Source: Fidelibacterota bacterium UBA2242 (GTDB lineage Bacteria > Fidelibacterota > UBA2242). Taken from it: a DNA stretch of 64,000 bases. Numbering within the stretch: the first letter of the stretch is position 1; the number at the start of each line of letters is the position of its first letter. Below, one piece after another: positions 1 through 64,000 of the stretch. The stretch covers positions 271,685-335,684 of the forward strand of contig DDYE01000017.1 of the NCBI GenBank assembly GCA_002347855.1, read 5' to 3'. A model generated the notes under the pieces. That model made no database searches. It was given only the letters and a program-made list of their open reading frames with translations, and had not been told where the DNA came from. The position numbers and the translations under genes are program-made.

Positions 1-1
1 G

Positions 2-247
2 TTAGTCGGGGCAACTAACAATTTTGTCCGCGCTCCTTTTCTAATTGAAGGCACATTAGAAGGATTATGTGCGGCAGTAGTTGCGGTTATTTTCATTGCG
101 CTCAGTTTTTATTTTATCAATAATTACTTACAAGCATTCATTTCCTATCGAGCACTGGCGAGTTATCGTTTTTATATAGGATTGTTAGTTTTGGGCAGTC
201 TGATGGGGCTGGTAGGAAGTCTGCGGGCAATCCGCAAGTTCTTATAG
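2..247 (+). CDS. ftsX: Cell-division ABC permease FtsX, C-terminal fragment (5' end lies outside the window)
   Basis: Frame-2 translation LVGATNNFVRAPFLIEGTLEGLCAAVVAVIFIALSFYFINNYLQAFISYRALASYRFYIGLLVLGSLMGLVGSLRAIRKFL* matches the conserved FtsX C-terminal TM4 region; stop TAG at 245-247. Confidence 0.7.
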   Translation, partial: LVGATNNFVRAPFLIEGTLEGLCAAVVAVIFIALSFYFINNYLQAFISYRALASYRFYIGLLVLGSLMGLVGSLRAIRKFL

Positions 248-716
248 AGCGATACGCGCCTAATTGAATTCCAGAGGTTTTCCATCAATTCAGAAGTCAT
301 TTTCCTCTGAATAAGCACCGCAGGAAAAGTAAATTCTATTGCTTATATGTAATTATTTATTGCCCCCTGTCTCTACACTCCTGCGTCAATATAGTCTGTC
401 CACCTCTAACCAAGAATGAACGCGAATGAACAAAGTGATAAGGGATGAGTGACAAGTGACAGGGCTAAAGTTATGTTAGCGGCTTATGGCATCCTTCTGC
501 GTGAATCGTGATGATGAGTTTATTATTCTTCGCAATGCCATACCTATTACTCATATCTGATACACCCAAATTTTCAATTTTCAACCTACAATCTACAATT
601 TTCAAAATAAGAAACACTGAAACGGTCCTTGAATTCCATCAGGGCGGGACACGGCGTCTCACAAAGGAATCACGGATAACGCGGAATTAATCTTTAACCA
701 TCAATGACTATTGAGT

Positions 717-742
717 AATCCGTCAATTAGCGGATTTTTTTT
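717..742 (+). terminator. Candidate rho-independent terminator (AATCCG-8nt loop-CGGATT followed by a T8 run)
   Basis: Inverted repeat aatccg/cggatt immediately followed by tttttttt, read directly from the sequence; short 6-bp stem. Confidence 0.4.
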
Positions 743-937
743 CTTCTGAAATATTGGGGAAAAATCCTGGTCATTTTTGGAAAGTTTCAAGACATGGTAT
801 TCAGTTGGCAAGGATAAATTGGCTTAACGATCATCTTTTTGAGGAGTTAAAGGTTTTGATAATGAGAGTTAGGGAAGTTTAGGGGATTTGAAGTCAGGCG
901 GGATTTCTCGCGTATTTTAGATTGACTAAAATGCTGA

Positions 938-1686
938 TTGACGAAAAAAAGGAGAAAGCCCATGATTGAACTTCAGTATTATGCAGCCTATCGTCAAATG
1001 AAAAGATTTTACGATGTGCGCTATAAGATGGTAAGGTATGCCTTAGAGAATAATATAAGCCAGGCCGCCTGGCGCTTTGGGACGACGCGCCCGACTGTTC
1101 GGAAGTGGTTAACCCGCTATTTAGCCGCAGGTGAATCTGCTCTTTTAGATGAGAGTCGGCGTCCGCAGCATAGTCCCCGCAAGATTGCTGATGCTTTAGA
1201 GAAGAGGATTGTGACTTTACGAAGTCCTCAAGAAGGGCCTAATCATTCTAATTTGCGCGTAGCGCTTGTGAAGGGGCCATTATCTCTGAAGGAGGAGTAC
1301 AATTTGCCTTGCCGTGCCGCTACCATCTATCGGGTGCTCAGGCAGGATACATGATTAAAAACGAATTTTATGATATTGAAGATTATCAAAACCTCTGGGA
1401 CTTTTTGAACAAAGCCTTTACCTATAGTGTTTATTGCAACTACCAGCGTAACTTCCGCTACAAAAGAGGACGCATTCCCATTGAGATTATGAAGGAGTAT
1501 GGCTCACCGAAAATTAATCCAGATTTGCTAGGAATATTTCCACCTTTGATCTGTGATTACCCTCTCAATGTGATTACTAAGGGTGGATACCATGTCTTGA
1601 AATCAGACACTCAGGAGGATATTTATGCTTGTATAAAGGACTTAAACGAAGTAAATTTATTTGCTTTAAGTTATTTGTTGTTTATT
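938..1686 (+). mobile_element. IS481-family transposase remnant (HTH N-terminus plus integrase C-terminal tail; catalytic DDE core deleted)
   Basis: ORF 938-1354 (likely ATG 962 with AAGGAG RBS) encodes ...ISQAAWRFGTTRPTVRKWLTRYLAAGESALLDESRRPQHSPRKI..., the HTH plus G-LxDrSRRPhxSP motif of IS481-type transposases. The frame switches at the ATGA overlap (1351-1354). Continuation 1351-1686 encodes ...YCNYQRNFRYKRGRIPIEIM..., resembling the YNxxRPHxxLGgxTPxE tail of rve integrase domains. No DDE core lies between them. Confidence 0.5.
962..1686 (+). pseudogene. Disrupted transposase gene (internal deletion/frameshift)
   Basis: The two fragments are in different frames and total about 240 aa, versus more than 350 aa for intact IS481 transposases; no inverted repeats identified. 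Confidence 0.45.
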
Positions 1687-3012
1687 ATGTTTGAGCAATT
1701 ACAGACTGGATTTGAGAAAATAGTTCGCACCTTGCGGGGTGAAGGTAAGATTACAGAAGAAAATATTGCCGATACTCTGCGTCAGGTGCGGCGCATATTG
1801 CTCGAAGCAGATGTCAATTACAAAGTTGTCAAGAAATTCATTCAAGGCATACAGGAAAAAGCAGTTGGTGTTCCGGTGACAAAGAGTTTAACACCGGGAC
1901 AAATGGTCATTAAGATAATCCATGACCAGCTTACTTCTTTGCTTGGTCAGAATCAAGTTCAGTTAAAAGATGCCGCAATTCCACCGATGGTCATAATGCT
2001 CGTCGGATTGCAGGGTACGGGTAAGACCACGACTGCTGCCAAGTTAGGTTATTATTTACGTGCTCATCAGCGGAATCCTCTGTTGGTCCCTCTGGACTTA
2101 AAGCGTCCGGCGGCAGTGGAACAGTTACAGTATCTTGGAAAGCAGCATGATTTGTCAGTATTCGTGGAGGGCAAAGAGGTCGTTGAGCGAGCCAAAGCTG
2201 CTCTGAGTCATGCCCGACAAACGCATCGCGATGTAGTTATTCTGGATACGGCGGGACGTTTGCATCTTGATGAAGAGTTAATGGCTGAATTAGTCACACT
2301 CAAAAATGAGATTAAGCCCCATAATATTATCTTGGTCGTTGATGGTATGACTGGTCAGGATGCGGTCAATACGGCGATAAGCTTCGATCAACGCCTGGAT
2401 TTAGATGGTATGATCTTGACGAAAATGGATAGTGATTCTCGCGGTGGAGCAGCTTTATCTATCGTTAAAGTCACTGGCAAGCCAATTCAATTCATCGGAA
2501 CTGGTGAGAAAATAGCCGATTTAGAAATTTTTCACCCTGACCGGATAGCCAGTCGGATTTTAGGACTTGCGGATATTGTTTCTTTGGTAGAAAAGGTACA
2601 GTCTAATGTATCACTTGAAGAAGCCCAAAAAGTGACCCAAAATTTATATGCGCGCCAGTTTACCTTAAATGATTTTCTAAGTCAGTTACAACAGGTGAAA
2701 AAATTGGGACCACTTGAGAATATATTGGCTAATCTCCCTGGTTTCTCAAGAGCTGGGAGCAGTAAATTGCAGGTTGATAATCGCGAATTGATTAAAGCCG
2801 AAGCCATCATTCAATCTATGACCATTGCCGAACGGAATAATCCGATGATTATAAATGGCAGTAGAAGACGGCGAATTGCGTTAGGAAGTGGGACGACTCC
2901 TGCGGATGTCAATCGGTTATTGAATCAGTACTGGCAAGTTGTCAAAATGTCAAAACAATTGAGAAAGATGAAAATTCCCCGGGATTTTTCCGCACTGGGT
3001 TTAAATAAATAA
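1687..3012 (+). CDS. ffh: Signal recognition particle protein Ffh
   Basis: Begins MFEQLQTGFEKIVRTLRGEGKITEENIADTLRQVRRILLEADVNYKVV (canonical Ffh N-domain). GTPase motifs GLQGTGKTT and DTAGR; M-domain present. The tool ORF extends upstream into the IS remnant, but the true start is the internal ATG. Confidence 0.9.
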   Translation: MFEQLQTGFEKIVRTLRGEGKITEENIADTLRQVRRILLEADVNYKVVKKFIQGIQEKAVGVPVTKSLTPGQMVIKIIHDQLTSLLGQNQVQLKDAAIPPMVIMLVGLQGTGKTTTAAKLGYYLRAHQRNPLLVPLDLKRPAAVEQLQYLGKQHDLSVFVEGKEVVERAKAALSHARQTHRDVVILDTAGRLHLDEELMAELVTLKNEIKPHNIILVVDGMTGQDAVNTAISFDQRLDLDGMILTKMDSDSRGGAALSIVKVTGKPIQFIGTGEKIADLEIFHPDRIASRILGLADIVSLVEKVQSNVSLEEAQKVTQNLYARQFTLNDFLSQLQQVKKLGPLENILANLPGFSRAGSSKLQVDNRELIKAEAIIQSMTIAERNNPMIINGSRRRRIALGSGTTPADVNRLLNQYWQVVKMSKQLRKMKIPRDFSALGLNK

Positions 3013-3030
3013 ATGTAAAGGAGGAAATGC

Positions 3031-3504
3031 GTGGCAGTAAAAATCAGATTATTGCGAATCGGACGGAAAAAACGACCATTTTATCGCGTGGTAGCAATTG
3101 ATTCTAGGACTCGCCGTGATGGTCGCTATCTGGAGAAACTGGGTTATTATGACCCGTTGACCAAACCAGCGACCGTGAAGCTTGAAAAGGAGAAAATTTT
3201 AGCTTGGTTAGAGAAGGGAGCTATCCCCTCTGAAACCGTTTTTAACCTTTTGCAGAAAGAGGGAATTGCCCTCGAATGGCATTTAATAAAAAATAAATTT
3301 GATGCTCAGGCGGCAAATATAGAACTGCAGAAATGGGCGATGTTGAGGAAAATGCCAGTTACCAAATTAGAAAATACGCTGCTTGAACCTGAAAAAGAGG
3401 TTGTTCTGGAAGAAGAGACTGAAGCACCCGCTGAAGAAGTTAAACCTTCCGGAGAAGAAAAACCTGTTGAGGAATCTCCTGGGGAATCGACAGAGACCAA
3501 TTAA
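3031..3504 (+). CDS. rpsP: 30S ribosomal protein S16 with acidic/Pro-rich C-terminal extension
   Basis: GTG start; [42 protein letters not shown] is canonical bS16. AGGAGG RBS upstream. C-terminal about 70 aa rich in E/K/P. Confidence 0.9.
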
Positions 3505-3602
3505 ATACGTTATTTTTTGAAAAATTAGATTCTTTCTTAAATTTTAACTGCTTGGTTTTTTGAAAAAGGTATTAATCTGCAACCAGAAAGAGGAGAACAC
3601 CT

Positions 3603-3836
3603 ATGAAAGAGTTCGTCGAATTCATCGTTAAGAGATTAGTTGATCATCCTGATGAAGTAAAGGTATCCCAAATTGACAGTGAAAAGACTGTAATTTTGGA
3701 ACTGCAGGTAAAAGAAGGCGATTTAGGTAAGGTCATTGGCAAGAAGGGACGCACTGCCAAAGCCATTCGAACGCTCTTAACAGCCGCAGCCGCCAAGCAA
3801 GGACAGAAACGCGCCATTTTAGAGATTATTGAATAA
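3603..3836 (+). CDS. KH-domain RNA-binding protein (UPF0109/YlqC-like)
   Basis: 77 aa with [18 protein letters not shown], a KH GXXG motif. Conserved position between rpsP and rimM. GAGGAG RBS. Confidence 0.7.
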
Positions 3837-3838
3837 CT

Positions 3839-4351
3839 TTGAGGATGACGAAGGTAGCACTTACCCTAATTGGGTCTATCCTCAAGGCGCGTGGTTTAAA
3901 AGGGGAGGTGCTACTGAAAGTTCATTCACAAAGTGTTGAAATTAACCAGAATCTCAAGGTGGTTTGGTTGGGTGAGGATGACGACCACCTTTATCCGTGG
4001 GAAGTAGAATACTTACGGATAAGAGAAAAATCTGCTTTTTTGAAATTGCGAGCTATTAATTCCCGGAGTGAAGCGGAGTATCTAAAAAATCTTTCTGTTT
4101 ACGTACCAGTCGATGATTTGAAAGAACCGGAATATTCAACGCTAATCGGTTTTCGTGTAAAAGCTCATGATTGGTCAGAAATTATCGGCGAAATTACAGC
4201 CTTTGATGATACAGGCAAGCAGGCTCAATTTACCGTACAAGTTGGACAAAAAAACCTGCTTTACCCGGCTGTAACCGAGCTTATTGGTGCAATTGACTGG
4301 GATAATCGGACGGTATGCTTGAATATGATTGAGGATTTGATAAATCTATGA
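3839..4351 (+). CDS. rimM: Ribosome maturation factor RimM (probable start ATG 3845)
   Basis: MTKVALTLIGSILKARGLKGEVLLKV... RimM N-terminal motif. Stop overlaps the trmD start. Confidence 0.85.
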   Translation: MRMTKVALTLIGSILKARGLKGEVLLKVHSQSVEINQNLKVVWLGEDDDHLYPWEVEYLRIREKSAFLKLRAINSRSEAEYLKNLSVYVPVDDLKEPEYSTLIGFRVKAHDWSEIIGEITAFDDTGKQAQFTVQVGQKNLLYPAVTELIGAIDWDNRTVCLNMIEDLINL

Positions 4352-5070
4352 AAATATTTATTGTGACCGCCTTCCCGGGAATGATTCAAGCCTGTTTGAG
4401 TGTCAGTATGTTCCAGAAGGCAATGGAAAAAGGTTGTGTCGAATATTATGTCTGGAATTTGCGGGATTTTACCCGTGATAAACATAAGCAGATTGACGAC
4501 AAACCTTTTGGTGGCGGAGCCGGAATGGTGTTGAAGCCGGAACCATTTTTCCGAGCGTTCGACAAAATTAAAAAACTCACGAATAAGAAAAGTTTAAGGG
4601 TCATTTTTCCAACACCACAGGGCAAAATTTTTAATCACCAGTTAGCTACTGAATTAGCCACCGAACCAGAACTGGTTATTTTCTGCGGACATTATAAAGG
4701 AGTCGATGAGCGGGTAATAGAAAGTCTGGTGACCGACGAAATTAGTATTGGCGACTATGTCTTAACAGGCGGGGAATTACCAGCTTTGGTGATAATTGAT
4801 GCTGTAATTCGGCATATACCCCAGGTTCTCCACTCTTACGATTCAGCCGCCACCGATTCTTTTGCTGATTATTTACTGGAAGGACCAATCTACACTCATC
4901 CACGTCGTTACCGGCGCAAAGCGGTACCTGAAATTTTATTAAGTGGCAATCATGCCAAAATACAAATGTGGCGAGAAGAACAGCGCCTTAAACGCACCCG
5001 AGAACGCCGCATGGATTTGCTAAACCTAAGATCTAAAAAGGAAAAGGAAATTGGAGGAAAAAATGGATAA
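4348..5070 (+). CDS. trmD: tRNA (guanine37-N1)-methyltransferase TrmD
   Basis: [14 protein letters not shown]..., GGGAGMV and [17 protein letters not shown] motifs. Follows rimM, classic operon order. Confidence 0.9.
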
Positions 5071-5413
5071 ATTAACTGCAGCAGTAGCTGACCAATTAAA
5101 GACTGATATTCCTAACTTTAAACCTGGTGATACCGTAGCGGTTGAAGTCAAGACTATCGAAGGAGATAAAGAACGTATTCAGACTTTCAAGGGCGTAGTC
5201 ATAGCTCGAAGCGGGTCGAATGTCAGTGAGACTTTTACTGTGCGAAAAATTTCGAACGGTATTGGAGTAGAAAGAATTTTTCCCCTTCATTCGCCAAAGA
5301 TTACAAAGATCGAGCGCATATCCACCGGTAGGGTGCGGCGCGCCAAATTGTACTATCTACGCAATTTAAAAGGCAAAGCAGCCAAGATTAAAGAAGAAGA
5401 TCAGAAAATATAA
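5063..5413 (+). CDS. rplS: 50S ribosomal protein L19
   Basis: [48 protein letters not shown] is canonical bL19. GGAGG lies 8 nt upstream of ATG 5063; the tool ORF starts at TTG 5051. Confidence 0.9.
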
Positions 5414-5426
5414 GGTTAACATTTCT

Positions 5427-6227
5427 TTAAAAATTATTGTTAGCGATAAAATCTATCCCAACGATAATTAGGAAAATACCATAAAGTCGCCTCACAGTTT
5501 TAGTCGGTAACTTTAAGGTTAAGAGGGCGCCATTAAAAGCTCCCAAAAATAAGCCAAATCCAATAAAAATAGCCGCGCGCAAGTCTAATAACCCAGCGTT
5601 ATAATAGACCGCAACACCCGGTAAACCAACTGGAAATAAGAGAGCAAGAAGAGAAGTACCGATTGCTAATTTATAAGGGAACCGGAAAAGAGTAGTCAAT
5701 AAAGGTACAATTACAATACCACCGCCAATTCCAAAAAAGCCAGCAAAAATTCCAGCCAAGATACCCACTATAAGCGCAGTAGCGACGGGATTTTTAGGAT
5801 AAGTGGGGCTATCATTTTCATTTGCCGGTGAGAAATTCGGTGTCTGTTTTTTCTTTAGAATCTTAGAGAATTCCAAAAAGTTATTGCTTATAATGAGTAG
5901 AAAAAGTCCGTAGATTTTTTTCAGGAGGTCGCTGGGAATCTGAACAGCTGAAAGTGAACCAATCAATACCCCCCCAACAATACCCGCCGCTATAATAAGA
6001 GCAGTCTTAACTTGAACTAAATTTTCGCGATAATATTTTATCACTGCAAGAATGCCGACAGGCAGTAAGAGAGCAGCCAGTGAGGTCCCATTTGCCATAG
6101 CAGGAGGGAAATGATAGAAAAGAATTAGAGCCGGAACGATGACAATACCGCCACCAATTCCAAACATACCTGACATGATGCCAGCAATAGTACCTAAAAA
6201 TAAATAGGAAAGAAAATTTGTAATCAT
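5427..6227 (-). CDS. TauE/SafE (DUF81) family sulfite/anion exporter-like membrane protein
   Basis: 266 aa with two internal repeats, each bearing GMFGIGGGIVIVP / GFFGIGGGIVIVP motifs typical of the TauE/SafE family. Polytopic. Confidence 0.7.
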   Translation of the reverse strand: MITNFLSYLFLGTIAGIMSGMFGIGGGIVIVPALILFYHFPPAMANGTSLAALLLPVGILAVIKYYRENLVQVKTALIIAAGIVGGVLIGSLSAVQIPSDLLKKIYGLFLLIISNNFLEFSKILKKKQTPNFSPANENDSPTYPKNPVATALIVGILAGIFAGFFGIGGGIVIVPLLTTLFRFPYKLAIGTSLLALLFPVGLPGVAVYYNAGLLDLRAAIFIGFGLFLGAFNGALLTLKLPTKTVRRLYGIFLIIVGIDFIANNNF

Positions 6228-6482
6228 AATTTCTTTAAGTAAGTTACGAAAGAAGTGGCGATGAAAAAAAGGTTGATAACGTTATGTTCACAGGAAAGGA
6301 ATTAATGGTTGCGGTTATATTAAAAATGCTTCTGCCTTTATGGCGCAAGGTAAAAGTGGCACATCATTTGTAAAACTAAAGGCGCTTTTTTGACAAGTTG
6401 TCCCGCCCAGGTGGGATTAGAAACAAAGTTAGGTTTGAATCGGGCAGTGAAAATAAAACATAAACAATGAAAGGAGAATTGT

Positions 6483-6767
6483 ATGAAGATTAAGCCTTTA
6501 GCAGATCGAGTAGTTGTGAAACCTTCTGAGGCTGAAGAGAAGACCGCAGGAGGAATCATTTTACCGGATACTGCCAAGGAAAAACCACAAGAGGGTACGG
6601 TAGTGGCTGTAGGTCCTGGCAAAGTCAGTGAGAATGGTGCCAAAATACCTATGGAGGTCAAAGTGGGTGACCGGGTATTGTATGGGAAATATTCGGGTAC
6701 CGAAGTCACGATTGATGGTGTTGAGCATCTGATTATGCGCGAAAGCGATATTTTAGCGATTTTATAA
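6483..6767 (+). CDS. groES: Co-chaperonin GroES
   Basis: [35 protein letters not shown]..., canonical. Confidence 0.95.
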
Positions 6768-6783
6768 AAATAAGGAGACATGA

Positions 6784-8466
<1,683 letters not shown>

Positions 8467-8483
8467 GAGAATGCTTTTCGAAA

Positions 8484-8518
8484 AAGCCCCTGAATTGATT
8501 TCAGGGGCTTTTTTTTAT
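8484..8518 (+). terminator. Rho-independent terminator after groEL
   Basis: aagcccctgaa-ttgat-ttcaggggctt perfect 11-bp stem followed by a T8 run. Confidence 0.8.
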
Positions 8519-8597
8519 AGATAAAAAGATTTTTTCTCCTTAACTTTAATCAATAATATTTGATATATGATAAAAATTCAACAATAGAGGAGGAATT

Positions 8598-8981
8598 ATG
8601 GCAGGATTGTGGGATAATATTAAAAAGAATGTGAGTGAATTTGCGACTAAGGCTGCCGAAAAAGCAGGCGAAATTACTCGTGAAGCTGCTGATAAAGCAG
8701 AAGAACTTACTAAACTCGGGAAGGTGAAATTGGACATTTTCCAAATCAAACGTGACATCGAGAAAAAATTTACTGAATTGGGTGGCACAGTCTATGATTT
8801 AGTGAATGGTACCGAAGAAACTGATATTGCCAACCATTCCAAAGTGCAAGCAATCGTGAAAGATGTCCAGAATCTCGAAGTCCAGCTAAAAGAAAAAGAA
8901 GCTCTATACGAGAAAATTCGCGCCACCTCTAAGGAAGGTGCCAAACCAGAAACACCACCGCCGGCGGAAACTGATAAATAA
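8598..8981 (+). CDS. Hypothetical coiled-coil protein (127 aa), Lys/Glu-rich
   Basis: GGAGG RBS. Predicted all-helical, with EAADKAEELTKLGKVKLDIFQIKRDIEKK. No recognisable catalytic motif. Preceded by the groEL terminator. Confidence 0.4.
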   Translation: MAGLWDNIKKNVSEFATKAAEKAGEITREAADKAEELTKLGKVKLDIFQIKRDIEKKFTELGGTVYDLVNGTEETDIANHSKVQAIVKDVQNLEVQLKEKEALYEKIRATSKEGAKPETPPPAETDK

Positions 8982-9017
8982 ACAATTACCATTACTTCTC
9001 TTCTAAGGTTTACGCTT

Positions 9018-9884
9018 ATGTTAGAAGAAGGGCCATCAAAAAAAAATCTTCCCTTCTCTGCCAGTGGTATTTTAAAACGCTACCTTGAAGAAATTAGTCG
9101 CGAACAGCTGCTGACACCAGCTGAGGAAATCGAATTAGCCATTAGAGTAAAAAATGGTGATCCAGAAGCACTGGATAAATTTTTAAGAGCGAATCTCCGC
9201 TTCGTTGTTTCCGTAGCAAAAAAATATCAGAATCACGGGCTTTCTCTGGAAGACCTAATTAACGAAGGAAATATTGGATTAATTAAAGCTGCTAAACGCT
9301 ACGATGAAACGCGTGGTTTTAAATTTATTTCGTACGCCGTCTGGTGGATCAGGCAAACCATTTTGCAGGCTATTTCTGAATATGCTCGCCTCGTTCGCTT
9401 ACCGTTAAATGTGGTTGGTAATATCAACAAAATTTCAAAAGCAAAAGCTAATTTTGAGCGCGATTTTGAACGCGAGCCAACCGAAGAAGAAATTGAAGAA
9501 ATACTGTGGAATGAAAATATTGACCTGGATTTGACGCGGCAGCTTAGTGAAAAACCACTCAGTATTGATTCTCCTCTTACTCAGGACAATAGCTGCACTT
9601 TACAAGACGTTATTCCGGGGCAAGAGGAATTTGATCCAGTTTTTCATATCAACGAAGAATCGTTTCAACTGGAAATTCAGCAAGCGTTGAATACTTTAGA
9701 GAAAAGGGAAGCCGAAGTTTTACGGCGTTATTTTGGTATCGGACAAGAATCACCTGAGTCACTTGAGCAAATCGGTGCTGCTCTCAATTTGACTCGTGAA
9801 CGTGTACGGCAGATAAAAGAAAAAGCCTTGCGCAAACTGCGACATAGTTCTCGTACATTTTATTTACGAGGTTATCTTGGATAA
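9018..9884 (+). CDS. rpoD: RNA polymerase sigma-70 family factor (short primary-like, RpoD/SigA-type, lacks region 1.1)
   Basis: Region 2 DLINEGNIGLIKAAKRYDETRGFKFISYAVWWIRQTI and region 4 LEQIGAALNLTRERVRQIKEKALRKLR. 288 aa, like the short housekeeping sigma of FCB-group bacteria. Confidence 0.75.
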   Translation: MLEEGPSKKNLPFSASGILKRYLEEISREQLLTPAEEIELAIRVKNGDPEALDKFLRANLRFVVSVAKKYQNHGLSLEDLINEGNIGLIKAAKRYDETRGFKFISYAVWWIRQTILQAISEYARLVRLPLNVVGNINKISKAKANFERDFEREPTEEEIEEILWNENIDLDLTRQLSEKPLSIDSPLTQDNSCTLQDVIPGQEEFDPVFHINEESFQLEIQQALNTLEKREAEVLRRYFGIGQESPESLEQIGAALNLTRERVRQIKEKALRKLRHSSRTFYLRGYLG

Positions 9885-9892
9885 AAAATTGT

Positions 9893-9921
9893 TGACAAAT
9901 TCGATTTCAGTACGTAAAATA
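9893..9921 (+). promoter_or_regulatory. Candidate sigma-70-type promoter TTGACA-17-TAAAAT
   Basis: ttgaca aattcgatttcagtacg taaaat upstream of the M23 peptidase gene. Sequence match only. Confidence 0.3.
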
Positions 9922-9968
9922 GCATTGCAGATGGGTCAAGTGAGAAAAGGTAGAAGATTCGAAGATAG

Positions 9969-10889
9969 ATGAAGAGCGTACCTAAGGTTCTTTTTGTTTG
10001 GCATACATCCAAAGGAGTGCGTTCCTTTTCGTTTACCATCGGAAAAATAGCGGCTGTTACTACTGGTATCGTTCTGGGATTAGCCTTACTGGTTTTCCTC
10101 AGTGCCAATGTTTTATCTCATATGGTCTATCAAAACAAGATTCACAAATTGAAAAAGAATAATAGCCGGCTCATCAATACCTTTTACGACCTTTCTAATC
10201 GCCTCCAGCGAATGGAGTCTGAGGTCAGCCTGCTTGTCGAAAAAGATAAAGCCCTGCGCACTTATGTTGATTTACCGAGCATTGATACTGACATCCGCAA
10301 GCTCGGTATCGGTGGTAAAGTAGTTTCTGAAACCGAAGAACTTGATCAACTGCTGCCGGATGGCAATTTAAAAATATCCGATTTGGCAAATAATCTTGAC
10401 CGACTCGCTCGTGAAATGAAATTCGAAAGAATCAGCTACGAAACAATTTATGACGCTTTTAAGAATCGTACCGATCAGATACAATCCACCCCGTCTATTC
10501 GACCAATTTATACTGGTTTTATCAGTGATGGATATGGCTATCGCCGTGATCCTTTTACTGGGCGGCGAGAATTTCATTATGGTATTGACATTTCAGCACC
10601 AATGGGGACTCCGGTCTTTGCAAGCGCAGATGGTGTGGTTGGTTCAACTGGTTACAAGGGCACCTACGGGAATATGGTGGAGATTAATCACGGTTTTGGC
10701 TATTCAACTGTCTATGCCCATCTTTCACGGATTTATGTCAAACCCGGTGATGTCATTAAACGTGGGCAGCGGATTGGAGAGGTCGGTAGCACCGGACGGA
10801 GCACTGGTCCCCATCTCCATTATGAGGTTTTGCAATTCAATATCAATAAAAATCCTCTCGACTATTTCTTCACGGGATACATTCACTAA
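9969..10889 (+). CDS. M23 family metallopeptidase (membrane-anchored, coiled-coil N-region)
   Basis: C-terminal HYGIDISAPMGTPVFASADGVV...GPHLHYEV are the LytM/M23 motifs. N-terminal TM plus coiled coil. Confidence 0.8.
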   Translation: MKSVPKVLFVWHTSKGVRSFSFTIGKIAAVTTGIVLGLALLVFLSANVLSHMVYQNKIHKLKKNNSRLINTFYDLSNRLQRMESEVSLLVEKDKALRTYVDLPSIDTDIRKLGIGGKVVSETEELDQLLPDGNLKISDLANNLDRLAREMKFERISYETIYDAFKNRTDQIQSTPSIRPIYTGFISDGYGYRRDPFTGRREFHYGIDISAPMGTPVFASADGVVGSTGYKGTYGNMVEINHGFGYSTVYAHLSRIYVKPGDVIKRGQRIGEVGSTGRSTGPHLHYEVLQFNINKNPLDYFFTGYIH

Positions 10890-10967
10890 TATCGTTAGTT
10901 AAAGATACACTCCCTTTCAGGTATAATCATAGGAAATTGATTTAATTCTCTTAAATTTTCGCGGTAT

Positions 10968-12284
10968 ATGACCCAGAGAAAATACTATATAGAGACTTAC
11001 GGTTGTCAAATGAATGCTGCGGACTCTGAGTTAGTTGCCGGTCTATTAGAAGAAATGCAATTGGTTGCTTGTTCTGATCCATCAGATGCAGATTTAATTA
11101 TCGTTAATTCGTGTAGTGTAAGGGCTGGTGCCGATGCCCGTGCCCTGGCGCGTCTATCCCAGTTTAAAAGTTTAAAAGCTCAAAACCCACGGCTGCGCTT
11201 GGGATTAATTGGATGCGTGGCGCAGCGCGACAAAGGTAAAATTATTGCCCAGAGACCCTATATTGATTTTGTCTTGGGACCTGATTCATACCGTCAAATT
11301 CCTACGATTATTAATGATTTGTCCACGCCTGTAGTACAAACCCATCTCTCTTGCATCGAAACTTATGAAGGCTTATTACCGCGGCGGCAGAAGGGAGTCA
11401 ATGCCTGGATACCAATCATGCGCGGTTGTAACAAGTTTTGTTCATTTTGCATTGTTCCCTACGTGCGTGGGCGTGAACGTAGTCGCTCAGTTGATAGCAT
11501 TCTCCAGGAAGTCAAACAGGCTGTGAGTGATGGCTTCAAGGAAGTCACTTTACTCGGGCAAAATGTAAATTCTTATCAATATGAATCTTATCGGTTTGCG
11601 GATCTTTTAGATGCGATTGCAAGAGTGGAAGGATTGTACCGAATCCGCTATACCTCGCCTCATCCTGCTGATATCAGTATCTACTTACTGGAAGTCATGC
11701 GTGCTCATAAAAACATTTGTAAGCATATTCATTTACCGCTGCAGGCAGGTTCGGATAGAATCTTGCAAGCCATGAACCGCAATTATACCCAGAATCATTA
11801 CCTACAGCTAGTCGAGACCATTAGAAAATATTTGCTTGATGTAGCTATTACGACCGATATTATCGTTGGTTTTCCGGGAGAGACGGAGAGTGACTTTTTA
11901 CAGACAGTCAAAGTAATGGAAACGGTAATTTTCGATGCAGCTTTTATGTTTCAATATTCACCGCGGCCGGGTACGAAAGCGGCACAATTGGTTGATGATG
12001 TTCCACTAGCCGAAAAGCAAAAGCGTCTTGAACAAATAATTGCCTTGCAGAAAATGCATACTTTGCAACGCAATCAAGCTCTTGTTGGGACAGTGCAGGA
12101 AATATTGATTGAGGGTAATAGTAAAAAGCGTCCTGGAGAAAAAATTGGGCGCACCGACACAAACAAAATAACCATAATTAAAAATGGCCAGGCTGAAATC
12201 GGCTCGTTAGTCGAGGTGAGAATTGACAAAGCGCTGGGCGTATCTCTTTTTGGAAGTGTTTTAAACCAAGAGAGGGCAAAATGA
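10968..12284 (+). CDS. miaB: tRNA-i6A37 methylthiotransferase MiaB (radical SAM MTTase)
   Basis: YYIETYGCQMNAADSE N-terminal MTTase motif, radical-SAM CNKFCSFC and a C-terminal TRAM-like region. Could alternatively be a RimO-type paralog. Confidence 0.75.
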   Translation: MTQRKYYIETYGCQMNAADSELVAGLLEEMQLVACSDPSDADLIIVNSCSVRAGADARALARLSQFKSLKAQNPRLRLGLIGCVAQRDKGKIIAQRPYIDFVLGPDSYRQIPTIINDLSTPVVQTHLSCIETYEGLLPRRQKGVNAWIPIMRGCNKFCSFCIVPYVRGRERSRSVDSILQEVKQAVSDGFKEVTLLGQNVNSYQYESYRFADLLDAIARVEGLYRIRYTSPHPADISIYLLEVMRAHKNICKHIHLPLQAGSDRILQAMNRNYTQNHYLQLVETIRKYLLDVAITTDIIVGFPGETESDFLQTVKVMETVIFDAAFMFQYSPRPGTKAAQLVDDVPLAEKQKRLEQIIALQKMHTLQRNQALVGTVQEILIEGNSKKRPGEKIGRTDTNKITIIKNGQAEIGSLVEVRIDKALGVSLFGSVLNQERAK

Positions 12285-12589
12285 AATTTTTAAAGTTATT
12301 GGTATTAATCATTGTGATGTTTCTTTTAATAGTTTTTGTGGCGCAGAATGATGGTCATCCGGTTCCGATTAAATTTCTCTTTAGTACAGCTACTGTTGAA
12401 ATGGATGCGGTGATTCTTATTTTTATTTCTTTTTTAATTGGCTTGCTGTTAGGTTTTTTATATAGTGGTTTTCAGATTTTAGCGGCGAAGAACCATCTCC
12501 GAGTTTTAAATAATGAGTACCAAAAGCTGAAAAAAGAGGTAGATTTATTGCGCAATCAAGGGCTTAGCGATGAAGAAATCAGTCAATAA
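12281..12589 (+). CDS. LapA-like (DUF1049) small inner-membrane protein
   Basis: 102 aa with two TM helices followed by a coiled coil. ATGA overlap with miaB; followed by a LapB-like gene. Confidence 0.5.
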   Translation: MKFLKLLVLIIVMFLLIVFVAQNDGHPVPIKFLFSTATVEMDAVILIFISFLIGLLLGFLYSGFQILAAKNHLRVLNNEYQKLKKEVDLLRNQGLSDEEISQ

Positions 12590-12606
12590 TTGTTAGTGAA
12601 AGGAAT

Positions 12607-13755
12607 ATGATGAACCTTTTCGATATTCTACTGACCCTGATTCTGGTTTTGCTTTTTGTTTTTATCATTGTTAATCTTTTGAGCAATCGTCCTAAAAAGG
12701 TAAAAAGTGCCGCCAATTTATATTCTGTTGCCCTGACTCACATGCTGCATAATGAAAATGAGGCGGCTATTAAGTGTTTCAAAGAGGTAGTTCGCAAAGA
12801 TACCGAAAATATTGATGCCTACATTAATCTTGGCATTGTACTACGCCAGACCGGTAAAATCAACAATGCCATTAGAATCCACCAGAACTTACTCTATCGT
12901 CAGGAATTGACCGCATTGCAACGCCTGGAGATACTCCGTAATTTAGCGGAGGACTATATTCAACTTAATGACAGAGTTACTGCTTTAAAATATGTCAACC
13001 AAATGTTGGACATAGACAATAACAACCTCTGGGCAATTGAAAAAACCTATATGCTCAATCGCGATTTGGGCAATTGGGAAAAGGCTTCGGAGTATCTTGA
13101 AAAAGCGTTACTACTAAAGTCCGAAACCAACAATCGTCTTTTGGCACTCTATAAAGTTCAAGAAGGGCTGGTTAAATACCGCGCAGGTGAATATCATGAT
13201 GCTCGTTTAATATTCCGTAAAGCTCTCAAAATTGACCCTGATTGCGAAGCTGCTTGCTATTATATAGCTAAATCGTATATCGAGGACAAACGCGAAATGG
13301 ATTCCGTCGAGTGGTGGGTAAAATTCGCTGACATTGCCCCTGAAAAGGCGACTTTAGTCTTTGAACATCTCCAGACTATTCTATACAATCTGGGGTATTT
13401 CGGAAACATCGAAAGTTTTTATCAAAACCTGTTGCATAAACGTCCCAATGATCCTGCTTCGCTCATTGCCCTGGCACGTTTTTATGCTAAAAAAGGTGAC
13501 ATTAAGCAAGCGACGGTCATCTTGGAAAACTTGTTGGAAAATCATCCCGATTCAATTACCGCAAATATCACTCTGTGTAAATTGCTCATTGCTCAAAACA
13601 ATCTGGCACGGGCTAACGAAATCTTAAACAATTTGGTAGAGTCAATCGAGGCAAATCCCGAATATTACTGTACCAAGTGTGGTAACCGTCTTAAAGAAAT
13701 TGTATGGATTTGTCCGGTTTGTGGCGCAGCTGATACCTATTTCCAGCAACCATGA
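12607..13755 (+). CDS. LapB/YciM-like TPR protein with C-terminal rubredoxin-type zinc ribbon
   Basis: N-terminal TM, multiple TPR repeats, C-terminal CTKCGNRLKEIVWICPVCG (CxxC...CxxC). Confidence 0.6.
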   Translation: MMNLFDILLTLILVLLFVFIIVNLLSNRPKKVKSAANLYSVALTHMLHNENEAAIKCFKEVVRKDTENIDAYINLGIVLRQTGKINNAIRIHQNLLYRQELTALQRLEILRNLAEDYIQLNDRVTALKYVNQMLDIDNNNLWAIEKTYMLNRDLGNWEKASEYLEKALLLKSETNNRLLALYKVQEGLVKYRAGEYHDARLIFRKALKIDPDCEAACYYIAKSYIEDKREMDSVEWWVKFADIAPEKATLVFEHLQTILYNLGYFGNIESFYQNLLHKRPNDPASLIALARFYAKKGDIKQATVILENLLENHPDSITANITLCKLLIAQNNLARANEILNNLVESIEANPEYYCTKCGNRLKEIVWICPVCGAADTYFQQP

Positions 13756-14564
13756 GAACGGTCTTTACCATATTTTTTTTATTGGCGGGTTTGAGCAAAG
13801 GATTCGACTTTAATGCCCTTTTTCAGACTATTCAGAATGGCGAAGTCGAATCAATTCGTGATTCAGTGTCATTTTTAGTGCAGACCTACCCAGAAAATCC
13901 CGAGGTGCTTTTTCTTTCTGGCTTAATCGAGCCGGATGGTGACAAAGCGCTCCTTATTTATAGAAATGTACTCTCTAAATATCCCAATAGTACCGTAGCA
14001 GACAACGCCTTTCTCAAAATAATCGAATATATTTATACCAAAGGTTTATATAACAAAACCGTGAAATATTCACAGGATCTTATAAAAAATTATCCCGCCT
14101 CGGAATGTATTGCTGACGCTGGCTACTTTTTATTAGCCAGTCTGGCGGCGATGAACCAGAAAGATTCGGTGTTGTATTATCAAAAATATTTAACAATGCA
14201 TTTTCCCGATATTAATTTTGCTTTTGATAATTTTCAGAGTAGCGCTAAATACGGTCTTCAGGATATTTCTAAATCCAGTGAACGACCTGCCATAATTAAT
14301 CCCCAGAATCAACCTCAACTGCCATCGAAGGGTGAGAATTTTGTCGTGCAGGTGGGAGTATTTGCTATCCCCAATAATGCCGCAGCTTTGAAAAGTCGCC
14401 TGCAGAAGTTAGGGTATCCAGCTCGCATCGAAGATACTATTTTAAATGGGCGCAATTTATTAGCAGTGCGTGTTGGTGATTTTGCTACGCGGGCTGAGGC
14501 ACAAGCATTTGGTGAGAAATTAAAACAGGAACAGCACCTTGAATTTGTGGTGATTAAAAAGTAA
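13752..14564 (+). CDS. SPOR-domain protein (TPR-like N-region, peptidoglycan-binding SPOR C-terminus)
   Basis: C-terminal FVVQVGVFAIPNNAAALKSRLQKLGYPARIE...LLAVRVGDFATRAEAQAFGEKLK is a typical SPOR domain. Signal peptide present. Confidence 0.6.
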   Translation: MRTVFTIFFLLAGLSKGFDFNALFQTIQNGEVESIRDSVSFLVQTYPENPEVLFLSGLIEPDGDKALLIYRNVLSKYPNSTVADNAFLKIIEYIYTKGLYNKTVKYSQDLIKNYPASECIADAGYFLLASLAAMNQKDSVLYYQKYLTMHFPDINFAFDNFQSSAKYGLQDISKSSERPAIINPQNQPQLPSKGENFVVQVGVFAIPNNAAALKSRLQKLGYPARIEDTILNGRNLLAVRVGDFATRAEAQAFGEKLKQEQHLEFVVIKK

Positions 14565-14568
14565 ACAT

Positions 14569-14660
14569 GGGAATGAATGCAACCCCGGTGGGTGCCGCGG
14601 TCTTCAAAATCGTCGTCCCGCCAATAGGCGGGAGCTGGGTTCGACTCCCAGGCGTTCCCG
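14569..14660 (+). tRNA. selC: tRNA-Sec (anticodon UCA, selC-like), CCA not encoded
   Basis: Hand-folded. Acceptor GGGAATGA/GCGTTCCC (7 bp plus one mismatch at the 8th pair). Anticodon loop cTTCAaa gives UCA, identical to E. coli selC. Long variable arm tcccgcc-aata-ggcggga (7 bp). T-arm ctggg-ttcgact-cccag. Confidence 0.7.
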
Positions 14661-14789
14661 CAAAAATCTTGCGCTCCTTTAGCTGATTAGCGATTTGGCG
14701 GGGGAAATAGTTCAGGTTGATATCCAATCATTAAATTGGTTATTGGAAATTTGAGATAATATTGCTAAAATTTCCACGTTATTTGATTA

Positions 14790-14882
14790 AATGAGGTCCA
14801 GGGGTGCTATCCCGGCAAATTGGGACGGCTGAGAAATTACCCTTTGAACCTGATCTGGATAATACCAGCGAAGGGAGGTCGT
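14790..14882 (+). promoter_or_regulatory. TPP (thiamine pyrophosphate) riboswitch, THI element
   Basis: ccaGGGGUGCuaucccggcaaauugggacgGCUGAGAaauuACCCuuugaACCUGAUCUGGAUAAUaCCAGCGaAGGGAgg matches the conserved THI-box cores (GGGGUGC, CUGAGA, ACCUGAUCUGGAUAAUGCCAGCGUAGGGA). Its 3' end overlaps the GGGAGG SD of the downstream gene. Confidence 0.85.
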
Positions 14883-17399
14883 ATGAAATGCCTTTTTTCT
14901 TTTCTTTTAATCTTTTCAATTCTTTTTTTCAGCAGCAGTGTCAACCTTTGGGGTGCTGTATCCTCTAAGCCAATTGTTATTACCGGTGAAGTAGTTTCAG
15001 CGCATAGTGCTGCTCCAATCGCCAATGTAAATATCTCGGTCGAAGGCACCCGATGGGGTTGTGCCAGTAATAAAGCTGGCATTTTTGTAATCAAGGTAGA
15101 TTCTCTTCCCGTGACCCTGTCATTCAGTCATATTGCTTTCGAGAGAAAAAATGTCAGGGTCACTCGACCTCAGGTCGGCATAATCCAGCTCGTTCCAGCG
15201 GTATTGATGGGCGAAGAAATCTTAGTCTCCGCGACTCAAGCAGTGCCCGGCAAAACACCAGTTGCCTTTACCGATTTGAACCGGATGCAAATTGAACAAC
15301 TTTATTACCATCAGGATGTACCGCTGGTTTTATCCGACCTGCCGGGTGTCTATGCTTATTCTGATGCGGGCAATGGGGTTGGTTATAGCTATCTCAAAAT
15401 CAGAGGCTTTCAGCAGAGTCAGTTAGGAGTGCTGCTTAATGGCATTCCTTTAAATGACCCTGAAGAGCACGCCGTCTATTGGGTTGACCATGGTGACATC
15501 CTTGCCTCGAGCAGCAGTATTCAGGTCCAGCGTGGGGTTGGTAACTCTCTCTATGGTACTTCTGTGTTTGGCGGTACTGTTAATGTTGTGACCAATACCA
15601 GCAGCCTACCACGGGGTACAACTTTGAATCTCGGTTATGGCAATTACATGGAAAAGGGATTGGATTTGCCATCGCAAAAAATTGCCTTCAGCTATAATGG
15701 TTCCCTACCTAAAAATCTGTCACTGTATCTACGCCTATCCCATCTGACTAGTGCTGGTTATCGTCAGAGTAGCGGTACAGACCAAAATTCATTGCATTTG
15801 AGTCTCGAACAATCGCTAAAAAACAGATTGACTCGCCTGGAAGTTCTGTTAGGAGTAGAAAATACTGGTTTTGCTTGGGAAGGTATTGCTCCAGTATACG
15901 GTTATAATCTTAAAAACCGTCAGCAGCGACGCTATAATTTTTATGCTGACCCTGAATATAATGGTGGTTTAACGAATGCTAATAAGGATGTTTTCCGGCA
16001 GGGACTCTTTTCGCTGCAACATAGTCGGATTATAAATCATGTTTTGTTGAATCTAACTCTCTATGCGGTTCAGGGTAATGGTTATTATGAACAATTCAAG
16101 GGTAAGCGTGATGTTGAGGAATACAATTTAGTCAGCCTATTCCCAGATGTAGTACATAAAGTTGATTTAATCCGACAAAAGTGGCTGCAAAACGGCTACT
16201 GGGGTACGCTTTATCAAATTACCCTTCCGCTTAAAAGTTGCCAATTGACCCTGGGCGGTGATATGCGCATTTATGAAGCAGCTCACTTTGGACGAGTTAA
16301 AAAAGTCCTCAAAGAGTACTTGCCCAATGATAGTACGATTTCGCAATCAACCTTTCCGCCTGCTAACCATAAGTATTATCAAACTGACCGAGAAAAAAAA
16401 TCAATTTCCTTTTATGTTCACAGCTATTTTGATTTAACGCCACGCTTAGGTCTGATGTTTGATGGGCGTTATTTGGGGCATCGCTATTCCTATATCCAGC
16501 GCCGCCTTGGTGTTTATACTCAGGGATACCGCTTTAAACTCAAGTACGATTTCTGGGATCCGCATATCGGCGTCAATTATCGCCTGACTGATTATTGTTC
16601 CATTTTTAGCAATATCTCCACTGCTCACCGTGAACCAACAGACGATGATATTTATAAACAAGATAGTCCGGAGGATGTGCCCAAATTGACTCATTTAGAG
16701 CGAGAGTATGCTGAGCCGCTGGTCAAACCCGAATATTTAATTGACTACGAAGCGGGACTTAAGTTTGATTTACCTGCTACTAAACTGCAAATTAATCTCT
16801 ATCGCATGGATTTTCGTGATGAATTAATCCCGGTGGAATATCGTTACTATGATGCCGACCAGGTATTTCATGCCAATATTGACCGCACAGTTCATCAGGG
16901 AGTTGAGTTGAGCTTTACTCAGCGCTGGCGATGGTTATTGTGGGATGCTAATTTGTCTTATGCTGACAACCATTTTGTGAATTTTCAGGCGGATTCCATT
17001 GGCTGGAGTGGTTGGGGACCAATTGCGGATTATAGTGGAAAAGTCATTCCCGCCTATCCCACCTGGCAAGCCAAGAGTCGCCTTAGTTTGAAATTGGCTG
17101 ATAATGAACTCTGGTTGCAGACAATCTATACTGGCAAGCAGTATATTGACTTTGCGAATACTTCCGCTGCAGCCATCAAGCCCGTTACGTTAGTGAATGT
17201 CGGGTTGAATTATCACCTACCCTTGAAGAAGTATTTCAAGGCAACACTTGCTTTCAGGATTAACAATCTATTCGACAAACTTTACGAGACTTTTGGCTAT
17301 AACTACTATGAAGACTGGGATGATCATTTACAACGCATAGACCTCTATTGGCCAGCTGCTACTCGTAACTATTATCTATCTCTGGTCGTGAATTTTTAA
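14883..17399 (+). CDS. TonB-dependent outer-membrane receptor (predicted thiamine/thiamine-precursor transporter)
   Basis: Start ATG just after the riboswitch-embedded SD. Signal peptide MKCLFSFLLIFSILFFSSSVNLWGA. Plug region plus a long beta-barrel ending in an aromatic C-terminus (...YLSLVVNF), typical TBDT terminus. The tool ORF begins upstream at 14820. Confidence 0.8.
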   Translation: MKCLFSFLLIFSILFFSSSVNLWGAVSSKPIVITGEVVSAHSAAPIANVNISVEGTRWGCASNKAGIFVIKVDSLPVTLSFSHIAFERKNVRVTRPQVGIIQLVPAVLMGEEILVSATQAVPGKTPVAFTDLNRMQIEQLYYHQDVPLVLSDLPGVYAYSDAGNGVGYSYLKIRGFQQSQLGVLLNGIPLNDPEEHAVYWVDHGDILASSSSIQVQRGVGNSLYGTSVFGGTVNVVTNTSSLPRGTTLNLGYGNYMEKGLDLPSQKIAFSYNGSLPKNLSLYLRLSHLTSAGYRQSSGTDQNSLHLSLEQSLKNRLTRLEVLLGVENTGFAWEGIAPVYGYNLKNRQQRRYNFYADPEYNGGLTNANKDVFRQGLFSLQHSRIINHVLLNLTLYAVQGNGYYEQFKGKRDVEEYNLVSLFPDVVHKVDLIRQKWLQNGYWGTLYQITLPLKSCQLTLGGDMRIYEAAHFGRVKKVLKEYLPNDSTISQSTFPPANHKYYQTDREKKSISFYVHSYFDLTPRLGLMFDGRYLGHRYSYIQRRLGVYTQGYRFKLKYDFWDPHIGVNYRLTDYCSIFSNISTAHREPTDDDIYKQDSPEDVPKLTHLEREYAEPLVKPEYLIDYEAGLKFDLPATKLQINLYRMDFRDELIPVEYRYYDADQVFHANIDRTVHQGVELSFTQRWRWLLWDANLSYADNHFVNFQADSIGWSGWGPIADYSGKVIPAYPTWQAKSRLSLKLADNELWLQTIYTGKQYIDFANTSAAAIKPVTLVNVGLNYHLPLKKYFKATLAFRINNLFDKLYETFGYNYYEDWDDHLQRIDLYWPAATRNYYLSLVVNF

Positions 17400-17426
17400 T
17401 GTTCCAGCCATAAAGGCTGGAACATT
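17398..17426 (+). terminator. Perfect 12-bp stem-loop overlapping the receptor stop codon (possible terminator/attenuator; no U-tract)
   Basis: aatgttccagcc-ataaa-ggctggaacatt, preceded by a T-run and followed by taaagc. Confidence 0.35.
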
Positions 17427-17469
17427 AAAGCGAGTACGAAAAGGTATACTTTTCGTTAGGGGAAATTGT

Positions 17470-17498
17470 TTGTCAAATTGCTGCAATATGCGTAAAAT
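17470..17498 (+). promoter_or_regulatory. Candidate promoter TTGTCA-17-TAAAAT upstream of polA
   Basis: ttgtca aattgctgcaatatgcg taaaat, same architecture as the 9893 site. Confidence 0.3.
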
Positions 17499-17513
17499 TT
17501 TCACGCTTATTAT

Positions 17514-20198
17514 ATGGTTCAAAAATCTACATTATACTTAATTGATGGTTCGGCAATTGCTTACCGTTCCTATTTTGGGACGATTCGCAATCGTCTTACG
17601 ACTTCGCGTGGTGAACCAACGGGCGCTGTCTATGCTTTCGTGAACTCACTCCTTAAGATACTAAACGAATCACGACCGAATTATATTGGTATTGCCTTTG
17701 ATGCTCCTGAAAAGACCTTTCGCCATCAGGTTTATGAGGATTACAAGGCGACCCGCGAAGCGATGCCAGAGGACCTCATTAAGCAATTGCCGTATATGTT
17801 CGAGTTTATCAAAGCCCTGAATATTCCAACGATTATTATGCCCGGTTTCGAAGCTGACGATATCATTGGAACGATGGCTTATCGGGCACGTCAACATAAC
17901 CTCCTGGTCTATATTGTCACTGGCGACAAGGATTTTATGCAGTTATTAACGGATGATATTCTTATCCTTAAACCAGCAATTGCCGGAAAAGAGGTAGAGA
18001 TAATTGACGCCGAGGGTGTACTTACTAAGTGGGGTGTTAAGCCGCACCAGATTCCTGACTATCTGGGATTAATTGGTGATTCCTCTGACAACATACCAGG
18101 AGTGAAAGGTATCGGACCAGCCAAGGCACAGCCACTTTTACAGGAATTTGGCAACCTGGAAGGTGTGCTCAACAATCTTGACCGTATTGGCAATCCACGC
18201 ATTCGCGATTTGATTCGTGATGGTGCTCATCTGGCACGTTTATCGAAAGAACTAGCGACTATTAAAACCGATGTGCCCATTAATATTGATTTTGAAATGC
18301 TGAAAGTCCAGAATCCCGATGAAGAGGCTTTGCAAAACCTTTATAAACGTCTCGAATTCCATTCCTTGTTAAAACAAACTGAATCAATCGCACCGTCGCC
18401 ACGACCAATAAAAAATTACCGCACCGTTCAAAGCTTGTCTGAGATTAGACAACTCATCGCAGAAATCAAACATGGTGATGTCTTTGCTCTTGACTTGGAA
18501 ACGACCTCCATCAGTCCTATGATAGCAGAAATCGTGGGAGTGGCGCTCAGTTGGAAGCCTCATCAAGGTATCTATTTGCCTCTGCGGATGCCCGGCGGGT
18601 TATTTGGCAATGAAGAACATCTCCAGTTATTGAAAGAGTTAAAACCAATTCTCGAAGATGAAAAATTGACGAAATGCGGCCAAAATCTGAAATACGATTT
18701 ACTCATTCTCAAGCGCTACGGGTATCAGGTTAGAGGGAAAATTTTTGATACTATGATTGCGGCTTATTTAATTCAGCCCGATGCCCATAGCTACAAACTC
18801 GATAAACTTGCCCAGCAATACCTGAACTATCAGATGCAACCCATTGAAGAGTTAATTGGTAAGGGCAAAGACCAGTTGACTATGGATCAGGTGTCTGTGG
18901 AAAAAGTCACCTTTTACGCGGCAGAGGATGCTGATGTAGCTCTACAACTCCAGCCAATCTTGACTCAGAAAATGCACTCAGATCAAACCTGGGATGTTTT
19001 TCAAAATATTGAGATGCCGCTGGTGCCAGTCTTGATGACTATGGAACAGAATGGGGTTTTCCTGAATATCGAACTTTTAAAGCAAATGTCCTGCGGTCTC
19101 GATGAGCAAATTGAGCAACTCAGTCAGCAAATCTACGACCTGGCAGGTTGTCAGTTTAATATCAATTCACCTAAACAACTTGGAGAGATTCTCTTTGATA
19201 AATTAAAATTGCCTAAAATCAAAGGCTACTCCACTGATGTGACGGTTCTGGAAAAGATAAAACATCGGCATCCACTACCGGAAGCCATCCTTGAATACCG
19301 CGGCTTGGTCAAGCTGCAAAATACTTACCTTGAGACTCTGCCGCAGTTAGTCAATCCCAAGACGGGGCGTGTGCATAGTTCTTTTAATCAGACCGGTACC
19401 GCTACTGGACGATTGAGCAGTAGCGACCCCAATTTTCAAAATATTCCTATCCGTACAGAAATTGGTCGTGAAATTCGTAAGGCTTTTGTCCCGCAACGAA
19501 CTGATTGGCTCATTTTGTCGGCTGATTATTCGCAAATTGAACTAAGAATTATGGCGCATTTATCTAAGGATCCGGAGTTGCTCCGGGCGTTTAGTGAAAA
19601 TGTTGATATCCATACCCGCACTGCTGCACGTGTTTTCGGTGTCGCTGAAGAAGATGTACTGCCGGAAATGCGCCGGGTAGCCAAAGTGGTAAATTTTGGG
19701 ATAATGTACGGCGCAGGACCATTCAGGATGTCTGAAGAATTAAACATTCCGCGGGCAGAAGCTACTAAACTAATTAAACAATACTTTAATACTTACCCAG
19801 GGATAAATGCTTATATCATGAAAACTCTGGAAGAAGCGCGAGAGAAAGGCTACGTCAAAACCTTAGCGGGACGTCTGCGCTATGTCCCGGATATTAATAG
19901 CGAGAATCGTAATATCAGGGAAGCCGCGGAGAGAATTGCGATTAATATGCCCATTCAGGGTACTGCCGCCGATATGATAAAACTGGCAATGATCAAAATT
20001 CAAGCGCAAATGGAAGAGCATAAACTCCGGGCAATGATGATTTTGCAAATTCACGACGAGTTGCTTTTTGAAGTGCCATCTGATGAACTGGATATTTTAA
20101 AGACCATCGTCGTCAGAGAAATGGAATGGGCACTGCCTCTGGATGTGCCCATTCATGTTGAAGTTGGTGTAGGAAAATCTTGGTACGAGGCGCATTAG
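17514..20198 (+). CDS. polA: DNA polymerase I (5'-3' exonuclease, 3'-5' exo-like and polymerase domains)
   Basis: N-terminal LYLIDGSAIAYRSYF (5' nuclease); C-terminal RRVAKVVNFGIMYG, QIHDELLFEV and DYSQIELRI Pol A motifs. 894 aa. Confidence 0.95.
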   Translation: MVQKSTLYLIDGSAIAYRSYFGTIRNRLTTSRGEPTGAVYAFVNSLLKILNESRPNYIGIAFDAPEKTFRHQVYEDYKATREAMPEDLIKQLPYMFEFIKALNIPTIIMPGFEADDIIGTMAYRARQHNLLVYIVTGDKDFMQLLTDDILILKPAIAGKEVEIIDAEGVLTKWGVKPHQIPDYLGLIGDSSDNIPGVKGIGPAKAQPLLQEFGNLEGVLNNLDRIGNPRIRDLIRDGAHLARLSKELATIKTDVPINIDFEMLKVQNPDEEALQNLYKRLEFHSLLKQTESIAPSPRPIKNYRTVQSLSEIRQLIAEIKHGDVFALDLETTSISPMIAEIVGVALSWKPHQGIYLPLRMPGGLFGNEEHLQLLKELKPILEDEKLTKCGQNLKYDLLILKRYGYQVRGKIFDTMIAAYLIQPDAHSYKLDKLAQQYLNYQMQPIEELIGKGKDQLTMDQVSVEKVTFYAAEDADVALQLQPILTQKMHSDQTWDVFQNIEMPLVPVLMTMEQNGVFLNIELLKQMSCGLDEQIEQLSQQIYDLAGCQFNINSPKQLGEILFDKLKLPKIKGYSTDVTVLEKIKHRHPLPEAILEYRGLVKLQNTYLETLPQLVNPKTGRVHSSFNQTGTATGRLSSSDPNFQNIPIRTEIGREIRKAFVPQRTDWLILSADYSQIELRIMAHLSKDPELLRAFSENVDIHTRTAARVFGVAEEDVLPEMRRVAKVVNFGIMYGAGPFRMSEELNIPRAEATKLIKQYFNTYPGINAYIMKTLEEAREKGYVKTLAGRLRYVPDINSENRNIREAAERIAINMPIQGTAADMIKLAMIKIQAQMEEHKLRAMMILQIHDELLFEVPSDELDILKTIVVREMEWALPLDVPIHVEVGVGKSWYEAH

Positions 20199-21118
20199 TG
20201 GAAGCATCAATTACTCTTAAAAATGTCAGCAAGCATTTTCAAAAAACGTATCTTTTTAGCAATTTAAATCTGGGAATCGAGAAGGGCACGACCTTTGCCA
20301 TAGTTGGACGCAATGGCGCCGGAAAATCGGTTCTTCTTAAGTTACTATCTACCTGGATGACACCCGATGCCGGCTCGGTTTTTATCCTTGGCAAGGAAGT
20401 TAGTCAGGCAGTGAATGTATCCCGTTATATCGCCTATCTTCCGGATAGCGATTGCCATGACCCGTGGCAAACTGGCTGGAGTAATATCAAGTATCGGGCT
20501 GATTTAATTGGTCTGGATGAAAAAGATTTCAAAGATAAAGTTCTACCCCTCATTGAATTATTTAACCTGAACGAGAAATTAAACGACTATCCGGTCACTT
20601 ACTCGCGGGGTACGAAACGGTGTTTAAATCTGGTTTTGACTCTGATGAGTGACACTGAGATTTTGCTTTTAGATGAGCCTACCCTCGGATTGGATTACCA
20701 AAATCGCTGGGCATTACTGCAATATCTTTTGAAAATCAAAGAAGAAAAGACCATTGTCATTGCTTCCAATACTTTCACTGAGATTCATTCCATCGCCGAC
20801 CGCTGGATTGTGCTTGAAAAAGGAGTCGTCCGCTTTGATGGCACTGTTGCCAAAATGCTCAGCCAGATCGAAATTCCGTTTACTCTCGAACTCATGTTGC
20901 AAACACCAGATGAACAGGTTGCCCGGCGATTACGTCAATTGTCCAGTGTGCAGAATGTTAACGAATACGGCTTGATGGTGCGGGGTTCTGTTCGGAATAT
21001 CAATGACCTGCCGGATATTCTTAAGCAAATTGACCTTACAAATATTGCTGGTATAAATGGTCAGACCATGAGCGTCGAGGAATTTTTAAATCAATTGCTT
21101 TCTGATGAAGGAATATAA
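20198..21118 (+). CDS. ABC transporter ATP-binding protein (GTG start overlapping polA stop; tool ORF from TTG 20180)
   Basis: Walker A GRNGAGKS, signature-like YSRGTKRCL, Walker B ILLLDEPTLGLD. About 90-aa C-terminal extension. Confidence 0.8.
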   Translation: MEASITLKNVSKHFQKTYLFSNLNLGIEKGTTFAIVGRNGAGKSVLLKLLSTWMTPDAGSVFILGKEVSQAVNVSRYIAYLPDSDCHDPWQTGWSNIKYRADLIGLDEKDFKDKVLPLIELFNLNEKLNDYPVTYSRGTKRCLNLVLTLMSDTEILLLDEPTLGLDYQNRWALLQYLLKIKEEKTIVIASNTFTEIHSIADRWIVLEKGVVRFDGTVAKMLSQIEIPFTLELMLQTPDEQVARRLRQLSSVQNVNEYGLMVRGSVRNINDLPDILKQIDLTNIAGINGQTMSVEEFLNQLLSDEGI

Positions 21119-21121
21119 AGG

Positions 21122-21868
21122 ATGGGGGCAATTTGGTCACTGGTAAAAAATGATTTGCGTCTGAATATCAAGCAAATTATCTGGGGTATAATTATCGGAA
21201 TTTTGGGTACAGCTATTTTTTATTTAACCTTTGCTGAAGGGATGAACCTGTTATTGCCTCGCATCGAATATATTGATATCAAACTATATTTCGCTGCCAG
21301 TTTAATTATACTCACCGTCTGCGTGATGGCATTGATAGTTGCGCAAGCCGGCACTGCCCGCCAATTTTTCAGCGGGCAAATGGCAAACCTGCGTGCCGCA
21401 AATATCTCGGTGAGTAAGATATATGTCGGTAAGTCACTCGTCTATTTCTGCGAATCCCTTATCTATCTGGTTTTTATCACAGTTGAAATACTAATCATTA
21501 CAGGTATACATCTTTCTTGCGGGCGCTTACTTTTATTCTGGCTATTTTTGATTTTTGGAATTTACCTTGCCGTTCAGGTCGGGATGCTATTAGGAATGAT
21601 GACCAATTTGCGGTTTCAGTGGCTGATTCTTTTTCTGTTAATTTTGCCTTTGCTTTTTCTATCTGGTTTCATTGTCCCAACTCATTACTGGAATAGCACT
21701 CTTGCGTTCGTGATTTCCATCCTTCCCACAACCTGTTTAATTGAGAACGGAAGGTCAATTGGGGCTCGTCAACCTATTAATCCTTTCGGGTTGATTTATT
21801 TACTTACCCTCAATGTCGTCTTTGTTTTCGGTGGGGTATTTTTATTTAAAAGGAAATTGATGCGATGA
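21122..21868 (+). CDS. ABC-2 type transporter permease (six predicted TM helices)
   Basis: Hydrophobic 248-aa protein immediately after the ABC ATPase, same frame, separated by TAA. Confidence 0.55.
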   Translation: MGAIWSLVKNDLRLNIKQIIWGIIIGILGTAIFYLTFAEGMNLLLPRIEYIDIKLYFAASLIILTVCVMALIVAQAGTARQFFSGQMANLRAANISVSKIYVGKSLVYFCESLIYLVFITVEILIITGIHLSCGRLLLFWLFLIFGIYLAVQVGMLLGMMTNLRFQWLILFLLILPLLFLSGFIVPTHYWNSTLAFVISILPTTCLIENGRSIGARQPINPFGLIYLLTLNVVFVFGGVFLFKRKLMR

Positions 21869-22329
21869 GAGCCTATTTAGCCGGTGCAATTGAGCATTCT
21901 CCCGACCGTGGCAAAGCCTGGCGCGATGAGATGAATTTTTTTCTGCAGGAACAGTTACACCATTCCTGTTATAATCCTCTTATTGAAGAGTCAAAATATT
22001 TGAGTTTAGAAGAGCTCGCCACTTTTCGCAGTTATAAAGCCACGGATATAGAGCTTTTCCGTTCCTTAGTGCGTCGTCTGATTGATGGGGATTTAAATGC
22101 CTTGAATTCAAATATTGATTATGTCATCTGCTACTGGGATAAATATGCTATCAAAGGCGGCGGTACTTACGGCGAATTGACTTTTGCTTATTGGAAGAAA
22201 ATCCCGGTATATATGGTCACAGACCTGCCTCTGGCGACTATCAGCAGCTGGATTTTAGGCTGCACGACGCAAATCTTTTCGACCCTGGATGATTTAAAAG
22301 ACTTTTTGTTGAAGAAATATAAAAACTGA
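21865..22329 (+). CDS. Nucleoside 2-deoxyribosyltransferase-like (PF05014/Rcl-like) small protein
   Basis: N-terminal YLAGAIE and C-terminal GGGTYGELTFAYWKKIPVYMV resemble the kiYLAGp ... DsGTafElGyA..gKPV signature of the N-deoxyribosyltransferase/DNPH1 fold. ATGA overlap with the permease gene. Confidence 0.4.
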   Translation: MRAYLAGAIEHSPDRGKAWRDEMNFFLQEQLHHSCYNPLIEESKYLSLEELATFRSYKATDIELFRSLVRRLIDGDLNALNSNIDYVICYWDKYAIKGGGTYGELTFAYWKKIPVYMVTDLPLATISSWILGCTTQIFSTLDDLKDFLLKKYKN

Positions 22330-22343
22330 CCTTTTATTCCAAC

Positions 22344-23465
22344 ATGCCTACAATTCCCAATTACACTGTAGCTGAAATTAACTTAACCAATCTGCTGGAG
22401 AATTATCGCCTTATTCGTCAGCGGGTGGCGCCAGCAGAAGTGATGGCAGTTATCAAAGCCAATGCCTATGGGCACGGTGCGGTAGTGGTGGGGAAGACGC
22501 TGGCGGCAGCGGGCGCCAAATATTTTGCCGTCGCGCGTTTAAGCGAAGCGCTGGAATTAATCGAATCAGGATTAAATGGCACGATTTTGCTATTTGGTAG
22601 CCTTTTCCCCGACGAAATGGAAATTGCTCTAAAGTATGGCTGCCGCATAACGATAACCTGTCCCGAAGATATTCACCTTGTTAAGCAAATAGCCGGTCGG
22701 CTGGACATGACCGCGCAAGTGCATATTAAAGTTGATACCGGAATGGGACGGGTTGGTTTACTATGGGATTCGGCGCTGGAACACATAAAAACAGTTAGTA
22801 CTCAACCGGAACTTTTTATTGAAGGCATTTATACCCATTTTGCCACCGCTGATATGCGCGATAAAAGTTATGTGCACATCCAGCTTCAACGCTTTCAACA
22901 ATTGCTTACTGCTATCGAGCAGGCAGGCATTCGCGTCCCCTATTATCATGCTGCCAATAGTGGCGCCATTTTAGATTTACCGGAAGCCTATTTTAATATG
23001 GTACGACCAGGTATTGCGCTATATGGCCATTATCCCACGACCGATACCACCGAATCACTACCATTACGTCCGGTTATGACGCTACGTACGGTTGTCGCTC
23101 AGGTGAGGAAATTACCCGCCGGAGTGAGTATAAGTTATGGGCAGCGTTATTTTACCCGGCATGAGACAGCCATTGCCGTACTGCCCATTGGCTATGCGGA
23201 CGGCGTTTTCCGTAGTTTTAGCAACACGGGCAAGGTTATGATAAAAGGCAAATTCTATCCGATTGTCGGTACCGTGACGATGGATCAAATTATGGTGGAA
23301 ATCGGGGAAGATAATGTTCAGGTTGGAGATAAAGCATTTTTCTGGGGCGAGACTCCAGATGGAACTATCTCTGCCACGCAAGTTGCTGCTCAAATTGGGA
23401 CAATTGCATACGAACTCTGTTGTGCGGTTTCGCGCCGCGTACCGCGCATTTATCTCAATAAATAG
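22344..23465 (+). CDS. alr: Alanine racemase
   Basis: PLP site AVIKANAYGHG; typical length and C-terminal domain. Confidence 0.9.
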   Translation: MPTIPNYTVAEINLTNLLENYRLIRQRVAPAEVMAVIKANAYGHGAVVVGKTLAAAGAKYFAVARLSEALELIESGLNGTILLFGSLFPDEMEIALKYGCRITITCPEDIHLVKQIAGRLDMTAQVHIKVDTGMGRVGLLWDSALEHIKTVSTQPELFIEGIYTHFATADMRDKSYVHIQLQRFQQLLTAIEQAGIRVPYYHAANSGAILDLPEAYFNMVRPGIALYGHYPTTDTTESLPLRPVMTLRTVVAQVRKLPAGVSISYGQRYFTRHETAIAVLPIGYADGVFRSFSNTGKVMIKGKFYPIVGTVTMDQIMVEIGEDNVQVGDKAFFWGETPDGTISATQVAAQIGTIAYELCCAVSRRVPRIYLNK

Positions 23466-23474
23466 TCAATTGGA

Positions 23475-24143
23475 TTAGCCCAGGATTTCCCGCAAATCAG
23501 CAAATTTATCAATTAAAAAATCAGGATTTAAAACAGCTAACTCGGTAGCTGTGCGCATACCATAAGAAACCAGGCAGACTGGCATTTCTATTTGGCGGGC
23601 GGCAATGAGGTCTTTTTCGCTGTCGCCGACAAACAAAGCCTGATGTGACGGACAATCAAATTGCTGCAAAATAAATTTTAGTGGTTCGGGATTAGGTTTC
23701 CGCGTCGTCAGGGAATCGCCACCGAGAATGCAATCAAAATAGGAAGTCATTTTAAAGTGGTCTAAAATGCGGCGTGTGAAGTAGTAGGCTTTATTAGAAA
23801 TAACCGAAAGCCGGTAGTCATTAAGTACCGCTAAAGTAGCGGTGACTCCGGGATAGGGATGAGTGGTGCGTAATAGATTACGGTCATAAATCGTCCGGTA
23901 CTTTTTAACAGCCTGGCTGAGCAACTGTTGGTCGCAGCTCTTTTCGCTTGAAGCATATTCAATTGCGCGCCGTACCAGTGTCTCAATGCCATCACCAATA
24001 AAGCCTGCGACAACGGTGTATTCAATTGGTTCGAACCCGAAAAAGGCTAAAGTCTGATTGGTTGAAATGACGATATCCGGAGCGGTGTTACAAAGCGTCC
24101 CGTCCAGGTCAAATAATACAGTTTTAAAATTGTATTTCATCAC
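23475..24143 (-). CDS. HAD-superfamily hydrolase (phosphoglycolate phosphatase-like)
   Basis: VLFDLDGTL motif I, SNK motif, VGDSEKD motif; 222 aa. Confidence 0.7.
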   Translation of the reverse strand: MMKYNFKTVLFDLDGTLCNTAPDIVISTNQTLAFFGFEPIEYTVVAGFIGDGIETLVRRAIEYASSEKSCDQQLLSQAVKKYRTIYDRNLLRTTHPYPGVTATLAVLNDYRLSVISNKAYYFTRRILDHFKMTSYFDCILGGDSLTTRKPNPEPLKFILQQFDCPSHQALFVGDSEKDLIAARQIEMPVCLVSYGMRTATELAVLNPDFLIDKFADLREILG

Positions 24144-24353
24144 CTAAAATATAGATGAAGCCCGGCAATATCAAAATCGTTTTTTCAGAGTTTTTGATTT
24201 ATGGCAAGGTAAAATCTTTCCCGATTGTAAAAATATTTGTAAAAATTAGTATGGCAATGCTAAACTTGGCTTGATTTGAATTGCTAAGGTTTAGCGGGAA
24301 AATAGATTTGAAAATCTTCTTTAGTAAAGTAAATTTAACGGCTTTTTGAAAGG

Positions 24354-25040
24354 ATGAAGATGGGTATCGTAATTGCAATTGATGGTCCCGCCGGTGCTGG
24401 TAAAAGTTCTACCGCCCGAGAAGTCGCACGCCGGCTTGGTTTTACTTATGTGGATACCGGGGCAATGTATCGGGCTGTGACCTACCTTGTCCTGCAAAAT
24501 AAGGTGGATGTGCGTGATGAACAGGCGGTCATTCAGTTAGCTGCTCAAGCCGATATTCAATTTCAATGGCAGGCAGGTGAACTTCATACTTATTTAAATG
24601 GCAAAGATGTTAGTCGAGAAATTCGCTCAGCAGAAGTCGCCAATCTGGTCAGTCCTATCAGTGCCATAGGGGGTGTACGGGAGATAATGGTTGAACGGCA
24701 GCGCGAAATGGGTCGCTCAAGTAATATTGTTATGGAGGGGCGTGACATTGGTACACGTGTTTTTCCTGGCGCTGAATTTAAAATATATCTCGATGCAGAT
24801 GTTGCTACACGCGCTAAACGCCGCCTGAAGGACTATGAACAAATAGGTCAAGCCATCCCGCTGGAGCAAATTATGGCCGAAATCAAGCATCGTGACGAAA
24901 TTGATTCTTCACGTCAGCATTCACCACTCAAGCAAGCCGCGGATGCCATCGTGATTGATACGAGTAATTTGAGTTTTGAAGAACAAGTTGCTAAGATAAT
25001 TGCCTTAATAAGGCAGAAATATCCCGATAATAAGGATTAA
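24354..25040 (+). CDS. cmk: Cytidylate kinase
   Basis: IAIDGPAGAGKSSTAREVARRLGFTYVDTGAMYRAV is canonical Cmk. Followed by rpsA, a conserved synteny. Confidence 0.9.
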   Translation: MKMGIVIAIDGPAGAGKSSTAREVARRLGFTYVDTGAMYRAVTYLVLQNKVDVRDEQAVIQLAAQADIQFQWQAGELHTYLNGKDVSREIRSAEVANLVSPISAIGGVREIMVERQREMGRSSNIVMEGRDIGTRVFPGAEFKIYLDADVATRAKRRLKDYEQIGQAIPLEQIMAEIKHRDEIDSSRQHSPLKQAADAIVIDTSNLSFEEQVAKIIALIRQKYPDNKD

Positions 25041-25089
25041 GAGGTCTTGATCCGAGTAAACCCTAAACCCTAAACCAAAGGAAACTTGA

Positions 25090-27240
25090 ATGTTGGAAGA
25101 TGAACAGATGTTGAACCCTAAACCCTCTGAGGAGACAGAGGTTAATCCTGCTGAAAATCCCGAATCGACTTCTCCAGCCGTCGCGGATGACAGCGCTATC
25201 TCCGTCAATTTCAACACCGAAATTGTTGTCACTGGACCATTGACCGAGAGTGTCAGGGTAATTGATTTGAAAGATTTGGGCTCCTTGCCGGAGAGCCACG
25301 AGAAAGAAATTGAGGAGCAGAATCAGCTCTATCGAACAGCTTTAAAAGATGTTGCTAAGGATCAGCGTATTCTCGGCACCGTCGTCGCCATTAGTGAAAA
25401 TGAAATCATGGTTGATGTCGGTTTCAAGTCGGAAGGCGTTGTTTTGCGGGAAGAATTTGCCGAAGGAGAACTTCCCAAGATTGGTGATCAAATCGAGGTC
25501 TTTGTTGAAGTATTAGAAAATGAGAATGGACAAATGATTCTATCCAAACGCAAAGCCGACTTTATGCGCGTTTGGGAAAGAATTCGGGAGATTTATAACT
25601 CAGGGCAAATCATTGAAGGAAAAATTACTAGCCGTATCAAAGGCGGGATGGTCGTTGATGTCATGGGCATTGACGCTTTTTTACCAGGGTCACAAATTGA
25701 TATCCGACCGGTCAATGATTTCGATTCCTATGTCGGCAAAACCTTTGAATTTCGCATTGTCAAACTCAATGAGCTTCGTAAAAATATAGTCCTGAGTCGC
25801 AAGGAATTGCTGGAAGAAGCCATGAAAGGCAAACGCGACGATCTCCTCTCCCGCATTAAAGTTGGTGATGTCCTCACCGGACGGGTCAAAAATATTACTG
25901 ACTTCGGAGTATTTATCGACCTGGGCGGCTTAGACGGCTTACTCCACATTACCGATATTTCCTGGGGACGAATAAATCATCCCCGCGAGGTGGTGAGTCT
26001 TGATCAAGAACTGACGGTAAAGGTCATTGATTACGACCCGGAAAAGCAGCGCGTTTCGCTTGGTCTTAAGCAGCTCACGCCTCATCCGTGGGAAGGCATT
26101 GAGCAGAAATATCCCGTTGATTCAATTGTCAAGGGGAAGGTTGTTAACATTGCTAATTACGGCGTCTTTGTCGAATTAGAGAAAGGTGTCGAAGGGCTGA
26201 TTCATATTTCTGAAATCTCCTGGACTCAGCATATTAAACATCCTTCCGAAGTATTTTCGATTGGTGATGTCATCGAAGCCAAAGTTCTGGGCATTGATAG
26301 CACCGAAAGGAAAATTTCTTTGGGCTATAAACAGCTTGAGCCCGACCCATGGGACGCTATTGAACAGAATTTCAAAGTTGGCTCAATTCACAAAGGTGTC
26401 GTTCGCAACCTGACCTCCTATGGTGCTTTCGTTGAACTGCAGGAGGGTATCGACGGATTTGTGCATATTTCGGATATGTCTTGGACTAAGAAACTGCGCC
26501 ATCCGCGGGAGATGCTGAAGAAAGACCAGGAAGTTCAGGTCAAAGTGCTGGAAATCTCCAAAGAGAATCGCAAGATTAACCTCGGTATTAAACAAATTGA
26601 AGAAGATCCCTGGCCAATGATCGAAACTCTGTTCAGCGTCGATTCAATTGTCGAAGGTGAAGTCGTCAAGATTGCCGAAAAATTCATCGTGGTGAATCTG
26701 GAACATGACTTGGAAGGTATAGTTCCATTAGGACAAATGCCTAAGAAAGACCGCAAAGACCTCAGCAAAGCTGTCAAAGTCGGCGACAAAATGCAGCTCA
26801 AAGTGCTGGAAGTCAATCGCCATGAGAAAAAAATTGTCCTCTCGCGCGAACAAGCCATGCCCAAAGAGCCAAAGACTGAGGTTGAGGCTTTTATAATGCA
26901 GCAACCGCAACCGACCGACAAAATCGAAATTCCTACTGAGGTTATTGAAATGATTGCCCAGACGGAAACAGCCGCCCCCCCTACTGAATCCGAAACCGCT
27001 GAAGCTGCTCCGAAAAAGGCAAAGGCAAAAACTAAAAAAGCAAAAGAAGAGCCGGCACCTGAACCTGAAACTACAGAGAAACCTGCTAAGGCAACCAAAA
27101 CTACCAAGAAAAGTAGTAAAGCGACAACCGATGAAGAAAAAACCGAGAAGGCGGCTAAAACTGCTAAGAAAACTACCAGGTCTAAAACTAAAGTCGCTGA
27201 AGAATCTGCAGAATCAACTCCTGAGTCAGAACAATCTTAG
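25090..27240 (+). CDS. rpsA: 30S ribosomal protein S1 with acidic N-terminal and Lys/Ala/Glu-rich (histone-H1-like) C-terminal extensions
   Basis: Six S1 repeats, for example GTVVAISENEIMVDVGFKSEGVV and GRVKNITDFGVFIDLGGLDGLLHITDISW. About 100-aa N-terminal extension; about 130-aa C-terminal tail of KKAKAKTKKAKEE-type repeats. Confidence 0.9.
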   Translation: MLEDEQMLNPKPSEETEVNPAENPESTSPAVADDSAISVNFNTEIVVTGPLTESVRVIDLKDLGSLPESHEKEIEEQNQLYRTALKDVAKDQRILGTVVAISENEIMVDVGFKSEGVVLREEFAEGELPKIGDQIEVFVEVLENENGQMILSKRKADFMRVWERIREIYNSGQIIEGKITSRIKGGMVVDVMGIDAFLPGSQIDIRPVNDFDSYVGKTFEFRIVKLNELRKNIVLSRKELLEEAMKGKRDDLLSRIKVGDVLTGRVKNITDFGVFIDLGGLDGLLHITDISWGRINHPREVVSLDQELTVKVIDYDPEKQRVSLGLKQLTPHPWEGIEQKYPVDSIVKGKVVNIANYGVFVELEKGVEGLIHISEISWTQHIKHPSEVFSIGDVIEAKVLGIDSTERKISLGYKQLEPDPWDAIEQNFKVGSIHKGVVRNLTSYGAFVELQEGIDGFVHISDMSWTKKLRHPREMLKKDQEVQVKVLEISKENRKINLGIKQIEEDPWPMIETLFSVDSIVEGEVVKIAEKFIVVNLEHDLEGIVPLGQMPKKDRKDLSKAVKVGDKMQLKVLEVNRHEKKIVLSREQAMPKEPKTEVEAFIMQQPQPTDKIEIPTEVIEMIAQTETAAPPTESETAEAAPKKAKAKTKKAKEEPAPEPETTEKPAKATKTTKKSSKATTDEEKTEKAAKTAKKTTRSKTKVAEESAESTPESEQS

Positions 27241-27269
27241 TAGGATTAGATTGAAAGCGTATTTTAAAT

Positions 27270-27308
27270 GCATGGGGTTTGTTTTTCAGCAAGCCCCATG
27301 CTTATTTT
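27270..27308 (+). terminator. Rho-independent terminator after rpsA
   Basis: gcatggggtttg-tttttcag-caagccccatgc stem followed by ttatttt. Confidence 0.7.
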
Positions 27309-27419
27309 CAAAGTGTTATGCCGTTCAAATTAAGTGAAAGACAGCGCGCCTACAGTAAGAATTTAAAACTCAGTATCATTTTTCGGCGCATACAACTGTG
27401 GTGTAAGACTAATACTCAG

Positions 27420-28352
27420 ATGAAAATCTGGGTTTTCATCTTTACGATGATACTCTGGTTTTTCGTCGTGCTCAATAACCGTTACTCTTATACTTTCAAT
27501 GGAAAACTTGAAGTGCGCAATATCTCGGCAGGTAAAGTTCTTAAATCCCGCCTTCCGACGCGGGTGCAAGCCAATTTTTCCGGAAAGGGACTTGACCTTT
27601 TCATTCTATTATTTTCGCAACGCAGTGGACTGAAATTTATTGTTGACCTTGAAACCATCAAATGGCGGTATGATTTCCTGCTTGAAGATTATTTCCGTAA
27701 AAACAGTGAAAATGTCATCGTTCCGCGTGGTCTGGATGTCAGGCTGGAGCATATTGTCTGGCCAGAAAGTTTAAGGGTCGAATTGGATGTTGTGGGACAA
27801 GTTAGGTTTCCCGTTCAGGCTGATGTAGAATTGAATCTCGCCCCCGGTTATGTTTTGATAGACGCACCGGTAATAACTCCCGATAGCGTAAACGTATCTG
27901 GTCCTCAATCGGCTCTTCAGCAAATAGCAGTTATTCGCACTAAAAAAATGGCCTTTCGGAATGTTACCGCTTCAATCTCACGGGAAATAGAACTCCTTGT
28001 GCCTGAACTGGATAACTTGAAACTGGAAGTGCGCAAGATCCGTTTTCAACAAGAGGTTGACCAACTAAGTGAGCGTACCATCAATAATATCCCTGTCATA
28101 ATCACAGGCACTTCGCCAGGTATTAAAGTCGAAATAATCCCCTCGACAGTTGCGCTTACCGTGACCGGCGGACTTTCCGTTCTCAGGAAACTCAAACCGG
28201 AAGATATCAGCCTGACATTCGATATAATTAAAGACTGGAAAGGCAGCGAAGCGTTCTATACTCCTCATATCACTTTGCCTGCTGGAGTAATTTCCTATTC
28301 TCATCTAACACCCGAAAAAATCGAAGTTCGCATCATCCGCGAAAGATTTTAA
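27420..28352 (+). CDS. YbbR-like repeat protein (N-terminal TM anchor; CdaR-like architecture)
   Basis: Start at MKIWVFIFTMILWFFVV (TM), followed by three or four beta-rich repeats with PxxVxVxG-type patterns (VELNLAPGYVLIDAPVITPDSVNVSGP; TGTSPGIKVEIIPSTVALTVTGG). No cdaA neighbour. Confidence 0.45.
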   Translation: MKIWVFIFTMILWFFVVLNNRYSYTFNGKLEVRNISAGKVLKSRLPTRVQANFSGKGLDLFILLFSQRSGLKFIVDLETIKWRYDFLLEDYFRKNSENVIVPRGLDVRLEHIVWPESLRVELDVVGQVRFPVQADVELNLAPGYVLIDAPVITPDSVNVSGPQSALQQIAVIRTKKMAFRNVTASISREIELLVPELDNLKLEVRKIRFQQEVDQLSERTINNIPVIITGTSPGIKVEIIPSTVALTVTGGLSVLRKLKPEDISLTFDIIKDWKGSEAFYTPHITLPAGVISYSHLTPEKIEVRIIRERF

Positions 28353-28353
28353 C

Positions 28354-29367
28354 ATGTATATCCTTGGCATTGAAACCTCTTGCGATGAAACCAGTGTCGC
28401 AATTCTCCAGGATAATGAGGTCTTGACAAATCTCGTTGCTACCCAGTATTTTCATCAAAAATTCGGCGGGGTTGTGCCGGAATATGCTTCCCGGGAGCAT
28501 TTGCGCATCATTTCCGGGATGGTTGAACAAGCCCTTGTTGAAACTCATCTGAATATCCAGCTGATTGATGCCATAGCAGTAACTTACGGACCGGGATTGA
28601 TGGGAGCATTATTAGTCGGTCTTCATTTTGCCAAAGGATTAGCCTTTGCAACGGGGAAGCCACTCCTTGCCGTGAATCATGTTGAGGGGCATATAGTAGC
28701 AAATTTCCTCGAAATGCAGGGATTGCAATATCCGTTTTTGTGCCTTTTAGTCTCGGGTGGGCATACTCAGATTATCAATGTCCTCGATTTCGGGCATTAT
28801 AAGATTTATGGACGTAGTATAGACGATGCTGCCGGAGAAGCCTTTGACAAAGCTGCTCGAATTCTGGGATTATCTTTTCCCGGTGGTCCTCAGATTGATA
28901 AATTAGCTCAAAATGGTAATCCATCTTTCTATTATTTCCCCCGTGCACATGTAAGAAGTGATAGCGCGGATTTCAGTTTTAGTGGCTTGAAAACTGCCTT
29001 GCTTTATCTCGTCCGTAAACATGATACCAATTGGGTGCAAGAACATCTAACAGATTTGTGCGCATCATACCAGGAATCAATCGTCGATGTCCTCAAAACG
29101 AATACTTTTTCTGTCGCTGAGAAAATCCACGCGCGCCGATTAGTTCTGGCTGGTGGTGTGGCAGCCAATTCTCGTCTGCGAACTGTATTTCGTCAGACTG
29201 CAATGGCTTACGGTATTCAATTATTCTTTCCACCACTCAAATATTGCACCGATAATGCCGCCATGATCGCTAGAACAGGTTACGAAATGTTCCAACGCCA
29301 GATGTTTGCGCCACTTGCAGTGACCGCCGTCCCAAATCTGCGTATTCCAGAAAAAACTGATGACTAA
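28354..29367 (+). CDS. tsaD: tRNA N6-adenosine threonylcarbamoyltransferase TsaD
   Basis: MYILGIETSCDETSVAI...GGVAANSRLR, canonical Kae1/TsaD motifs. Confidence 0.9.
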   Translation: MYILGIETSCDETSVAILQDNEVLTNLVATQYFHQKFGGVVPEYASREHLRIISGMVEQALVETHLNIQLIDAIAVTYGPGLMGALLVGLHFAKGLAFATGKPLLAVNHVEGHIVANFLEMQGLQYPFLCLLVSGGHTQIINVLDFGHYKIYGRSIDDAAGEAFDKAARILGLSFPGGPQIDKLAQNGNPSFYYFPRAHVRSDSADFSFSGLKTALLYLVRKHDTNWVQEHLTDLCASYQESIVDVLKTNTFSVAEKIHARRLVLAGGVAANSRLRTVFRQTAMAYGIQLFFPPLKYCTDNAAMIARTGYEMFQRQMFAPLAVTAVPNLRIPEKTDD

Positions 29368-31483
29368 TTTATTTGTCCAATTTCACGGTTTTAGCATTTA
29401 TTATTTTGTTGCCTTTTTGATTGCTTTGGGGCTTTATCTCTATCTCTCTTTGAAGAACAAAAACAGTACTCCTCGAGCCATCGAACGCTGGCTGCTGATT
29501 CTGCGGACGATAACACTGACGCTGCTATTTTTTATAGCGCTGCAACCCGAAGTGCACTGGCAGAAGCAGCATAAAATTCCGCCCAAAGTCATTCTATCTC
29601 TCGATAACTCACTCAGCATCGCAGCCCAAAAGGGATTTCAGCGTGATAGCTTATTACACAATTTGGAAGTGCTCGAAGAACATCTTGCCAAAAGAAAAAT
29701 ACGAGTGGCAAAATTGGCTTTTGACGCTGAGATAAACGAAAATATCGATGATTTTAGTCGGCTGCATTTTGATGGAGTGGCGACCAATCTTTCTGCCGTC
29801 TTAAAAAGGTTTCAAGAATCGACGGATGAAGATAATTATTTAGGAGCAATTTTAATCACGGATGGCATTGCAACCCGCGGCGAAGATCCTTTGTCTTTGA
29901 ACTTCCATCCGCGCTTTCCGGTTTTTACGGTCGGTGTTGGTGACAGTACGCCTCTATTCGACCCGCGGGTAACGAATTTAGAAATGCCACTTGTAGCAAC
30001 GACTTCTGATACCGTAAAAATAATGACCGAGATAATCCCTCTGGGTAGTGGTGAACTCCTCGATGTAGTGCTGCAGTTAGACAACAAAGTCAGCCAACGG
30101 CACTCCATTGCTACTCAGAATCGAGATTTTCGTCAGGCGGATGAATTCTGCCTGGTTATCAATAAACCGGGCATCCATAAAATCAAAGTTGCCATCCAGC
30201 CCAGGAATGACATAAATCCGTATAATAACTGGTCAGAGAGCACGATTCGAATCAATACCGATAAAATCAATATCGTATTAATTGATGGCAGTGGTTCTTT
30301 CGAGGGTAAATTTCTAAAAACTACACTTGGGCGAATGCCTGTAGTGAACGTTATTAACTTAATTCAAACTCAGAAAAATTATATTCCGATACCTTTATCG
30401 GCAGTCCTACCGCGTAAATGGCAGGGCTTGGTCTTAATTGGTTATCCCACTACTAATACTGAGGTCGGTGATTTGACTAAGCTCAAGCGCAAAATTGCTG
30501 CGGAAAAAATTCCGCTCTGGTTTATCATCAATGAGCAAACCGATTTGAACAAGCTAGCAATACTGAGTGGTGAACCGATTTTGCAGGAGATTGTGATAAA
30601 TAAAAGTTCCGAGTCAGTGAATGTCAATTTCAATGAAAGCAATCGGTCACATTCACTCCTTCAAAATATCGGCCTGTATTTTGGTTCTACGCGGGACCTG
30701 GCGAACTTACCGCCATTGGGCATGCCATTTAAAAAGGTAAAACTTGACCCTGACTGGCAGGTTCTTATAAGAGCGGCACCGCCTTACGACTCGCCCATAA
30801 TCGCTTGTCGAGAAACTGGTTTGGTGCGGCAGTCTCTTTATTTAGGCAATGATTTCTGGCGCTGGCAATTCATGAGCGGGGAAGAGAGTGGCTTTTATGA
30901 TGAGTTAGTTAGAAGTACTTTAAGCTGGCTCAGCGATACTTTAAGCCAATCGAATGTACTCCTTTCTATGAATCGGGAAGTATTTTTAAAAGGTGAGGTC
31001 TTAGAAATCGGTGCGCAGGTGTTCGATTTGAAAGGCAAATCTCTTTCCCATGCTTCTGTCGTCGCTAAAATAATCGATGCTAAGGAAGATGCGGTGCTAA
31101 TTCCACTGCAATGGGATGGCTCCCGCTACCTCGGCGAATATCTCTGCGCAGCGGATGGTGAATTTAAACTGCAGCTGAACGCGACGGTTGGTAGTTTCAC
31201 TTATAAGCAGCCGGAACGAATTTTCAAGGTGACTGACCAACCTATTGAACTAATGCAATTGAGGCAAAATGCAGGAGTACTGCACTCGCTTGCCCAGCGT
31301 TCCGGTGGTGAATTAATTAATCCAGTTGGTATGATGAATCTTGCGGATCGCTTTACTTATAAGGAGAAAATCATCACCGTCCAACAAACCCTTAAGTTGT
31401 GGCGTTCAGGAGGAATGTTAATTCTGCTGATGATTTTACTGGTTGGTGAGTGGGTATTAAGACGGCGCTTTGGCTTTCAATAA
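29360..31483 (+). CDS. Membrane protein with N-terminal double-TM anchor, von Willebrand A domain and C-terminal TM (BatA-like)
   Basis: MIDAS DxSxS in VILSLDNSLSI...ITDGIATRGEDP; second IVLIDGSGSFEG segment. Hydrophobic N- and C-termini. 8-nt overlap with tsaD. Confidence 0.5.
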   Translation: MTNLFVQFHGFSIYYFVAFLIALGLYLYLSLKNKNSTPRAIERWLLILRTITLTLLFFIALQPEVHWQKQHKIPPKVILSLDNSLSIAAQKGFQRDSLLHNLEVLEEHLAKRKIRVAKLAFDAEINENIDDFSRLHFDGVATNLSAVLKRFQESTDEDNYLGAILITDGIATRGEDPLSLNFHPRFPVFTVGVGDSTPLFDPRVTNLEMPLVATTSDTVKIMTEIIPLGSGELLDVVLQLDNKVSQRHSIATQNRDFRQADEFCLVINKPGIHKIKVAIQPRNDINPYNNWSESTIRINTDKINIVLIDGSGSFEGKFLKTTLGRMPVVNVINLIQTQKNYIPIPLSAVLPRKWQGLVLIGYPTTNTEVGDLTKLKRKIAAEKIPLWFIINEQTDLNKLAILSGEPILQEIVINKSSESVNVNFNESNRSHSLLQNIGLYFGSTRDLANLPPLGMPFKKVKLDPDWQVLIRAAPPYDSPIIACRETGLVRQSLYLGNDFWRWQFMSGEESGFYDELVRSTLSWLSDTLSQSNVLLSMNREVFLKGEVLEIGAQVFDLKGKSLSHASVVAKIIDAKEDAVLIPLQWDGSRYLGEYLCAADGEFKLQLNATVGSFTYKQPERIFKVTDQPIELMQLRQNAGVLHSLAQRSGGELINPVGMMNLADRFTYKEKIITVQQTLKLWRSGGMLILLMILLVGEWVLRRRFGFQ

Positions 31484-31490
31484 AAAATCC

Positions 31491-31519
31491 TTGCCCTTTA
31501 TGCTGGAGTTAATATAATT
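31491..31519 (+). promoter_or_regulatory. Candidate promoter TTGCCC-17-TATAAT upstream of the polysaccharide locus
   Basis: ttgccc tttatgctggagttaa(17) tataat about 125 nt upstream of the first locus gene. Confidence 0.3.
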
Positions 31520-31643
31520 TCAAACGTGAAAACTACATTATGGCAAAACAAGGTCGGTCAGTAGTAATATAGAGAAGTTGCTAGTAAGTAACACGCCATC
31601 AATTCAATAAAAAAAATCTCTAAACATTTTTGGGAGGCAACTT

Positions 31644-32966
31644 ATGAAGAAGATCGCAATGGTAGGGGTTGGTTATGTCGGTTTAGTATCAGGGACCGGC
31701 TTGGCAGATTTTGGTAATGAAGTTATTTGTGTGGATATTGACGAGGACAAAATTGAGCGCCTGAAAAAAGGTATAATTCCTATTTACGAGCCCGGCTTGG
31801 CAGATTTGGTCAAAAAGAATGTGGAAAAGGGTCGTCTGAGCTTTACAACTAATTTCGTCAAAGCCATCGAACAGTCGGAAGTCATTTTCTTAGCGGTGCC
31901 AACTCCCTCAGCGCCCAATGGCGAAGTCGATTTATCCTACATCTTCAACGCTGTTGATACCATTGCAAAACACTTAAGAAGTTATAAAATCATCGTAACC
32001 AAAAGCACGGTGGAAGTCGGGACGAATGACAAAATTCGTCAGTATCTCATAGAGCATGGTGTTTCTGAAGATTTATTCGATGTGGTTTCCAATCCGGAAT
32101 TTTTACGGGAGGGTTCGGCTGTCGATGATTTCATGCGTCCTGACCGCGTCGTTATTGGTACCAGTTCTCCTAAAGCACTGGAAGTCATGCGCGAGATCTA
32201 TCGCACGTTGTATTTAATCGAGACACCAATTGTTGCCACCGACATTCGAACAGCGGAAATGATAAAGTATGCCTCCAATGCTTTTCTGGCTACTAAAATT
32301 TCTTTCATCAACGAAGTTGCCAACCTGTGTGAATTAGTCGGAGCCGATGTTCAGGTTGTGGCGAAAGCAATGGGACTGGATGGTCGTATTGGGAAGAAAT
32401 TTTTACACGCTGGACCAGGATTTGGCGGTTCTTGTTTTCCCAAAGATACCCTGGCTCTAACCAAGATTGCCGAACGGGCTGGGATGCGCGCCACGATTGT
32501 CGAAGCTGTCGTTGCCGTCAATAATAAACAGAAGAAGAGAGTCGTCGAGAAATTGCTGAAATATTTGCCTGATATCAAGAATAAGACAATTGGTATTCTG
32601 GGCTTGGCATTTAAACCCAACACGGATGATGTGCGCGAATCACCGGCTCTGACGGTAATTCAGGAAATCCTGGAGCGCGGTGGCGAAATCAAAGCCTACG
32701 ACCCCGAAGCAATGCACGAAATGCGCAAACATTTTCCTCAAATAACTTATGTAGCCTCGACTGAAGATGCCGTGAAAGGGGTTGATGCTCTCATTATCTT
32801 GACCGAATGGAACGAATTCCGTAATCTCGATTTAAATTATCTGAAGAGTCTCATGAAACGACCGATCTTGATTGACGCGCGCAACATTTACAGTCCTGAA
32901 AAAGTCCTGACGCTGGGATTTATCTATGACTGCATCGGGCGAAAAATCGAAAATAAAGTACAATAA
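31644..32966 (+). CDS. UDP-sugar 6-dehydrogenase (UDP-glucose / UDP-GlcNAc 6-dehydrogenase, Ugd/WbpA family)
   Basis: MKKIAMVGVGYVGLVSGTGLADFGNEV Rossmann motif, catalytic GGSCFPKD. 440 aa. Confidence 0.8.
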   Translation: MKKIAMVGVGYVGLVSGTGLADFGNEVICVDIDEDKIERLKKGIIPIYEPGLADLVKKNVEKGRLSFTTNFVKAIEQSEVIFLAVPTPSAPNGEVDLSYIFNAVDTIAKHLRSYKIIVTKSTVEVGTNDKIRQYLIEHGVSEDLFDVVSNPEFLREGSAVDDFMRPDRVVIGTSSPKALEVMREIYRTLYLIETPIVATDIRTAEMIKYASNAFLATKISFINEVANLCELVGADVQVVAKAMGLDGRIGKKFLHAGPGFGGSCFPKDTLALTKIAERAGMRATIVEAVVAVNNKQKKRVVEKLLKYLPDIKNKTIGILGLAFKPNTDDVRESPALTVIQEILERGGEIKAYDPEAMHEMRKHFPQITYVASTEDAVKGVDALIILTEWNEFRNLDLNYLKSLMKRPILIDARNIYSPEKVLTLGFIYDCIGRKIENKVQ

Positions 32967-33001
32967 TAAACGGTGGGATGAATATGAACCGGGAAGGGAA
33001 A

Positions 33002-34009
33002 ATGGTCTATCTGGTTACGGGTGGGGCTGGTTTCATCGGTAGTAATTACATTCATTATCTTTTTCGGCGCTACCAGAATATCAAGGTCATTAATCTTGAT
33101 AAATTGACTTATGCTGGAAACTTAGCCAATCTGACTGACCTGGAAAGTAATCCTGACTATATTTTCGTCAAAGGTGACATCTGTGACCCAGCAGTAGTAC
33201 ACCAGATATTTCTTGATTATCGTCCTAATTATGTCGTGAATTTTGCGGCTGAAAGCCATGTTGACCGAAGCATCGGTAAGCCCGATGATTTTATCCGTAC
33301 CGATATGTTTGGAGTTTTTATTTTGCTGGAAGCAGCCAAGGAATTTGGCATTGACCGCTTTATTCAAATCAGCACTGATGAGGTGTATGGTTCGATTCTC
33401 AGCGGTTCTTTTACGGAAGAGTCAACCCTGCGACCGAGTAATCCCTATTCTGCTAGCAAAGCCGGCGGCGATCGTCTGGCATATTCATATTTTGCTACCT
33501 ATGGTTTGCCGGTAATTGTGACCCGAGCCTCAAATAATTACGGACCCTATCAATATCCTGAAAAGTTGATTCCTCTCTTTGTAACTAACGCCATCGAAGA
33601 CAAACCCTTACCGCTTTACGGTGATGGAAAAAACATTCGTGACTGGTTATTTGTCGAAGATCACTGTGACGCTATTGAATTTATCTTGCGGAATGGCAAG
33701 AATGGCGAAGTTTATAACATTGCTGGTGGTAGTGAAAAAGAAAATATCGAAATCACAAACCTCATTTTGGAGTTAGTTGGCAAACCTAAAAACTTAATCA
33801 GATATGTGCCAGACCGAATCGGACATGACCGGCGCTATTCACTGGATGCTACGAAATTAAAAAATTTAGGCTGGCAAGCGAGTCACAATTTCCGAGAAGC
33901 AATCGAATTAACAGTTAATTGGTATATCGAACATCCCGAATGGTGGAAACCACTCAAGAGCGGCGAATATCTCGAGTTTTATAAAAAACATTATAAAATG
34001 GAGCTGTGA
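33002..34009 (+). CDS. rfbB: dTDP-glucose 4,6-dehydratase
   Basis: MVYLVTGGAGFIGSN..., YSASKAGGD catalytic YxxxK, extended SDR. GGGAAGGGA RBS; the tool ORF starts at 32978. Confidence 0.85.
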   Translation: MVYLVTGGAGFIGSNYIHYLFRRYQNIKVINLDKLTYAGNLANLTDLESNPDYIFVKGDICDPAVVHQIFLDYRPNYVVNFAAESHVDRSIGKPDDFIRTDMFGVFILLEAAKEFGIDRFIQISTDEVYGSILSGSFTEESTLRPSNPYSASKAGGDRLAYSYFATYGLPVIVTRASNNYGPYQYPEKLIPLFVTNAIEDKPLPLYGDGKNIRDWLFVEDHCDAIEFILRNGKNGEVYNIAGGSEKENIEITNLILELVGKPKNLIRYVPDRIGHDRRYSLDATKLKNLGWQASHNFREAIELTVNWYIEHPEWWKPLKSGEYLEFYKKHYKMEL

Positions 34010-35652
34010 AAAAATTGATAAAAAGCCGTTTTTCAATCGCTTTGCTTTGTGTCCTGACATTTGCTAAGGCCCAAACTTATTTTCCAAGTTCTAACCTTTC
34101 CCAAATAAGCTCAAGCTTGGGGTTACGAACACAGACGACGGGGGCTTATGAACGTTTAACGCCGGGTGATTATCAATCCATCGACGAAAATGAGTATCAG
34201 ATAGACGCGGGTGATGAACTGACAGTCAAAATTGACCCACCCGGTCCTGAGATTAAGACATACTCTGTCAAAATAACGTCGGATGGCTACTTCGTTGTCC
34301 CAGACGCTCCTGGAATTTATCTGCGCGGTATGAAGTTGTGTGATGCCCGCCAAAAGGTCAGTAGTCATTTAAAAAAATATTGTCCCGATTCCGAAGTCGA
34401 ATTCTATCTGGAAAAAGTTCACCCCATTAAAATCAATCTTACTGGTGCTCTCGAAATTGTCAAGGATTGGAATCTGAATTCAGGCTATCGCTTGTTCGAT
34501 TTTTTAGAGCAACTGATTACCGTCTATCGCAACGACTCGCTCCTCAATCTAAAATTGAATCAGGCCTCTTTACGTAATGTCAGCCTCAAACAATCCGATA
34601 CCACTTATTCTTTTGATTGGTGGGCGTATCGAACTGAGTTAACCCAACAACCAAACCCCTATTTGAGAGATAACGATTTAATCAATATTCCTTATCGTGA
34701 TACAAGTTACTATTTGATAAGTATTGCCGGAGCGGTAGGCAATGAGACTAAGTTTGAATTTAAACCGGGTGATGATTTACATACTGCGTTGACTTTTGCC
34801 GGTAGCGTACTTCCATCGGCCGATTCTAATCGGATTGAAGTATACCGTTTTAAAGGAAAGAGTGACCAGTTCGATATTCTGACTCTCCAGATACCTCGGG
34901 ATTTGCATTTTTTGCTCCTTCCTGATGACAGGATTTATGTACGGACTAAACCGCTGTTTCATTCCAAGGCTTTTGTCATTATGACTGGAGAGCTCAAGTA
35001 TCCCGGAATTTATCCAATCGAAGAGGACCGCACAACTTTGTCCGAAGTGGTCCGGCAGGCAGGTGGTTTTTCACCTTATGCTTCAATTAAACACGCGCGC
35101 TTATATCGCATTTTAGGAGTACCCGGTGGGGCAGAACTGCGGAAATTGATTCAATCCATGCCCCAATCAATGTCTTTAAGCTGGATTGAAGGCAATTTCT
35201 GGCGCTCGGCTGCTAAAGAGAATCTCAGCATTGTTGCCTGCGATTTTGAAAAACTGTTTAATCAGAAGGATAAATCCCAGGAAGTGGTCTTGAAAAACCT
35301 GGATAAGATTTTTGTGCCTTCGACCCAATCATTTGTCTTTGTAACCGGTGCGGTGGTCAATCCAGGAACAGTCCCCTATGTCCCTAACTGGACTTATCGG
35401 GATTATATTCGTGCAGCTGGAGGAGCGAAAAATCGTGCCCGACTTGGACGTATCAAAGTCATAAAGCATAATACCGAGACTTGGTTGGATGTTAAACAAG
35501 CCAAGGAAATCGAACCGGGTGACCGCATTTTTATACCCCTAAAAGACGAACAAGAACCGTGGACGATTTTTATGCAAGGATTGACAGTTGTGACCCAAAT
35601 TATAACGATTATTATCGTGTTACGCAATATTAATCCAAAGGTGACCGGATGA
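34006..35652 (+). CDS. Polysaccharide export outer-membrane protein (Wza-like, SLBB domains)
   Basis: Signal peptide MKKLIKSRFSIALLCVLTFAKAQ, repeated beta-grasp SLBB-like segments, C-terminal TM helix. Confidence 0.6.
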   Translation: MKKLIKSRFSIALLCVLTFAKAQTYFPSSNLSQISSSLGLRTQTTGAYERLTPGDYQSIDENEYQIDAGDELTVKIDPPGPEIKTYSVKITSDGYFVVPDAPGIYLRGMKLCDARQKVSSHLKKYCPDSEVEFYLEKVHPIKINLTGALEIVKDWNLNSGYRLFDFLEQLITVYRNDSLLNLKLNQASLRNVSLKQSDTTYSFDWWAYRTELTQQPNPYLRDNDLINIPYRDTSYYLISIAGAVGNETKFEFKPGDDLHTALTFAGSVLPSADSNRIEVYRFKGKSDQFDILTLQIPRDLHFLLLPDDRIYVRTKPLFHSKAFVIMTGELKYPGIYPIEEDRTTLSEVVRQAGGFSPYASIKHARLYRILGVPGGAELRKLIQSMPQSMSLSWIEGNFWRSAAKENLSIVACDFEKLFNQKDKSQEVVLKNLDKIFVPSTQSFVFVTGAVVNPGTVPYVPNWTYRDYIRAAGGAKNRARLGRIKVIKHNTETWLDVKQAKEIEPGDRIFIPLKDEQEPWTIFMQGLTVVTQIITIIIVLRNINPKVTG

Positions 35653-36635
35653 ATGAACATGCAGTAAGACACCCGTTAATTTTCTTCATTTGGCGTCATT
35701 GGTTGCGCAATTTTCTAATTTATATTTTAATTTGTATAGCAATTTTTATCAAGATTTTCTTCTATACAGATAAGGAGTATACCGCCAGTTTGACGATTAT
35801 ACCCAGCGCTGCCAATTTTGCTTCTGGCATAAGTGGACAGGTCGGTGTATTAGCCGGTCTGGCGGGTATTAATCTTGCTAATATCTCCGGTCAGAGCCAG
35901 GAAATGTATAAGGGAATTTTGACTTCACGGCGGTTATTGACGACAGTGTTATTTGATTCATTTACCGTTAGTAATCCAACCTTACCGCAAAAAGCTCGCC
36001 TGATTGACTATCTTGATATAGAAGGGCGTGACGGGCGGGATTCTCTGGAAAAAGCCCTAAAAAAATGCAATGAAGAGGTACTCGGAATTGGTATCAATGC
36101 TGATAATAATATACTAAACCTATCTGTTACCCTGCGCGATCCCTTTCTTGCCGCTGCAGTTGCCAATCGTATGGTAATATTACTCGATGAGATCGTCCAG
36201 AAGCAGGTTCAGCGAGAATATCGCGAACAGTTTAATTATCTGACATCGCGTCTGGCTGAAACGGAAAGCAACCTGAAAGTTGCGGAAGAGAAATTGAAAA
36301 ATTTCCTGGAAAATGTACGTAATCCTAATTTACCTTCTAATCAGGTCGAAGAATTGCGCTTACGGCGGGAATTAGAATTACAATCGGTTATTTATGCCGA
36401 GCTGCAAAAACAGAAAGAGACACTGATTTTGCAGAATATGATAAACCTCAGCCATATCAAAATCCTCGACCATGCCATTCCACCGTACCGTAAGAGTAAA
36501 CCCAAGCGGGCTTTGATGCTAATAAGCTTAAGTTGTTTGGCTGCGGTTGGGTTGATAGGTGTTAATGGGAGCCTCTTAATTTATCGGAAACTTAAGCAGG
36601 ATTTTAATCACAGTCAGCTTGAACTTGAAAAATAA
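35649..36635 (+). CDS. Chain-length determinant (Wzz/PCP-like) protein
   Basis: N- and C-terminal TM helices flanking a coiled-coil-rich periplasmic region (AETESNLKVAEEKLKNFLENV...). Confidence 0.5.
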   Translation: MNEHAVRHPLIFFIWRHWLRNFLIYILICIAIFIKIFFYTDKEYTASLTIIPSAANFASGISGQVGVLAGLAGINLANISGQSQEMYKGILTSRRLLTTVLFDSFTVSNPTLPQKARLIDYLDIEGRDGRDSLEKALKKCNEEVLGIGINADNNILNLSVTLRDPFLAAAVANRMVILLDEIVQKQVQREYREQFNYLTSRLAETESNLKVAEEKLKNFLENVRNPNLPSNQVEELRLRRELELQSVIYAELQKQKETLILQNMINLSHIKILDHAIPPYRKSKPKRALMLISLSCLAAVGLIGVNGSLLIYRKLKQDFNHSQLELEK

Positions 36636-37923
36636 CCATTTCCGGCAATATCTCAACAATCGGGAATACCGCAAATTGGCATTTAACTTTACCAATTTTG
36701 GGGTATTTCAGGTCATTAATTATATAATTCCCTTAGTAGTCATTCCATATATTGTACGCGTCATTGGAGTTGAGAAGTTTGGTATCATAAGCTTTGCTCA
36801 AGCTATTTGCTACTATCTACTGATTGTTGTTGAGTATGGTTTTACAATAACTGGTGTCCAACTAATTGCCCAAAATCGTCATAATCAAGCCAAACAGTCT
36901 GAGATATTTTCATCGATAATTATTATTCAAATATTGCTTATGATACTTGGCTTGGCTCTCATCGGGTTAGGAGCACTCCTTTTTCAAGAGGTGCGCCAAT
37001 ATTTTTTGATTTATCTTTTTTCCTATTTGTTGATTCCAGGACAAATAATGGTCGCCCTCTGGTTTTTTATCGGGGTAGAGGAGATGCAGTATCTCAATTA
37101 TGTTAATCTCATTGCCCGCTTAAGCTATATTGCCTTAGTATTTTTATTAGTTCATCACGAAAGTGACTATCCTCGGATTCCTTTGCTTAATGGCATTTCC
37201 TATATTCTGGGAGGGATTTTTAGTCTGGGATTTATCTTTCGCAAATTTAAAATCCGTTTGCAACTGGTTGGAATAGATAAACTGTGGTTTTATTTAAAAG
37301 ACGGGTGGCATCTCTTTGTATCCAATTTTGCTATTAACTTATATCGTAACTCAAATGTAGTCCTCCTCGGTCTGGTCGCCAGTAAAGAGGTTGTCGGCAT
37401 TTATAGTGCTGGTGAGAAAGTAATAAAAGTATTTCAGTCGGTATTTACTCCAATTACACAGACTCTATTTCCATATTTCTCGCGAATTAAAACATCTCAT
37501 CCTGAACGGAGTTTACGATCTATTAAGCTCTTATTAAGAGTTATGTCGCTATTTGCAGGGACGATTACTGTTCTATTAATGCTGGGAGCCAAGCCCTTGA
37601 CAATCCTCATTCTGGGTAAAAGTTTTCTATCCGCCCAGGCAATAATTAAAATCACAGCCGCGGTAGTAACTCTGGGTGTCTTGAATTACATCCTGGGCAT
37701 TATATTTATGACCAATTACGGTCTAAAGCGTGAATTTTCACGGAGTGTTCTTTTGACGGGTGTGTTCAATCTCTTTATTTGTCTCGGACTGTCCTATTTT
37801 TGTCAAGCTATAGGCGCAGCCATAGCCTTCACGGCTGCGGAATTTTTTCTCTTTACTCTTTTAGTTTATTTTATCTTGCGTAATAAATCAAAATGGATGC
37901 AGACTGATGATTTCCAAAGTTGA
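36619..37923 (+). CDS. Oligosaccharide-unit flippase (Wzx-like polysaccharide biosynthesis protein)
   Basis: Polytopic, about 12 TM, 434 aa; position and composition typical of Wzx/MOP-superfamily flippases. Confidence 0.55.
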   Translation: MNLKNNHFRQYLNNREYRKLAFNFTNFGVFQVINYIIPLVVIPYIVRVIGVEKFGIISFAQAICYYLLIVVEYGFTITGVQLIAQNRHNQAKQSEIFSSIIIIQILLMILGLALIGLGALLFQEVRQYFLIYLFSYLLIPGQIMVALWFFIGVEEMQYLNYVNLIARLSYIALVFLLVHHESDYPRIPLLNGISYILGGIFSLGFIFRKFKIRLQLVGIDKLWFYLKDGWHLFVSNFAINLYRNSNVVLLGLVASKEVVGIYSAGEKVIKVFQSVFTPITQTLFPYFSRIKTSHPERSLRSIKLLLRVMSLFAGTITVLLMLGAKPLTILILGKSFLSAQAIIKITAAVVTLGVLNYILGIIFMTNYGLKREFSRSVLLTGVFNLFICLGLSYFCQAIGAAIAFTAAEFFLFTLLVYFILRNKSKWMQTDDFQS

Positions 37924-38971
37924 GCCACTCGTAACTATTATCATCTTAAACTGGAATAAATGGCAAGATACAGTCGAATGTCTCGCAAGCTTGAGCCATC
38001 TTACTTATCCTAATTATCGTATTGTGCTGGTCGATAATAATTCACTTAATGATTCTGTGACTCAGATAAAGGCTTTCTTAACGGGTCAGAGAGTGGAAGG
38101 CATTCAGACTCATTTCTCTCAATTGGTTGAAAGACCCGATATGACCAAACTGCAATTCATGATTCAAAAGATTGATAATTACCCATTCGATTATTCCTCT
38201 TTTCAAGATGACAGCGGGCAACATTTATGGTTGTTGCTTTCGGAAAACCTTGGTTTTGCGCGGGCAAATAACTTAGCAATTGCAATAGCTAGCCAGCTCT
38301 ATAACCCGGATTATTTCTTTTTGTTGAACAATGATACTGTCGTTGAACCTGATGCCGTGACGCATTTAGTGACGGCTATGACTTCCGACGCGACGATTGC
38401 CGCGGCGCAACCGGTCATTTACTATTATTCTAATCCCGTTCAGATTGCCAATGCGGGAGGCATAATTTTGCCCTGGGGACAGACACGCTATTATACCAAA
38501 ATTAGAGCCCATACCTGGCAGAAAATTACGTTCATCAATGGTTGTGCCCTTTTTTTACGTCGAGAAACTATCGAAAAGTTCGGCGCACTCACCGAGCGTT
38601 TCTTTTTTGCGGAAGAGGATTTTGAATATAGTCTACGCTTAAAACGGCAGCGTGCCAGGGCAATTTGTGTTGCTGATAGTAAGATATATCATAAAATCGG
38701 AGCATCAGAGATTGCACAAAATATTGAACGGAAAGTGGTTTTATTTGCCGTCAACCGGCTGGTTGACCTGAAACATTACTATGTGCCTATTATCTGGCGT
38801 TTCTGGGCAAGCCTTAGTTTGCTCTATTTCTGGGGTCTCTTGTTTTTTAAATATCGGGTTGGCTGGAAAAAGTCTGCTAATCTAATTTCTGAAGCCAGGC
38901 AATGGGTTCATCAAGTTTCTGAAGTTGATAAAGATACGGTTATGGCAATTCTCCGAAGGGGCGTTCAGTGA
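37907..38971 (+). CDS. Glycosyltransferase family 2
   Basis: VTIIILNWNKWQDTVECLASL...YRIVLVDNNS, a GT-A N-terminal motif, and a DxD-like FAEEDFE. Confidence 0.7.
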   Translation: MISKVEPLVTIIILNWNKWQDTVECLASLSHLTYPNYRIVLVDNNSLNDSVTQIKAFLTGQRVEGIQTHFSQLVERPDMTKLQFMIQKIDNYPFDYSSFQDDSGQHLWLLLSENLGFARANNLAIAIASQLYNPDYFFLLNNDTVVEPDAVTHLVTAMTSDATIAAAQPVIYYYSNPVQIANAGGIILPWGQTRYYTKIRAHTWQKITFINGCALFLRRETIEKFGALTERFFFAEEDFEYSLRLKRQRARAICVADSKIYHKIGASEIAQNIERKVVLFAVNRLVDLKHYYVPIIWRFWASLSLLYFWGLLFFKYRVGWKKSANLISEARQWVHQVSEVDKDTVMAILRRGVQ

Positions 38972-40248
38972 TTTTACAACTCACCAGTTTAATGTTTGCG
39001 GGAATTGTAACCTGTCTGACAGTTTTTGATAAGCGTCGCCTTAATACTATTTTAACGCCCTTCACAGTAACTGCCTGGCCCTTTGTGATAATATCTTTGT
39101 TGGTCAATTTTGTTCTGGTTTTTCTACAATTCAAGCCAATGACTCTGCGGGTACATTTTTTTATTTTAGCGAATTTGCTCATCCTCTGGCTTAGTGGTTT
39201 TGTGCTTGCCTTTTTTGTCAATGGAGGCAACCAGAGATTAGATGAGACTCCTTTGAGCGCTATTTTCAAGGTGTTTGCATCTTACGAACTTTTTCTTGTG
39301 ACAGTTAGTTGGTTAATTATTGTTGTGACTCTCTATCGGGCTTATAGCCTGCTAAGGATTTATGGTGGATTTACCTTCTTAGGTGACTATCGTTTTGAAG
39401 AATTGATGATTGTTGGTCCCGTTGCCCATCTTGTGCAAGTTGGTAAGGTCTGTTTTCTTTTGCTCTGCTTTATTTATAAGAATTCTAAGCACAAAGTGTT
39501 AATTTGGTTGACGCTGGCTGGATTGTTCATTGCTATTGCTGCTATTCAGGTGAAATACCATCTGCTCTGGTTGTTAATCATAGCGTACTTTTTCTATTAC
39601 CTTGAGAAGCCGGTAAAACAGCAGGTCAAAAATTTACTTTTAGTTATGTTTAGTGTGATAGTAATTATGAATTTGTTCTGGATTCTGCTGACCTTAGCGT
39701 GGGGGACTTTCTCCATTTCCAGTCGAGGTATCCATGAATTTTTAATTAAACAGACCATGAATTATATTACAACCGGTCCAGTAGCCTTAGACCAGTGGTT
39801 ATCGCATGGAGACTGTAAGCCAGAGTGGACGCTTTTGCTCGTATTCCTGAATTTGAAAAATGTAATTATGGGTAATCCTCTCCGGTTAAGTGGTTTAAAC
39901 TATGTCAATCTGGGTTTTATCGAGACGGGTCCAGGTTTGAGTTCTAATGTTGGTACCGCGTACGGGGTATATTATCTCATTGGTGGCTGGGTGTTTACTC
40001 TTTTTATGACAACCATAGTTTCGCTTTTTTCATACTGGATATTTTACAAAACTCGGCAGCGGAAAAATCCTTACTTAGTATTTTTTAATCTTCTGGCATT
40101 AACCTTAGGAGTTTTGACTTTTTTCGTCCAGTATTTTACTCTCCTGTCACTTTACGAAATGACAGCAATCTATATGTTCTTAATTGCCGTTTTTCAGTTC
40201 TTGAATTATATGAAAGCCCAACAATTACCGATAGAGTTAAGCCATTGA
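38968..40248 (+). CDS. Polytopic membrane protein, candidate O-antigen/oligosaccharide polymerase (Wzy-like)
   Basis: About 11-12 TM helices with a larger loop near the C-terminal third. Locus context with Wzx and Wzz. Confidence 0.45.
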   Translation: MILQLTSLMFAGIVTCLTVFDKRRLNTILTPFTVTAWPFVIISLLVNFVLVFLQFKPMTLRVHFFILANLLILWLSGFVLAFFVNGGNQRLDETPLSAIFKVFASYELFLVTVSWLIIVVTLYRAYSLLRIYGGFTFLGDYRFEELMIVGPVAHLVQVGKVCFLLLCFIYKNSKHKVLIWLTLAGLFIAIAAIQVKYHLLWLLIIAYFFYYLEKPVKQQVKNLLLVMFSVIVIMNLFWILLTLAWGTFSISSRGIHEFLIKQTMNYITTGPVALDQWLSHGDCKPEWTLLLVFLNLKNVIMGNPLRLSGLNYVNLGFIETGPGLSSNVGTAYGVYYLIGGWVFTLFMTTIVSLFSYWIFYKTRQRKNPYLVFFNLLALTLGVLTFFVQYFTLLSLYEMTAIYMFLIAVFQFLNYMKAQQLPIELSH

Positions 40249-41351
40249 ACGACGCAATACAGAATCTACGAGTGTTATTAGTCGGAGGATATCCACCGCC
40301 CTATGGGGGTGTAACTGTGCATATTCAACGTCTGCAGCATTATTTGAATAGAGCTGGCGCTAATTGCCTCGTGCTAAATCAGTTCCGTAGTGAGGGGCAA
40401 CCATCTGGGAATATAATTAATCTTTCTGGTGGGAGGTTGGCGCAGTATTTTAAGATGCGGGCTTTGTTAACCAGGACGGACGCTCAAATTATCCATTTTC
40501 ACTTTTCTAAATTGGGTAATTTCTTAATCGGGGGGAGGCATTTAATTAAAGCGGCTGGTAAGGCTATATGTGTGGCAACCTGTCATTCAGGGCAATTAGC
40601 GGTAGAGTTTGCCCACCGCCATAAATTTTATCGGTTGGCAGCAATTGATCTTATTCGGGCATTTGATCACCTGATTGCCGTGAACCCTCAGCAGGTGGAA
40701 TTTTATACTAAAGTTATTGGGATTGAAGCGATACGCGTCAGTCTAATACCAACCTTCATTCTGCCAGAAAGTAGTCAGATTGAATTGCCTCAAGCGATGC
40801 TTAATAAGGTTACTGCCCTACGAAAATGTTGCCGTTGGATTTTGATGGTCAGCGGTTATTTATTGCCATATTATGGTTTTGATTTGTTTCTGGAGGCAGT
40901 TGCTAATTTAGAACGACTCTATCATGCCAAATTTGGGCTGATTTTTATATTTTATACTAAGGCTGATGAGAATTATCGCCAATTATTATTAGCAAAAATT
41001 GAAAAACATGGTTGTAGTCTAGTCTACGAGAATATTAAGCCAAATGACTTTCTGGGGTTATTACAGCAGAGCGATCTTTTTGTGCGTCCTACTCTGGCGG
41101 ATTCTTTCGGCGTATCAGTCGCGGAGGCTTTATATCTGGGAACACCAGTGGTAGCCAGCGATGTCTGTGCGCGACAAGAAGGGGCGGTGCTTTTCAGAAG
41201 TGGTGATGTGCAGGATTTAGTAGCCAAAATTCGGGCGGTAATTGAAAATTATGCAAATATCAAAGCCACACTTACCGAAATTAATCTTCCAAATAACGCT
41301 GAGCAATTGCTGGCTTTATACTACGAGCTTATTAAACAGGGGGAAAAATGA
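40245..41351 (+). CDS. Glycosyltransferase family 4 (GT-B)
   Basis: LLVGGYPPPYGGVTVH N-terminus; C-terminal ...RPTLADSFGVSVAEALYLGTPVVASD (EX7E-like) motif. Confidence 0.7.
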   Translation: MNDAIQNLRVLLVGGYPPPYGGVTVHIQRLQHYLNRAGANCLVLNQFRSEGQPSGNIINLSGGRLAQYFKMRALLTRTDAQIIHFHFSKLGNFLIGGRHLIKAAGKAICVATCHSGQLAVEFAHRHKFYRLAAIDLIRAFDHLIAVNPQQVEFYTKVIGIEAIRVSLIPTFILPESSQIELPQAMLNKVTALRKCCRWILMVSGYLLPYYGFDLFLEAVANLERLYHAKFGLIFIFYTKADENYRQLLLAKIEKHGCSLVYENIKPNDFLGLLQQSDLFVRPTLADSFGVSVAEALYLGTPVVASDVCARQEGAVLFRSGDVQDLVAKIRAVIENYANIKATLTEINLPNNAEQLLALYYELIKQGEK

Positions 41352-43474
41352 AGCAGATTGTGCAACATTTAAAAAATGGAAGCATAGAGCTTGCGGAAGT
41401 ACCACGACCAATAGTTACCCGTGGTAAAGTATTAATCAAGACGCAGCTTAGTCTAATTTCGGTCGGAACTGAAAGGATGTTAGTCGAATTTGGTCGCTCA
41501 GGTTGGCTTGCTAAAGCCCAACAGCAACCAGATAAGGTACGTCAGGTTTTAGATAAAATTAAAACTGATGGTCTCATTGCGACGATTGAGGCTGTTACTG
41601 CCAAATTAGATGAACCAATGCCTTTAGGCTATTGTAATGTCGGGGAAATTGTGGAGATTGGCGAAGGTGTGACAGATTTACAAATTGGTGATCGTGTCGT
41701 TTCAAATGGTCCCCACGCCGAATTTGTAACTGTTTCTCAAAACTTGTGTGTTCGTATTCCAGACAGCGTGCCCGATGAAACGGCTGTTTTTACTGTCCTT
41801 GGTTCAATTGGTTTACAGGGGATTCGACTGGCTCAACCTAGTCTCGGAGAAACATTTGTCGTGACAGGTTTAGGTTTGATTGGTCTTCTGTCGGTTCAAA
41901 TCCTCCTGGCTAATGGTTGTAAAGTTATAGGTATTGATGTAAATCCCCAGCGAGTGGCTTTAGCGCGCCGCTTTGGAGCATACGCAATCAATGTCAGTAA
42001 AGAAGATCCTGTCGCAATCTGTGCTGCTTTGACGAATGGTAAAGGGGTGGACGGCGTACTGATTACGGCAGCCACTAAAAGTAACGAGCCGATTCACCAG
42101 GCTGCTCAAATGGCTCGTAAGCGTGGCAGAATTGTATTGGTTGGTGTAACAGGATTGGAACTCAATCGGGCAGATTTTTATGAAAAGGAACTAAGTTTTC
42201 AGGTTTCTTGTTCCTATGGTCCGGGCAGATATGATGAAAATTATGAGCAAAAGGGACAGGACTATCCTGTCGGTTATGTGCGCTGGACTGAAAGGCGCAA
42301 TTTTGAAGCAATTTTGGATTTAATGGCAACTAATAAATTAGATGTTCAACCGCTTATAAGCCATGTTTATCCATTTCAGCAAGCAGGCGAGGCTTACGAT
42401 ACCATAATGCAAAAGAGAGATGCGCTCGGTGTGATATTAGAGTACAAACCAAAAGTTCAAGATGAATCTGTGCGCATCGAGGTTAAGTCGGCAATATTAA
42501 AGACTGCTGCTCCCGCGGTCAATGTTGGCGTAATTGGAGTTGGTAACTACGCCAAACTTATGTTGCTACCGGCTCTTAAAGAAACAGGTGTAAATTTGAG
42601 CAGTGTGGCTGATATTGTGCCATTAGACGCAAGTTATGCCGCTCGTAAATTTGCTTTTCAGACTGCTACCAGTGATTATCATACTATTTTAGCTGATGAA
42701 GACATCAACACGGTATTTATTACCACCCGCCACGATTTACATGCCCGCTTAGTTTGTGAATTTCTTACTGCGGGTAAGAATGTTTTTGTCGAGAAGCCGC
42801 TGGCGTTGAATAAAGAGGAGTTAAGAAAAGTCGAAGAAATCTATCTGAAAGCCGATAGCCGCTTGATGGTCGGATATAATCGGCGCTTTGCTCCCCAGGT
42901 CATCAGAATGAAAGAATTGCTGATAGACAGAAGCGAACCTATTTGTATCAATATTCTGGTTAATGCGGGATACATACCGCCTGAACATTGGGTTCATGAT
43001 CCCCTGGTTGGTGGCGGACGAATCATTGGTGAGGGGTGCCATTTTGTGGACTTGATTGCTTTTTTATGTTGTAGTAAGGTGGTACAGGTTAGCGCTATTG
43101 GAGTTAGAGGCGATTATTTGCGTGACAAGGTCAGTATTAACCTGCGACTCGCTGATGGCTCAATCGGAACTATTCAATACTTAGCCAATGGCAATAAACA
43201 ATATCCTAAGGAAACAGTACAAGTTTTCAGTTCAGGACGAATCCTGGAACTCGTGAATTTTCGCAAATTAGTTGGTTATGGCTGGAAAGGTTTTCGAAAA
43301 TTTAATTTATGGAAACAAGATAAAGGGCATAAGGCAGAAATCAAAGCCTTTATCACGGCGATTTGCACTGGACAAGTTGCACCAATATCGTTCGAGGAAA
43401 TGAAAAACACAAGCGAAGCAACTTTTGCTATCATGGAAGCCCTGGAATCAAAACAGACCGTCGAAATAAAATGA
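41348..43474 (+). CDS. Bi-domain oxidoreductase: N-terminal zinc-type alcohol dehydrogenase (MDR) fused to C-terminal Gfo/Idh/MocA NAD(P)-oxidoreductase
   Basis: N-terminal half has MDR-like GVTDLQIGDRVVSNGPHAEFV and VTGLGLIGLLSVQIL; C-terminal half has VGVIGVGNYAKLMLLPAL and VFVEKPLALN Gfo/Idh/MocA motifs. Confidence 0.75.
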   Translation: MKQIVQHLKNGSIELAEVPRPIVTRGKVLIKTQLSLISVGTERMLVEFGRSGWLAKAQQQPDKVRQVLDKIKTDGLIATIEAVTAKLDEPMPLGYCNVGEIVEIGEGVTDLQIGDRVVSNGPHAEFVTVSQNLCVRIPDSVPDETAVFTVLGSIGLQGIRLAQPSLGETFVVTGLGLIGLLSVQILLANGCKVIGIDVNPQRVALARRFGAYAINVSKEDPVAICAALTNGKGVDGVLITAATKSNEPIHQAAQMARKRGRIVLVGVTGLELNRADFYEKELSFQVSCSYGPGRYDENYEQKGQDYPVGYVRWTERRNFEAILDLMATNKLDVQPLISHVYPFQQAGEAYDTIMQKRDALGVILEYKPKVQDESVRIEVKSAILKTAAPAVNVGVIGVGNYAKLMLLPALKETGVNLSSVADIVPLDASYAARKFAFQTATSDYHTILADEDINTVFITTRHDLHARLVCEFLTAGKNVFVEKPLALNKEELRKVEEIYLKADSRLMVGYNRRFAPQVIRMKELLIDRSEPICINILVNAGYIPPEHWVHDPLVGGGRIIGEGCHFVDLIAFLCCSKVVQVSAIGVRGDYLRDKVSINLRLADGSIGTIQYLANGNKQYPKETVQVFSSGRILELVNFRKLVGYGWKGFRKFNLWKQDKGHKAEIKAFITAICTGQVAPISFEEMKNTSEATFAIMEALESKQTVEIK

Positions 43475-45477
43475 ATCTTAGCCTTCCATTTTATCTTCTC
43501 AAAGAGATGGGACCGAGATGGGTTTTCTATCGTGGTCTGTACTGGCTTTACCAGCGTACTAGGCTCCAGCAATTATTTTTTCCTGCACGCCAAATTAATT
43601 TTCAGCAGTACTCAAAACTACCGCTTGATTTTTCGAAGGAAGAGATAAAGTCATGTTTAAATTTCTGGCTTGGCAAGGTGGATGAACACGCTAATCTCAG
43701 GAGTTTTTATAACGATTATCCTGAAATTCAATCTCAAATTAAAAATCGCTATACTGCCCTGAAAGCCGGCCGCTTCACCTTTTTTTCAAAGTTAGAATTT
43801 GATTTGGGATTGCCACCGAATTGGTTTTTAAGCCCACAGACCTCCAAAACCAGTCAGGCGAATTGCCACTGGACAAAAATTCGTGACTTCGATGCAAGCC
43901 TTGGTGATATTAAATTCGTCTGGGAATTATCACGTTTTGCCTGGGTTTATGATCTTGTGCGATACTATGTATTGACGGAGGATGAAGAAGCAGTAGAACT
44001 GTTCTGGTACTTATTTGAAGATTGGATTACAAAGAATTTTCCGGAAAAAGGACCGCATTGGAAATGTGGTCAGGAAATTGCCATGCGCTCTTTAGCGGTT
44101 CTATTCGTACTCCAGCATACCTTTTATGCTAAAGCAACTACCCCGACAAGAATACGTCTGGCTGGGGGCTTCTTACGGTATAATGCCCAACATATTAAGC
44201 GCAACTTTTGGTATGCTAATCGCTCAATTAAAAATAATCATACGATTAGTGAAGCTGCCGGTTTATATCTCATCGGTAATTTCCTAAAGTATCTGAAGGA
44301 ATCTGCTCAATGGAGAAAAATCGGCAAGCGTACTTTAGAACGGGAAATTCAGCGTCAGGTTTATATTGACGGAACTTATTTGCAGCATTCGTTTAATTAC
44401 GAGCGTTTAGTTGTCCAGTGGCTATGTGTGTGTCTTACCGCAAATAAATGGGGTGCAGATGAATTTTCAAGAGAAATTACCCAACGGCTAAGAAGCATGG
44501 CCGAAACGCTTTATCAACTCCAGGATGAGCATAGTGGGCAACTGCCCAATTATGGTGCAAATGATGGAACGCTTTTGCAGCCGCTAACATCCTGCGACTA
44601 TTTAGATTACCGACCACAGCTGCAAGCTGCCTACTTTTTGACCACGCGACGCCGTCTATATGTACCGGGCATCTGGGACGAATTATTAATCTGGTTGCAG
44701 GGAGTGGTTCCGGAAGAAACTGCCCGTGATAAAATTCAGCGCATCACCTCTGCTTTTGAAATTGGAGGCTACTATATTCTACGATTAACTGAAGATGAAC
44801 CTCATTTTATGTTGCGGTGTGCTAATTATCATCACCGCCCTGGGCATGCTGACATGCTTCACCTGGATTTTTGGTACGGCGGAGTAAATGTCCTCACTGA
44901 CTCTGGTACCTTTTCTTACTTTCCAGCGGATGAGGCAAAAATGGGCTTTGTCGAGACTAAAGCCCATAACACCGTCTGGGTCGATGGACGCAGTCAGATG
45001 GATCACTGGGGTGCGTTTCTTTGGACAAAATGGACTAAATCCAAACTGGTGCGTTTTGTCAAAGAAACAGAGCAAATCAAATGGGAAGGCGAGGTTTATG
45101 ACCATCAAGGAATAATCCACAATCGCAGCCTAATTCTGCGAAATGGTTTATGTATTGTCCGTGATCGAATCGTCGGCAATTTTAATTTTGCTGAGATTAA
45201 TTGGAACGTTAATGCTCTCATTTTATCCCAAAATGATTATTGGCAAATTCAGATTGGCGATAGGTCGCTTTACATTCTTACTAATTATCAGTTAGAAGCC
45301 ATCCCAGGTGAAATTTCCCGCTATTATGGTCATCTGGAAAAAATCACTCGTTTGCATAGTAGACAAAAATCAAACCAAGAGAAGGTAATTTGGGTAACAT
45401 TATTAGCGTGGAGTAATGCGGAATCACCCTTAGAAATTGATAAATTAAGACGACAATATTTATTTCGTGAAAATTGA
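43471..45477 (+). CDS. Heparinase II/III-like protein (alginate-lyase/heparinase fold; possible polysaccharide-modifying enzyme)
   Basis: About 668 aa starting MNLSLPFYLLKEMG (the tool ORF starts upstream at 43363). Central YANRSIKNNHTISEAAGLY...GTYLQHSFNYERLVVQW resembles the heparinase II/III alpha-toroid region. Confidence 0.6.
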   Translation: MNLSLPFYLLKEMGPRWVFYRGLYWLYQRTRLQQLFFPARQINFQQYSKLPLDFSKEEIKSCLNFWLGKVDEHANLRSFYNDYPEIQSQIKNRYTALKAGRFTFFSKLEFDLGLPPNWFLSPQTSKTSQANCHWTKIRDFDASLGDIKFVWELSRFAWVYDLVRYYVLTEDEEAVELFWYLFEDWITKNFPEKGPHWKCGQEIAMRSLAVLFVLQHTFYAKATTPTRIRLAGGFLRYNAQHIKRNFWYANRSIKNNHTISEAAGLYLIGNFLKYLKESAQWRKIGKRTLEREIQRQVYIDGTYLQHSFNYERLVVQWLCVCLTANKWGADEFSREITQRLRSMAETLYQLQDEHSGQLPNYGANDGTLLQPLTSCDYLDYRPQLQAAYFLTTRRRLYVPGIWDELLIWLQGVVPEETARDKIQRITSAFEIGGYYILRLTEDEPHFMLRCANYHHRPGHADMLHLDFWYGGVNVLTDSGTFSYFPADEAKMGFVETKAHNTVWVDGRSQMDHWGAFLWTKWTKSKLVRFVKETEQIKWEGEVYDHQGIIHNRSLILRNGLCIVRDRIVGNFNFAEINWNVNALILSQNDYWQIQIGDRSLYILTNYQLEAIPGEISRYYGHLEKITRLHSRQKSNQEKVIWVTLLAWSNAESPLEIDKLRRQYLFREN

Positions 45478-46709
45478 TTATGCGTGTTCTTTATATCCAC
45501 CAATATTTTAATACTCATCGTGAAGCCGGTGGGTCGCGCTCATATTCCTTAGCCAGAGCCCTCATAGCAAAAGGACATCAGGTTGTGATGTTAACTTCGA
45601 ATCGCAATAATCCTGACCTACCAGCGGTCTACTCCTGTCAGATTGATGGGATTGAAGTCGTATATGTTAAGAATCGCTATTCGAACAAGATGGGTTTTCT
45701 GCGGCGGATTTTATCCTTCTTACATTTTATGTTCATGTCTATTTTGGTGGCCTCACGAGTGCGCAATATTGATCTGGTTTTTGCTACTTCGACGCCCTTA
45801 ACAGTCGGTATACCAGGGATAATTTTTAAAAGGCTTTATAAGGTTCCTTTTGTCTTTGAAGTTCGTGATTTATGGCCTGAGTTAGCAATTGCCATGGGAA
45901 TAATTAAAAATCGAATAGTTATTAATGTAACCAGCTGGTTGGAAGCAAAAATTTATCAGGAATCTGACCATATTATCAGTTTAGCGCCGGGAATCACCAA
46001 GGGCATAATTGCTAAAAGCGTTCCGGCAGAAAAGGTGACTATGATTTCCAACGGCTGCGACCTGAATTTATTTAGAGCAGAGGTACACTCACAACCATCT
46101 AACTGGCAATTTCAGGAAGAAGATTTAGTTCTGGTTTATGCTGGCACTCATGGATTGGCGAATGGTTTACAATGGGTGATAGAGGTAGCCAAAGAAGCCA
46201 AACTGCGTCGCCAAATACGCATAAAATTTGTTTTGATTGGTGATGGTATGACTAAGCCTGATCTGATTAGACAAAAAGAGCAATTTGAATTAGACAATGT
46301 ATTTTTTCTCGATCCAATGCCTAAGCAACAATTAGTCGATTATTTAGCAGCAGCAGATATGGGTATGCAATTATTGGCAAATGTGCCTTCTTTTTATTAT
46401 GGTACATCACCCAATAAATTTTTTGATTATCTGGCGGCAGGAAAACCGGTTTTAAATAATTATCCCGGTTGGGTGGCAGACTTAATTCGTCAATGGCAAT
46501 GTGGGATTGTTGTCAGATCTGATGACTATGATGATTTTTTCAGGCAAATTGAGCCGTTAATTACTAATCGCCAATTATTGAAAGCGATGGGGGAGAGAGC
46601 GCGGAATTTGGCTTCTGCTCATTTTAGACGAGATGAGCTTGCTACGCGTTTTGTCCAGACTCTGGAGTGTACTTGTCGTGAATATCAGGAGAGGAGGACA
46701 GCTATTTAA
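45474..46709 (+). CDS. Glycosyltransferase family 4 (WbuB/WcaI-like)
   Basis: MRVLYIHQYFNTHREAGGSRSYSLARALIAKGHQVVMLTS N-terminus, characteristic of GT4 WbuB-type enzymes. Confidence 0.75.
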   Translation: MIMRVLYIHQYFNTHREAGGSRSYSLARALIAKGHQVVMLTSNRNNPDLPAVYSCQIDGIEVVYVKNRYSNKMGFLRRILSFLHFMFMSILVASRVRNIDLVFATSTPLTVGIPGIIFKRLYKVPFVFEVRDLWPELAIAMGIIKNRIVINVTSWLEAKIYQESDHIISLAPGITKGIIAKSVPAEKVTMISNGCDLNLFRAEVHSQPSNWQFQEEDLVLVYAGTHGLANGLQWVIEVAKEAKLRRQIRIKFVLIGDGMTKPDLIRQKEQFELDNVFFLDPMPKQQLVDYLAAADMGMQLLANVPSFYYGTSPNKFFDYLAAGKPVLNNYPGWVADLIRQWQCGIVVRSDDYDDFFRQIEPLITNRQLLKAMGERARNLASAHFRRDELATRFVQTLECTCREYQERRTAI

Positions 46710-47374
46710 TGGCTTCCTTAAAAGACATTGTTATTGTTGGGGCTGGGGGACATGCCAAAGAAATTGCTTATTTAATCGAAGCGATCAATCTTGAAAAACC
46801 GACCTGGAATCTTTTAGGAATGATAGAACGGGATGCGCAGAACATCGGGAAACCATGCGGTAAATATAGTGTTATTGGCGATGACACCTTTTTCCAAAAG
46901 CGTTATGCTAACCTTAATGTAGTAGTCGCAATTGGGCAACCGCAGCGAGTCAAACAAATTTATACCAGTTTGCAGAATGAATATCCGGAATTGCTCTTCC
47001 CGAATTTAATATTTCCTACCGTCCAGCCTGGTTTGCGAGAGGTAGCGATGGGAATTGGTAACATCATTTGCGAAGGAAACATTTTTACGACGGATATTCA
47101 ACTTGGCTCATTTAATTGTCTTAATCGCGGGAATAATATCAGTCATGATGTTAAAATTGGGGATTTTGTGACGATAAATCCAGGAGTTAACATTTCCGGT
47201 GGGGTAGTAATTGAGTCGGAATGCCTGATTGGTACGGGCGCAACGATTTTGCAATATTTAACAATTGGGAGAGGAGCGGTCGTCGGTGCAGGGGCAGTCG
47301 TTACGAAAAATGTTTCCCCATCTACGACTGTAATTGGAGTTCCTGCTCAACCATTAAAGAGAAAAATTGTTTAA
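46709..47374 (+). CDS. Sugar N-/O-acetyltransferase, NeuD/PglD/WbpD hexapeptide-repeat family
   Basis: N-terminal Rossmann-like IVIVGAGGHAKEI, C-terminal left-handed beta-helix hexapeptide repeats. Confidence 0.75.
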   Translation: MASLKDIVIVGAGGHAKEIAYLIEAINLEKPTWNLLGMIERDAQNIGKPCGKYSVIGDDTFFQKRYANLNVVVAIGQPQRVKQIYTSLQNEYPELLFPNLIFPTVQPGLREVAMGIGNIICEGNIFTTDIQLGSFNCLNRGNNISHDVKIGDFVTINPGVNISGGVVIESECLIGTGATILQYLTIGRGAVVGAGAVVTKNVSPSTTVIGVPAQPLKRKIV

Positions 47375-48364
47375 ATGGAGGTAGTATTGCGAGTCTTAAT
47401 TACGGGAGGTGCTGGGTATATAGGTTCAGTTTTGACCCGGCAACTTTTAGAAAAAGGATATCAAGTCCGTGTCTTGGATTGTCTGAATTATGGAGGCGAG
47501 TCAATCCTCGGTGTTTTAAGCAATCCGAATTTTGAGTTTTTACGGGGAGATATTCGCAGAAAAGCTGATGTCGCAGAAGCACTTCAGGATGTTGATGCGG
47601 TAGTGCATTTAGCGGCTATTGTGGGCGATCCGGCTTGTGCCAAACAACCACAATTAGCGCGTGAGACTAATCTTAATGCCTCACTGATGTTATATGAACT
47701 TTGCCAGAATCAATCAAGCGTGAAGCGTTTCGTTTTTGCATCCACTTGCAGTAATTATGGCAAGATGGAGGGTAGCGATTATATTGATGAGACAGCGCCG
47801 CTTAAACCGATTTCGCTTTATGCCGAATTGAAAGTAGCTTTTGAGCAGCATCTACTGAGTTCAAAAACTCGTGGCGATTTTATCCCGACCGCCTTGCGGT
47901 TTGCTACCGTTTACGGGATTTCGCCAAGGATGCGCTTTGACTTGACCGTGAATGAATTCACACGCGATGCCGCTCTGGGACGCGAGTTGGTGATTTACGG
48001 TGAGCAATTCTGGCGTCCTTATTGTCATGTAGAAGACCTGGCACGGGCGTGTGCTTTAATTCTGGAATCTCCTTGCGATAAAGTAGATCATGAGGTTTTT
48101 GGTGTCGGTGATAAATCGGAAAATTATCAGAAAAAGATGCTTGCCGAAGAAATTAAACGCATTTTACCGGAAACAAAAGTCAAGTATGTCCACAAAGATG
48201 AAGATCCGCGTGATTATCGAGTAGACTTTACCAAAATAAAAAAGCAATTAGGATTCTCAATAACCAAAACCGTTCCACAGGGAATTCGCGAAATTGTCTT
48301 TGTTATTCAGAATGGTATTTTGCACGATCCCTTCAATAAAATTTATTCAAATATCTCGGAGTAA
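47375..48364 (+). CDS. NAD-dependent nucleotide-sugar epimerase/dehydratase (extended SDR)
   Basis: VLITGGAGYIGSVL; YAELK catalytic YxxxK. Confidence 0.75.
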   Translation: MEVVLRVLITGGAGYIGSVLTRQLLEKGYQVRVLDCLNYGGESILGVLSNPNFEFLRGDIRRKADVAEALQDVDAVVHLAAIVGDPACAKQPQLARETNLNASLMLYELCQNQSSVKRFVFASTCSNYGKMEGSDYIDETAPLKPISLYAELKVAFEQHLLSSKTRGDFIPTALRFATVYGISPRMRFDLTVNEFTRDAALGRELVIYGEQFWRPYCHVEDLARACALILESPCDKVDHEVFGVGDKSENYQKKMLAEEIKRILPETKVKYVHKDEDPRDYRVDFTKIKKQLGFSITKTVPQGIREIVFVIQNGILHDPFNKIYSNISE

Positions 48365-48366
48365 GT

Positions 48367-49527
48367 ATGATTCCACTTTCTGTCCCGCACATAGCTGGTA
48401 ACGAATGGCAGTATATCAAAGAATGCCTGGATACTGAATGGGTCTCTTCAGCCGGTAAATATGTCGATTTATTTGAACAACAGGTTGCTAAACTGGCCGG
48501 TTCCAAATTTGCGATCGCTTGCGTGAATGGCACTGCTGCTTTGCAAGTTGCTTTAGAAGTTGCCGGTCTAAAACCTGACGAAGAGGTAATAGTCCCAACT
48601 CTTACCTTCATCGCTTCCGTGAATGCAGTGCGTTATAACCGAGCTGAACCAATTTTTTTTGATTGCGATGACTATTACTGTCTTAATATTGATAAAATAA
48701 TCGAGTTCATTCGACAGGAAACTATTTTTAAACATGGTGCGAGTTTTAACCGTAAGACTGGTAAGCGGATAAGAGCCTTGGTAGCAGTCCACGTTTTTGG
48801 AAATGCGGTTAATCTGGAACCACTGTTGGAGCTTTGTCACGAGCGGGGCATCCTTGTAGTCGAAGATGCAGCTGAAAGTATTGGTACAGTTTATCGCGGG
48901 GGAAAGCTGGACGGCAAAGCCACTGGTGTCGTCGGTGACATTGGTTTTTATAGTTTCAATGGCAATAAAATTATCACGACTGGAGGCGGCGGGATGATTG
49001 TTACAAATAATTCCGAGTATGCCGAACGAGCCCGTTACCTGACGACTCAAGCCAAAGATGATGAGGTTCGCTATATTCACCATAACATTGGCTACAATTA
49101 TCGTTTGACCAATATCCAGGCGGCCTTAGGCGTTGCCCAACTCGAAAAATTAGGAGAGTATATCGAAAGAAAGCGCACGAATTATCAATATTTTAAACAG
49201 GCTATTGATCAAATTCCCGGTCTCCATCTGGCTGAAGTTCCACCCTATTGTGAACCCAATTATTGGTTCTATAATTTGCAAATTGATAAGGACATCTACG
49301 GGCGGGATAGAGAAGAATTATTGGCACTTTTTACCGCAGAAAAAATTCAGGTGCGACCAGTCTGGTATTTAAATCACTGGCAAAAGCCTTATGTAAAAAA
49401 TCAAACCTATAAAATCGAAAAAGCCATCCAACTATTCGAAAAAACTTTGAATATTCCCTGTTCCGTCAATTTAACCACAGAGCAACGCACTAAGGTTATT
49501 GAGGTGCTAAAAAATGGTCAACGCTAA
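48367..49527 (+). CDS. DegT/DnrJ/EryC1/StrS-family PLP-dependent sugar aminotransferase
   Basis: IPLSVPHIAGNEWQYIKECLDTEWVSS; YSFNGNKIITTGGGGMIV, the Lys-containing PLP region. Confidence 0.85.
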   Translation: MIPLSVPHIAGNEWQYIKECLDTEWVSSAGKYVDLFEQQVAKLAGSKFAIACVNGTAALQVALEVAGLKPDEEVIVPTLTFIASVNAVRYNRAEPIFFDCDDYYCLNIDKIIEFIRQETIFKHGASFNRKTGKRIRALVAVHVFGNAVNLEPLLELCHERGILVVEDAAESIGTVYRGGKLDGKATGVVGDIGFYSFNGNKIITTGGGGMIVTNNSEYAERARYLTTQAKDDEVRYIHHNIGYNYRLTNIQAALGVAQLEKLGEYIERKRTNYQYFKQAIDQIPGLHLAEVPPYCEPNYWFYNLQIDKDIYGRDREELLALFTAEKIQVRPVWYLNHWQKPYVKNQTYKIEKAIQLFEKTLNIPCSVNLTTEQRTKVIEVLKNGQR

Positions 49528-50206
49528 TCGTTATCTGCAACGGTTAATTAAATATTCCCTGGATAAACTATTATCTATACTGGGTTTATTAATCACCTCT
49601 CCAATCTTTGTTTTTGTTGCTCTCATTCTAAAACTAAAGGGGCAAGATGTTTTTTTTAAGCAAGCAAGAGTGGGAGAGGATGGCAAAGACTTTTGGGTTT
49701 TCAAGTTCACTACAATGCCCAAAGGTTCCGAAAAATTAGGTTTAATAACGACTAGCAACGACAGCAGACCATTTGCGTTTGGGAAATTTCTACGGAAGAC
49801 TAAAATCAATGAATTACCACAATTACTGAATGTTCTCAATGGCAGTATGAGTCTAGTCGGACCACGCCCACTGGTTCGTGAACAAATAGAAGAAGGACTG
49901 ACAGCTGCTGAGATTAAAGCCTTCTATCGGATGCGGCCTGGGATTACTGGCGCAGGCTCGCTCTATTTTCACCACGAAGACCGTTTATTAGCCAACGTTG
50001 CTGAACCGCATCGGTATTATCGAGAAGTGATTCTACCTCAAAAAAAATCCATCGAACAAGCCTACGCTGAGCATTGGAATCTCTGGCTTGATATAAAACT
50101 ATTGTGGTTGACGATATGGGTTGTAATTTTAGATTGGATTGGTAAAGAGGTGACCGATGTTCAATTGGATCTTTTTAAAGATATTAGGAAAGCAGATGAA
50201 AATTAG
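49514..50206 (+). CDS. Small monotopic phosphoglycosyl transferase (bacterial sugar transferase, PglC/WbaP C-domain-like)
   Basis: Re-entrant helix LLITSPIFVFVALILKL; FKFTTM, PRP in SLVGPRPLV, and DxxY..RPGITG motifs. Confidence 0.8.
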   Translation: MVNANRYLQRLIKYSLDKLLSILGLLITSPIFVFVALILKLKGQDVFFKQARVGEDGKDFWVFKFTTMPKGSEKLGLITTSNDSRPFAFGKFLRKTKINELPQLLNVLNGSMSLVGPRPLVREQIEEGLTAAEIKAFYRMRPGITGAGSLYFHHEDRLLANVAEPHRYYREVILPQKKSIEQAYAEHWNLWLDIKLLWLTIWVVILDWIGKEVTDVQLDLFKDIRKADEN

Positions 50207-50229
50207 CTATTTAGTATCTTAAGGTATAT

Positions 50230-51228
50230 ATGGGTTTCAAATTCCCCAAAATAATTGTATTAATAAGTCTTGTCGGACTTTCTGATTGCAATTTTAATCT
50301 ACCAACTAATCATAGTAACGGCAATTTTGACCTCCAGACTCTACCTCAGGAAATGCTTTTATATATCCCAACTTATGATGGTTCTAATCAAGCTACTCAT
50401 CCCGATGTCCTTTTTTTCCCAGAAGGGAGGAACGGTATTTACTTTTATTTAGTCATGACACCTTACCCCTGGAGCAATAACCGCTATGAGAATCCAAGCC
50501 TGTTATTCAGTCGCAATGGAGTGAATTTTTACGAACCAGTAACAGGTCTAAACCCTTTGGTGCCCCAGCCAACTTATGACCATAACAATGATCCCGACCT
50601 TATTTTCAATCCGCTTACCGAGGCATTCAATATTTTTTATCTCGAAACAATGCGTCCCGATTCGCAAAACACGGTTCTATTAACCAGTCCCGATGGTATT
50701 AAATGGAGAAAAAAAACCGCTGTCCATTATGATTTGAAAGCTGGTGACCCTTTTATTTTGTCCCCTGCTGTAATATTTGTCGATAGTTGTTTCTATATGT
50801 TTTATGTAAAAGCCCAGAGCACAACTCAAACTGAAATCAATTATATTACCAGCCCTGACGGTGAAAAATGGGAAAAAGATAGTGTTAATAGGGTATCGAC
50901 CAATTTTTCCGCCCAATTTGCACCCTGGCATCTGGATGTTTTTCGGGATGAAAATTATTTCTATATGTTATGTTGTGGACCCTATAAAGATTTGAATCTC
51001 TATTTAGGACAGTCAACCGATTTACAGAATTGGAAATTTTTAGAAGAGCCAATTATCAGAAGGTCAAAGAATTTTTACGACAGTGAAAGAATATACCGCA
51101 GTTCTGGTATTGTCCAGGATAATCTTTTGGTGGTTTATTTTTCACTCCGTACAAATTTGGGACAATGGAGAATCGGTTTGAAGAAATTTTCTTTGATGGA
51201 ACTTTTTAAAAATGATTTGCACCAATAA
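50230..51228 (+). CDS. Secreted/lipoprotein BNR (Asp-box) repeat beta-propeller protein, putative glycosidase-like
   Basis: Signal peptide MGFKFPKIIVLISLVGLSDC; two Asp-box motifs, TSPDGIKW and TSPDGEKW. Confidence 0.4.
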   Translation: MGFKFPKIIVLISLVGLSDCNFNLPTNHSNGNFDLQTLPQEMLLYIPTYDGSNQATHPDVLFFPEGRNGIYFYLVMTPYPWSNNRYENPSLLFSRNGVNFYEPVTGLNPLVPQPTYDHNNDPDLIFNPLTEAFNIFYLETMRPDSQNTVLLTSPDGIKWRKKTAVHYDLKAGDPFILSPAVIFVDSCFYMFYVKAQSTTQTEINYITSPDGEKWEKDSVNRVSTNFSAQFAPWHLDVFRDENYFYMLCCGPYKDLNLYLGQSTDLQNWKFLEEPIIRRSKNFYDSERIYRSSGIVQDNLLVVYFSLRTNLGQWRIGLKKFSLMELFKNDLHQ

Positions 51229-51393
51229 AAAGACTTGCAGTATAATCATAAAGCTTGTATATTAAATTAGTATGTGGAAAGATAGAGGTAAATAAAACGC
51301 ATTGATAGCCGTCATATCTATCTGAATTCACTTTACTGACATTACTTCCCAGATAACTAAAGCAGAGTGAATAACTAACAAGATCGCATAATC

Positions 51394-53979
51394 TTGGCAA
51401 AAAGTGTCATTTTAGCTGGAGGAATTATTGTGCTTAGTTGGCTGATTATGATTTTATTGATTACCTTTTTAGCGGCACTCTTTTTCACCCGAGTTGCCCG
51501 CTCGATTGCGCTCAAATATCACATCGGTGATATGCCCAATGCCCGCAAAGTGCATAAAACCTTTATGCCCTATCTAGGAGGAGCAGCCATACTCCTGGCG
51601 ATAATTCTCGGGACGATTTTGTCGGTATATATCTTACCTGACGTTGCTGGTCCTGTGCCAAGGCGTTACTATTTCTTAGGAATAACTGCGGTAGCTATTG
51701 CCTTGGTTGGGCTTTATGATGATTTAAAAAAATTACGCTTCACGACAAAATTTTACTGCCAGTTTATCGCTGCCATGGTAGTGATCGCGGGTGGTTTGCG
51801 CTTTACCTCTATTTATATTCCGTATATCGGTGATATTTACCTGGGGTGGAGCGGGTACATATTTACCCTGCTTTGGATAATATTTATTACCAATGCCATG
51901 AATTTATTGGATGGCTTGGACGGCTTGGCAGCTGGTGTCTCATCGATTATTTTTCTGACTTTTGCTATCATTGCGTTGCATAGTGGGCGAACACTGGTAG
52001 CGCTTGTCAATTTATTACTGATTGCTGCTAACTTAGGATTTTTGAAATATAACTACCATCCGGCTACTATTTTTATGGGAGACACGGGTTCCCTCTTCCT
52101 GGGATTTGCCACGGCGATTATTTCGCTGGAAATAGGACGCATTGGAGAAAGTGACCATCTGAATGTCATTCTTCCTTTGACTGTGATGGCGATGCCAGTA
52201 TTAGATACAACTATTGCTTTTTTCAGACGAGCCAGTAAACGCATGCATCCTTTTAAAGCCGATAAAGAGCATATTCATCATCGTCTAATGTCGATAGGAT
52301 TTTCGCATAAAAATGCTGTCAAGGTCATCTATTTTATTAGTGCCTGTACTGGTCTGATGGGACTTTCTTTCATCTTTTTGGACCGAAAGGGAATCATCAC
52401 TGCACTTTTCTGCGGATTGGTCTTCACGATGATACTAATACGTCGGCTGGGATATTTTGAAATTGAGAAGAATTTAATTGTCGTGCCCAATAGCAATGGT
52501 AATGGGAACAGTTCCACTAATGGATTATTAAATGGCAATGGTCACAAAGAGCAAAAATTTATTCCTTTCGATACTTCGCAATTTGTTCAGGCGGCGCTCT
52601 TTTTCTTGAGCGATGCAATCTTCTGTTGTTTAACCTTTCTACTGGTCTATTTCTATGAAATCAAGGTAATGCTGCCCTCTAACAGTGCTCTTGCGCCTTA
52701 TGATTTAAGCTTATGGATGGTTTGGTCGGTTTTGTACTGGAGCATTTTGCTTGGTTTAAATAATCTCTATCATATTGAATGGGACACCTCGCGCATTGAT
52801 GAAATCTTCTCAGTTTTTAAAATAGTCTTTTTCGGTACGGTAGTCCTCTTTTTCCTGAGTTTTGAAATAAAAATTCCCTTTCTCGTCTCTCGCCGCGTAT
52901 TTCTGCCTTATGGTATTCTATTAACGATTGGTCTCGGCCTCGGACGTATCCTGCTGATTTCCTTTTTAAAATCCAGAGAGATTTTAGAGTTCAAGAAAAG
53001 ACCGACTATTATTATTGGACTCTCCAATTCTGCTATGAATGTCGTTAAAAAAATCAACAATATGCCCGTTCTCAAATTTCAATTGGTTGGTTTTATTGAT
53101 GATAAAAACAATGGCAATGTCGGGCAGGTAATTCAAAATCTTCCCGTATTGGGCAATTACGCCGATATTCCGCAAGTGATTAAAAAATACAAAATCAAGG
53201 AAGTCATAATTGCTATTGATGACAACGACATCAATAAAGTCATGGATTTGATTGCCTGGTTCTGTCAATACAATGTTTCGATTAAATTAGTGCCAGATTT
53301 TTACAACCTGCTGACTGGTTTTAAAACTGCTCATATTTATGGTATTTCGCTGATAAAATTTTTTGACTCCAATATGAAAACCTGGGAATGGGTGCTCAAG
53401 CGTCTAATCGACATCATCATTTCCCTCATTGTGTTAATCGTATTTGCACCGTTCTGGCTGATTATCAGCATCATTATCAAACTGGATTCGCCTGGACCCG
53501 TCTTTTATCGTCAGAAACGGGTAGGCAAGAATCGTCAGGAATATGAATTAATCAAATTTCGCTCCATGGTTCAAAATGCTGAGGAATTGACCGGACCAAA
53601 ATGGGCGGAGAAAGATGATCCGCGGGTGACCCGTTTTGGGCGCTTTTTGCGTAAATATGGCTTGGATGAAATTCCGCAATTTTTCAATGTTCTGATTGGT
53701 GATATGAGCATTGTTGGTCCTCGTCCAGAGCGTCCCTTTTTCGTCAATGAGCTGGAGCATTCGATTCAATTTTATTCACGCCGCTTGATTGTCAAGCCTG
53801 GTATTACGGGTTGGGCTCAGATTAAATATAAGTACGATGAGACCATCGAAGATGTGCGTGAGAAATTACGCTATGATTTATATTATATTGAGAATATGTC
53901 GGTGCTGCTCGATTTAAAAATAATTGTTCGAACTCTATTGGTCGGTCTGCGCAAAAAGCATCATATTGCTTACGTCTAA
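51394..53979 (+). CDS. Fusion protein: N-terminal WecA/MraY-type polyprenyl-phosphate N-acetylhexosamine-1-P transferase + linker + full-length WbaP-type polyprenyl glycosylphosphotransferase
   Basis: Residues about 1-360: [24 protein letters not shown] and [12 protein letters not shown] (PNPT/MraY-WecA signature). Asn/Gly-rich linker [17 protein letters not shown]. Residues about 400-861: four TM, a CoA-binding-like domain, then [15 protein letters not shown]...FKFRSM...[10 protein letters not shown]...[10 protein letters not shown] (bacterial sugar transferase). Probable start GTG about 51430 after GGAGGA. Confidence 0.7.
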
Positions 53980-54102
53980 TATTCTCTAAGGGTTTCGCAT
54001 AAAAATTCCTCACGTGATGGTAAAATTTTTCGGAAGGCTATTTATTATCCTATTTTGATTCCGAAAAAATTTTTATTTTATGCCGTCAATCTTGGAGAAT
54101 TC

Positions 54103-55380
54103 ATGTTAGACTTGAAAGCTATACGTTCTGAACCTGAAAAATTCCTGCGGTTATTAGAAGCCAAAGGCGCTGCTGAGAACTTGAACCGGCTCCTCGACCT
54201 GGATTACCAGCGGCGTCAGTTAGTGACAAAAACCGATGAGTTAAAAAGTCTGCGCAATCGCGTAAGCGACGAGATAGCCCGGTTAAAAAGAGCGGGAGCA
54301 GCAGCTGAAGATAAAATTAAAGAAATGAAATCCGTCAGCCTGCAGATAAAAGAGCAGGATGAGCAAATCCGCTCACTTGAAGAGCAAATTCACCAGATAT
54401 TAATCACACTCCCCAATATACCCCACGCTTCTGTTAAAATAGGACGAAGCGCGGCTGACAACGAGGTGGTAAAAATCTGGGGAGAGGTGCCGACTTACGA
54501 TTTTCCACTTAAAGATCATCTCGATTTAGCGGAGAATCTTGGTATTATTGATTTCAAGCGGGCGGCGAAAATTTCGGGAACTGGTTTCCCGCTTTATGTC
54601 GGAGACGGGGCAGTTTTGGAGCGGGCGCTAGTAAATTTCATGCTGGATTTTCATCGTAAAAAACACGGCTACCGTGAAGTTTTTCCACCATTTCTGGTCA
54701 ATCGTGATTCTGCCTTCAGTACCGGTCAATTGCCTAAACTCGAAGAAGATATGTACTTGACCAGTGAAGATGACTTATTCTTAATTCCAACTGCCGAGGT
54801 TCCGGTCACCAATATTCATCGCGACGAAATCATACCTGAAAACAAGTTGCCAATCAAATATGTCGCCTATTCCGGCTGTTTCCGTCGGGAAGCTGGTTCT
54901 TATGGCAAAGAGACGCGCGGTCTTTCTCGGGTGCATCAATTTAATAAAGTCGAATTGGTCTGGTTCACGATCCCGGAAACATCCTATGACGTTCATGAGA
55001 AGTTACTGCAAGATGCTGAGGAAATTTTACAAGCATTAAATTTACACTATCGAGTTGTCTCACTGTGCTCGGGTGATTTGAGTTTTGCGGCAGCAAAATG
55101 CTATGATATTGAAGTCTGGGCGCCTGGGACAGGTAAATATTTTGAGGTTTCAAGCGTTAGTAACTTTGAGGATTTTCAGGCTCGACGGGCAAATATTCGT
55201 TACCGCCGCTCGGGCGATAATAGAGTTGGTTATGTGCATACCCTGAATGGTTCCGGAGTAGCAACACCCCGACTGATGATTGCCCTTTTGGAGACCTATC
55301 AGACTGACGAGGGAACAATCGTAGTTCCGGAAGCTCTGCAACCTTATACTGGTTTTAGTTTGATTAAAACTACGGTTTGA
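54103..55380 (+). CDS. serS: Seryl-tRNA synthetase
   Basis: MLDLKAIRSEPE... N-terminal coiled coil; class II motifs FRRE and GSG-TPR. The tool ORF starts at TTG 54055, but ATG 54103 has a GGAG RBS. Confidence 0.9.
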   Translation: MLDLKAIRSEPEKFLRLLEAKGAAENLNRLLDLDYQRRQLVTKTDELKSLRNRVSDEIARLKRAGAAAEDKIKEMKSVSLQIKEQDEQIRSLEEQIHQILITLPNIPHASVKIGRSAADNEVVKIWGEVPTYDFPLKDHLDLAENLGIIDFKRAAKISGTGFPLYVGDGAVLERALVNFMLDFHRKKHGYREVFPPFLVNRDSAFSTGQLPKLEEDMYLTSEDDLFLIPTAEVPVTNIHRDEIIPENKLPIKYVAYSGCFRREAGSYGKETRGLSRVHQFNKVELVWFTIPETSYDVHEKLLQDAEEILQALNLHYRVVSLCSGDLSFAAAKCYDIEVWAPGTGKYFEVSSVSNFEDFQARRANIRYRRSGDNRVGYVHTLNGSGVATPRLMIALLETYQTDEGTIVVPEALQPYTGFSLIKTTV

Positions 55381-56039
55381 TGTCAATTCGCAATCAAAGG
55401 CAAATTCTTTGTGAGTATGGACATAAGATCTATGCTCATGGTTTTGTAGCGGCTAACGATGGTAACCTGAGTGTGCGACTTGACGACAAACGTATTTTGA
55501 TAACGCCGACCCTGCTCTCAAAGAGTGATTTACGACCGCGTGATTTGATCGTACTTGATTACGAAGGTAAGATAATTCGAGGCAAGGCACCCTCTTCCGA
55601 ATATCGTTTGCATCTGGCTATTTATCGTCAGCGTTCGGATGTTGGAGCGATAATTCATACTCATCCACCTTATGCAACAGCTTTTGCGGTCAGTGGAATG
55701 GAATTGCGAGAGTTATTTTTGCCGGAGATGATAGTGACGATTGGCAAGATTCCCCTGGTACCGTATGCGCCACCTTCCAGCCAGCAATTGGCGGATGCTG
55801 CCGCGCAATATATGATAGATTACGATGTCGTTCTGCTCCAGAACCATGGTTTGGTCGCAGTTGGCTCTAATCTTTCGGAAGCTTATGCTCGTACCGAGAG
55901 AAGTGAGCATTGCTTACAGATTTACTTTATAGCGCGAATAATGGGAAATATAAGGCAACTGACTGATGACGAGGTTGAGGAACTCTTAAATTTATATTCC
56001 GTTAATCCTCGGATTAGAAATCTTATACAGAAGAGGTAA
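55377..56039 (+). CDS. Class II aldolase/adducin-domain protein (fuculose-phosphate aldolase / ribulose-5-P 4-epimerase-like)
   Basis: ANDGNLSVR and IIHTHPPYATAF (metal-binding His) motifs. Confidence 0.7.
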   Translation: MMSIRNQRQILCEYGHKIYAHGFVAANDGNLSVRLDDKRILITPTLLSKSDLRPRDLIVLDYEGKIIRGKAPSSEYRLHLAIYRQRSDVGAIIHTHPPYATAFAVSGMELRELFLPEMIVTIGKIPLVPYAPPSSQQLADAAAQYMIDYDVVLLQNHGLVAVGSNLSEAYARTERSEHCLQIYFIARIMGNIRQLTDDEVEELLNLYSVNPRIRNLIQKR

Positions 56040-56041
56040 GC

Positions 56042-56752
56042 ATGATTCGTAAATCCTGGGCTGTACTTGCTCTGGGCTCAACTGTGGCGCTTTATGGTGG
56101 AGTTAGTATTGCCTATCCTCCCGCTTATGACTATTTAGCACCGCGCTGGGCACGCCTATTATTAAAAATCTTACGAATTAAACTGCATATCCATGGACTT
56201 GAGTATCTCAAAGGTAATACGCCGGCTATTTTTGTGATGAATCACGAAAGTGCGCTTGATCCAGTTGCCGTTATGGCAGCACTGCCCGTCAGACATCGCT
56301 CCCTGGCAAAAAAGGAACTGTTCAATTTGCCAATCTTAGGATGGATAATGACTCTCGTGCGTCATATTCCAGTTGATCGCCAGAATCCGCGCCGGGCGGT
56401 AGATGTCATTAATCGGATAACTCACGAGGTCATTCAACGAAAAATAAGTTTGGTAGTAAGTCCAGAAGGTACACGCAGCCGTGATGGTCAGCTGGGACAG
56501 TTTAAAAAGGGTGCTTTTCGTCTGGCAGAACGCTATAATTTGCCCTTAATTCCGATTACAATTTTGGGCGCCGGTGAGTGTCTCCCAACCAAAACTCTGG
56601 AATTAAGACCGGGAATTATCGAGGTTTATCTCGGACAACCGATACATTTAAGTGACTTTCCCAGTATGACCGATTGTATCGAGTATATTCGTCAAAAAAT
56701 GATTGCCGCTAAGGCACATCATCTTGCAAGAAAGGGCGAGAAGGATGTTTAA
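56042..56752 (+). CDS. plsC: 1-acyl-sn-glycerol-3-phosphate acyltransferase
   Basis: FVMNHESALD (HX4D) and VSPEGTRS motifs. Confidence 0.7.
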   Translation: MIRKSWAVLALGSTVALYGGVSIAYPPAYDYLAPRWARLLLKILRIKLHIHGLEYLKGNTPAIFVMNHESALDPVAVMAALPVRHRSLAKKELFNLPILGWIMTLVRHIPVDRQNPRRAVDVINRITHEVIQRKISLVVSPEGTRSRDGQLGQFKKGAFRLAERYNLPLIPITILGAGECLPTKTLELRPGIIEVYLGQPIHLSDFPSMTDCIEYIRQKMIAAKAHHLARKGEKDV

Positions 56753-58097
56753 TTGCTATCTCTATCGGCTGGAAGAACCGGCTCCCCGCTTGAGACGTCC
56801 CGAGAAATTGCTCTATCTAAACTGGCTAAATCAAAATTTTCCGCAGAATAATCTAAAAACGACTAAAGGAATAGCCTTGAGCATTATCGCTCCCGGCAAG
56901 CGCAATGAACTCGAAGGTCCCGATTTTAAAGATGCTATGATTCTTTTGGGGGGTGAGATTTGCAAAGGTGATATTGAGATTCACTGGAAAAGCTCGGATT
57001 GGTACGCTCACGGTCACAGTCAGGATGACCTTTATAATAATGTAATTCTGCATGTCGTTGCTAACCATGATACTTCAGACATCAGGACGAAGAGTGGTAA
57101 AATATTGCCCACTTTTATCCTAACCCAGCTGGTCGAAATCCCGAGAAGCGAGCCACCCTGTCTAACCTGGCAAAATATTGCCGAGACAGAGGTCCACAAC
57201 GTCATCCAGAATTTGAATCGCCTACGCTGGCAACGCAAAAGTCAGAACTGGCAAAATGCCATCGAATGTAACGGCGCGGAAGAGGCTTTCTATCAAGGTT
57301 GGGTGGATGTCCTGGGTTATAGTCAAAATCGGCAAGCTTTTCGGCAATTCGCGCGGATTCTTCCCCTTGAAAAAATCTATTACCTGCTTGGAAGCACCAA
57401 CCGTGACCCTATCCCGCTGCTGGAAGCCGTTTTTTTTGGAACAGCCGGTTTCCTTGATGATAAACTGCCACCTAATCTCAACTGCGATTCGCTATATTTT
57501 CAAACCCTCACTAAGGATTGGCATCACTTTCAATCAGAATATGGATTACGATGCGCCCAGGATTTACCCTGGCATTTTGCCGGAACACGCCCGGCTAATT
57601 ATCCGCACAAACGCCTGGCAGCCTTAGCCCAATGCCTTGTCAAACTATTTCCAGCTTATCCCGGTCAGACGTTCATCAGCCAGATTAAAATGGCGCCAAA
57701 TTATCAACGCTTTTATGAGTGGACGGTCGATTTATTACAGCAACCGGAAGGGTTATGGAAGAATCATCCTCTATTTATTCACCAGCGCAGTCAGGTTCTG
57801 ATGGGTACGGAGAGATTGAACGATTTCTTGACAAACCTCGTTTTACCATATTGCCGAGCTATCGCCATTCTGGAAAAAGATTCCGCCCTCATGGAAAAGG
57901 CAGTCCTCTTTTCAGAACAGGTGGCGCTGGGAGAGTTACCGCAGACAATTCGCACTTTTTACACTCGACTGAAGATAGATCTGGCTTCTACTAAATGCAA
58001 CTGGATGGTTCAGGGTGCAATTGAATTCAATCAACGTTTCTGTGAATTAAATTTATGCAATTTATGTCCATTGGAAGCTTATGTTACCCACCAATAA
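56745..58097 (+). CDS. DUF2851-family protein of unknown function
   Basis: 451 aa starting MFNCYLYRLEEP; no catalytic motif recognised. Confidence 0.45.
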   Translation: MFNCYLYRLEEPAPRLRRPEKLLYLNWLNQNFPQNNLKTTKGIALSIIAPGKRNELEGPDFKDAMILLGGEICKGDIEIHWKSSDWYAHGHSQDDLYNNVILHVVANHDTSDIRTKSGKILPTFILTQLVEIPRSEPPCLTWQNIAETEVHNVIQNLNRLRWQRKSQNWQNAIECNGAEEAFYQGWVDVLGYSQNRQAFRQFARILPLEKIYYLLGSTNRDPIPLLEAVFFGTAGFLDDKLPPNLNCDSLYFQTLTKDWHHFQSEYGLRCAQDLPWHFAGTRPANYPHKRLAALAQCLVKLFPAYPGQTFISQIKMAPNYQRFYEWTVDLLQQPEGLWKNHPLFIHQRSQVLMGTERLNDFLTNLVLPYCRAIAILEKDSALMEKAVLFSEQVALGELPQTIRTFYTRLKIDLASTKCNWMVQGAIEFNQRFCELNLCNLCPLEAYVTHQ

Positions 58098-58563
58098 AAT
58101 AATTTCAAGAGAAGAAGCCCACCAGATTGCTGAACAGCTACATGAGGCAAAGCAGCCTATCGTATTTACTAATGGCTGCTTTGATTTATTACATCGTGGT
58201 CATATCGAATTGTTGCACTTTGCCAAAGAGCAGGGCAAGGTCTTATTCGTCGGGCTCAACTCAGATTCTTCGGTGCAGCGCTTAAAAGGCACCAGGCGTC
58301 CGATCAATTCTCAAGACGATCGTGCAGCAATTTTAGCAGCTATAGAATATGTTGACTATGTCGTCATTTTTTATGAAGATACACCTTTTGAACTAATTGC
58401 CGTTATCCAGCCTGATGTTTTAGTTAAAGGTGGTGATTATGAGCCGCATGAGATTGTAGGGCGCGATATAGTCGAAGGTCGTGGCGGTAAAGTCTTAGTT
58501 TTTCCCTTAATAAATGGTTTCTCTTCCACCCAGCTTTTAAAAAAATTAATGAATAATTTCTAA
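58081..58563 (+). CDS. D-glycero-beta-D-manno-heptose 1-phosphate adenylyltransferase (stand-alone RfaE/HldE domain II)
   Basis: VFTNGCFDLLHRGHIELL, cytidylyltransferase-like HxGH; 160 aa. Confidence 0.75.
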   Translation: MLPTNKIISREEAHQIAEQLHEAKQPIVFTNGCFDLLHRGHIELLHFAKEQGKVLFVGLNSDSSVQRLKGTRRPINSQDDRAAILAAIEYVDYVVIFYEDTPFELIAVIQPDVLVKGGDYEPHEIVGRDIVEGRGGKVLVFPLINGFSSTQLLKKLMNNF

Positions 58564-58629
58564 AAACGCCTTGATTTTGTCGTCCAGAAAAGCTAATTTT
58601 AAAGACGAAAACCTTAGATTAGGAGTAGC

Positions 58630-60444
58630 ATGAAAATCTTGAAAATGACAAAATATCCTGCCATCTTTTGTTGCCTGATAATGATTGCAAATTATTCCTA
58701 CAGCCAGGTAAAGCCTACCTTAGATCTATCACCTCGAACAGCGCTTGCTAATGACAACAAAGAAGAAAATGGTAATGGCAATCAAGATATTTTTGATTTA
58801 CTCATCAGTGAAGCCAAAACTTTTTACGTGGATGCACTAATTTCTGCCTATTTTAAAGATACTTCCGAAGCAAAGTATTGCTTCGATCGCGTTTTTGAAA
58901 TTATTGCCGAAATTAGTGATTTAGATACATTGACATTGTTACAGCAGGATGATTTTAATCGCTTTTACGAAAAAGTCTCCAGCGATTTTCAGCAAAATTA
59001 CGCTTATTTGAATAGCGATTCGGGCACCTACGGCGCGGAACTGCTGCGGGAAGAGATTTTCGAGACGGTAATTGATTCCGTGGAAATTGGTAATGATACT
59101 TTGATTGTCTTAGATGACCGACCAGGGCATATCCCCCTGGTGCGCTCCCGCAAAATCGACCGTATTACCGATTTCATCTGCGGACGCGAATCGTGGCGTT
59201 TTCAGCAATACTTAGATAATAGCGGTTATTATCGGGATCATATTATGCCGATATTGGCACAGTACGGTTTGCCGGAGGAATTGTTTTACCTGCCGCTTAT
59301 TGAGAGCGGCTTTAATCCTAATGCCTATTCTTACGCCCATGCCGCCGGAATGTGGCAATTTATTGCGGGCACTGGAGCGCGTTATGGGTTAAAGCGTAAC
59401 TGGTGGATTGATGAAAGACGTGATCCTATCAAATCTACCCATGCGGCTGCCAAATATTTGAAAAAATTATACGAAGAATTCAATGACTGGTTTTTAGCTC
59501 TGGCGGCTTACAATGCAGGCGAACTTAGAATCTGGCGAGCAATTAAGCGCGAAGGAACACGGGATTACTGGAAATTGAAATCCTTGCCGCAACAAACGCG
59601 TGATTATGTTCCGACTTTCATGGCGAGTATGCTGGTTGCCAAAAATCCAGAAAAATATGGTTTTACTAATTCACCCAAAGATAAATGGGAGTGGGACGAG
59701 GTACCGGTTAGCAGTTCTTATGAATTTGACGCTATTGCCCGTGCCTGTGGGGTCAGCGTCGAGGAAATCCGACGCCTCAATCCGGAGCTACGCCGCTGGG
59801 TCACACCTCCCAATGAACCAAACTATATTCTGCGCGTCCCGGTCGGTAAGGGCGATAGCCTGATCGCAAAATTAAAGCAGCTTCCGCCTGCCATTGCGGA
59901 AAAGAGAACGGAATGGCTGACCCATAAGGTAAAAAAAGGGCAAACCCTTCACAGTATCTCCAATAAATATGGGGTCACTATATCGGCAATTGTAGCTGCC
60001 AATCACATTAAACGTCCCAGTCAGTTGCGAGTTGGTCAGATGCTTGTTATCCCCACCGATCGCTATTATGCTGCTCCCCGTACGAGTAGCGAAGATGTCG
60101 TTTTTACTCATACTGTCCAAAAGGGAGAATCACTCAGCTTAATTGCCAAAAAATATAATACCAGTGTTACCAAGATTCGTTCTCTCAACAATTTACAAGA
60201 TGATATTATCCAACCAGGGACTATCTTAAAAGTCAGGGGGACGAAGGCAGCCATCGAAGCCACTGCCTCGACCTCAAACGAGACGAAAAAAATAATCCAC
60301 ATTGTAGCAAAGGGGGAGACGCTTGGGGAGATTGCTGCTAAATACAATGTCAGTGTTAGTAATATACGGGCCTGGAATAATTTAGAAGGGCATATTATCT
60401 ACCCGAAACAAAAAATTATCATCTATCGTCCTGAATCTAGCTAA
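58630..60444 (+). CDS. Membrane-bound lytic murein transglycosylase (MltD-like) with C-terminal LysM repeats
   Basis: SLT motif LPLIESGFNPNAYSYAHAAGMWQF...AYNAG. Three or four LysM units (HKVKKGQTLHSISNKYGV; HTVQKGESLSLIAKKY; HIVAKGETLGEIAAKY). Confidence 0.8.
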   Translation: MKILKMTKYPAIFCCLIMIANYSYSQVKPTLDLSPRTALANDNKEENGNGNQDIFDLLISEAKTFYVDALISAYFKDTSEAKYCFDRVFEIIAEISDLDTLTLLQQDDFNRFYEKVSSDFQQNYAYLNSDSGTYGAELLREEIFETVIDSVEIGNDTLIVLDDRPGHIPLVRSRKIDRITDFICGRESWRFQQYLDNSGYYRDHIMPILAQYGLPEELFYLPLIESGFNPNAYSYAHAAGMWQFIAGTGARYGLKRNWWIDERRDPIKSTHAAAKYLKKLYEEFNDWFLALAAYNAGELRIWRAIKREGTRDYWKLKSLPQQTRDYVPTFMASMLVAKNPEKYGFTNSPKDKWEWDEVPVSSSYEFDAIARACGVSVEEIRRLNPELRRWVTPPNEPNYILRVPVGKGDSLIAKLKQLPPAIAEKRTEWLTHKVKKGQTLHSISNKYGVTISAIVAANHIKRPSQLRVGQMLVIPTDRYYAAPRTSSEDVVFTHTVQKGESLSLIAKKYNTSVTKIRSLNNLQDDIIQPGTILKVRGTKAAIEATASTSNETKKIIHIVAKGETLGEIAAKYNVSVSNIRAWNNLEGHIIYPKQKIIIYRPESS

Positions 60445-60825
60445 TCGGCTGTTGTGAAAAATAAATCGCGGCAATATATGAATGACTAAGAATATCTACA
60501 GTTGGATTAATTCAGCAGATAACCGGCAATGAAGAAAATTGTTGGTGAAAGACGAATTAAAGTTTTGGATAAAAAATAGTTGTTAAAAATTACTAAAGGA
60601 TGTATTTTTAGTTAAGATAAGTTTTTCGATATCAGTTGAAAAAGATTTGCACGTGCTGGAAGGAGACCAGACGGAATAATTGAAGTAGAGATGGTTGATT
60701 GAAAAAGGATGCAGCGATCAATAACTATGATTCGGAGCACCTGCGTTGCTAATTGTGAAGAAGGTATTCATGATCCCAAGAGGATGTCTTCGACATAAAA
60801 TCTGCTTATTAAAAGGAGAAAAACT

Positions 60826-61125
60826 GTGACGAAAGCCGATATAGTCGATATTGTTTCGCGTGCTACAGGTTTGACTAAGGTTGATACAGAAGCGGCTCTG
60901 GAAGGATTCATTACGACGATTATCGAGGCATTACAGCGTGGTGAACGCGTTGATTTTCGAGGATTTGGTAGTTTTTATTTGAAAGTGCGTAAGCCTAAAA
61001 AAGCCCGTAATCTCGGAACCGGTGTGGAAATATGCTTACCAGAACGAACTGTGCCGGTTTTTAAACCTTCGAAACTCTTAAAAGCCAGTATTAATCAGGA
61101 AATTACTTATAGTCAGTCACTTTAA
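60826..61125 (+). CDS. hup: DNA-binding protein HU
   Basis: GTG start after AAGGAG. MTKADIVDIVSRATGLTKVDTEAALEGFITTIIEAL...GFGSFYLKVRKPKKARNLGTG HU/IHF fold signature. Confidence 0.85.
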   Translation: MTKADIVDIVSRATGLTKVDTEAALEGFITTIIEALQRGERVDFRGFGSFYLKVRKPKKARNLGTGVEICLPERTVPVFKPSKLLKASINQEITYSQSL

Positions 61126-61152
61126 TATTTACCGAAGAAGGAGTATTAATTT

Positions 61153-61248
61153 ATGCCTTGTGGAAAGAAGCGTAAAAGAAGAAAGATTGCGACTCATAAA
61201 CGCAAAAAAAGGCTCAGGAGAGACCGTCATAAAAAGAAAATCAGATAG
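61153..61248 (+). CDS. 31-aa arginine/lysine-rich microprotein, bS22 (AURKAIP1-like) ribosomal-protein-like
   Basis: MPCGKKRKRRKIATHKRKKRLRRDRHKKKIR. Shorter than the 60-aa ORF cutoff. GAAGGAG RBS 8 nt upstream. Strong terminator immediately downstream. Resembles the mycobacterial/Bacteroidota bS22 KKRRKRMxKKKHRKLLRRTR pattern. Confidence 0.5.
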   Translation: MPCGKKRKRRKIATHKRKKRLRRDRHKKKIR

Positions 61249-61260
61249 TTAAAACTTCCA

Positions 61261-61304
61261 GAGGGGGGTGGTGATGACAACCAGTCTTCACCACCTCTTT
61301 TTTT
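61261..61304 (+). terminator. Rho-independent terminator after hup-microprotein unit
   Basis: ggtggtga-tgacaaccagtct-tcaccacc stem followed by a T7 run; xseA ATG follows directly. Confidence 0.7.
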
Positions 61305-62540
61305 ATGGACGAGCATATATTTACAGTTTCTGAAATTGCCCAGGAAGTCAGGCGGGTCATTGAGCGATTCATTGCGCCGGTCTGGATAAAGGGTGAGGTG
61401 TCGAATTTTAGCGTCAGTCGGTCAGGGCATATCTATTTTTCCCTTAAGGACCAGCAAGCGCTAATCAATTGCGTCATCTGGCGCAATATCGCTTGTTCAA
61501 TTCCTTTCCAAATCAATAATGGCATGCAATTGTTGGTCTTCGGCGCTGTTACGACTTATGCCCCTCAATCACAGTATCAGGTTAATGTTCAGAAAGTGCG
61601 TCCGGCTGGTTTAGGTGACCTCCACTTGGCTTTTGAAGCGCTGAAGAAAAAATTAGCTGCAGAAGGACTTTTTGCCCAGGAACGAAAACGCCCTATCCCA
61701 GCTTTTCCTGAAAGAGTTGGCTTAATTACCAGTCCGAGTGGCGCGGCGGTCAATGATTTCTTAAAAATCAGCGAACGACGCAATCCTTCCATTGCGATTT
61801 ACATCTATCCGGCTCAGGTGCAGGGTGAGGGTGCCGCCGAGACAATTATCAAGGGAATTGAGTACTTTAATGCTAATAGGGCAGTGGATTTTATTGTACT
61901 GGCACGGGGCGGTGGTTCATTGGAAGATTTGTGGGCATTCAATGAAGAAAAATTAGTGCGGGCGATTGCCGCTTCTGCGCTTCCCGTAGTTAGTGCCGTA
62001 GGACACGAAGTTGATTTCAATTTATCCGATTTTGTAGCAGATTTACGGGCACCAACGCCCTCCGCAGCCGCGGAATTAGTCATTCCAGACCGGGTACAAA
62101 TTATTACCCGTATTGGATTGTTGAAGAACGCTTTTTGTAAAGTAGTTACGGAGCGATTGACAAACCAGCAGACTCTCCGCCTGCATTATTTAAAAAGATT
62201 GCAGCTTTACCGTCCTTTAAGTTTATTGCAACAGCGTCGTCAACGACTGGATGAATTGGAAATTCGCCTCCTGCAAGCAGTAAAGAATCTGCTTGCCAGT
62301 CGAGCAGCTCAATTGGAAGGGTTCATCCATACTTTTGCTGCTTTAGACCCACGAGCAATCCTGAAAAGGGGATACGCTATTGTCTATCATCTGCCCGAAG
62401 AAGAAATGATTAAGACTGTGCAGGCTGTAAAACCTCAAAGTTCAGTTGCGGTTGAGCTTTTTGATGGAAAGTTTTCCGCGCTGGTTGAAAAAATAATGCA
62501 AAAAAATCAAAAGAATAAAAGGAGTCCTCGCAATGGCTAA
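61305..62540 (+). CDS. xseA: Exodeoxyribonuclease VII large subunit
   Basis: N-terminal OB fold (FTVSEIAQEVRRVIERFIAPVWIKGEVSNF), catalytic core, C-terminal coiled coil. Confidence 0.9.
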   Translation: MDEHIFTVSEIAQEVRRVIERFIAPVWIKGEVSNFSVSRSGHIYFSLKDQQALINCVIWRNIACSIPFQINNGMQLLVFGAVTTYAPQSQYQVNVQKVRPAGLGDLHLAFEALKKKLAAEGLFAQERKRPIPAFPERVGLITSPSGAAVNDFLKISERRNPSIAIYIYPAQVQGEGAAETIIKGIEYFNANRAVDFIVLARGGGSLEDLWAFNEEKLVRAIAASALPVVSAVGHEVDFNLSDFVADLRAPTPSAAAELVIPDRVQIITRIGLLKNAFCKVVTERLTNQQTLRLHYLKRLQLYRPLSLLQQRRQRLDELEIRLLQAVKNLLASRAAQLEGFIHTFAALDPRAILKRGYAIVYHLPEEEMIKTVQAVKPQSSVAVELFDGKFSALVEKIMQKNQKNKRSPRNG

Positions 62541-62760
62541 AAAAACCTTTGCTTTAGAAAAAGCCTTACAGCGGATGGAGGAAATCTTACGCGTTTTAGA
62601 GTCGGGCGAGAAGGATCTGGATGAGTCTATCCGTCTTTTTGAAGAAGGAATGCGGCTGGCAAATGAGTGTCAGGTTCATTTACAAGCCCTGGAGCAACGC
62701 GTAAAAATCATCAGCGAGCAAGAGAATAGTGCCTTTGCCACTGAAGTAGCCAAGGAGTAA
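62533..62760 (+). CDS. xseB: Exodeoxyribonuclease VII small subunit
   Basis: 75 aa helical; FALEKALQRMEEILRVLESGEKDLDESIRLFEEG; overlaps xseA. Confidence 0.85.
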   Translation: MAKKTFALEKALQRMEEILRVLESGEKDLDESIRLFEEGMRLANECQVHLQALEQRVKIISEQENSAFATEVAKE

Positions 62761-62766
62761 AGCCAA

Positions 62767-63636
62767 ATGAGAATTGGTTTGTGGTTAACTCCGCGACATG
62801 ATGCACTTACTGAGATTTTGCCGGACATTATTCAATTTTTAGAGAAAAATCATCAGGAAATTATCCTGAACGATGTCACCTGGCGAAATGTCTTTTCGGG
62901 GGAATCAATCAAGTTTGTAACGACTGCCGATTTACCGCAGCAAATAGATGCGCTCTTTAGCATAGGTGGGGACGGTACTTTTTTAAGCGCATCGCGTCTA
63001 ATGGCGCGGAGCGGCAAGCCTGTTCTTGGCATTCACCTCGGTGGCTTAGGCTTTCTGGCTGATGTTTCCTTTGAAAATTACACCGAACGACTCGCAGCTT
63101 TTTTAAGAGGTGAATATTCGATCGAAGAGCGTAATGTTTTGGCAGTACGAACTATTTTCCCCGAAAAAGTGCTGGCGAATTTTGCCTTTAATGATATCGT
63201 GATAGATAGAGGACGGGTCTCGACGACGATAAAAATTCGTACTTTTGTCAACGGGGATTTTTTAAACACTTATCGAGCGGATGGAATCATCATCGCTTCT
63301 CCTACAGGATCTACGGCTTATTCTCTTTCTGCCGGCGGTCCGATTATCTCGCCTGAATTAAATGTTTTCGTCATCAGTCCGATTTGTCCCCATAGTCTTT
63401 CGGTTAGACCTGTAGTAATATCGGCTGATAGTGTCGTAAGTATCGATTGCAGTGAATTGGCGCCCGATGTTAGCCTGGTTATGGACGGACAGGAGCGTCA
63501 GGTTTTAGAAAGAGCAGAGCGGGTAGAAATTCAAAAAGCTGACTTTACCTTGCCGGTCGTGCGTTTTCCCGGCGACTCCTTTTTCCATACCTTACGCACC
63601 AAGTTGAATTGGGGCAGGGATATTCGTGGGAATTGA
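62767..63636 (+). CDS. nadK: NAD(+) kinase
   Basis: GGDGT motif (FSIGGDGTFLSA) and NDIVIDRG. Confidence 0.85.
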   Translation: MRIGLWLTPRHDALTEILPDIIQFLEKNHQEIILNDVTWRNVFSGESIKFVTTADLPQQIDALFSIGGDGTFLSASRLMARSGKPVLGIHLGGLGFLADVSFENYTERLAAFLRGEYSIEERNVLAVRTIFPEKVLANFAFNDIVIDRGRVSTTIKIRTFVNGDFLNTYRADGIIIASPTGSTAYSLSAGGPIISPELNVFVISPICPHSLSVRPVVISADSVVSIDCSELAPDVSLVMDGQERQVLERAERVEIQKADFTLPVVRFPGDSFFHTLRTKLNWGRDIRGN

Positions 63637-63675
63637 ATTGCAACGCGTCATTAAATCTAAACAATTGAGGAAAGC

Positions 63676-64000
63676 ATGGAAACCAATAATCAAACTGAAG
63701 GAATTTACCCAAAAAATATCGCCCTGGTAGCTCATGATAATAAAAAGGATGACCTTTTAGAGTGGGTTAAATTCAATGTTGGGACTCTGAAAAAACATCA
63801 CCTGATTGCGACGGGCACTACCGGTCGTCTTCTCGAAAAAACTTTGCAGTTGAAAATTCAAAAGCTGCAAAGTGGTCCGCTGGGGGGTGATTTGCAATTA
63901 GGAGCATATATTGCCCAACAAAAGATTGATTTGCTGATTTTTTTCTGGGATCCTCTGGAAGCTCAACCTCATGACCCCGATATCAAAGCCCTGCTCAGAA
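63676..64000 (+). CDS. mgsA: Methylglyoxal synthase (3' end beyond window)
   Basis: [17 protein letters not shown]...[28 protein letters not shown], the canonical MgsA active-site region. GAGG RBS. Confidence 0.8.

Follow-up and report, generated by a model that had tools for sequence, protein, structure and literature searches.

A selC gene for tRNA-Sec at a clade-conserved site in an uncultured Marinimicrobia-lineage bacterium

Can a tRNA gene whose surroundings contain no recognisable selenocysteine machinery be accepted as a working selC? This question is raised by a short segment of the window, the whole 64,000-nucleotide stretch of DNA that was analysed, for which a preliminary description had proposed a selC-like tRNA with anticodon UCA at positions 14569-14660 and, with it, evidence for selenocysteine decoding. 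The answer reached here is that the segment is, with high probability, the functional selC of an uncultured bacterium of the Marinimicrobia lineage, deployed in the SECIS-dependent decoding of UGA codons.

14569-14660, + strand: selC, the gene for tRNA-Sec, 92 nt from G1 to G73 (ARAGORN; Rfam RF01852; minimum free energy cloverleaf; synteny in 16 relatives)

When applied to the complete 64 kb window, ARAGORN returned a single tRNA, designated tRNA-SeC(tca) and located at 14569-14661. The Rfam tRNA-Sec model RF01852 matched 14569-14659 over model positions 1-91 of 91 with a score of 58.7 bits (gathering score 47) and an E-value of 2.5e-9; the equivalent tRNAs of relatives scored 56.0-60.5 bits. 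The gene runs from G1 at 14569 to its discriminator, G73, at 14660, exactly as first proposed. The two predictors independently assigned selenocysteine, and neither returned another identity, the outcome by which the preliminary description would have been refuted. Folding of the 92 nt to minimum free energy gave the expected cloverleaf (-42 kcal/mol). Since predictors do produce false positives, and the energy z-score of -2.46 relative to shuffles is by itself modest, a chance cloverleaf or a spurious prediction in an intergenic spacer had to be considered. Against this stand the E-value, obtained with a score above the curated threshold, the agreement of ARAGORN, and covariation in relatives (vide infra); such an origin has a negligible probability and can be regarded as refuted. 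Taken together, the covariance-model E-value, the z-score of the cloverleaf, and conservation accompanied by compensatory changes place the selC signal far beyond chance.

Relatives were sought by two routes. Metagenomes were scanned with a pattern taken from the D and anticodon arms, and the 120 loci obtained fell into two groups: group A, with the acceptor GGGAAUGA, comprised 12 distinct sequences from the lineage of the window, and group B, drawn from other lineages, comprised 72 distinct sequences. Look-ups of exact proteins, together with a scan based on LapB, yielded copies of the same locus plus one relative (L005) with a syntenic tRNA-Sec, the scan of genome contigs contributing a single relative at 59% LapB identity. 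The arms of the window tRNA, as compared with these sequences, are as follows.

14569-14576, + strand: 5' strand of the acceptor, GGGAAUG plus A8, positions 1-7 of which pair with 14653-14659
14576 and 14652, + strand: non-canonical eighth acceptor layer, A8 opposite G (lineage alignment)
14579-14595, + strand: D arm, GCA(A)CCC, loop CGGU, GGGUGC, with a 6 bp stem and an extra nucleotide at 14582 in its 5' strand
14596-14615, + strand: anticodon arm, with a 6 bp stem, a bulged pyrimidine at 14613 in its 3' strand, and the loop CUUCAAA
14604-14606, + strand: anticodon TCA (UCA), which reads UGA (ARAGORN, position 36; the sequence itself)
14616-14633, + strand: long variable arm, 7 bp UCCCGCC/GGCGGGA with loop AAUA (minimum free energy fold)
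14635-14651, + strand: T arm, 5 bp CUGGG/CCCAG with loop UUCGACU (invariant in the lineage; Rfam alignment)

The individual arms corresponded closely to the preliminary description, which had specified a 7 bp variable arm (confirmed, with a 4-nt loop), a 5 bp T stem, and a 7(+1) bp acceptor, the last of these now resolved into seven canonical pairs followed, at position eight, by A facing G. Acceptor pairs 1-7 were canonical in all 12 distinct group A sequences, while the eighth layer was A·G in 11 of them and A·A in the remaining one, with a standard pair in none. The acceptor and T helix together comprise 13 nt per strand, with eight residues separating the 5 bp T stem from G73; the 13-layer geometry probably holds, as judged from the sequences, despite the non-canonical eighth layer. 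The window tRNA is thus probably of the 8/5 type with a non-canonical junction layer, and not of the 7/5 type. The linker is AU.

The D stem of group A consists of 3 + 3 bp around the extra nucleotide, which is A in eight sequences and U in four; all six pairs are canonical, and two of them show compensatory changes (C-G to U-A and A-U to C-G). An alternative register, in which position 14 pairs with 24 to leave a 5-nt loop, is less consistent with the CGGU loop common to E. coli and another lineage. The anticodon stem of the same group consists of 4 + 2 bp around the bulged pyrimidine, and pair 29-46 is A-U in seven sequences, G-C in three and G·U in two. A stem drawn without the bulge was rejected, as it yields C·U or C·C and A·C mismatches. 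The CUUCAAA loop, identical to that of E. coli selC as originally noted, is invariant in the 84 related sequences, having itself been part of the search pattern, and G73 is present in all 84 (groups A and B). In the variable arm, 5 of the 12 group A sequences carry a compensatory change from C-G to U-A.

Five features expected of a bacterial tRNA-Sec were thus present: a score above the RF01852 threshold, UCA in a 7-nt loop, G73, a long variable arm, and a 6 bp D stem closed by a 4-nt loop. Two prior studies give G73, as recognised by SerRS, and the 13-layer acceptor/T helix as identity criteria for tRNA-Sec (PMC5330540, PMC4605307).

With E. coli selC the window tRNA shares UCA within CUUCAAA, the CGGU loop on a 6 bp D stem, the long variable arm, the 5 bp T stem with its UUCGACU loop, and the eight nucleotides between T stem and G73. 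It differs in the eighth acceptor pair (A·G, as against C-G in E. coli), in the extra nucleotide of the D-stem 5' strand and the bulged pyrimidine of the anticodon-stem 3' strand, in the first T-stem pair (C-G, as against G·U), and at the 3' end (GCAA, as against GCCA). The bases that follow G73 in the window are CAA, so that CCA is not encoded; nor is it encoded in any of 14 tRNA-Sec genes of the lineage, where G73 is followed by C and then by A, T or G, whereas the bacterial survey in PMC5330540 reports an encoded CCA in 93% of tRNA-Sec genes. The base that precedes G1 is T in 13 of the same 14 genes.

Irregular stems are not without precedent: as described in PMC5330540, bulges at 43a and 13a as well as variants with a 12 bp (7/5) branch are already established among bacterial tRNA-Sec. 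The unusual variants recorded there with Secmarker retain G73, as does the window tRNA, which differs from them in having eight residues with a non-canonical eighth layer. The 'Cloacimonetes type' of the same account has no linker nucleotide, unlike the window tRNA with its AU. The window tRNA sequence itself was not found in the Secmarker supplements.

Two further classes of tRNA might have been mistaken for tRNA-Sec, since a long variable arm and an extended acceptor are common to both, and some of their members carry a UCA anticodon (PMC7609411, PMC5389517): tRNA-Cys of the selC* type, and the serine-charged allo-tRNAs, either of which would make the locus a selenium-free opal suppressor or recoder. 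Whereas selC* tRNA-Cys is characterised by U73, an 8/4 fold and an A51a bulge (Mukai et al. 2017; PMC7609411), the window tRNA has G73 and a bulge-free 5 bp T stem; and whereas allo-tRNAs have a 12 bp branch of 8/4 or 9/3 form (PMC5389517, PMC7609411), the window tRNA is 8(7+1)/5 with 13 layers. Furthermore, no gene resembling selB* or cysS* lies downstream, where a TPP riboswitch and a TonB-dependent receptor come next, and Marinimicrobia are not among the phyla listed for these classes (PMC7609411). A look-alike of this kind is accordingly extremely improbable, and the identity of the window tRNA is taken hereafter as tRNA-Sec.

The gene, its fold and its identity features, together with its conservation under selection, are matters of direct observation, the last being evident from the relatives. 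All stems were fully canonical in the 12 distinct group A sequences. Both partners had changed in four pairs, of which the D stem contributed two and the anticodon stem and variable arm one each. The corresponding covariation score was 0.152, compared with 0.087 ± 0.011 in shuffled controls, none of 500 shuffles reaching 0.152; sliding of the 3' partners, deployed as a further control, reduced pairing to 35-54%. The gene occupies the same place, after a gene for a SPOR-domain protein, in 16 related loci. The identity of these tRNAs to that of the window was 80-95%, compared with approximately 47-63% for the 90 nt on either side, and the neighbouring proteins shared only 31-72% identity with their counterparts in the window. 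The gene order M23-miaB-lapA-lapB-SPOR-tRNA-(TPP riboswitch-TonB-dependent receptor)-polA was kept in the clade. The tRNA was retained at its site in every group A locus that shows the neighbouring genes, and also in L140, L142 and L146; it was still present in relatives with LapB identities of 44-49%, including one that has neither riboswitch nor receptor (L142). The sequences thus point clearly to purifying selection on selC across the clade.

The boundary of this arrangement was evident from a yet more distant locus, L145 (9942-10132; LapB 34%), where miaB-lapA-lapB-SPOR is kept with no tRNA after the SPOR gene, and from which it follows that the position of selC is specific to the clade. 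In L142 (LapB 44%), the tRNA-Sec at 11962-12055 lies between the SPOR gene and polA, riboswitch and receptor being gone, and its acceptor combines a standard C-G eighth pair with U facing U in pairs 5 and 6. In L004, a public JGI annotation places a 47-aa ORF across the tRNA-Sec gene (3816-4003), a call that is almost certainly spurious.

The lineage itself was identified from protein and sequence matches. Homologues of LapB with 49-60% identity carry the names Candidatus Neomarinimicrobiota or Marinimicrobia, and the CG08 Marinimicrobia MAG GCA_002774355.1 is syntenic with the window over more than 20 kb. Smithella (Syntrophales), which GC content and habitat had at first suggested, was rejected on the strength of these two results. 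The window sequence matches contig Ga0310375_1000002 of JGI 3300028923 (1,670,136 bp), in which it occupies roughly 290,828-354,827, and the same sequence is present in the metagenome of an oil-sands tailings pond (PMC5029510).

By way of contrast with this well-conserved tRNA gene, its presumed partners were sought in the vicinity to no effect. NCBIfam models applied to approximately 60 ORFs, and tblastn with E. coli SelA, SelB and SelD, confirmed the absence of selA, selB and selD from the window, and exact-protein look-ups and Pfam labels indicated no sel genes in the 10 kb on either side of it. When all fetched loci were searched by tblastn with the same three proteins, matches were obtained only in four unrelated, GC-rich metagenome loci; a search with a SelA profile, for which 8000 candidates were scored, gave Enterobacteriaceae exclusively among the best 120 listed matches. 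No gene with an in-frame UGA and a SECIS was detected in the window, a six-frame scan for TGA read-through having produced three trivial cases. The preliminary description had likewise reported no selenoprotein candidate in the window, and this holds in that no TGA joins two real-gene stretches of at least 50 codons; its further statement, that two pairs of adjacent same-frame ORFs are separated by TAA, was right as to the stop codon and too low as to the count, there being five such pairs on the gene-bearing + strand, all of them split by TAA. TGA terminates 15 of 50 ORFs of the window, and its use there as an ordinary stop fits context-dependent recoding.

These results introduce the alternative that the gene is an orphan or relic, left behind after the loss of SelA, SelB and SelD in an organism devoid of selenoproteins. 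In its favour are the lack of any sel gene or selenoprotein candidate in the approximately 84 kb around selC, the mismatched eighth acceptor pair, and the observation, reported in PMC5330540, that sel genes and selenoproteins accompany unusual tRNA-Sec candidates 'with few' exceptions. Distance from the sel genes is, on the other hand, commonplace: sel genes are commonly unlinked to selC, and in E. coli selC, selAB and selD occupy three separate loci. A relic would also have to be reconciled with the retention of the site in 16 diverged relatives with compensatory changes in the stems, with an invariant anticodon loop and T arm and with pairs 1-7 that depart from canonical form only in L142, the most distant relative, at the same time as the flanks diverged to near-random identity. 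Nor is the mismatch a sporadic lesion, since it too is conserved, either as A·G or as A·A.

A comparable purine·purine mismatch was moreover encountered in selC genes that adjoin sel genes. G·G occupies the eighth layer in 6 of the 72 group B sequences, among them those of the four GC-rich metagenome loci: in L110 and L078, selC adjoins selD, selA and selB, while the short L016 includes selA alone and L093 selD alone. The tRNAs of these four loci resemble that of the window in G73, in the purine·purine eighth pair, and in a D-loop and anticodon-arm sequence that is identical because it constituted the search pattern; the acceptor of L110 and L016 (GGGAAUG.../...CGUUCCC) is nearly that of the window. 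They differ in their GC-rich hosts, in lacking the extra D-stem nucleotide, in a longer variable arm, in a first T-stem pair that is mostly G·U, and in the adjacency of sel genes. Given G·G in selC genes so placed, a purine·purine eighth layer is compatible with a working Sec system. A relic is on balance very unlikely, and a functional selC remains the preferred reading.

Upstream on the same strand run genes for an M23 peptidase, miaB, lapA, lapB and the SPOR-domain protein, and downstream of the tRNA lie a TPP riboswitch, the TonB-dependent receptor and polA. A scan restricted to promoters of the sigma-70 type found none just upstream of the tRNA, and no terminator-like site follows the gene. 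Because the tRNA begins 5 nt after the stop codon of the SPOR-domain gene, co-transcription with the upstream genes is probable. E. coli selC is a known site for the integration of islands, whereas no insertion is apparent at the window selC; a genomic island was considered and rejected, since neither an integrase nor inserted DNA lies at the 3' end and the downstream genes are those of relatives.

Several features of this neighbourhood merit record in their own right. The TPP riboswitch (RF00059, 66.5 bits) at 14790-14893 (+) lies directly upstream of the TonB-dependent receptor gene at 14883-17399, with the Shine-Dalgarno sequence and ATG of which its 3' end overlaps; a sigma-70-like promoter match at 14743-14771 precedes it. 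The receptor has CarboxypepD_reg, Plug and barrel domains, and the arrangement of riboswitch and receptor is kept in L005. As read from the sequence, the locus suggests outer-membrane uptake under the control of thiamine. The miaB gene (10968-12284, +), which codes for the methylthiotransferase acting on i6A37 of tRNA, shares its strand with the tRNA-Sec and lies four genes before it. A36-A37-A38 is the usual context of i6A-modified tRNAs and is present in the window tRNA, and the proximity of miaB is conserved in the clade; the closeness of the two genes is nevertheless probably coincidental. A short sigma factor of the RpoD/RpoS type (9018-9884, +; 288 aa) includes regions 1.2 to 4 without region 1.1, a composition that fits affiliation of the organism with the FCB group.

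The window otherwise contains housekeeping genes, namely ffh, rpsP, trmD, rplS, groESL, a sigma factor gene, alr, cmk and rpsA, together with tsaD, serS, xseA and nadK. It also includes a long, same-strand cluster for polysaccharide or LPS biosynthesis (31644-53979, +), with genes for a UDP-glucose dehydrogenase, a dTDP-glucose dehydratase, a LegC-like aminotransferase, a NeuD-family acetyltransferase and two sugar phosphotransferases, one of them a WecA-like/EPS fusion of 861 aa. For six ORFs in succession within the cluster (34006-41351), no NCBIfam match was obtained at E < 1e-20. The 708-aa ORF at 41348-43474 (+) combines a half resembling zinc alcohol dehydrogenases with a half resembling Gfo/Idh/MocA proteins; the next listed ORF (43363-45477, +) overlaps it by approximately 110 nt and probably has a later true start, and the TGA at 43472 is an ordinary stop and not a Sec candidate.

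With one of these housekeeping genes, the window would contribute to the first step of the pathway proposed for the tRNA.

54103-55380, + strand: serS, seryl-tRNA synthetase (NCBIfam TIGR00414 at 501 bits, cut-off 301.65; start as in the public gene call)

The product is the housekeeping enzyme, not one specific to Sec, and is expected to carry out the initial loading with serine. The succession of steps envisaged is that of the bacterial Sec pathway (PMC5330540, PMC4605307, PMC3711452). The tRNA would probably be transcribed jointly with the upstream miaB-lapA-lapB-SPOR genes, and the transcript would be trimmed and only then provided with CCA. SerRS would recognise the tRNA by G73 and the long variable arm and load serine; SelA would convert the resultant Ser-tRNA to Sec-tRNA with selenophosphate generated by SelD; and SelB, recognising the 13-layer acceptor/T helix and the way in which the variable arm is oriented, would bring Sec-tRNA to those UGA codons that are followed by a SECIS hairpin. 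Charging, conversion and delivery are thus presumed from the nature of the tRNA, as are sel genes and selenoproteins elsewhere in the genome. The claim of evidence for selenocysteine decoding, with which the preliminary description began, is accordingly upheld as a deduction from the predictors, the identity features and purifying selection, and not as a demonstration.

A more ambitious interpretation is that the tRNA-Sec of this clade represents a distinct structural subtype with a functional non-canonical junction pair. Its defining features may be the purine·purine layer 8, the extra D-stem nucleotide, the anticodon-stem bulge and the absence of an encoded CCA, and the junction pair may serve, for example, as an antideterminant for EF-Tu or as a recognition element for SelA or SelB. 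The occurrence of G·G at layer 8 in sel-linked tRNA-Sec of another lineage is consistent with a functional junction pair. As a proposal drawn from aligned sequences, this subtype is a tentative one, and rather doubtful. A lesser reading is that the gene may document a Sec-decoding trait in Marinimicrobia; no paper linking Marinimicrobia with selenocysteine was found in the literature searched.

The selC identified here is correct but ordinary, a further tRNA-Sec from a phylum that has received little study. The stem irregularities of its lineage are minor additions to variation already catalogued, and the point to be made is one of annotation, adding nothing further to the biology of selenocysteine. 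For the organisms concerned it has a practical bearing: the Marinimicrobia-type bacterium of the tailings pond and its relatives are probable users of selenocysteine, and standard gene callers would as a result split or truncate their selenoprotein genes at UGA. Formate dehydrogenases, hydrogenases and redox proteins are the likely examples among anaerobes, and metabolic reconstructions based on genomes of the clade should allow for genes divided in this manner by UGA.

Follow-up and report, generated by a model that had tools for sequence, protein, structure and literature searches.

A stand-alone TPP riboswitch and Omr1/OMthi-type receptor gene from the Fidelibacterota, with the Shine-Dalgarno sequence inside the aptamer

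In E. coli, the TPP riboswitches of thiM and thiC possess a separate expression platform with anti-Shine-Dalgarno (anti-SD) pairing. In the classic Bacteroidota operon, a TPP riboswitch precedes the gene of a TonB-dependent outer-membrane receptor (OMthi), and the operon continues into pnuT and tnr3. In Bacteroides thetaiotaomicron, however, OMthi (BT2390) is split from pnuT-tnr3 and has its own TPP riboswitch, and the receptor is required at low thiamine once thiamine biosynthesis has been deleted (PMC5613172). Fewer than 5 nt separate this OMthi riboswitch from the start codon, and it represses translation, while the mRNA level is unaffected (10.1101/867226).

The stretch of DNA analysed here (64 kb in full, hereafter the window) belongs to a Fidelibacterota/Marinimicrobia-like lineage, not to the Bacteroidota, and carries a riboswitch and a receptor of the same families as the classic operon. 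As with OMthi of B. thetaiotaomicron, the TonB-dependent receptor gene stands directly behind a TPP riboswitch and apart from any inner-membrane transporter gene, and the aptamer ends within a few nucleotides of the start codon, an arrangement for which translation-level control has been seen in B. thetaiotaomicron. Unlike OMthi, the window has a strong canonical SD embedded in the aptamer, and no pnuT-tnr3 occurs within its 64 kb, whereas B. thetaiotaomicron has them, together with a second riboswitch, a few genes from OMthi. Aptamer and start codon are ~0 nt apart in the window, compared with 50-100 nt in most Bacteroidota loci sampled. As in E. coli thiM and thiC, TPP binding would be expected to hide the ribosome-binding site; in the window, however, the SD itself lies within the aptamer core and there is no platform.

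A related name is Omr1, which reportedly goes back to Rodionov et al. 2002. Omr1, the 'thiamin-regulated outer membrane receptor', serves as a marker gene in marine vitamin B1 studies and has been reported in Flavobacteriales, SAR86, Sphingomonadales, Cellvibrionales, Verrucomicrobia and others (PMC12442306, PMC10881298, PMC12236431). Like the window receptor, it is a TonB-dependent receptor taken as a putative B1 transporter on account of the preceding TPP riboswitch, and it is often stand-alone. These three papers mention neither Fidelibacterota/Marinimicrobia members nor a layout with the SD inside the aptamer, and the receptor is absent from the main text of the RegPrecise paper (PMC3766115). 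The initial annotation of this DNA had set the locus apart from the Bacteroidota-type operons, but the novelty so implied is not supported, since OMthi (BT2390) is already separate and translationally regulated, and stand-alone genes are the commonest arrangement in the family (see below). The pairing of riboswitch and receptor is already known in other bacteria, and the window is an ordinary new example of it in a less-studied lineage.

The Rfam model RF00059 (TPP riboswitch) matches positions 14790-14893 of the + strand, on which all features described here lie, over its full length (model positions 1-105) with 66.5 bits and an E-value of 7.2e-11 (cmscan); the gathering score is 54.3 bits. 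RF00059 and our own model R1, which gives the window aptamer 92.6 bits, find a single TPP match in the 64-kb window. We place the TPP (THI-box) aptamer at 14790-14882, with the Rfam match continuing to 14893 and thereby taking in the start codon of the receptor gene. The core motifs are readable in the sequence: CUGAGA of the pyrimidine-sensor arm at 14829-14834, and the core motif ACCCUUUGAACCUGAUCUGGAUAAUACCAGCGAAGGGA at 14839-14876, in which the pyrophosphate-sensor arm ACCUGAU...GGAUAAUACC...GCG.AGGGA occupies 14847-14876. The ligand-contacting core motifs are invariant in 16 related aptamers, and RNAalifold recovered helices P2/P3 and P4/P5 from 7 relatives, with compensatory changes at 6 pairs. 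Helix P1 is weak and poorly conserved: 2 of its 5 pairs are non-canonical in the Rfam alignment of the window aptamer, RNAalifold predicted no consensus P1 for the seven-sequence clade, and the best P1 duplexes in the clade are interrupted and range from -0.1 to -6.5 kcal/mol. Sequestration of the AUG by a conserved P1 helix was considered and rejected, as the duplexes are weak and interrupted and show no covariation support. The TPP aptamer upstream of the receptor gene is genuine, and its ligand is predicted to be TPP.

The receptor gene follows at 14883-17399 and encodes a TonB-dependent outer-membrane receptor of 838 aa. Its reading frame opens with the ATG at 14883 (N-terminus MKCLFSFLLIFSILFF), and the product agrees residue for residue with P0001 and with the genes called on public contigs. 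A TTG at 14820, given as the start in an open reading frame listing, was rejected because it lies inside the aptamer; the ATG at 14883 fits the public calls and the N-termini of homologues. The protein consists of a signal peptide, a CarboxypepD_reg-like domain, a plug and a beta-barrel, and Pfam assigns it CarbopepD_reg_2 (PF13715), Plug (PF07715) and TonB_dep_Rec_b-barrel (PF00593), the same three domains that its homologues carry. This is the architecture of TonB-dependent transporters (plug and 22-strand barrel family) with an N-terminal CarboxypepD_reg-like domain, as in Bacteroidota members. A search for a solved structure of the receptor family or any relative found none. The likeness to OMthi can be followed through locus L018, a Bacteroidales receptor of the receptor-pnuT-tnr3 type, with which the window receptor aligns pairwise over the full length at 26% identity (E 9e-76). 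The Pfam domains and the RF00059 score bear out the initial annotation, which had read a TPP riboswitch with THI-box core motifs directly 5' of a TonB-dependent receptor.

Comparison across the receptor family indicates what the gene may serve. A TPP aptamer lies upstream of the receptor in 19 of 19 testable genome loci (15 by the Rfam gathering score on the same strand and 4 more by model R1), the one remaining locus of the 20 being a sequence cut 20 nt upstream of the gene. Similarly, model R1 finds the aptamer in 61 of 80 metagenome loci, or 61 of ~65 testable ones, as in 15 of the 19 loci without it the contig begins only at the gene or within it. The seven closest relatives, window included, are Fidelibacterota/Marinimicrobia-like (43-100% identity), and the named homologues at 51-52% identity come from Fidelibacterota, Marinimicrobia, Zhuqueibacterota and Calditrichota; these homologues and the synteny with L005 point to the taxon of the window. 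The aptamer is conserved upstream of this family in several phyla, so that chance or decay cannot explain the link between aptamer and receptor.

A thiamine-related gene follows the receptor in only ~13 of 78 family loci, and a stand-alone receptor gene is the commonest arrangement. In L018 the order is TPP aptamer, receptor, PnuT (PF04973) and thiamine pyrophosphokinase (TPK), confirmed by Pfam, and in L008 it is TPP aptamer, receptor and TPK; elsewhere PnuT (five times), an SSF/ThiV-like transporter (four times) or ThiE (twice) stands downstream. Because the family is nearly always found behind a TPP aptamer, and some members occur with PnuT and thiamine pyrophosphokinase, we assign the window receptor to the Omr1/OMthi type. 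It is an Omr1/OMthi-type putative vitamin B1 receptor, for which this genomic context suggests thiamine as the substrate; the thiamine-related uptake across the outer membrane that had been predicted from the window is thus supported by comparative genomics. With PnuT, TPK and ThiV-like SSF sequences from related loci as queries, tblastn gave no match at E < 0.1 in the whole window or in the loci of the 6 closest relatives, and Pfam found no thiamine-related family among the ~50 open reading frames of the window, which are solely housekeeping and polysaccharide-cluster genes.

The same riboswitch and receptor could also serve a thiamine precursor or degradation product (HMP, FAMP/AmMP or the thiazole moiety) instead of intact thiamine. 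The ThiV-like and ThiE partners of some relatives hint at precursor uptake: a sodium:solute symporter gene stands behind the receptor in 4 related loci, including L028, the closest outgroup, and thiE in 2. The pyrimidine transporter ThiV is a member of that symporter family (PMC10881298, table of B1 genes), and the specificity of omr1 is marked as unclear in the literature (PMC12442306). However, in B. thetaiotaomicron, the one species with genetic evidence for thiamine transport across the outer membrane, the best-characterised member of the family supports growth on thiamine itself (PMC5613172), and the other relatives in which the receptor occurs with PnuT and thiamine pyrophosphokinase point to salvage of the intact vitamin, so that we regard a cargo other than thiamine as unlikely. 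The clade of the window has no partner gene at the locus that would inform the question of cargo either way.

The SD of the receptor gene, GGGAGG at 14873-14878 with the ATG 4 nt further on, can be located within the aptamer from the sequence, the Rfam alignment and the alifold pairs (C14849-G14874, C14850-G14873 and U14851-A14872). G14873 and G14874 belong to the 3' strand of P4, G14875 and A14876 to the junction, while G14877 and G14878 open the 3' strand of P1. An overlap of the aptamer 3' strand with this SD had been noted earlier; it is indeed seen, adjoins the start codon, and recurs in the whole clade. GGAGG or GGGAGG followed by ATG after 4-8 nt is present in 7 of the 7 closest relatives (window included), and, measured from the end of the aptamer model, the start codon is at -3 to +2 nt in all seven relatives of at least 43% identity, compared with 35-165 nt in nearly all other lineages sampled. 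SD-like motifs precede ~18% of the window genes against 1% of random positions. Genes with an SD are thus a minority in the window, although SD-like motifs are nonetheless used by the genome. In thermodynamic folding, the SD region is unpaired with a mean probability of 0.09 in the window and of 0.16-0.61 in the relatives, and the minimum-free-energy fold pairs the SD with codons 4-6, where a U-rich stretch lies. No clear SD-open state without ligand emerged from unconstrained folding, whose z-score of -0.81 is unremarkable, and this folding is uninformative either way. The compact layout of SD, AUG and aptamer, common to all seven relatives, fits translational repression by TPP. The translational control proposed in the initial annotation is to this extent in agreement with the layout, from which we infer the thiamine-dependent regulation itself.

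Alternatively, translation initiation might not be the main target, and the riboswitch might act chiefly at the transcript level, by Rho-dependent termination or RNA decay. In E. coli, translational repression by the TPP and lysC riboswitches is coupled with Rho termination or with cleavage by RNase E, and the OMthi mRNA of B. uniformis responds ~3-fold to thiamine (both in 10.1101/867226). In the window, however, an intrinsic terminator would not fit, the AUG being within the Rfam match, and the scan found no terminator-like site between the aptamer and the coding sequence. Moreover, B. thetaiotaomicron riboswitches this near to the start codon act at translation only (10.1101/867226), and any transcript-level effect would be secondary to blocked initiation. 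We therefore hold a mainly transcript-level mode of action to be improbable.

The window receptor reaches no cutoff of the curated siderophore, heme and B12 subfamilies of NCBIfam (TIGR01783, siderophore receptors, 95 bits vs 223.5; TIGR01786, 78 bits vs 323.75; TIGR01779, BtuB, 67 bits vs 599.7). A generic iron-complex or siderophore receptor behind a decaying or coincidental aptamer, as the JGI name 'iron complex outermembrane receptor protein' of several homologues and the best NCBIfam score might suggest, is hardly tenable, as that score marks a non-member, the aptamer has every core motif intact and exceeds the gathering threshold, and its retention upstream of the family over several phyla already contradicts such a reading.

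The explanation that we consider best, with a probability of roughly 0.75, is a stand-alone TPP riboswitch and Omr1/OMthi-type receptor, with an SD made of the 3' end of the aptamer, through which TPP would repress translation, and with a distant inner-membrane partner. The riboswitch has no separate expression platform; its SD is assembled from conserved nucleotides of the aptamer 3' end, namely those of the P4 3' strand, of the junction and of the first part of the P1 3' strand, with the AUG 4 nt later. At high TPP, ligand binding would lock P4/P5, the three-way junction and the weak P1; the locked aptamer would bury the SD and crowd the AUG, so that the 30S subunit could not load and less receptor would be made, with Rho termination or mRNA decay as possible secondary effects of blocked initiation. 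At low TPP, the apo aptamer would be loose enough for initiation, and the receptor would be produced and, by TonB energy, would draw in scarce thiamine, or a compound related to it, through the outer membrane; the step across the inner membrane would fall to a transporter whose gene lies elsewhere in the genome. From the sequences we infer that TPP represses translation, that thiamine is the substrate and that there is a distant inner-membrane partner. A stronger version, which we put forward tentatively and consider rather doubtful, holds two things jointly: that the aptamer of this clade has lost any expression platform and has its universally conserved 3' core AGG-GA-GG co-opted as the SD (sensor and ribosome-binding site in one) in a lineage-specific layout, as the 7 of 7 relatives against spacers of 35-165 nt suggest, and that the receptor is partnered by an inner-membrane thiamine transporter other than PnuT or a ThiV-like SSF, possibly of no described type.

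The riboswitch-receptor unit of the window reveals no new mechanism or new kind of system, and substrate recognition by the receptor family is an already recognised question. With this locus, the Omr1/OMthi class of riboswitch-controlled putative B1 receptors gains a Fidelibacterota/Marinimicrobia-like lineage, whose members abound in oceans and the subsurface and are hard to culture. The locus suggests that they may draw on thiamine or related compounds from their surroundings, a point that bears on models of B1 cross-feeding. Besides, the clade riboswitch is very compact, its aptamer core doubling as ribosome-binding site, and could provide a minimal system for studies or engineering of translational control by TPP.

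Riboswitch and receptor form a stand-alone transcription unit. A consensus scan found a promoter-like site (TTGGAA-17-TAAAAT, with TG before the -10) at 14743-14771, which would put the transcript start ~10-15 nt 5' of the aptamer; its 9 of 12 matches and extended -10 are weak evidence, as the consensus may not be that of this lineage. At the other end, a strong hairpin at 17394-17430 spans the receptor stop codon, with 16 bp and a perfect 12-bp core at 17398-17426; it folds with -28.3 kcal/mol (z = -8.0), a value that none of 200 shuffles attained. As a canonical intrinsic terminator the hairpin was rejected, given that no T tract lies 3' of it and the terminator scan did not call it. We kept it as a probable 3'-end element because two relatives with polA downstream have strong hairpins at the same position, a 16-bp hairpin in L025 and a canonical GC hairpin with U tract in L005, and it is likely a 3'-end or termination element parting the receptor from polA. 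The polA gene (17514-20198) has no SD before it. A promoter-like site (TTGTCA-17-TAAAAT) at 17470-17498, with 10 of 12 matches to a consensus that may not be the lineage's, ends 15 nt before its ATG at 17514 and marks the boundary of the receptor unit. The initial annotation had described a monocistronic receptor without inner-membrane partner, followed by a 12-bp stem-loop and polA; all of this was recovered, with no partner nearby, the unit bounded by the promoter-like sites and the hairpin, and the 12-bp core extending to 16 bp. The gene order receptor-polA-ABC is common to the window, L005 and L025.

At gathering thresholds, Rfam matches the entire 64-kb window at two places. One is a TPP riboswitch (RF00059) on the forward strand at 14790-14893, which fits the full model and scores 66.5 bits (gathering score 54.3; E 7.2e-11); the other is a tRNA-Sec at 14569-14659. 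The THI-box motifs CUGAGA (14829-14834) and ACCCUUUGAACCUGAUCUGGAUAAUACCAGCGAAGGGA (14839-14876) can be read in the sequence, and a GGGAGG Shine-Dalgarno motif (SD) at 14873-14878 is separated by 4 nt from the ATG of the following TonB-dependent receptor gene. According to both the Rfam and the RNAalifold alignments, G14873 and G14874 belong to the 3' strand of P4, where they pair with C14850 and C14849, G14875 and A14876 are junction nucleotides, and G14877 and G14878 begin the 3' strand of P1. Nucleotides of the aptamer core thus make up the SD. The initial annotation had proposed such a riboswitch, with an RF00059 search as a check, and an overlap of its 3' strand with the SD of the receptor; this observation is confirmed in every particular and far beyond chance.

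The receptor gene begins at ATG 14883. The ORF listing gives TTG 14820 as the start of ORF 14820-17399, which was rejected as it sits within the aptamer. The resulting 838-aa product is identical to one protein in public collections and to gene calls on four public contigs, and carries CarbopepD_reg_2, Plug and TonB_dep_Rec_b-barrel domains; it passed all membership tests that could be run here and reached none of the curated NCBIfam cutoffs for siderophore, heme and B12 receptors. Its nearest homologs are metagenomic proteins (63-64% identity), followed at 51-52% by proteins labelled Fidelibacterota, Marinimicrobia, Zhuqueibacterota or Calditrichota, which places the source bacterium in the FCB group close to Fidelibacterota. 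A solved structure was found for no relative, the top PDB match (E 1e-6) covering only the plug domain. The protein aligns over its full length (26% identity, E 9e-76) with the receptor of L018, a Bacteroidales locus of textbook context, in which riboswitch, receptor, PnuT and thiamine pyrophosphokinase (TPK) follow each other; the related locus L008 has the order riboswitch, receptor, TPK. The window receptor belongs to the class known as OMthi from Bacteroides (PMC5613172) and as omr1 from studies of marine vitamin B1 (PMC12442306, PMC10881298, PMC12236431).

The pairing of this receptor class with the riboswitch is already known, has been studied experimentally and serves as a routine marker. 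Among the loci compared here (20 from species-representative genomes and 80 from metagenomes), 15 of the 20 genome ones have a same-strand TPP aptamer directly upstream of the receptor at the Rfam gathering score, and four Flavobacteriales loci gain one with a covariance model that we built from the aptamers of the receptor family. The same model finds an aptamer in 61/80 metagenome loci, and for 15 of the 19 loci lacking it the contig starts at or within the receptor gene. On these counts, the coupling of receptor and riboswitch is almost always present and extends over several phyla. In the GC-rich metagenome loci L030, L033, L036, L041, L043, L045, L046, L062 and L070, about 1.5 kb separates the aptamer from the receptor-homologous region downstream; the frame is open throughout in L043, L046, L062 and L070, implying a product that is about 500 aa longer at its N terminus, and in L070 this extension has no Pfam match.

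Since the start codon falls within the Rfam match, there is no space for an expression platform. GGAGG or GGGAGG followed by 4-8 nt and ATG was found in all seven members of the window clade (the window and the related loci L005, L006, L007, L025, L026 and L027; at least 43% identity), while almost all other lineages sampled have 35-165 nt between aptamer and start codon. About 18% of the window genes, compared with 1% of random positions, are preceded by an SD-like motif of 5-6 nt, so the genome uses SD-dependent initiation, if not for every gene. The most likely mechanism for the window is direct occlusion, in which binding of TPP would stabilize P4/P5, the junction and P1, and the stabilized aptamer would block loading of the 30S subunit. 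Experimental precedent comes from B. thetaiotaomicron, in which those transport riboswitches that lie less than 5 nt from the start codon repressed translational fusions at unchanged mRNA levels (10.1101/867226). In free-energy folding the SD is not clearly open without ligand, and P1 is weak and without covariation in the window clade; apart from this helix, the riboswitch passed all membership tests that could be run here.

The lone receptor followed by a 12-bp stem-loop and polA, as initially annotated, was likewise recovered, the unusually strong hairpin (17394-17430) extending its perfect 12-bp core to 16 bp in full (-28.3 kcal/mol, z = -8). As its T run is on the 5' side and its A run on the 3' side, neither strand reads as a canonical intrinsic terminator. 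The equivalent place is taken by a canonical GC hairpin plus U tract in L005 and by another, dissimilar 16-bp hairpin in L025. In L027 (about 6395-6450), roughly eight tandem copies of GGGAGTAAG directly follow the receptor stop codon, succeeded by a T/C-rich tract able to pair with them as a long hairpin. Together with this hairpin, promoter-like sites before the aptamer (14743-14771) and before polA (17470-17498, 10/12 matches) support the boundaries of the receptor unit. The sigma-70 family gene at 9018-9884 (+) encodes only 288 aa with regions 1.2, 2, 3 and 4 and no long N-terminal region, a build like that of the short primary sigma factors in Bacteroidota, so promoter scans with an E. 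coli-type consensus may be only partly valid here. The good sigma-70-like match before polA (17514-20198) ends 15 nt before an ATG that has no SD (17470-17514), which points to a polA mRNA that is very short or nearly leaderless.

The order receptor, polA, ABC ATPase, ABC-2 permease is exactly shared by L005, L025 and the window, while opposite-strand genes follow the receptor in L006, L007 and L027. A same-strand ORF starts within 300 nt of the receptor in 43 of about 78 family loci that extend far enough downstream (PnuT in five, a sodium:solute symporter (SSF) in four, ThiE in two, otherwise unrelated genes including SmpB, six times, and polA), and in many the next gene is on the opposite strand; a thiamine-related neighbour occurs in about 13, counting L008 and L018. 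A stand-alone receptor gene is thus not unusual in the family, and the novelty implied by the initial annotation's contrast to Bacteroidota-type operons is not supported: although the window receptor differs from that of L018 in standing alone, OMthi of B. thetaiotaomicron (BT2390) is likewise split from pnuT-tnr3 (BT2396-97) and retains its own riboswitch (PMC5613172). The lone, start-codon-adjacent arrangement also has published precedent, and what is new is modest, namely that the receptor class has members in a Fidelibacterota-like lineage and that a layout with a strong SD within the aptamer core is shared by the whole clade.

Neither the window nor the loci of its six closest relatives contain a homolog of PnuT, TPK or ThiV-like SSF proteins, and the remaining window genes comprise housekeeping functions and a polysaccharide cluster. 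The inner-membrane step would have to come from genes in another part of the genome. An SSF gene follows the receptor in L028 (6554-7978), the closest outgroup to the window clade, and in L031, L039 and L052, and its product is a candidate alternative to PnuT. That the platform-less riboswitch is combined with an inner-membrane partner of an undescribed kind appears rather unlikely. Thiamine is our best guess for the cargo, based on the genetics of B. thetaiotaomicron (PMC5613172) and the PnuT/TPK contexts, which favour it over a thiamine precursor, the rival suggested by the SSF and ThiE partners of some relatives and by the caution expressed in the field itself (PMC12442306).

The selenocysteine tRNA (14569-14661, +; anticodon TCA; Rfam, 58.7 bits, and ARAGORN) lies 4 nt past the stop codon of a SPOR-domain gene, and the riboswitch follows about 130 nt further on; no selA-, selB- or selD-like domain was detected among the scanned window ORFs. 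Two ORFs have no Pfam match, one of 707 aa (29360-31483, +; E <= 1e-5) and one of 332 aa (50230-51228, +; E <= 1e-6) inside the polysaccharide biosynthesis/export cluster, which spans about 31.6-54 kb. Finally, a 138-aa helix-turn-helix ORF (938-1354, +; HTH_32/HTH_28, known from the N-termini of transposases) runs into the ffh (SRP54) ORF (1309-3012, +) across its annotated start. As no SRP54 domain precedes residue 132 of the ffh ORF, this gene probably starts further downstream.

Follow-up and report, generated by a model that had tools for sequence, protein, structure and literature searches.

The window, that is, the whole 64,000-nucleotide stretch of DNA analysed here, contains a co-directional polysaccharide locus of 17 open reading frames (ORFs), all on the forward strand, at positions 31,644-53,979 (Table 1). 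If the heparinase-like gene starts at 43,471, a start taken from its ortholog, most adjacent genes between 34,006 and 49,527 overlap by 1-17 nt. Larger gaps are found only at 31,483/31,644 (160 nt), 51,228/51,430 (201 nt) and 53,979/54,055 (75 nt). Pfam and NCBIfam profiles recognized Wza, Wzz/GNVR, Wzx, Wzy, one GT2, a heparinase II/III-like protein, a DegT aminotransferase, a hexapeptide acetyltransferase, a zinc-ADH and Gfo/Idh/MocA fusion and more than one initiating transferase. The locus is a Wzx/Wzy-dependent surface-polysaccharide cluster of the capsule/EPS type in the genome of an uncultured marine Marinimicrobia. The preliminary description had likewise proposed contiguous co-directional genes, a Wzx/Wzy-dependent heteropolysaccharide and redundant initiating transferases, and it rightly called the locus AT-richer than its surroundings, if only slightly so (its GC content is 41.05%, that of the two flanks 42.6% and 43.6%). 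Over 41.3-51.2 kb, GC3 is 0.35-0.39, compared with roughly 0.37-0.47 (mostly at least 0.40) in flanking genes.

Table 1. Features of the polysaccharide locus, in positions of the window.
Feature	Position	Strand	Evidence and remarks
ugd, UDP-glucose 6-dehydrogenase	31644..32966	+	all three UDPG_MGDP_dh Pfam domains; conserved core gene, 5' end of locus
rmlB, dTDP-glucose 4,6-dehydratase	32978..34009	+	TIGR01181 456 bits (cutoff 365); conserved core gene
Wza-type outer-membrane polysaccharide export protein (OPX), 548 aa	34006..35652	+	Poly_export and several SLBB; opens variable part
Wzz-like polysaccharide co-polymerase, no kinase domain	35649..36635	+	GNVR 38.8 bits (cutoff 27.7)
Wzx flippase	36619..37923	+	Polysacc_synt 157.8 bits; multi-spanning
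GT2 glycosyltransferase	37907..38971	+	Glycos_transf_2 65.6 bits
Wzy repeat-unit polymerase	38968..40248	+	TIGR04370 42.5 bits (cutoff 40), DUF6337 95.9 bits
GT4 glycosyltransferase a	40245..41351	+	Glyco_transf_4 and Glycos_transf_1
Bi-domain oxidoreductase, zinc-ADH and Gfo/Idh/MocA modules	41348..43474	+	Pfam
Heparinase II/III-fold protein	43471..45477	+	Hepar_II_III_N 68 bits, Hepar_II_III_C 86 bits
GT4 glycosyltransferase b	45474..46709	+	Glyco_trans_4_4 and Glycos_transf_1; third member of module A
PglD/VioB-family sugar N-acetyltransferase	46709..47374	+	PglD_N and Hexapep; TIGR03570 180 bits (cutoff 161)
Short SDR, C4-epimerase/C4-dehydrogenase type	47375..48364	+	PDB 6VO6 194 bits best, then 6WJB/6WJ9 ~118
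DegT-family C4 aminotransferase, LegC/PglE/perosamine synthase type	48367..49527	+	TIGR04181 465 bits (cutoff 420)
Small monotopic phosphoglycosyl transferase, PglC-size	49514..50206	+	Bac_transf 171.5 bits
Exported lipoprotein-like carbohydrate-active protein, 332 aa	50230..51228	+	weak GH32N/GH130/GH43 matches; closes variable part
Intergenic region with right-hand divergence breakpoint	51229..51429	.	DNA identity profile to near-conspecific contig L001
Fusion phosphoglycosyl transferase, 849 aa	51430..53979	+	PF00953, PF13727 and PF02397; conserved core gene adjoining serS

The ugd product scored 571 bits as TuaD-type and 505 bits with TIGR03026, versus 86 bits for TviB; its best PDB match was the UDP-glucose dehydrogenase 4A7P (481 bits), with HexNAc dehydrogenases at 163 (Cap5O) and 134 bits. 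On these matches, the 6-dehydrogenase is a true UDP-glucose dehydrogenase. The neighbouring rmlB, which the preliminary description had missed, encodes a protein with STDEVYG and YxxxK motifs that matched PDB 6BI4 with 404 bits; the window ORFs scanned included no rmlA, rmlC or rmlD. In two relatives (L015/L017), Ugd is 82-85% and RmlB 78-81% identical, with TsaD at 68%.

At the right-hand end, the fusion transferase joins a complete WecA/MraY-type polytopic enzyme (residues 1 to ~340; TIGR02380, 146 bits) to a full-length large monotopic part of the WbaP/WcaJ type (residues ~380-849; TIGR03023, 401 bits). Across 112 full-length homologs, the WecA-type motifs never vary, and the monotopic DE dyad is present in 91 of the proteins. 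In an AF2 model (pLDDT 79.8, pTM 0.75), the linker at 343-375 is disordered, and Foldseek matched the model to WbaP, MraY and PglC. The gene adjoins serS in every relative examined, an arrangement conserved throughout Marinimicrobia and shared by other phyla of the FCB group; in L005/L006, the 10 kb upstream of the pair contain no polysaccharide genes.

Between these core genes, the locus diverges. In comparison with the near-conspecific contig L001, DNA identity is 67-80% until ~51.3 kb, 85% in the 51,348-51,847 bin, 94-97% in the next 3 kb and 90-97% to the window end; identity is 96% for the fusion gene and serS but only 66-87% for the eight cassette proteins. In L002/L003, whose flanks are 71-73% identical, the values for wzz, wzx, GT2 and wzy are 39-45%, and a GT4, a FemAB-like gene and a polysaccharide deacetylase stand in place of 41.3-51.2 kb. 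L015/L017 carry a polysaccharide locus at the same site, 3' of tsaD and a 707-aa gene, with a MurJ-type flippase in L015 and an unrecognizable Wza: the 412-419 aa Wza genes there gave no tblastn match (E <= 1e-8) to ours. The variable, serotype-like character suggested earlier is thus borne out: in relatives, ~34.0-51.3 kb either evolves much more rapidly than its flanks or has been replaced. The breaks proposed at 31.5 and 54.0 kb are misplaced, because ugd and rmlB at one edge and the fusion gene at the other belong to the conserved core; divergence extends from ~34.0 to 51.3-51.5 kb. The architecture is that of a conserved frame enclosing an exchangeable centre, with a ~10-kb middle and two conserved modules at 41.3-50.2 kb.

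The Wza-type protein has a signal-like N-terminal sequence and a C-terminal hydrophobic helix. The Wzz-like protein has a single hydrophobic helix at either end, scored 22.4 bits with the Wzz profile (under its cutoff of 25.5) and is 43-46% identical in L002/L003/L017; Wzy has about 11-13 hydrophobic segments. Two glycan assembly lines had been suggested, but only one Wzx, Wzy, Wzz and Wza each are present, indicating a single line. The GT2, whose rhamnosyltransferase-subfamily match was weak (48.8 bits, under cutoff), agrees with the earlier count, whereas there are two GT4 enzymes rather than three; the extra 'GT4' is probably the WecA/MraY-type phosphotransferase domain within the last gene, which Pfam names Glycos_transf_4. 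The 332-aa protein at the other end of the variable part (N-terminus MGFKFPKIIVLISLVGLSDC) weakly matched the five-bladed propeller families GH32N/GH130/GH43 at E ~1e-4 to 1e-2 and the 'carbohydrate-binding protein' 6N1A with 55 bits. It had been called a BNR protein, but it lacks SxDxGxTW and has just two SPDGxxW motifs; it is probably a five-bladed beta-propeller.

Module A comprises the bi-domain oxidoreductase, the heparinase-fold protein and GT4 b, which scored 110 bits with the WcaI family (under cutoff). The oxidoreductase has more than 8,000 homologs at 55-60% identity in many phyla, under the NCBI name 'bi-domain-containing oxidoreductase'. A crude hydropathy scan of the heparinase-like protein found no signal peptide and no transmembrane segment, and a cytoplasmic location is predicted. 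Its gene adjoins or lies near that of the oxidoreductase in L001, L019-L021, L024 and L025, and N256-H257, Y310, H499-N500, H550 and R552 are invariant across seven such proteins. The trio also occurs in Nitrospirota, Gammaproteobacteria and one Hodarchaeota MAG.

Module B consists of the acetyltransferase, SDR, aminotransferase and small phosphoglycosyl transferase. A UDP-GlcNAc3NAcA route through a WbpA/B/E/D-like enzyme set had been proposed, but domain searches reassigned the dehydrogenase, oxidoreductase, aminotransferase and acetyltransferase, and all four assignments fail. The scores given above do not support a WbpA-like 6-dehydrogenase. The aminotransferase is not WbpE-like (perosamine synthase 3BN1, 237 bits; PglE 1O61, 230; WbpE, 92; LegC family above cutoff), and the acetyltransferase, with its PglD_N domain, is not WbpD-like (VioB, 99 bits; 4M9C, 85; 4M98, 67; PerB, 65; WbpD-type 3MQG, 30). 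The Gfo/Idh/MocA domain, proposed as WbpB-like, gave only generic matches, with no WbpB/WlbA entries in the best 60 of 63 PDB matches.

Module B would instead convert a C4-keto intermediate, by C4 transamination and N-acetylation, into a 4-acetamido-4-deoxy sugar, most likely a 4,6-dideoxy amino sugar of the bacillosamine/viosamine type. 6-Deoxygenation by this module is uncertain, because the active-site region of its SDR (ASTCSNYG...YAELK) contains neither the TDE nor the STDKA dehydratase acid/base motif; neither the locus nor the scanned window ORFs include a PglF-type dehydratase. The small transferase would load this sugar onto undecaprenyl phosphate. Against such a priming role, Asn-Glu replaces the catalytic Asp-Glu dyad (KINELPQL versus SLDELPQL in PglC, aligned to 8G1N), the GLLLP and aromatic-box positions are unconserved and the published diNAcBac signature is absent. 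In L022/L023, the four genes recur in identical order at the start of an unrelated Wza/Wzz locus, and no further priming enzyme was called there within the 16.7 kb read.

Judged by homology, the exchangeable middle carries gene sets of the Ralstonia EPS-I slime cluster. In the megaplasmid eps cluster of Ralstonia solanacearum, the module A trio (54, 32 and 47% identity, the last for the GT4 3' of the heparinase-like gene) is followed by a small phosphoglycosyl transferase, an acetyltransferase and DegT, so that the module B families lie side by side with module A, minus the SDR. A RefSeq-annotated Sphingobium plasmid has the same layout, with wecB/wecC, module A (oxidoreductase 54%, GT4 41% identical), then sugar transferase, acetyltransferase and DegT. 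In both, the counterparts of module B share only 30-44% identity with it. EPS-I is composed of N-acylated galactosamine, galactosaminuronic acid and bacillosamine (PMC12846841, PMC3759889). WeeE/WeeF (GnlA/GnlB) are the postulated makers of UDP-L-GalNAcA, and the GnlB fold is heparinase-like (PMC9676051; bioRxiv 10.64898/2026.07.20.739706).

If Ralstonia EPS-I and Acinetobacter emulsan are taken as models, module A would turn a cytoplasmic UDP-uronic acid into an epimerized, L-configured GalNAcA-type sugar: the oxidoreductase would invert a ring carbon via a keto intermediate, and the proton at C5, adjoining the carboxylate, would be abstracted by the heparinase-fold protein. Such cytoplasmic, uronate-directed C5 chemistry is plausible; the preliminary description had raised uronate C5-epimerization as a possible modification of the polymer. 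As the module A enzymes are biochemically uncharacterized, what points to this role is the co-occurrence of the module with a single polymer of known composition. Module A may alternatively act on UDP-GlcA and yield a different product, since Ugd is the only uronate supplier seen in the locus and among the window ORFs scanned, from both of which wecB/wecC (UDP-ManNAcA supply) are absent.

GT4 b would transfer the product of module A to the primed lipid, and the GT2 and the other GT4 would add the remaining residues of a roughly four-sugar repeat, probably using UDP-GlcA and a dTDP-6-deoxyhexose as donors, although the absence of rmlA from the ORFs scanned speaks against this. Wzx would flip the repeat, Wzy polymerize it, the Wzz-like protein set chain length and Wza export the polymer, which the exported propeller protein may trim or process. 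The fusion transferase would act as a housekeeping primer for other cassette types and probably for other glycans too. We give this explanation as a whole, with its conserved frame, exchangeable centre, sugar roles for both modules and single Wzx/Wzy line, a probability of roughly 0.6. As a whole, the locus is an ordinary kind of bacterial surface-polysaccharide cluster; its interest lies in the WecA-WbaP fusion and in the uncharacterized module A.

Judged by the source names of homologs, the window belongs to Marinimicrobia (SAR406/Neomarinimicrobiota). The polysaccharide locus consists of 17 co-directional ORFs at positions 31644-53979 (ORF calls in the window) and is flanked on the same strand by housekeeping genes: alr, cmk, rpsA and the genes for a YbbR protein, TsaD and a 707-aa protein on the left, and serS followed by genes for a class II aldolase, an acyltransferase and a DUF2851 protein on the right. 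Between 34006 and 49527, with the start of the heparinase-like gene taken from its ortholog, most neighbouring genes overlap by 1-17 nt, and the only sizeable gaps lie before ugd (160 nt), the last gene (201 nt) and serS (75 nt). The last gene most likely starts at the later of the two positions listed in the table, which gives the 849-aa form as in databases. Over 44.5-54.5 kb, a scan counted 25 promoter-like sites, compared with an expectation of 26.7; terminator-like sites numbered 15, compared with 9.3 +/- 3.1.

Genes of the polysaccharide locus, with start positions in the window
Feature	Start	Strand	Evidence
UDP-glucose dehydrogenase (ugd)	31644	+	domain annotation
RmlB	32978	+	domain annotation
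Wza	34006	+	Poly_export + SLBB
Wzz/GNVR protein without kinase	35649	+	domain annotation
Wzx	36619	+	domain annotation
GT2	37907	+	domain annotation
Wzy	38968	+	TIGR04370, 42.5 bits (cutoff 40); DUF6337 also matches
GT4	40245	+	domain annotation
Zinc-ADH + Gfo/Idh/MocA fusion	41348	+	domain annotation
Heparinase II/III N and C domains	43471	+	domain annotation
GT4	45474	+	domain annotation
PglD_N + hexapeptide acetyltransferase	46709	+	TIGR03570, 180 bits (cutoff 161)
Short SDR	47375	+	domain annotation
DegT aminotransferase	48367	+	LegC family, 465 bits (cutoff 420)
230-aa Bac_transf protein	49514	+	domain annotation
332-aa protein	50230	+	weak GH32N/GH130 matches
Glycos_transf_4 + CoA_binding_3 + Bac_transf	51394 (first in-frame start); 51430 (849-aa database form)	+	

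Domain annotation confirmed the machinery for a Wzx/Wzy-dependent polysaccharide that the preliminary description had recognized. Wzx (Polysacc_synt, 157.8 bits), Wzy, a GNVR co-polymerase (38.8 bits, cutoff 27.7) and initiating phosphoglycosyl transferases with Bac_transf and Glycos_transf_4 domains are encoded in one locus, together with a Wza/OPX protein (Poly_export, 31.7 bits, cutoff 28; SLBB, 75.8; SLBB_2, 52.3) for which a crude hydropathy scan gave a signal-like N-terminal sequence and a helix at 521-539. The Wza/OPX protein speaks for a capsule/EPS type of export and not for O antigen, and no WaaL-type ligase was seen within the locus. The inventory itself had to be amended, as an RmlB had been overlooked and two GT4 transferases were found instead of three. 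The RmlB ORF was also considered as a UDP-xylose synthase partner of Ugd, but this was rejected, as it scores 280-404 bits with RmlB structures and passes TIGR01181.

The suggestion that this is a variable locus was borne out by its divergence in relatives. In the near-conspecific contig L001, the last gene (hereafter the fusion gene) and serS are 96% identical to their window counterparts and the downstream genes 93-96%, against 66-87% for eight cassette proteins; DNA identity in 500-nt bins is 67-80% over 41.35-51.3 kb, 85% in the bin 51348-51847, 94-97% in the 3 kb that follow and 90-97% as far as the window end. In the relatives' loci L002 and L003, with flanks 71-73% identical, wzz, wzx, the GT2 and wzy are 39-45% identical, and 41.3-51.2 kb is wholly replaced by a GT4, a FemAB-like protein and a polysaccharide deacetylase. 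Two further loci, L015 and L017, carry cmk, rpsA, YbbR, tsaD, the 707-aa gene, ugd, rmlB, wza and wzz in this order at the same site, and tsaD, at 68%, is less conserved there than ugd (82-85%) and rmlB (78-81%); homologs of the 707-aa neighbour served to reach the left flank of relatives. The boundaries originally placed at 31.5 and 54.0 kb therefore do not hold, and the variable part is the segment from about 34.0 to 51.3 kb inside a conserved frame. A repeat search returned only short chance-level matches and no cassette-edge marks, and no tRNA or mobile-element gene was found at the cassette edges. The locus had also been described as AT-richer than its flanks; the GC and codon profile shows a real but small dip, with a GC content of 41.05% versus 42.6% and 43.6% in the flanks and a GC3 of 0.35-0.39 over 41.3-51.2 kb.

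Several further observations concern the frame and its surroundings. The Wza of the window (34006-35652) has 548 aa with extra SLBB repeats; the Wza proteins at the same position in L015 (14642-15901) and L017 (12356-13594) have 412-419 aa and show no tblastn similarity to it, although the upstream genes are ~80% identical. Within the same frame, a MurJ-family protein (17050-18549) occupies the Wzx flippase position in L015. The 707-aa protein (29360-31483) has hydrophobic N- and C-terminal segments, no match in a Pfam search and only 10 homologs among 5.8 billion sequences; it stays between tsaD and ugd, but its identity in relatives is only 41% and 33%, compared with 68% for TsaD there, and it is thus a fast-evolving envelope protein. 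Elsewhere in the window, a tRNA-Sec gene (anticodon TCA, 14569-14661) is followed by a TPP riboswitch (14790-14893; 66.5 bits, gathering score 54.3), which either shortly precedes an 859-aa ORF (14820-17399) or overlaps its start.

The fusion gene is always adjacent to serS and diverges at a nearly equal rate (fusion gene/serS identities of 96/96, 72/73 and 59/68%). Given this serS-like divergence and the constant neighbour, the fusion gene is part of the chromosome backbone, not of the cassette. The two genes also occur in the more distant loci L005 and L006, where they are preceded by rsmA, tatD and metG and no polysaccharide genes were found in the 10 kb upstream of the fusion gene. These results bear on the proposal that the locus serves two glycan assembly lines, with the small transferase priming one and the fusion enzyme the other. 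Three phosphoglycosyl-transferase catalytic domains do lie inside 4.5 kb; however, there is a single Wzx, Wzy, Wzz-like protein and Wza, and the fusion gene behaves as a core gene in both its rate of divergence and its location, even where the 10 kb upstream contains no polysaccharide genes. Its place in the backbone accounts for the seeming redundancy of the initiating enzymes with no need of a second line, which we regard as very unlikely.

The fusion protein combines two classes of initiating transferase. Residues 21-324 of the 861-aa ORF match WecA (TIGR02380, 146 bits, cutoff 326), and because this score lies under the cutoff, we only infer GlcNAc specificity for this half. Residues 407-856 match a full-length WcaJ-type enzyme, just under the cutoff for TIGR03023 (401 bits, cutoff 411) and with WbaP/WcaJ-type features (TIGR03025, 438 bits, cutoff 296; CoA_binding_3, 64 bits). 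The same three Pfam domains are present in 112 full-length homologs among the best 120, with source names that include Marinimicrobia, Ignavibacteriae, Bacteroidota and Calditrichota. All 112 retain the WecA-type motifs DD, NxxNxxDGxDGL, (V/I)FMGDxGS and HIHH (HxHH), as well as PRP and PGITGW, and 91 keep the monotopic Asp-Glu dyad, which lies in the stretch LDEIPQ of the window enzyme and is replaced by Tyr-Lys in the 21 most distant sequences. An AlphaFold model built from 67 sequences (pLDDT 79.8, pTM 0.75) contains a disordered linker at 343-375; in Foldseek, its top match was WbaP (8T53), with TM-scores of 0.7-0.8 (on target) for MraY structures and 0.8-0.86 for PglC. The N-terminal half thus resembles WecA in its DD, NxxNxxDGxDGL, FMGD and HIHH motifs and in the MraY-like fold of about 10-11 helices that marks this class, and the C-terminal half resembles WbaP in its four-helix bundle, CoA_binding_3-type domain, DE dyad and PRP motif, but here the WecA and WbaP/WcaJ types are joined in one polypeptide by a disordered linker of ~35 residues. 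No such poly/mono fusion was described in the searchable papers, a set that did not include the 2021 monotopic-enzyme survey.

We tentatively propose, with a probability of roughly 0.3, that the fusion polypeptide combines two mechanistically unrelated, active enzymes that prime undecaprenyl phosphate, a WecA-type half transferring GlcNAc-1-P and a WbaP/WcaJ-type half transferring hexose-1-P, and could serve Marinimicrobia and other FCB-group bacteria as a core housekeeping hub from which the lipid carrier is distributed among different glycans; in the Calditrichota-like branch, the monotopic half without the catalytic dyad would have a regulatory or scaffolding role. The WecA-type motifs are invariant beside the Tyr-Lys monotopic half in the family's most distant branch (P0100-P0120, including Caldithrix abyssi), and judging from these residues, that half may be non-catalytic.

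The preliminary description had assigned the sugar enzymes of the locus to a UDP-GlcNAc3NAcA-type route, in which WbpA-, WbpB-, WbpE- and WbpD-like enzymes would make UDP-2,3-diacetamido-2,3-dideoxy-glucuronic (or mannuronic) acid. All four broad classes are present (nucleotide-sugar dehydrogenase, Gfo/Idh/MocA oxidoreductase, DegT aminotransferase and hexapeptide acetyltransferase), and the Gfo/Idh/MocA domain has a weak match to an archaeal UDP-GlcNAc 3-dehydrogenase model (83 bits, cutoff 450). However, the likeness to the Pseudomonas aeruginosa WbpA/WbpB/WbpE/WbpD(/WbpI) pathway stops at these superfamilies, and each of the four enzymes fails at the family level. Whereas WbpA is a UDP-GlcNAc-specific 6-dehydrogenase, the window dehydrogenase is UDP-glucose-specific by similarity: it scores 571 bits as a TuaD-type UDP-Glc dehydrogenase versus 86 for TviB, and its PDB matches are UDP-glucose dehydrogenases at 383-481 bits (Sphingomonas, 481; Burkholderia, 383-387) versus at most 163 for HexNAc dehydrogenases (Cap5O, 163; 3G79, 134). 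WbpB is a stand-alone C3-dehydrogenase coupled to WbpE; in the window, the Gfo/Idh/MocA domain forms a fusion with a zinc-ADH module, its best matches are generic (iolG, 114 bits; PDB 6JW6, 80 bits), no WbpB/WlbA entry occurs among the best 60 of 63 PDB matches, and its partners are the heparinase-fold protein and a GT4, not the aminotransferase. The aminotransferase scores 92 bits with the C3 aminotransferase WbpE (3NU7) versus 237 with perosamine synthase (Per) and 230 with PglE, and it passes the LegC-family cutoff. Finally, the acetyltransferase has the PglD_N domain that is absent from the left-handed beta-helix 3-N-acetyltransferases WbpD/WlbB, and is of the VioB/PglD type (99 bits with VioB versus 30 with the WbpD-type 3MQG). 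The enzyme set is thereby reassigned, which the preliminary description itself had named as grounds for abandoning this specific pathway, and we consider the route highly improbable.

The bi-domain oxidoreductase, the heparinase-fold protein and the GT4 downstream (41348-46709; module A) recur as a trio in other settings. The oxidoreductase has more than 8000 homologs with 55-60% identity in very distant lineages, named 'bi-domain-containing oxidoreductase' at NCBI. A heparinase II/III gene and a GT4 gene lie within two genes downstream of it in Manganitrophus (Nitrospirota), a Sulfuricaulis-like gammaproteobacterium and a Hodarchaeota MAG, two of which also have a UDP-GlcNAc 2-epimerase gene nearby. 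A tblastn search of plasmids located the oxidoreductase gene on 132 Ralstonia megaplasmids and one Sphingobium plasmid. On the latter (RefSeq), genes for a PglF-like epimerase/dehydratase, wecB, wecC and two hypothetical proteins precede the trio, which is followed by a sugar transferase, an acetyltransferase, a DegT aminotransferase and then an O-antigen-ligase-family protein, an export protein and a tyrosine autokinase. The Ralstonia eps cluster reads Wza, Wzc, Epimerase_2, nucleotide-sugar dehydrogenase, a 436-aa protein (zero matches in a Pfam search), an EpsG-family polymerase and a GT, then the trio, then a small Bac_transf protein, an acetyltransferase and DegT; identities to the window proteins are 54% for the oxidoreductase, 32% for the heparinase-like protein, 47% for the GT4, 31% for the small transferase, 44% for the acetyltransferase and 30% for DegT. 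The two systems thus have in common Wza, a co-polymerase, a polymerase and the run from the bi-domain oxidoreductase through the heparinase-fold protein, GT4, small phosphoglycosyl transferase and PglD-type acetyltransferase to DegT. They differ in that Ralstonia has the tyrosine kinase Wzc, an EpsG-family polymerase and genes of the wecB/wecC type (Epimerase_2 plus dehydrogenase), whereas the window has a kinase-less Wzz, Ugd and RmlB, an additional short SDR and another gene order in the acetyltransferase-to-small-transferase segment, and an Asn-Glu small transferase.

The Ralstonia polymer, EPS-I, has a repeat unit of three sugars, namely N-acylated galactosamine, galactosaminuronic acid and bacillosamine (PMC12846841; PMC3759889). 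The emulsan wee and A. baumannii gnlA-gnlB clusters of Acinetobacter contain two adjacent genes, WeeE/WeeF (GnlA/GnlB), whose products have been postulated to synthesize UDP-L-GalNAcA, and GnlB is reported to have a heparinase-like fold (PMC9676051; bioRxiv 10.64898/2026.07.20.739706). GnlA may be the counterpart of the bi-domain oxidoreductase. Because module A is shared with the eps cluster, whose product contains a uronic acid, and recalls the postulated Acinetobacter pair, we read it as a putative donor-sugar module for an epimerised uronic acid with a dedicated GT4.

The heparinase-fold protein has both heparinase II/III domains above their cutoffs (Hepar_II_III_N, 68.1 bits, cutoff 22; Hepar_II_III_C, 85.9 bits, cutoff 24), and a hydropathy scan gave neither a signal peptide nor a hydrophobic segment, unlike what is expected of a secreted or periplasmic protein. 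Seven co-occurring homologs share the residues N256-H257, Y310, H499-N500, H550 and R552 without exception. In related lyases, carboxylate neutralisation and proton transfer fall to an Asn-His pair and a Tyr that follows ~55 residues later. The invariant N-H, Y and H-N residues would fit C5 proton abstraction, which is compatible with a lyase or an epimerase alike. The missing signal peptide, the invariant residues and the parallel with the lyase Asn-His/Tyr residues together support a predicted cytoplasmic, uronate-directed role. The protein might instead be an AlgL-comparable lyase that trims the finished uronate polysaccharide, with an unrelated redox role for the oxidoreductase; its two Pfam domains would suit such an enzyme, and many EPS loci contain a polymer-degrading enzyme. 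Yet the hydropathy scan showed no signal peptide or membrane segment, and the polymer is assembled outside the cytoplasm; the protein only faintly resembles true heparinases (at most 42 bits); an exported carbohydrate-active candidate is already encoded at 50230-51228; and the tie to the oxidoreductase and GT4 in seven loci of distant lineages argues for a part in donor-sugar synthesis. A trimming lyase is therefore unlikely. As to the donor sugar, L-GalNAcA is by simple stereochemistry the 3,5-epimer of D-ManNAcA, and one redox-mediated inversion plus one C5 inversion would fit its formation from D-ManNAcA, a view that would also suit the wecB/wecC genes of other module A loci.

In the Hodarchaeota MAG (GCA_048887365.1; locus L021, 5042-11549), the oxidoreductase is 56% identical to that of the window, and the trio adjoins a Wzy_C protein. 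Its presence in a contig assigned to an Asgard archaeon reflects either inter-domain transfer or a binning error.

The genes for the acetyltransferase, SDR, aminotransferase and small phosphoglycosyl transferase (46709-50206; module B) occur in the same order in L022 and L023, where they head an unrelated Wza/Wzz locus and encode proteins 58-73% identical to those of the window; no other priming enzyme was called within the 16.7 kb read. Module B is therefore a mobile unit complete in itself, with a small transferase that probably works. We suggest that module B would be a 4-amino-sugar module with its own priming enzyme. After VioB, the acetyltransferase matches 4M9C (85 bits), a Neisseria pilin-glycosylation enzyme (67) and PerB (65) in the PDB, and all four have 4-amino-4,6-dideoxy sugars as substrates; the Acinetobacter enzymes among its relatives are 7TXP and 4M9C. 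For the SDR, the best match of solved structure is 6VO6 (194 bits), the Campylobacter GDP-heptose C4-dehydrogenase Cj1427, followed by 6WJ9/6WJB, the UDP-GlcNAc 4-epimerase PelX. Its active-site stretch reads ASTCSNYG, and a 4,6-dehydratase assignment was not adopted because the TDE or STDKA signature is absent; the RmlB of the locus has STDEVYG.

The small transferase reads KINELPQL where PglC has SLDELPQL, with Asn in place of the catalytic Asp. A decayed pseudogene was considered and rejected, because its L001 ortholog (8088-8780) has the same INELPQL, Asn-Glu is found in 46 of the nearest 150 50%-cluster representatives (Asp-Glu in 96), and this protein is the sole visible priming enzyme in L022 and L023. 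The Asn-Glu clade of small monotopic transferases, to which the protein at 49514-50206 and the 46 representatives within P0251-P0400 belong, is sizeable and includes some longer fused forms of 584-918 aa; in this clade, either the Asp is dispensable or the proteins do something else. The PglC cluster specific for UDP-diNAcBac is marked by the sequence GLLLP in a loop and by an aromatic box, which in C. concisus PglC consists of Y118, Y122, W150, F154 and F197 (PMC10186338). Aligned with 8G1N, the small transferase lacks this signature: its loop reads GLITT, and the two box positions that can be aligned before the alignment ends are Gln and Thr. Module B resembles the Campylobacter/Neisseria PglF-PglE-PglD-PglC route in having a C4 aminotransferase, a PglD_N acetyltransferase and a PglC-sized transferase side by side, but differs in these transferase residues and in having no PglF-type dehydratase, its SDR being of the epimerase/C4-dehydrogenase type.

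Alternatively, the RmlB product could be the precursor from which module B makes dTDP-4-acetamido-4,6-dideoxy-D-glucose (N-acetylviosamine) or another dTDP sugar of this kind; a glycosyltransferase would then add that sugar while the fusion enzyme primes the repeat. An RmlB within the locus, VioB as the best solved relative of the acetyltransferase, a module SDR unlike a dehydratase and the small transferase without the catalytic Asp are all in line with this. However, in L022 and L023 the module comes with its own SDR and small transferase, and a tblastn search there with the window RmlB matched only the module SDR (25%); rmlB is kept in relatives without module B and is thus not dedicated to it; the scan of window ORFs turned up no rmlA; the LegC-family model passed by the aminotransferase points to HexNAc-derived substrates; and the frequency of Asn-Glu among the nearest representatives argues for a maintained form and not decay. 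The dTDP-sugar pathway is therefore doubtful, and a 4-amino-sugar module with its own priming enzyme is preferred.

The 332-aa protein (50230-51228) has a lipoprotein-like N-terminus, two SPDGxxW motifs, marginal matches to five-bladed propellers and 55 bits with the structure of a 'carbohydrate-binding protein'; its single-sequence AlphaFold model has a pLDDT of 33. The label 'BNR protein' was dropped, as neither a BNR/Asp-box (SxDxGxTW) motif nor a BNR Pfam match even at E <= 5 was found in it.

As a whole, the locus is an ordinary kind of system and an additional member of it in a poorly known phylum. It has in common with the E. coli group 1 capsule and colanic acid systems repeat units built on a lipid carrier, flipping by Wzx, polymerisation by Wzy, a Wza-type channel and a co-polymerase, but its co-polymerase is short (328 aa) and has no kinase domain, no Wzb phosphatase gene is present, and its Wza is unusually long. 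Marinimicrobia (SAR406) are abundant uncultured ocean bacteria whose surface is almost uncharacterised, and the frame-plus-cassette variability seen here is like that of serotype and phage- or grazer-escape loci in cultured bacteria; the mapped breakpoints could be used to type environmental populations. The locus also brings to light a conserved fusion between the two initiating-transferase classes, which are unrelated to each other. Furthermore, it links the module A trio, whose oxidoreductase is widespread across many phyla, to the only one of its settings whose polymer is known, Ralstonia EPS-I, and this link offers a hypothesis for how L-configured amino-uronic acids may be synthesized.

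Follow-up and report, generated by a model that had tools for sequence, protein, structure and literature searches.

A polytopic–large monotopic phosphoglycosyl transferase fusion beside serS on the border of a Marinimicrobia polysaccharide locus

Described phosphoglycosyl transferases and the place of the fusion among them

Initiating phosphoglycosyl transferases (PGTs) commit scarce undecaprenyl phosphate (Und-P) to one glycan pathway or another, and how the balance between pathways is kept is an open problem. A 2021 PNAS survey by O'Toole, Imperiali and Allen, which mapped the monotopic PGT superfamily in sequence-similarity networks, reportedly noted proteins that join a monotopic to a polytopic PGT. 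In that class, Glycos_transf_4 and Bac_transf are reportedly united in one polypeptide, which is also what was found in the window analysed here (a stretch of 64,000 nucleotides from Fidelibacterota bacterium UBA2242). On that account, the architecture itself is not new, and the present fusion is a further example of that kind. The decay of either half, the serS-linked position in Marinimicrobia and the between-domain shift in conservation are not known to have been described in the survey. In the full-text papers searched, no description and no functional or biochemical study of any fusion member was found.

The two PGT mechanisms, polytopic and monotopic, have been set out previously (10.1101/2023.09.19.558431). 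The joining of a pathway enzyme to a monotopic PGT is a general principle shared with the bifunctional monotopic PGTs (BiPGTs), whose core carries an attached acetyltransferase or glycosyltransferase domain (PMC11626204; PMC10186338). However, the partner in the present fusion is a second initiating enzyme competing for the same acceptor lipid, rather than a downstream or sugar-modifying enzyme. The fusion resembles WecA/TagO in carrying all PNPT motifs, including an HIHH-type cytoplasmic loop, and in having 11 transmembrane (TM) helices followed by a cytoplasmic C-terminus; like wecA, its gene also stands apart from the variable genes of the glycan locus. It differs in scoring far below the WecA cutoff (NCBIfam TIGR02380, 146.4 versus 326.05 bits) and in being covalently attached to a large PGT of 470 aa. 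With the large PGTs WbaP, WcaJ and CpsE it shares four TM helices, a CoA_binding_3 domain, a re-entrant helix and a catalytic domain with an Asp-Glu dyad. Unlike WbaP and WcaJ, it misses both NCBIfam cutoffs that serve as proxies for sugar specificity, that of the WbaP subfamily model by a wide interval (TIGR03022, 229.3 versus 403 bits) and that of the WcaJ equivalog narrowly (TIGR03023, 401.4 versus 410.75 bits), and its large-PGT N-terminus is tethered to an 11-TM enzyme instead of being free. In the alignment with WbaP chains, gaps further mark a shortened stretch between KFRSM and DDPR.

Gene, modules and reality of the fusion

The sequence-only reading had proposed a single 861-aa open reading frame in which a WecA/MraY-type PNPT and a full-length WbaP-type PGT are joined by a flexible Asn/Gly-rich linker. 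This description holds, and all of the motifs quoted in it were found at verified coordinates. The frame runs for 861 codons without a stop or frame change, and profiles, solved chains and predicted structure agree on a polytopic PNPT and a full-length WbaP/WcaJ-type large monotopic PGT in one polypeptide. The start had to be corrected: TTG 51394 is probably 36 nt too early, and GTG 51430, giving 849 aa, is the likely start, because a GGAGG element precedes it, the 849-aa form is present in public assemblies and the N-termini of homologues align there (Table 1). The suggested search with Glycos_transf_4, CoA_binding_3 and Bac_transf recovered all three domains far above their gathering scores, with E-values from 1e-17 to 1e-70 in the Pfam search, so that chance matching is of no concern. 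Residue ranges of profile matches are given below in the 861-aa numbering, whereas those of modules and motifs follow the 849-aa form.

Table 1. Positions in the window of the fusion gene, its modules and motifs, and neighbouring features
Feature	Position	Strand	Basis
Wzx-type polysaccharide gene cluster 5' of the fusion	31644..51228	+	
Small monotopic-PGT-like protein, 230 aa, Asn99-Glu100 in place of the Asp-Glu dyad (AAT 49808-49810)	49514..50206	+	
Maximal ORF, TTG start, 861 codons + stop	51394..53979	+	Form given by the sequence-only reading
Ribosome-binding site GGAGG, 7 nt 5' of GTG 51430	51418..51422	+	Direct sequence reading
Probable gene, GTG start, 849 aa + TAA stop, PNPT-large-PGT fusion	51430..53979	+	100% identical to public 849-aa protein (P0001)
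Polytopic PGT (PNPT, WecA/TagO-type) module, residues 1-343, 11 predicted TM helices	51430..52458	+	PF00953, MraY alignment, Foldseek
PNPT motif GLYDD	51709-51723	+	Aligned to MraY motif
PNPT motif of 11 residues	51892-51924	+	Catalytic motif of PNPT module
PNPT motif FMGDTGS	52072-52092	+	Aligned to MraY motif
PNPT motif HIHHRL	52270-52287	+	His-rich cytoplasmic loop, aligned to MraY
Cytoplasmic low-complexity Asn/Gly-rich linker, residues 344-377 (34 residues)	52459..52560	+	pLDDT <50
Four-TM bundle, residues 378-516; helices 382-414, 423-443, 455-479, 488-516	52561..52977	+	AlphaFold, TIGR03025
Rossmann-like accessory domain (CoA_binding_3, 'DUF' of large PGTs), residues 517-648	52978..53373	+	PF13727, alignment with WbaP chains
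Monotopic PGT catalytic domain, residues 649-849	53374..53976	+	PF02397, WbaP alignment, AlphaFold, Foldseek
Re-entrant helix: KRLID; Pro674	53398-53412; 53449-53451	+	Monotopic catalytic domain
Asp746-Glu747 dyad	53665-53670	+	Aligned with DE of WbaP chains
GPRPE	53716-53730	+	Monotopic catalytic domain
PGITGWAQ	53797-53820	+	Monotopic catalytic domain
serS, first of the conserved housekeeping genes 3' of the fusion	54055..55380	+	All four Marinimicrobia contexts examined

In the polytopic half, Glycos_transf_4 (PF00953) matches residues 95–246 with 139.1 bits against a cutoff of 27. The full PNPT superfamily motif set was found, namely GxxDD, which has been described as a signature of polytopic PGTs (10.1101/2023.09.19.558431), NxxNxxDGxDG, the Asp of (F/L)MGDxGS and the His-rich loop, represented by 23 residues together with HIHHRL. 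Its DD, NxxNxxDGxDG, MGD and HH motifs fall on those of MraY in alignments to MraY chains, and every PNPT motif residue is invariant across 62 homologues. The AlphaFold model places 11 helices in residues 1–343, consistent with the multi-pass fold of 10–11 TM helices, and Foldseek yielded TM scores, normalised to the target, of 0.7–0.8 against MraY chains and of 0.6–0.7 against human GPT. MraY itself was rejected as an identity for this half, which scores below the MraY equivalog cutoff (TIGR00445, 82.2 versus 192.05 bits) and whose nearest relatives are annotated otherwise. Those closest unfused relatives, of about 350 aa and 38–45% identity, are named MraY-family or GT family 4 glycosyltransferases or GlcNAc-1-P transferases. 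By these models, the PNPT half is classed as WecA/TagO-like and as an orthologue of neither WecA nor MraY.

The monotopic half matches CoA_binding_3 (PF13727, residues 458–634, 64 bits) and Bac_transf (PF02397, residues 669–851, 235.4 bits), and the EPS_sugtrans model TIGR03025 covers residues 406–855 end to end with 438.5 bits against a cutoff of 295.55. D746-E747, KFRS, GPRPE and PGITGWAQ line up with WbaP and PglC chains; the role of the dyad has been described (10.1101/2023.09.19.558431). In the AlphaFold model, helices 651–671 and 673–686 are separated by a break just ahead of the invariant Pro674, as expected of a re-entrant helix, and no other part of the protein is as hydrophobic as this helix. 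The catalytic domain superposes on PglC with a TM score of 0.85 in Foldseek, and the accessory domain gave weak matches to Rossmann domains. Among the matches listed, the closest unfused large PGTs, at 38–44% identity, come from Cytophagia, Bacteroidota and Rhodothermales.

Matches to solved MraY, GPT, WbaP and PglC chains thus cover both halves, and the AlphaFold model of the whole protein reached a pLDDT of 79 and a pTM of 0.76. The linker is disordered in this model, of which it is the sole long low-confidence stretch. Its Asn/Gly insertion was seen in the Marinimicrobia clade only, with 8–10% identity to other clades. The predicted topology comprises 11 + 4 helices, with 12 Lys/Arg residues in cytoplasmic loops versus 4 in periplasmic loops; the C-terminus of the PNPT module is predicted to be cytoplasmic, and the topology is predicted to expose both active sites to the cytoplasm at the inner membrane. 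An internal start yielding a separate large PGT was rejected, since no Met separates the linker from helix 1 of the four-TM bundle.

Such a protein could in principle be an artefact, produced by an assembly join, by a frameshift hiding a stop codon or by the merging of two adjacent genes, and the low-complexity linker is the one place where an error of this kind might have arisen. Nothing in favour of it was found. The identical 849-aa protein occurs, with the same neighbours, on 18 contigs that were assembled independently from several runs. The same three-domain architecture is found in more than 100 clusters of homologues, with identities as low as 35%. These clusters span several phyla and many assemblers and are continuous across the junction, and some of them have a shorter linker that is not of low complexity. 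A 5-Mb Calditrichota chromosome encodes the same architecture, as do sequences bearing the name Caldithrix abyssi. The artefact reading is effectively refuted, and with it the earlier concern about an assembly join or a hidden stop.

The proposed search for the architecture in other genomes found it in public databases, half-annotated: automatic annotation labels the fusion proteins by one half only. The taxa concerned are Marinimicrobia, Ignavibacteria/Bacteroidota, Calditrichota and Zixibacteria, and in our sequence comparisons the fusion, although rare, is spread widely across Marinimicrobia and related phyla. A generic monotopic-PGT pattern scan of genomes was uninformative on this distribution, as all 80 of the 80 loci listed were unfused large PGTs.

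Genomic context of the fusion gene

The cluster upstream of the fusion begins with a nucleotide-sugar dehydrogenase, a dTDP-glucose 4,6-dehydratase, Wza-like, Wzz-like and Wzx proteins, a GT2, a DUF6337 protein and a GT4. It continues with an ADH+GFO/IDH/MocA oxidoreductase, a heparinase II/III-like protein, a further GT4, a NeuD/PglB-family acetyltransferase and an SDR, and closes with a LegC-family aminotransferase, the small PGT and an unknown gene. Downstream, in contexts located by exact-protein look-up, the order fusion-serS-aldolase-acyltransferase-DUF2851 is kept in four Marinimicrobia contexts (the window/L001, L087, L089 and L090), among which three differing upstream arrangements occur; in L089, a Wzx cluster contains no other PGT within 10 kb. 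Synteny therefore suggests that the fusion is a core gene with a fixed place beside serS, bordering a variable polysaccharide locus. A constant serS neighbour combined with variable upstream genes is as expected of a shared initiator, and the fusion protein may serve in this capacity for whichever cassette lies upstream, a role that can be likened to that of wecA, which serves several pathways in enterobacteria.

The gap 5' of the fusion gene measures 201 nt, and 100–250 nt in relatives, which offers a hint of a separate transcription unit. In a promoter and terminator scan of the 49–55 kb region, the number of sites equalled the shuffled expectation. A perfect TATAAT lies at 51241–51246, with a '-35' hexamer matching at only 3/6 positions; it was not called by the promoter scan. 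The GC content of the fusion region is 0.38–0.39 versus 0.41–0.46 nearby. Low GC was considered as a sign of horizontal transfer and rejected, given that the Wzx region is just as low and that the value resembles membrane-protein codon content.

The small PGT in the same locus had led the sequence-only reading to count three initiating-transferase domains. While it is a genuine Bac_transf protein, a third initiating activity is doubtful, because Asn replaces the nucleophilic Asp, as it does in 117 of its 120 closest homologues. By these comparisons it falls in a conserved Asn-Glu subfamily without the nucleophile. Under the tentative mutual-gating model discussed below, it could act as a further non-canonical partner.

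Conservation, decay and proposed function

In clades 1 and 2 of the family, one of which contains the window protein, conservation peaks in the monotopic catalytic domain, with mean within-clade pairwise identities of 78% in clade 1 and 74% in clade 2, versus 63% and 60%, respectively, for the PNPT half. The monotopic motifs are retained in all informative sequences of these two clades, and the window protein has the catalytic motifs of both halves intact. In clade 3 (35–38% identity, including the Caldithrix abyssi and Calditrichota GD2 sequences), Tyr-Lys replaces Asp-Glu throughout, the monotopic catalytic domain falls to about 61% and the accessory domain, at 67%, is the most conserved region. 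Counted over clusters of full-length fusions at 50% identity, the Asp-Glu dyad is lost in 10 of 14, six of which have also lost GPRP, and one cluster (P0121) lacks every PNPT motif. Most deep-branching clusters thus have one half that is dead by motifs, which implies that dual activity is not what keeps the fusion in general. Since relatives stay fused after the decay of one active site or the other, a second, non-catalytic reason is suggested to hold the halves together, perhaps UMP sensing or dimerisation. The earlier suggestion that the fusion either couples two chemistries or carries one non-catalytic half is therefore divided across the family: the window protein keeps both motif sets, and degenerate versions of either half are found among its relatives.

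Given that the monotopic catalytic domain is best conserved in the clade of the window protein and all motifs are intact, a dual-activity enzyme is the best reading. Although retained motifs and high conservation do not amount to proof of catalysis, we consider it reasonably probable, on the strength of these patterns, that the fusion is a bifunctional initiating enzyme of envelope-glycan synthesis. The PNPT half would transfer a HexNAc-1-phosphate, most likely GlcNAc-1-P, from a UDP-sugar to Und-P by a ternary-complex mechanism, and the monotopic half would transfer a different sugar-1-phosphate, probably a WcaJ/EPS-type hexose, through a covalent intermediate on Asp746. One protein would in this way prime two lipid-linked glycans out of the same scarce Und-P pool.

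The same decay raises the alternative that only one half is catalytic in the window protein as well, the other being a pseudo-enzyme of conserved structure that would act for its partner as membrane scaffold, dimerisation module or nucleotide sensor. The losses of the dyad, of GPRP and, in P0121, of the PNPT motifs speak for it, as does the Tyr-Lys pair carried by all of clade 3. In related loci, moreover, neighbouring proteins of GT2 + CoA_binding_3 + Bac_transf architecture have gutted PGT domains, which suggests that pseudo-PGT scaffolds recur in these phyla. However, the window protein and the rest of clades 1 and 2 keep every catalytic motif of both halves, and the monotopic catalytic domain is most conserved precisely there, the opposite of relaxed constraint. 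For the window protein, we regard this alternative as unlikely.

It is also conceivable that both active sites serve a single pathway by substrate channelling, the monotopic half extending the Und-PP-HexNAc product of the PNPT half by a sugar-phosphate, or that one polymer needs both lipids. The two domains share a location, both active sites being predicted to face the cytoplasm, and in several genomes the fusion closes a single Wzx-type cluster. Nevertheless, both superfamilies are described as transferring a sugar-1-phosphate to a polyprenol phosphate and as chemically equivalent (PMC10186338; 10.1101/2023.09.19.558431), and in the literature examined no monotopic PGT is reported to use a different acceptor. 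Obligate coupling is unlikely, since members in which one half is dead evidently remain functional, and the linker is long and disordered, with no sign of a shared pocket in the model. A single-pathway role consequently appears very improbable.

For a bifunctional initiating enzyme, the most plausible reason for the fusion may be that the large-PGT scaffold gives dimerisation and UMP-sensing feedback to its partner. The accessory domain of WbaP binds UMP, UDP and UTP and forms the homodimer interface, and for the inhibition of WbaP by UMP the apparent IC50 is 4.1 uM (PMC10942596). Such feedback is plausible because UMP is released by both reactions; UMP-mediated cross-regulation of the two halves would be an extrapolation from Salmonella WbaP. 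A stronger form of this idea, which we put forward tentatively and with rather low expectation, envisages an obligate two-module machine in which the large-PGT scaffold (four-TM bundle, UMP-binding accessory domain and domain-swapped dimer) and the PNPT would gate each other allosterically, the two Und-P-drawing reactions being cross-regulated via UMP. Were this true, the decay of active sites across the FCB group (Fibrobacterota-Chlorobiota-Bacteroidota and allies) would be an evolutionary trace of dependence, and the fusion would be the first natural system in which to study how the two PGT superfamilies communicate.

The fusion lends itself well to experiment but does not represent a new kind of system. 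A natural covalent pairing of two unrelated PGT classes offers a ready system for testing co-regulated initiation, and the family supplies three comparable states, with both sites intact or either one dead, the window protein representing the both-intact state by its motifs. Annotation by one half alone hides one initiating activity in the genomes of Marinimicrobia, Ignavibacteria/Bacteroidota and Calditrichota, and in the Calditrichota members that have lost the dyad, the name 'sugar transferase' designates the half that is probably inactive.

Architecture and integrity of the fusion

The sequence-only reading had proposed that a WecA/MraY-type polytopic phosphoglycosyl transferase (PGT; the PNPT half) and a full-length WbaP-type monotopic PGT are joined in one polypeptide, and this interpretation is correct: the fusion is real. 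Its single reading frame without a stop or frame change is present. Translation probably begins at GTG 51430 and not at TTG 51394, since GGAGG lies 7 nt upstream, the public protein that is 100% identical to the fusion (P0001) is 849 aa long, and the N-termini of homologues line up at this position in the alignment. Below, Pfam and NCBIfam residue ranges follow the 861-aa form, while motif, structure-match and model residue numbers follow the 849-aa form. The profile search that had been suggested as a check recovered all three expected Pfam families far above their gathering scores. In NCBIfam, TIGR03025 (EPS polyprenyl glycosylphosphotransferase) was matched end to end (residues 406-855, 438 bits against a cutoff of 295.55), and the WecA model scored 146 bits over residues 21-324, under its cutoff of 326.05.

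The fusion is not an artefact. Eighteen contigs from independent sequencing runs encode the identical protein with unchanged neighbours. A database search for the same architecture had also been suggested, and it was found in many clusters and several phyla. Among the 120 clusters listed in the first homology search, nearly all full-length ones show this set of three Pfam domains. Their identities range from 100% to 35%, and the source names include Marinimicrobia/Neomarinimicrobiota, Ignavibacteriae, Bacteroidetes/Bacteroidota, Calditrichaeota and Caldithrix abyssi; a later search added Zixibacteria and more Caldithrix members.

Searches against solved chains matched the C-terminal 360 residues to WbaP chains, 8t53 among them, with E about 1e-36 to 1e-33. 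Residues 655-840 matched PglC (E 1e-28 to 1e-29), and the N-terminal 315 residues matched human GPT and chains of MraY, the latter with E down to 1e-16. The AlphaFold model, with 62 homologues as input, had a mean pLDDT of 79.3 and a pTM of 0.76, with pLDDT below 50 only in the linker (344-377) and the last six residues. Foldseek matched its N-terminal half to MraY (target-normalised TM 0.7-0.8) and human GPT (0.6-0.7), and its C-terminal half to PglC (TM 0.85) as well as WbaP. In this model, 11 helices make up the PNPT half; after them come the four-helix large-PGT bundle, a domain of Rossmann-like fold, a helix-break-helix at 651-671/673-686 and, last, the catalytic domain. The predicted topology is coherent, because the extra eleventh helix returns the chain to the cytoplasm and thus places the PNPT C-terminus on the side where the large PGT begins. 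With loop sides inferred through alignment to MraY motifs, the predicted cytoplasmic loops hold 12 Lys and Arg residues and the periplasmic loops 4. The Asn/Gly-rich linker is an insertion limited to the Marinimicrobia clade in the alignment, and shorter, ordinary sequence joins the halves in other clades.

Judged by sequence, both halves are predicted to be complete enzymes. The PNPT motifs GLYDD (G94, D97, D98), 155-165, FMGDTGS (D218) and HIHHRL (281-286) line up with MraY motifs and are invariant in 62 homologues; the published signature of polytopic PGTs is GxxDD (10.1101/2023.09.19.558431). The monotopic half has K657-R658..D661 and Pro674 in its re-entrant helix and carries KFRS, D746-E747, GPRPE and PGITGWAQ, all in alignment with WbaP. 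In the ping-pong mechanism, the Asp of this Asp-Glu dyad forms the covalent phosphosugar intermediate (10.1101/2023.09.19.558431).

Clades of the fusion and decay of either half

A motif census over the 120 listed matches defined three clades. The dyad is kept in clade 1 (Marinimicrobia-like, identity at least 56%, including the window protein) and in clade 2 (Ignavibacteria/Bacteroidota-like, 38-43%). Tyr-Lys replaces it in clade 3 (Calditrichota-like, 35-37%), where KFRSM is also lost, together with a 9-17-residue deletion, and all PNPT motifs are retained.

When 1.84 billion 50%-identity representatives were scanned exhaustively with HMMER, 23,022 matched at E <= 1e-30. In the top 150 of these large-PGT matches, the combination of an N-terminal PNPT and a C-terminal large PGT was limited to 14 full-length clusters and 3 fragments. 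The fusion is rare, with roughly a dozen such clusters, seen in the top 150, set against more than 23,000 strong large-PGT matches, and is nevertheless widespread in the FCB group (Marinimicrobia, Calditrichota, Ignavibacteria/Bacteroidota and Zixibacteria). Both motif sets are intact in three of the 14 clusters: P0051, P0122 and P0028, the last being the representative of the cluster that holds the window protein. Ten have lost the dyad, six of them GPRP as well. In the remaining one, P0121 (821 aa, 46% identity; one sequence on a single 5.5-kb JGI contig), the PNPT is dead by motif: LAINF stands for YDDLK, YAVSMFDKIKGL for the 155-165 motif and HIYNRL for HIHHRL, and FMGDTGS is also replaced. 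With all four PNPT motifs destroyed and a fully intact monotopic half, P0121 has decayed in the opposite way to the Calditrichota type. Further proteins of note among the best representative matches of the scan are P0175 (880 aa) and P0227 (869 aa), and also P0127, P0128, P0132, P0199 and P0215: some apparently carry two large-PGT modules in tandem, and others are large PGTs with non-PNPT N-terminal extensions of roughly 290-480 aa.

Mean within-clade pairwise identity for the PNPT half, the accessory (Rossmann) domain and the monotopic catalytic domain was 63%, 64% and 78% in clade 1, 60%, 62% and 74% in clade 2, and 59%, 67% and 61.5% in clade 3. Conservation is highest in the monotopic catalytic domain in clades 1 and 2, and in the accessory domain in clade 3. 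We read this pattern as pointing to catalytic constraint on both halves in the window's clade, and to a fusion that may also be kept as such for a non-catalytic reason involving the large-PGT scaffold.

Genomic context and the adjoining small transferase

The Wzx-type cluster upstream of the fusion encodes, in order, a nucleotide-sugar dehydrogenase, dTDP-glucose 4,6-dehydratase, Wza-like, Wzz-like and Wzx proteins; GT2, DUF6337, GT4, a 708-aa ADH+GFO/IDH/MocA oxidoreductase, a heparinase II/III-like protein and GT4; and a NeuD/PglB-family acetyltransferase, SDR, LegC-family aminotransferase, the small PGT and an unknown ORF. A 201-nt gap separates it from the fusion gene, which serS follows.

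Features of the fusion, its domains and its surroundings (window positions unless a relative's locus, L085-L090, is named)
Feature	Position	Strand	Remark
Fusion ORF, maximal	51394..53979	+	no interruption
Glycos_transf_4	residues 95-246 (861-aa form)		Pfam, 139 bits
CoA_binding_3	residues 458-634 (861-aa form)		Pfam, 64 bits
Bac_transf	residues 669-851 (861-aa form)		Pfam, 235 bits
Wzx-type polysaccharide cluster	31644-51228	+	upstream of fusion
Small PglC-like PGT	49514-50206	+	Asn codon AAT at 49808-49810
332-aa ORF	50230-51228	+	between small PGT and fusion
707-aa ORF	29360-31483	+	directly 5' of polysaccharide cluster
Heparinase II/III-like ORF	43363-45477	+	704 aa, TTG start
Three-gene block	41348-46709	+	5' of fusion
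Three-gene block	L085:1-7584		5' of fusion
Three-gene block	L090:1-5279		5' of fusion
GT2 + CoA_binding_3 + Bac_transf protein	L085:12469-14553
GT2 + CoA_binding_3 + Bac_transf protein	L086:14445-16496
GT2 + CoA_binding_3 + Bac_transf protein	L088:14462-16465

The order fusion-serS-aldolase-acyltransferase-DUF2851-cytidylyltransferase is conserved in four Marinimicrobia contexts. Upstream, L090 shares the cassette of the window, L089 carries a different one (Wza-Wzz-Wzx-GT-FemAB-deacetylase) with no PGT besides the fusion within 10 kb, and L087 carries housekeeping genes (class I tRNA synthetase, TatD, rRNA adenine dimethylase). With its serS side conserved and its upstream side differing, the fusion therefore resembles a core gene that borders a variable glycan locus at a fixed edge, which is where a shared initiator would be expected. 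Members of clades 2 and 3 are encoded within polysaccharide clusters, with a GT2 + CoA_binding_3 + Bac_transf protein (667-694 aa; Calditrichota and clade-2 genomes) downstream of the fusion. The PGT domain of these proteins lacks the KFRSM-to-Asp-Glu region, and they look like GT2 enzymes on a pseudo-large-PGT scaffold.

Several neighbouring genes deserve separate mention. A block shared by Marinimicrobia and a Calditrichota chromosome, comprising the ~708-aa ADH_zinc_N + GFO/IDH/MocA double oxidoreductase, the heparinase II/III-like protein and GT4, suggests a conserved sugar-modification module. The heparinase-like ORF shares 112 nt with the gene before it; its true start is probably near 43471, since gene calls on identical contigs give 668 aa and a 4-nt overlap. 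The 332-aa ORF, matched in place by a 336-aa ORF in L090, had no NCBIfam match and a sub-threshold Pfam hit to the GH32 N-terminal family (21.9 bits versus 22.1), and the 707-aa ORF matched no Pfam family at E <= 1e-5.

The small gene had been counted as a further initiating transferase. The protein is indeed PglC-like, but that role is doubtful, as Asn99 aligns opposite the catalytic Asp of PglC (INELPQ versus LDELPQ). Since 117 of the 120 closest listed homologues read Asn-Glu (100% down to about 41% identity; the other three gave no pattern match), these alignments mark a conserved subfamily and no sequencing error. Its sources include Marinimicrobia, Fidelibacterota and Desulfobacteraceae, some members are named 'EpsL', and the remaining PGT motifs are intact. 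An acyl-phosphate intermediate cannot form on Asn. The subfamily would thus be unable to use the canonical covalent-Asp mechanism, and the small PGT would either be inactive or work in another way. Should it lack activity, no canonical initiator other than the fusion would be seen in the 64-kb window.

Standing of the fusion and proposed mechanism

Each half carries every defining feature of its superfamily that was tested, and both score below the NCBIfam cutoffs for WecA, MraY, WbaP and WcaJ. Monotopic PGT fusions to acetyltransferases or glycosyltransferases have been described (PMC11626204, PMC10186338). In the literature searched, we found no mention of polytopic partners and no functional study of any member of this fusion family. 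O'Toole, Imperiali and Allen (PNAS 2021) reportedly discovered unexpected fusions that join monotopic PGTs to polytopic ones; on this basis, the architecture is already known and the window protein is a further example. The present analysis adds evidence that both halves are constrained in the clade of the window protein, shows that one half or the other has decayed in other parts of the family, and adds the core position next to serS in Marinimicrobia and the adjoining Asn-Glu small PGT.

The proposed mechanism starts from the architecture, topology, intact motifs, conservation pattern and synteny demonstrated for the fusion. The PNPT half would make Und-PP-HexNAc, probably Und-PP-GlcNAc; its nearest stand-alone relatives (~350 aa, 38-45% identity) are annotated as MraY-family or GT family 4 glycosyltransferases or GlcNAc-1-P transferases. 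The monotopic half would make a second Und-PP-sugar, of WcaJ/EPS type by profile (WcaJ, 401 bits against an NCBIfam cutoff of 410.75). The accessory domain of Salmonella WbaP provides the homodimer interface and binds UMP, UDP and UTP, and the apparent IC50 for inhibition of the enzyme by UMP is 4.1 uM (PMC10942596); as the authors of that study point out, PGTs release UMP whatever the sugar (PMC10942596). MraY and similar polytopic PGTs are dimers too. Given these properties, we speculate that the fused large-PGT scaffold could provide the WecA-type enzyme with dimerisation and UMP feedback, which would explain why the fusion persists after loss of the dyad.
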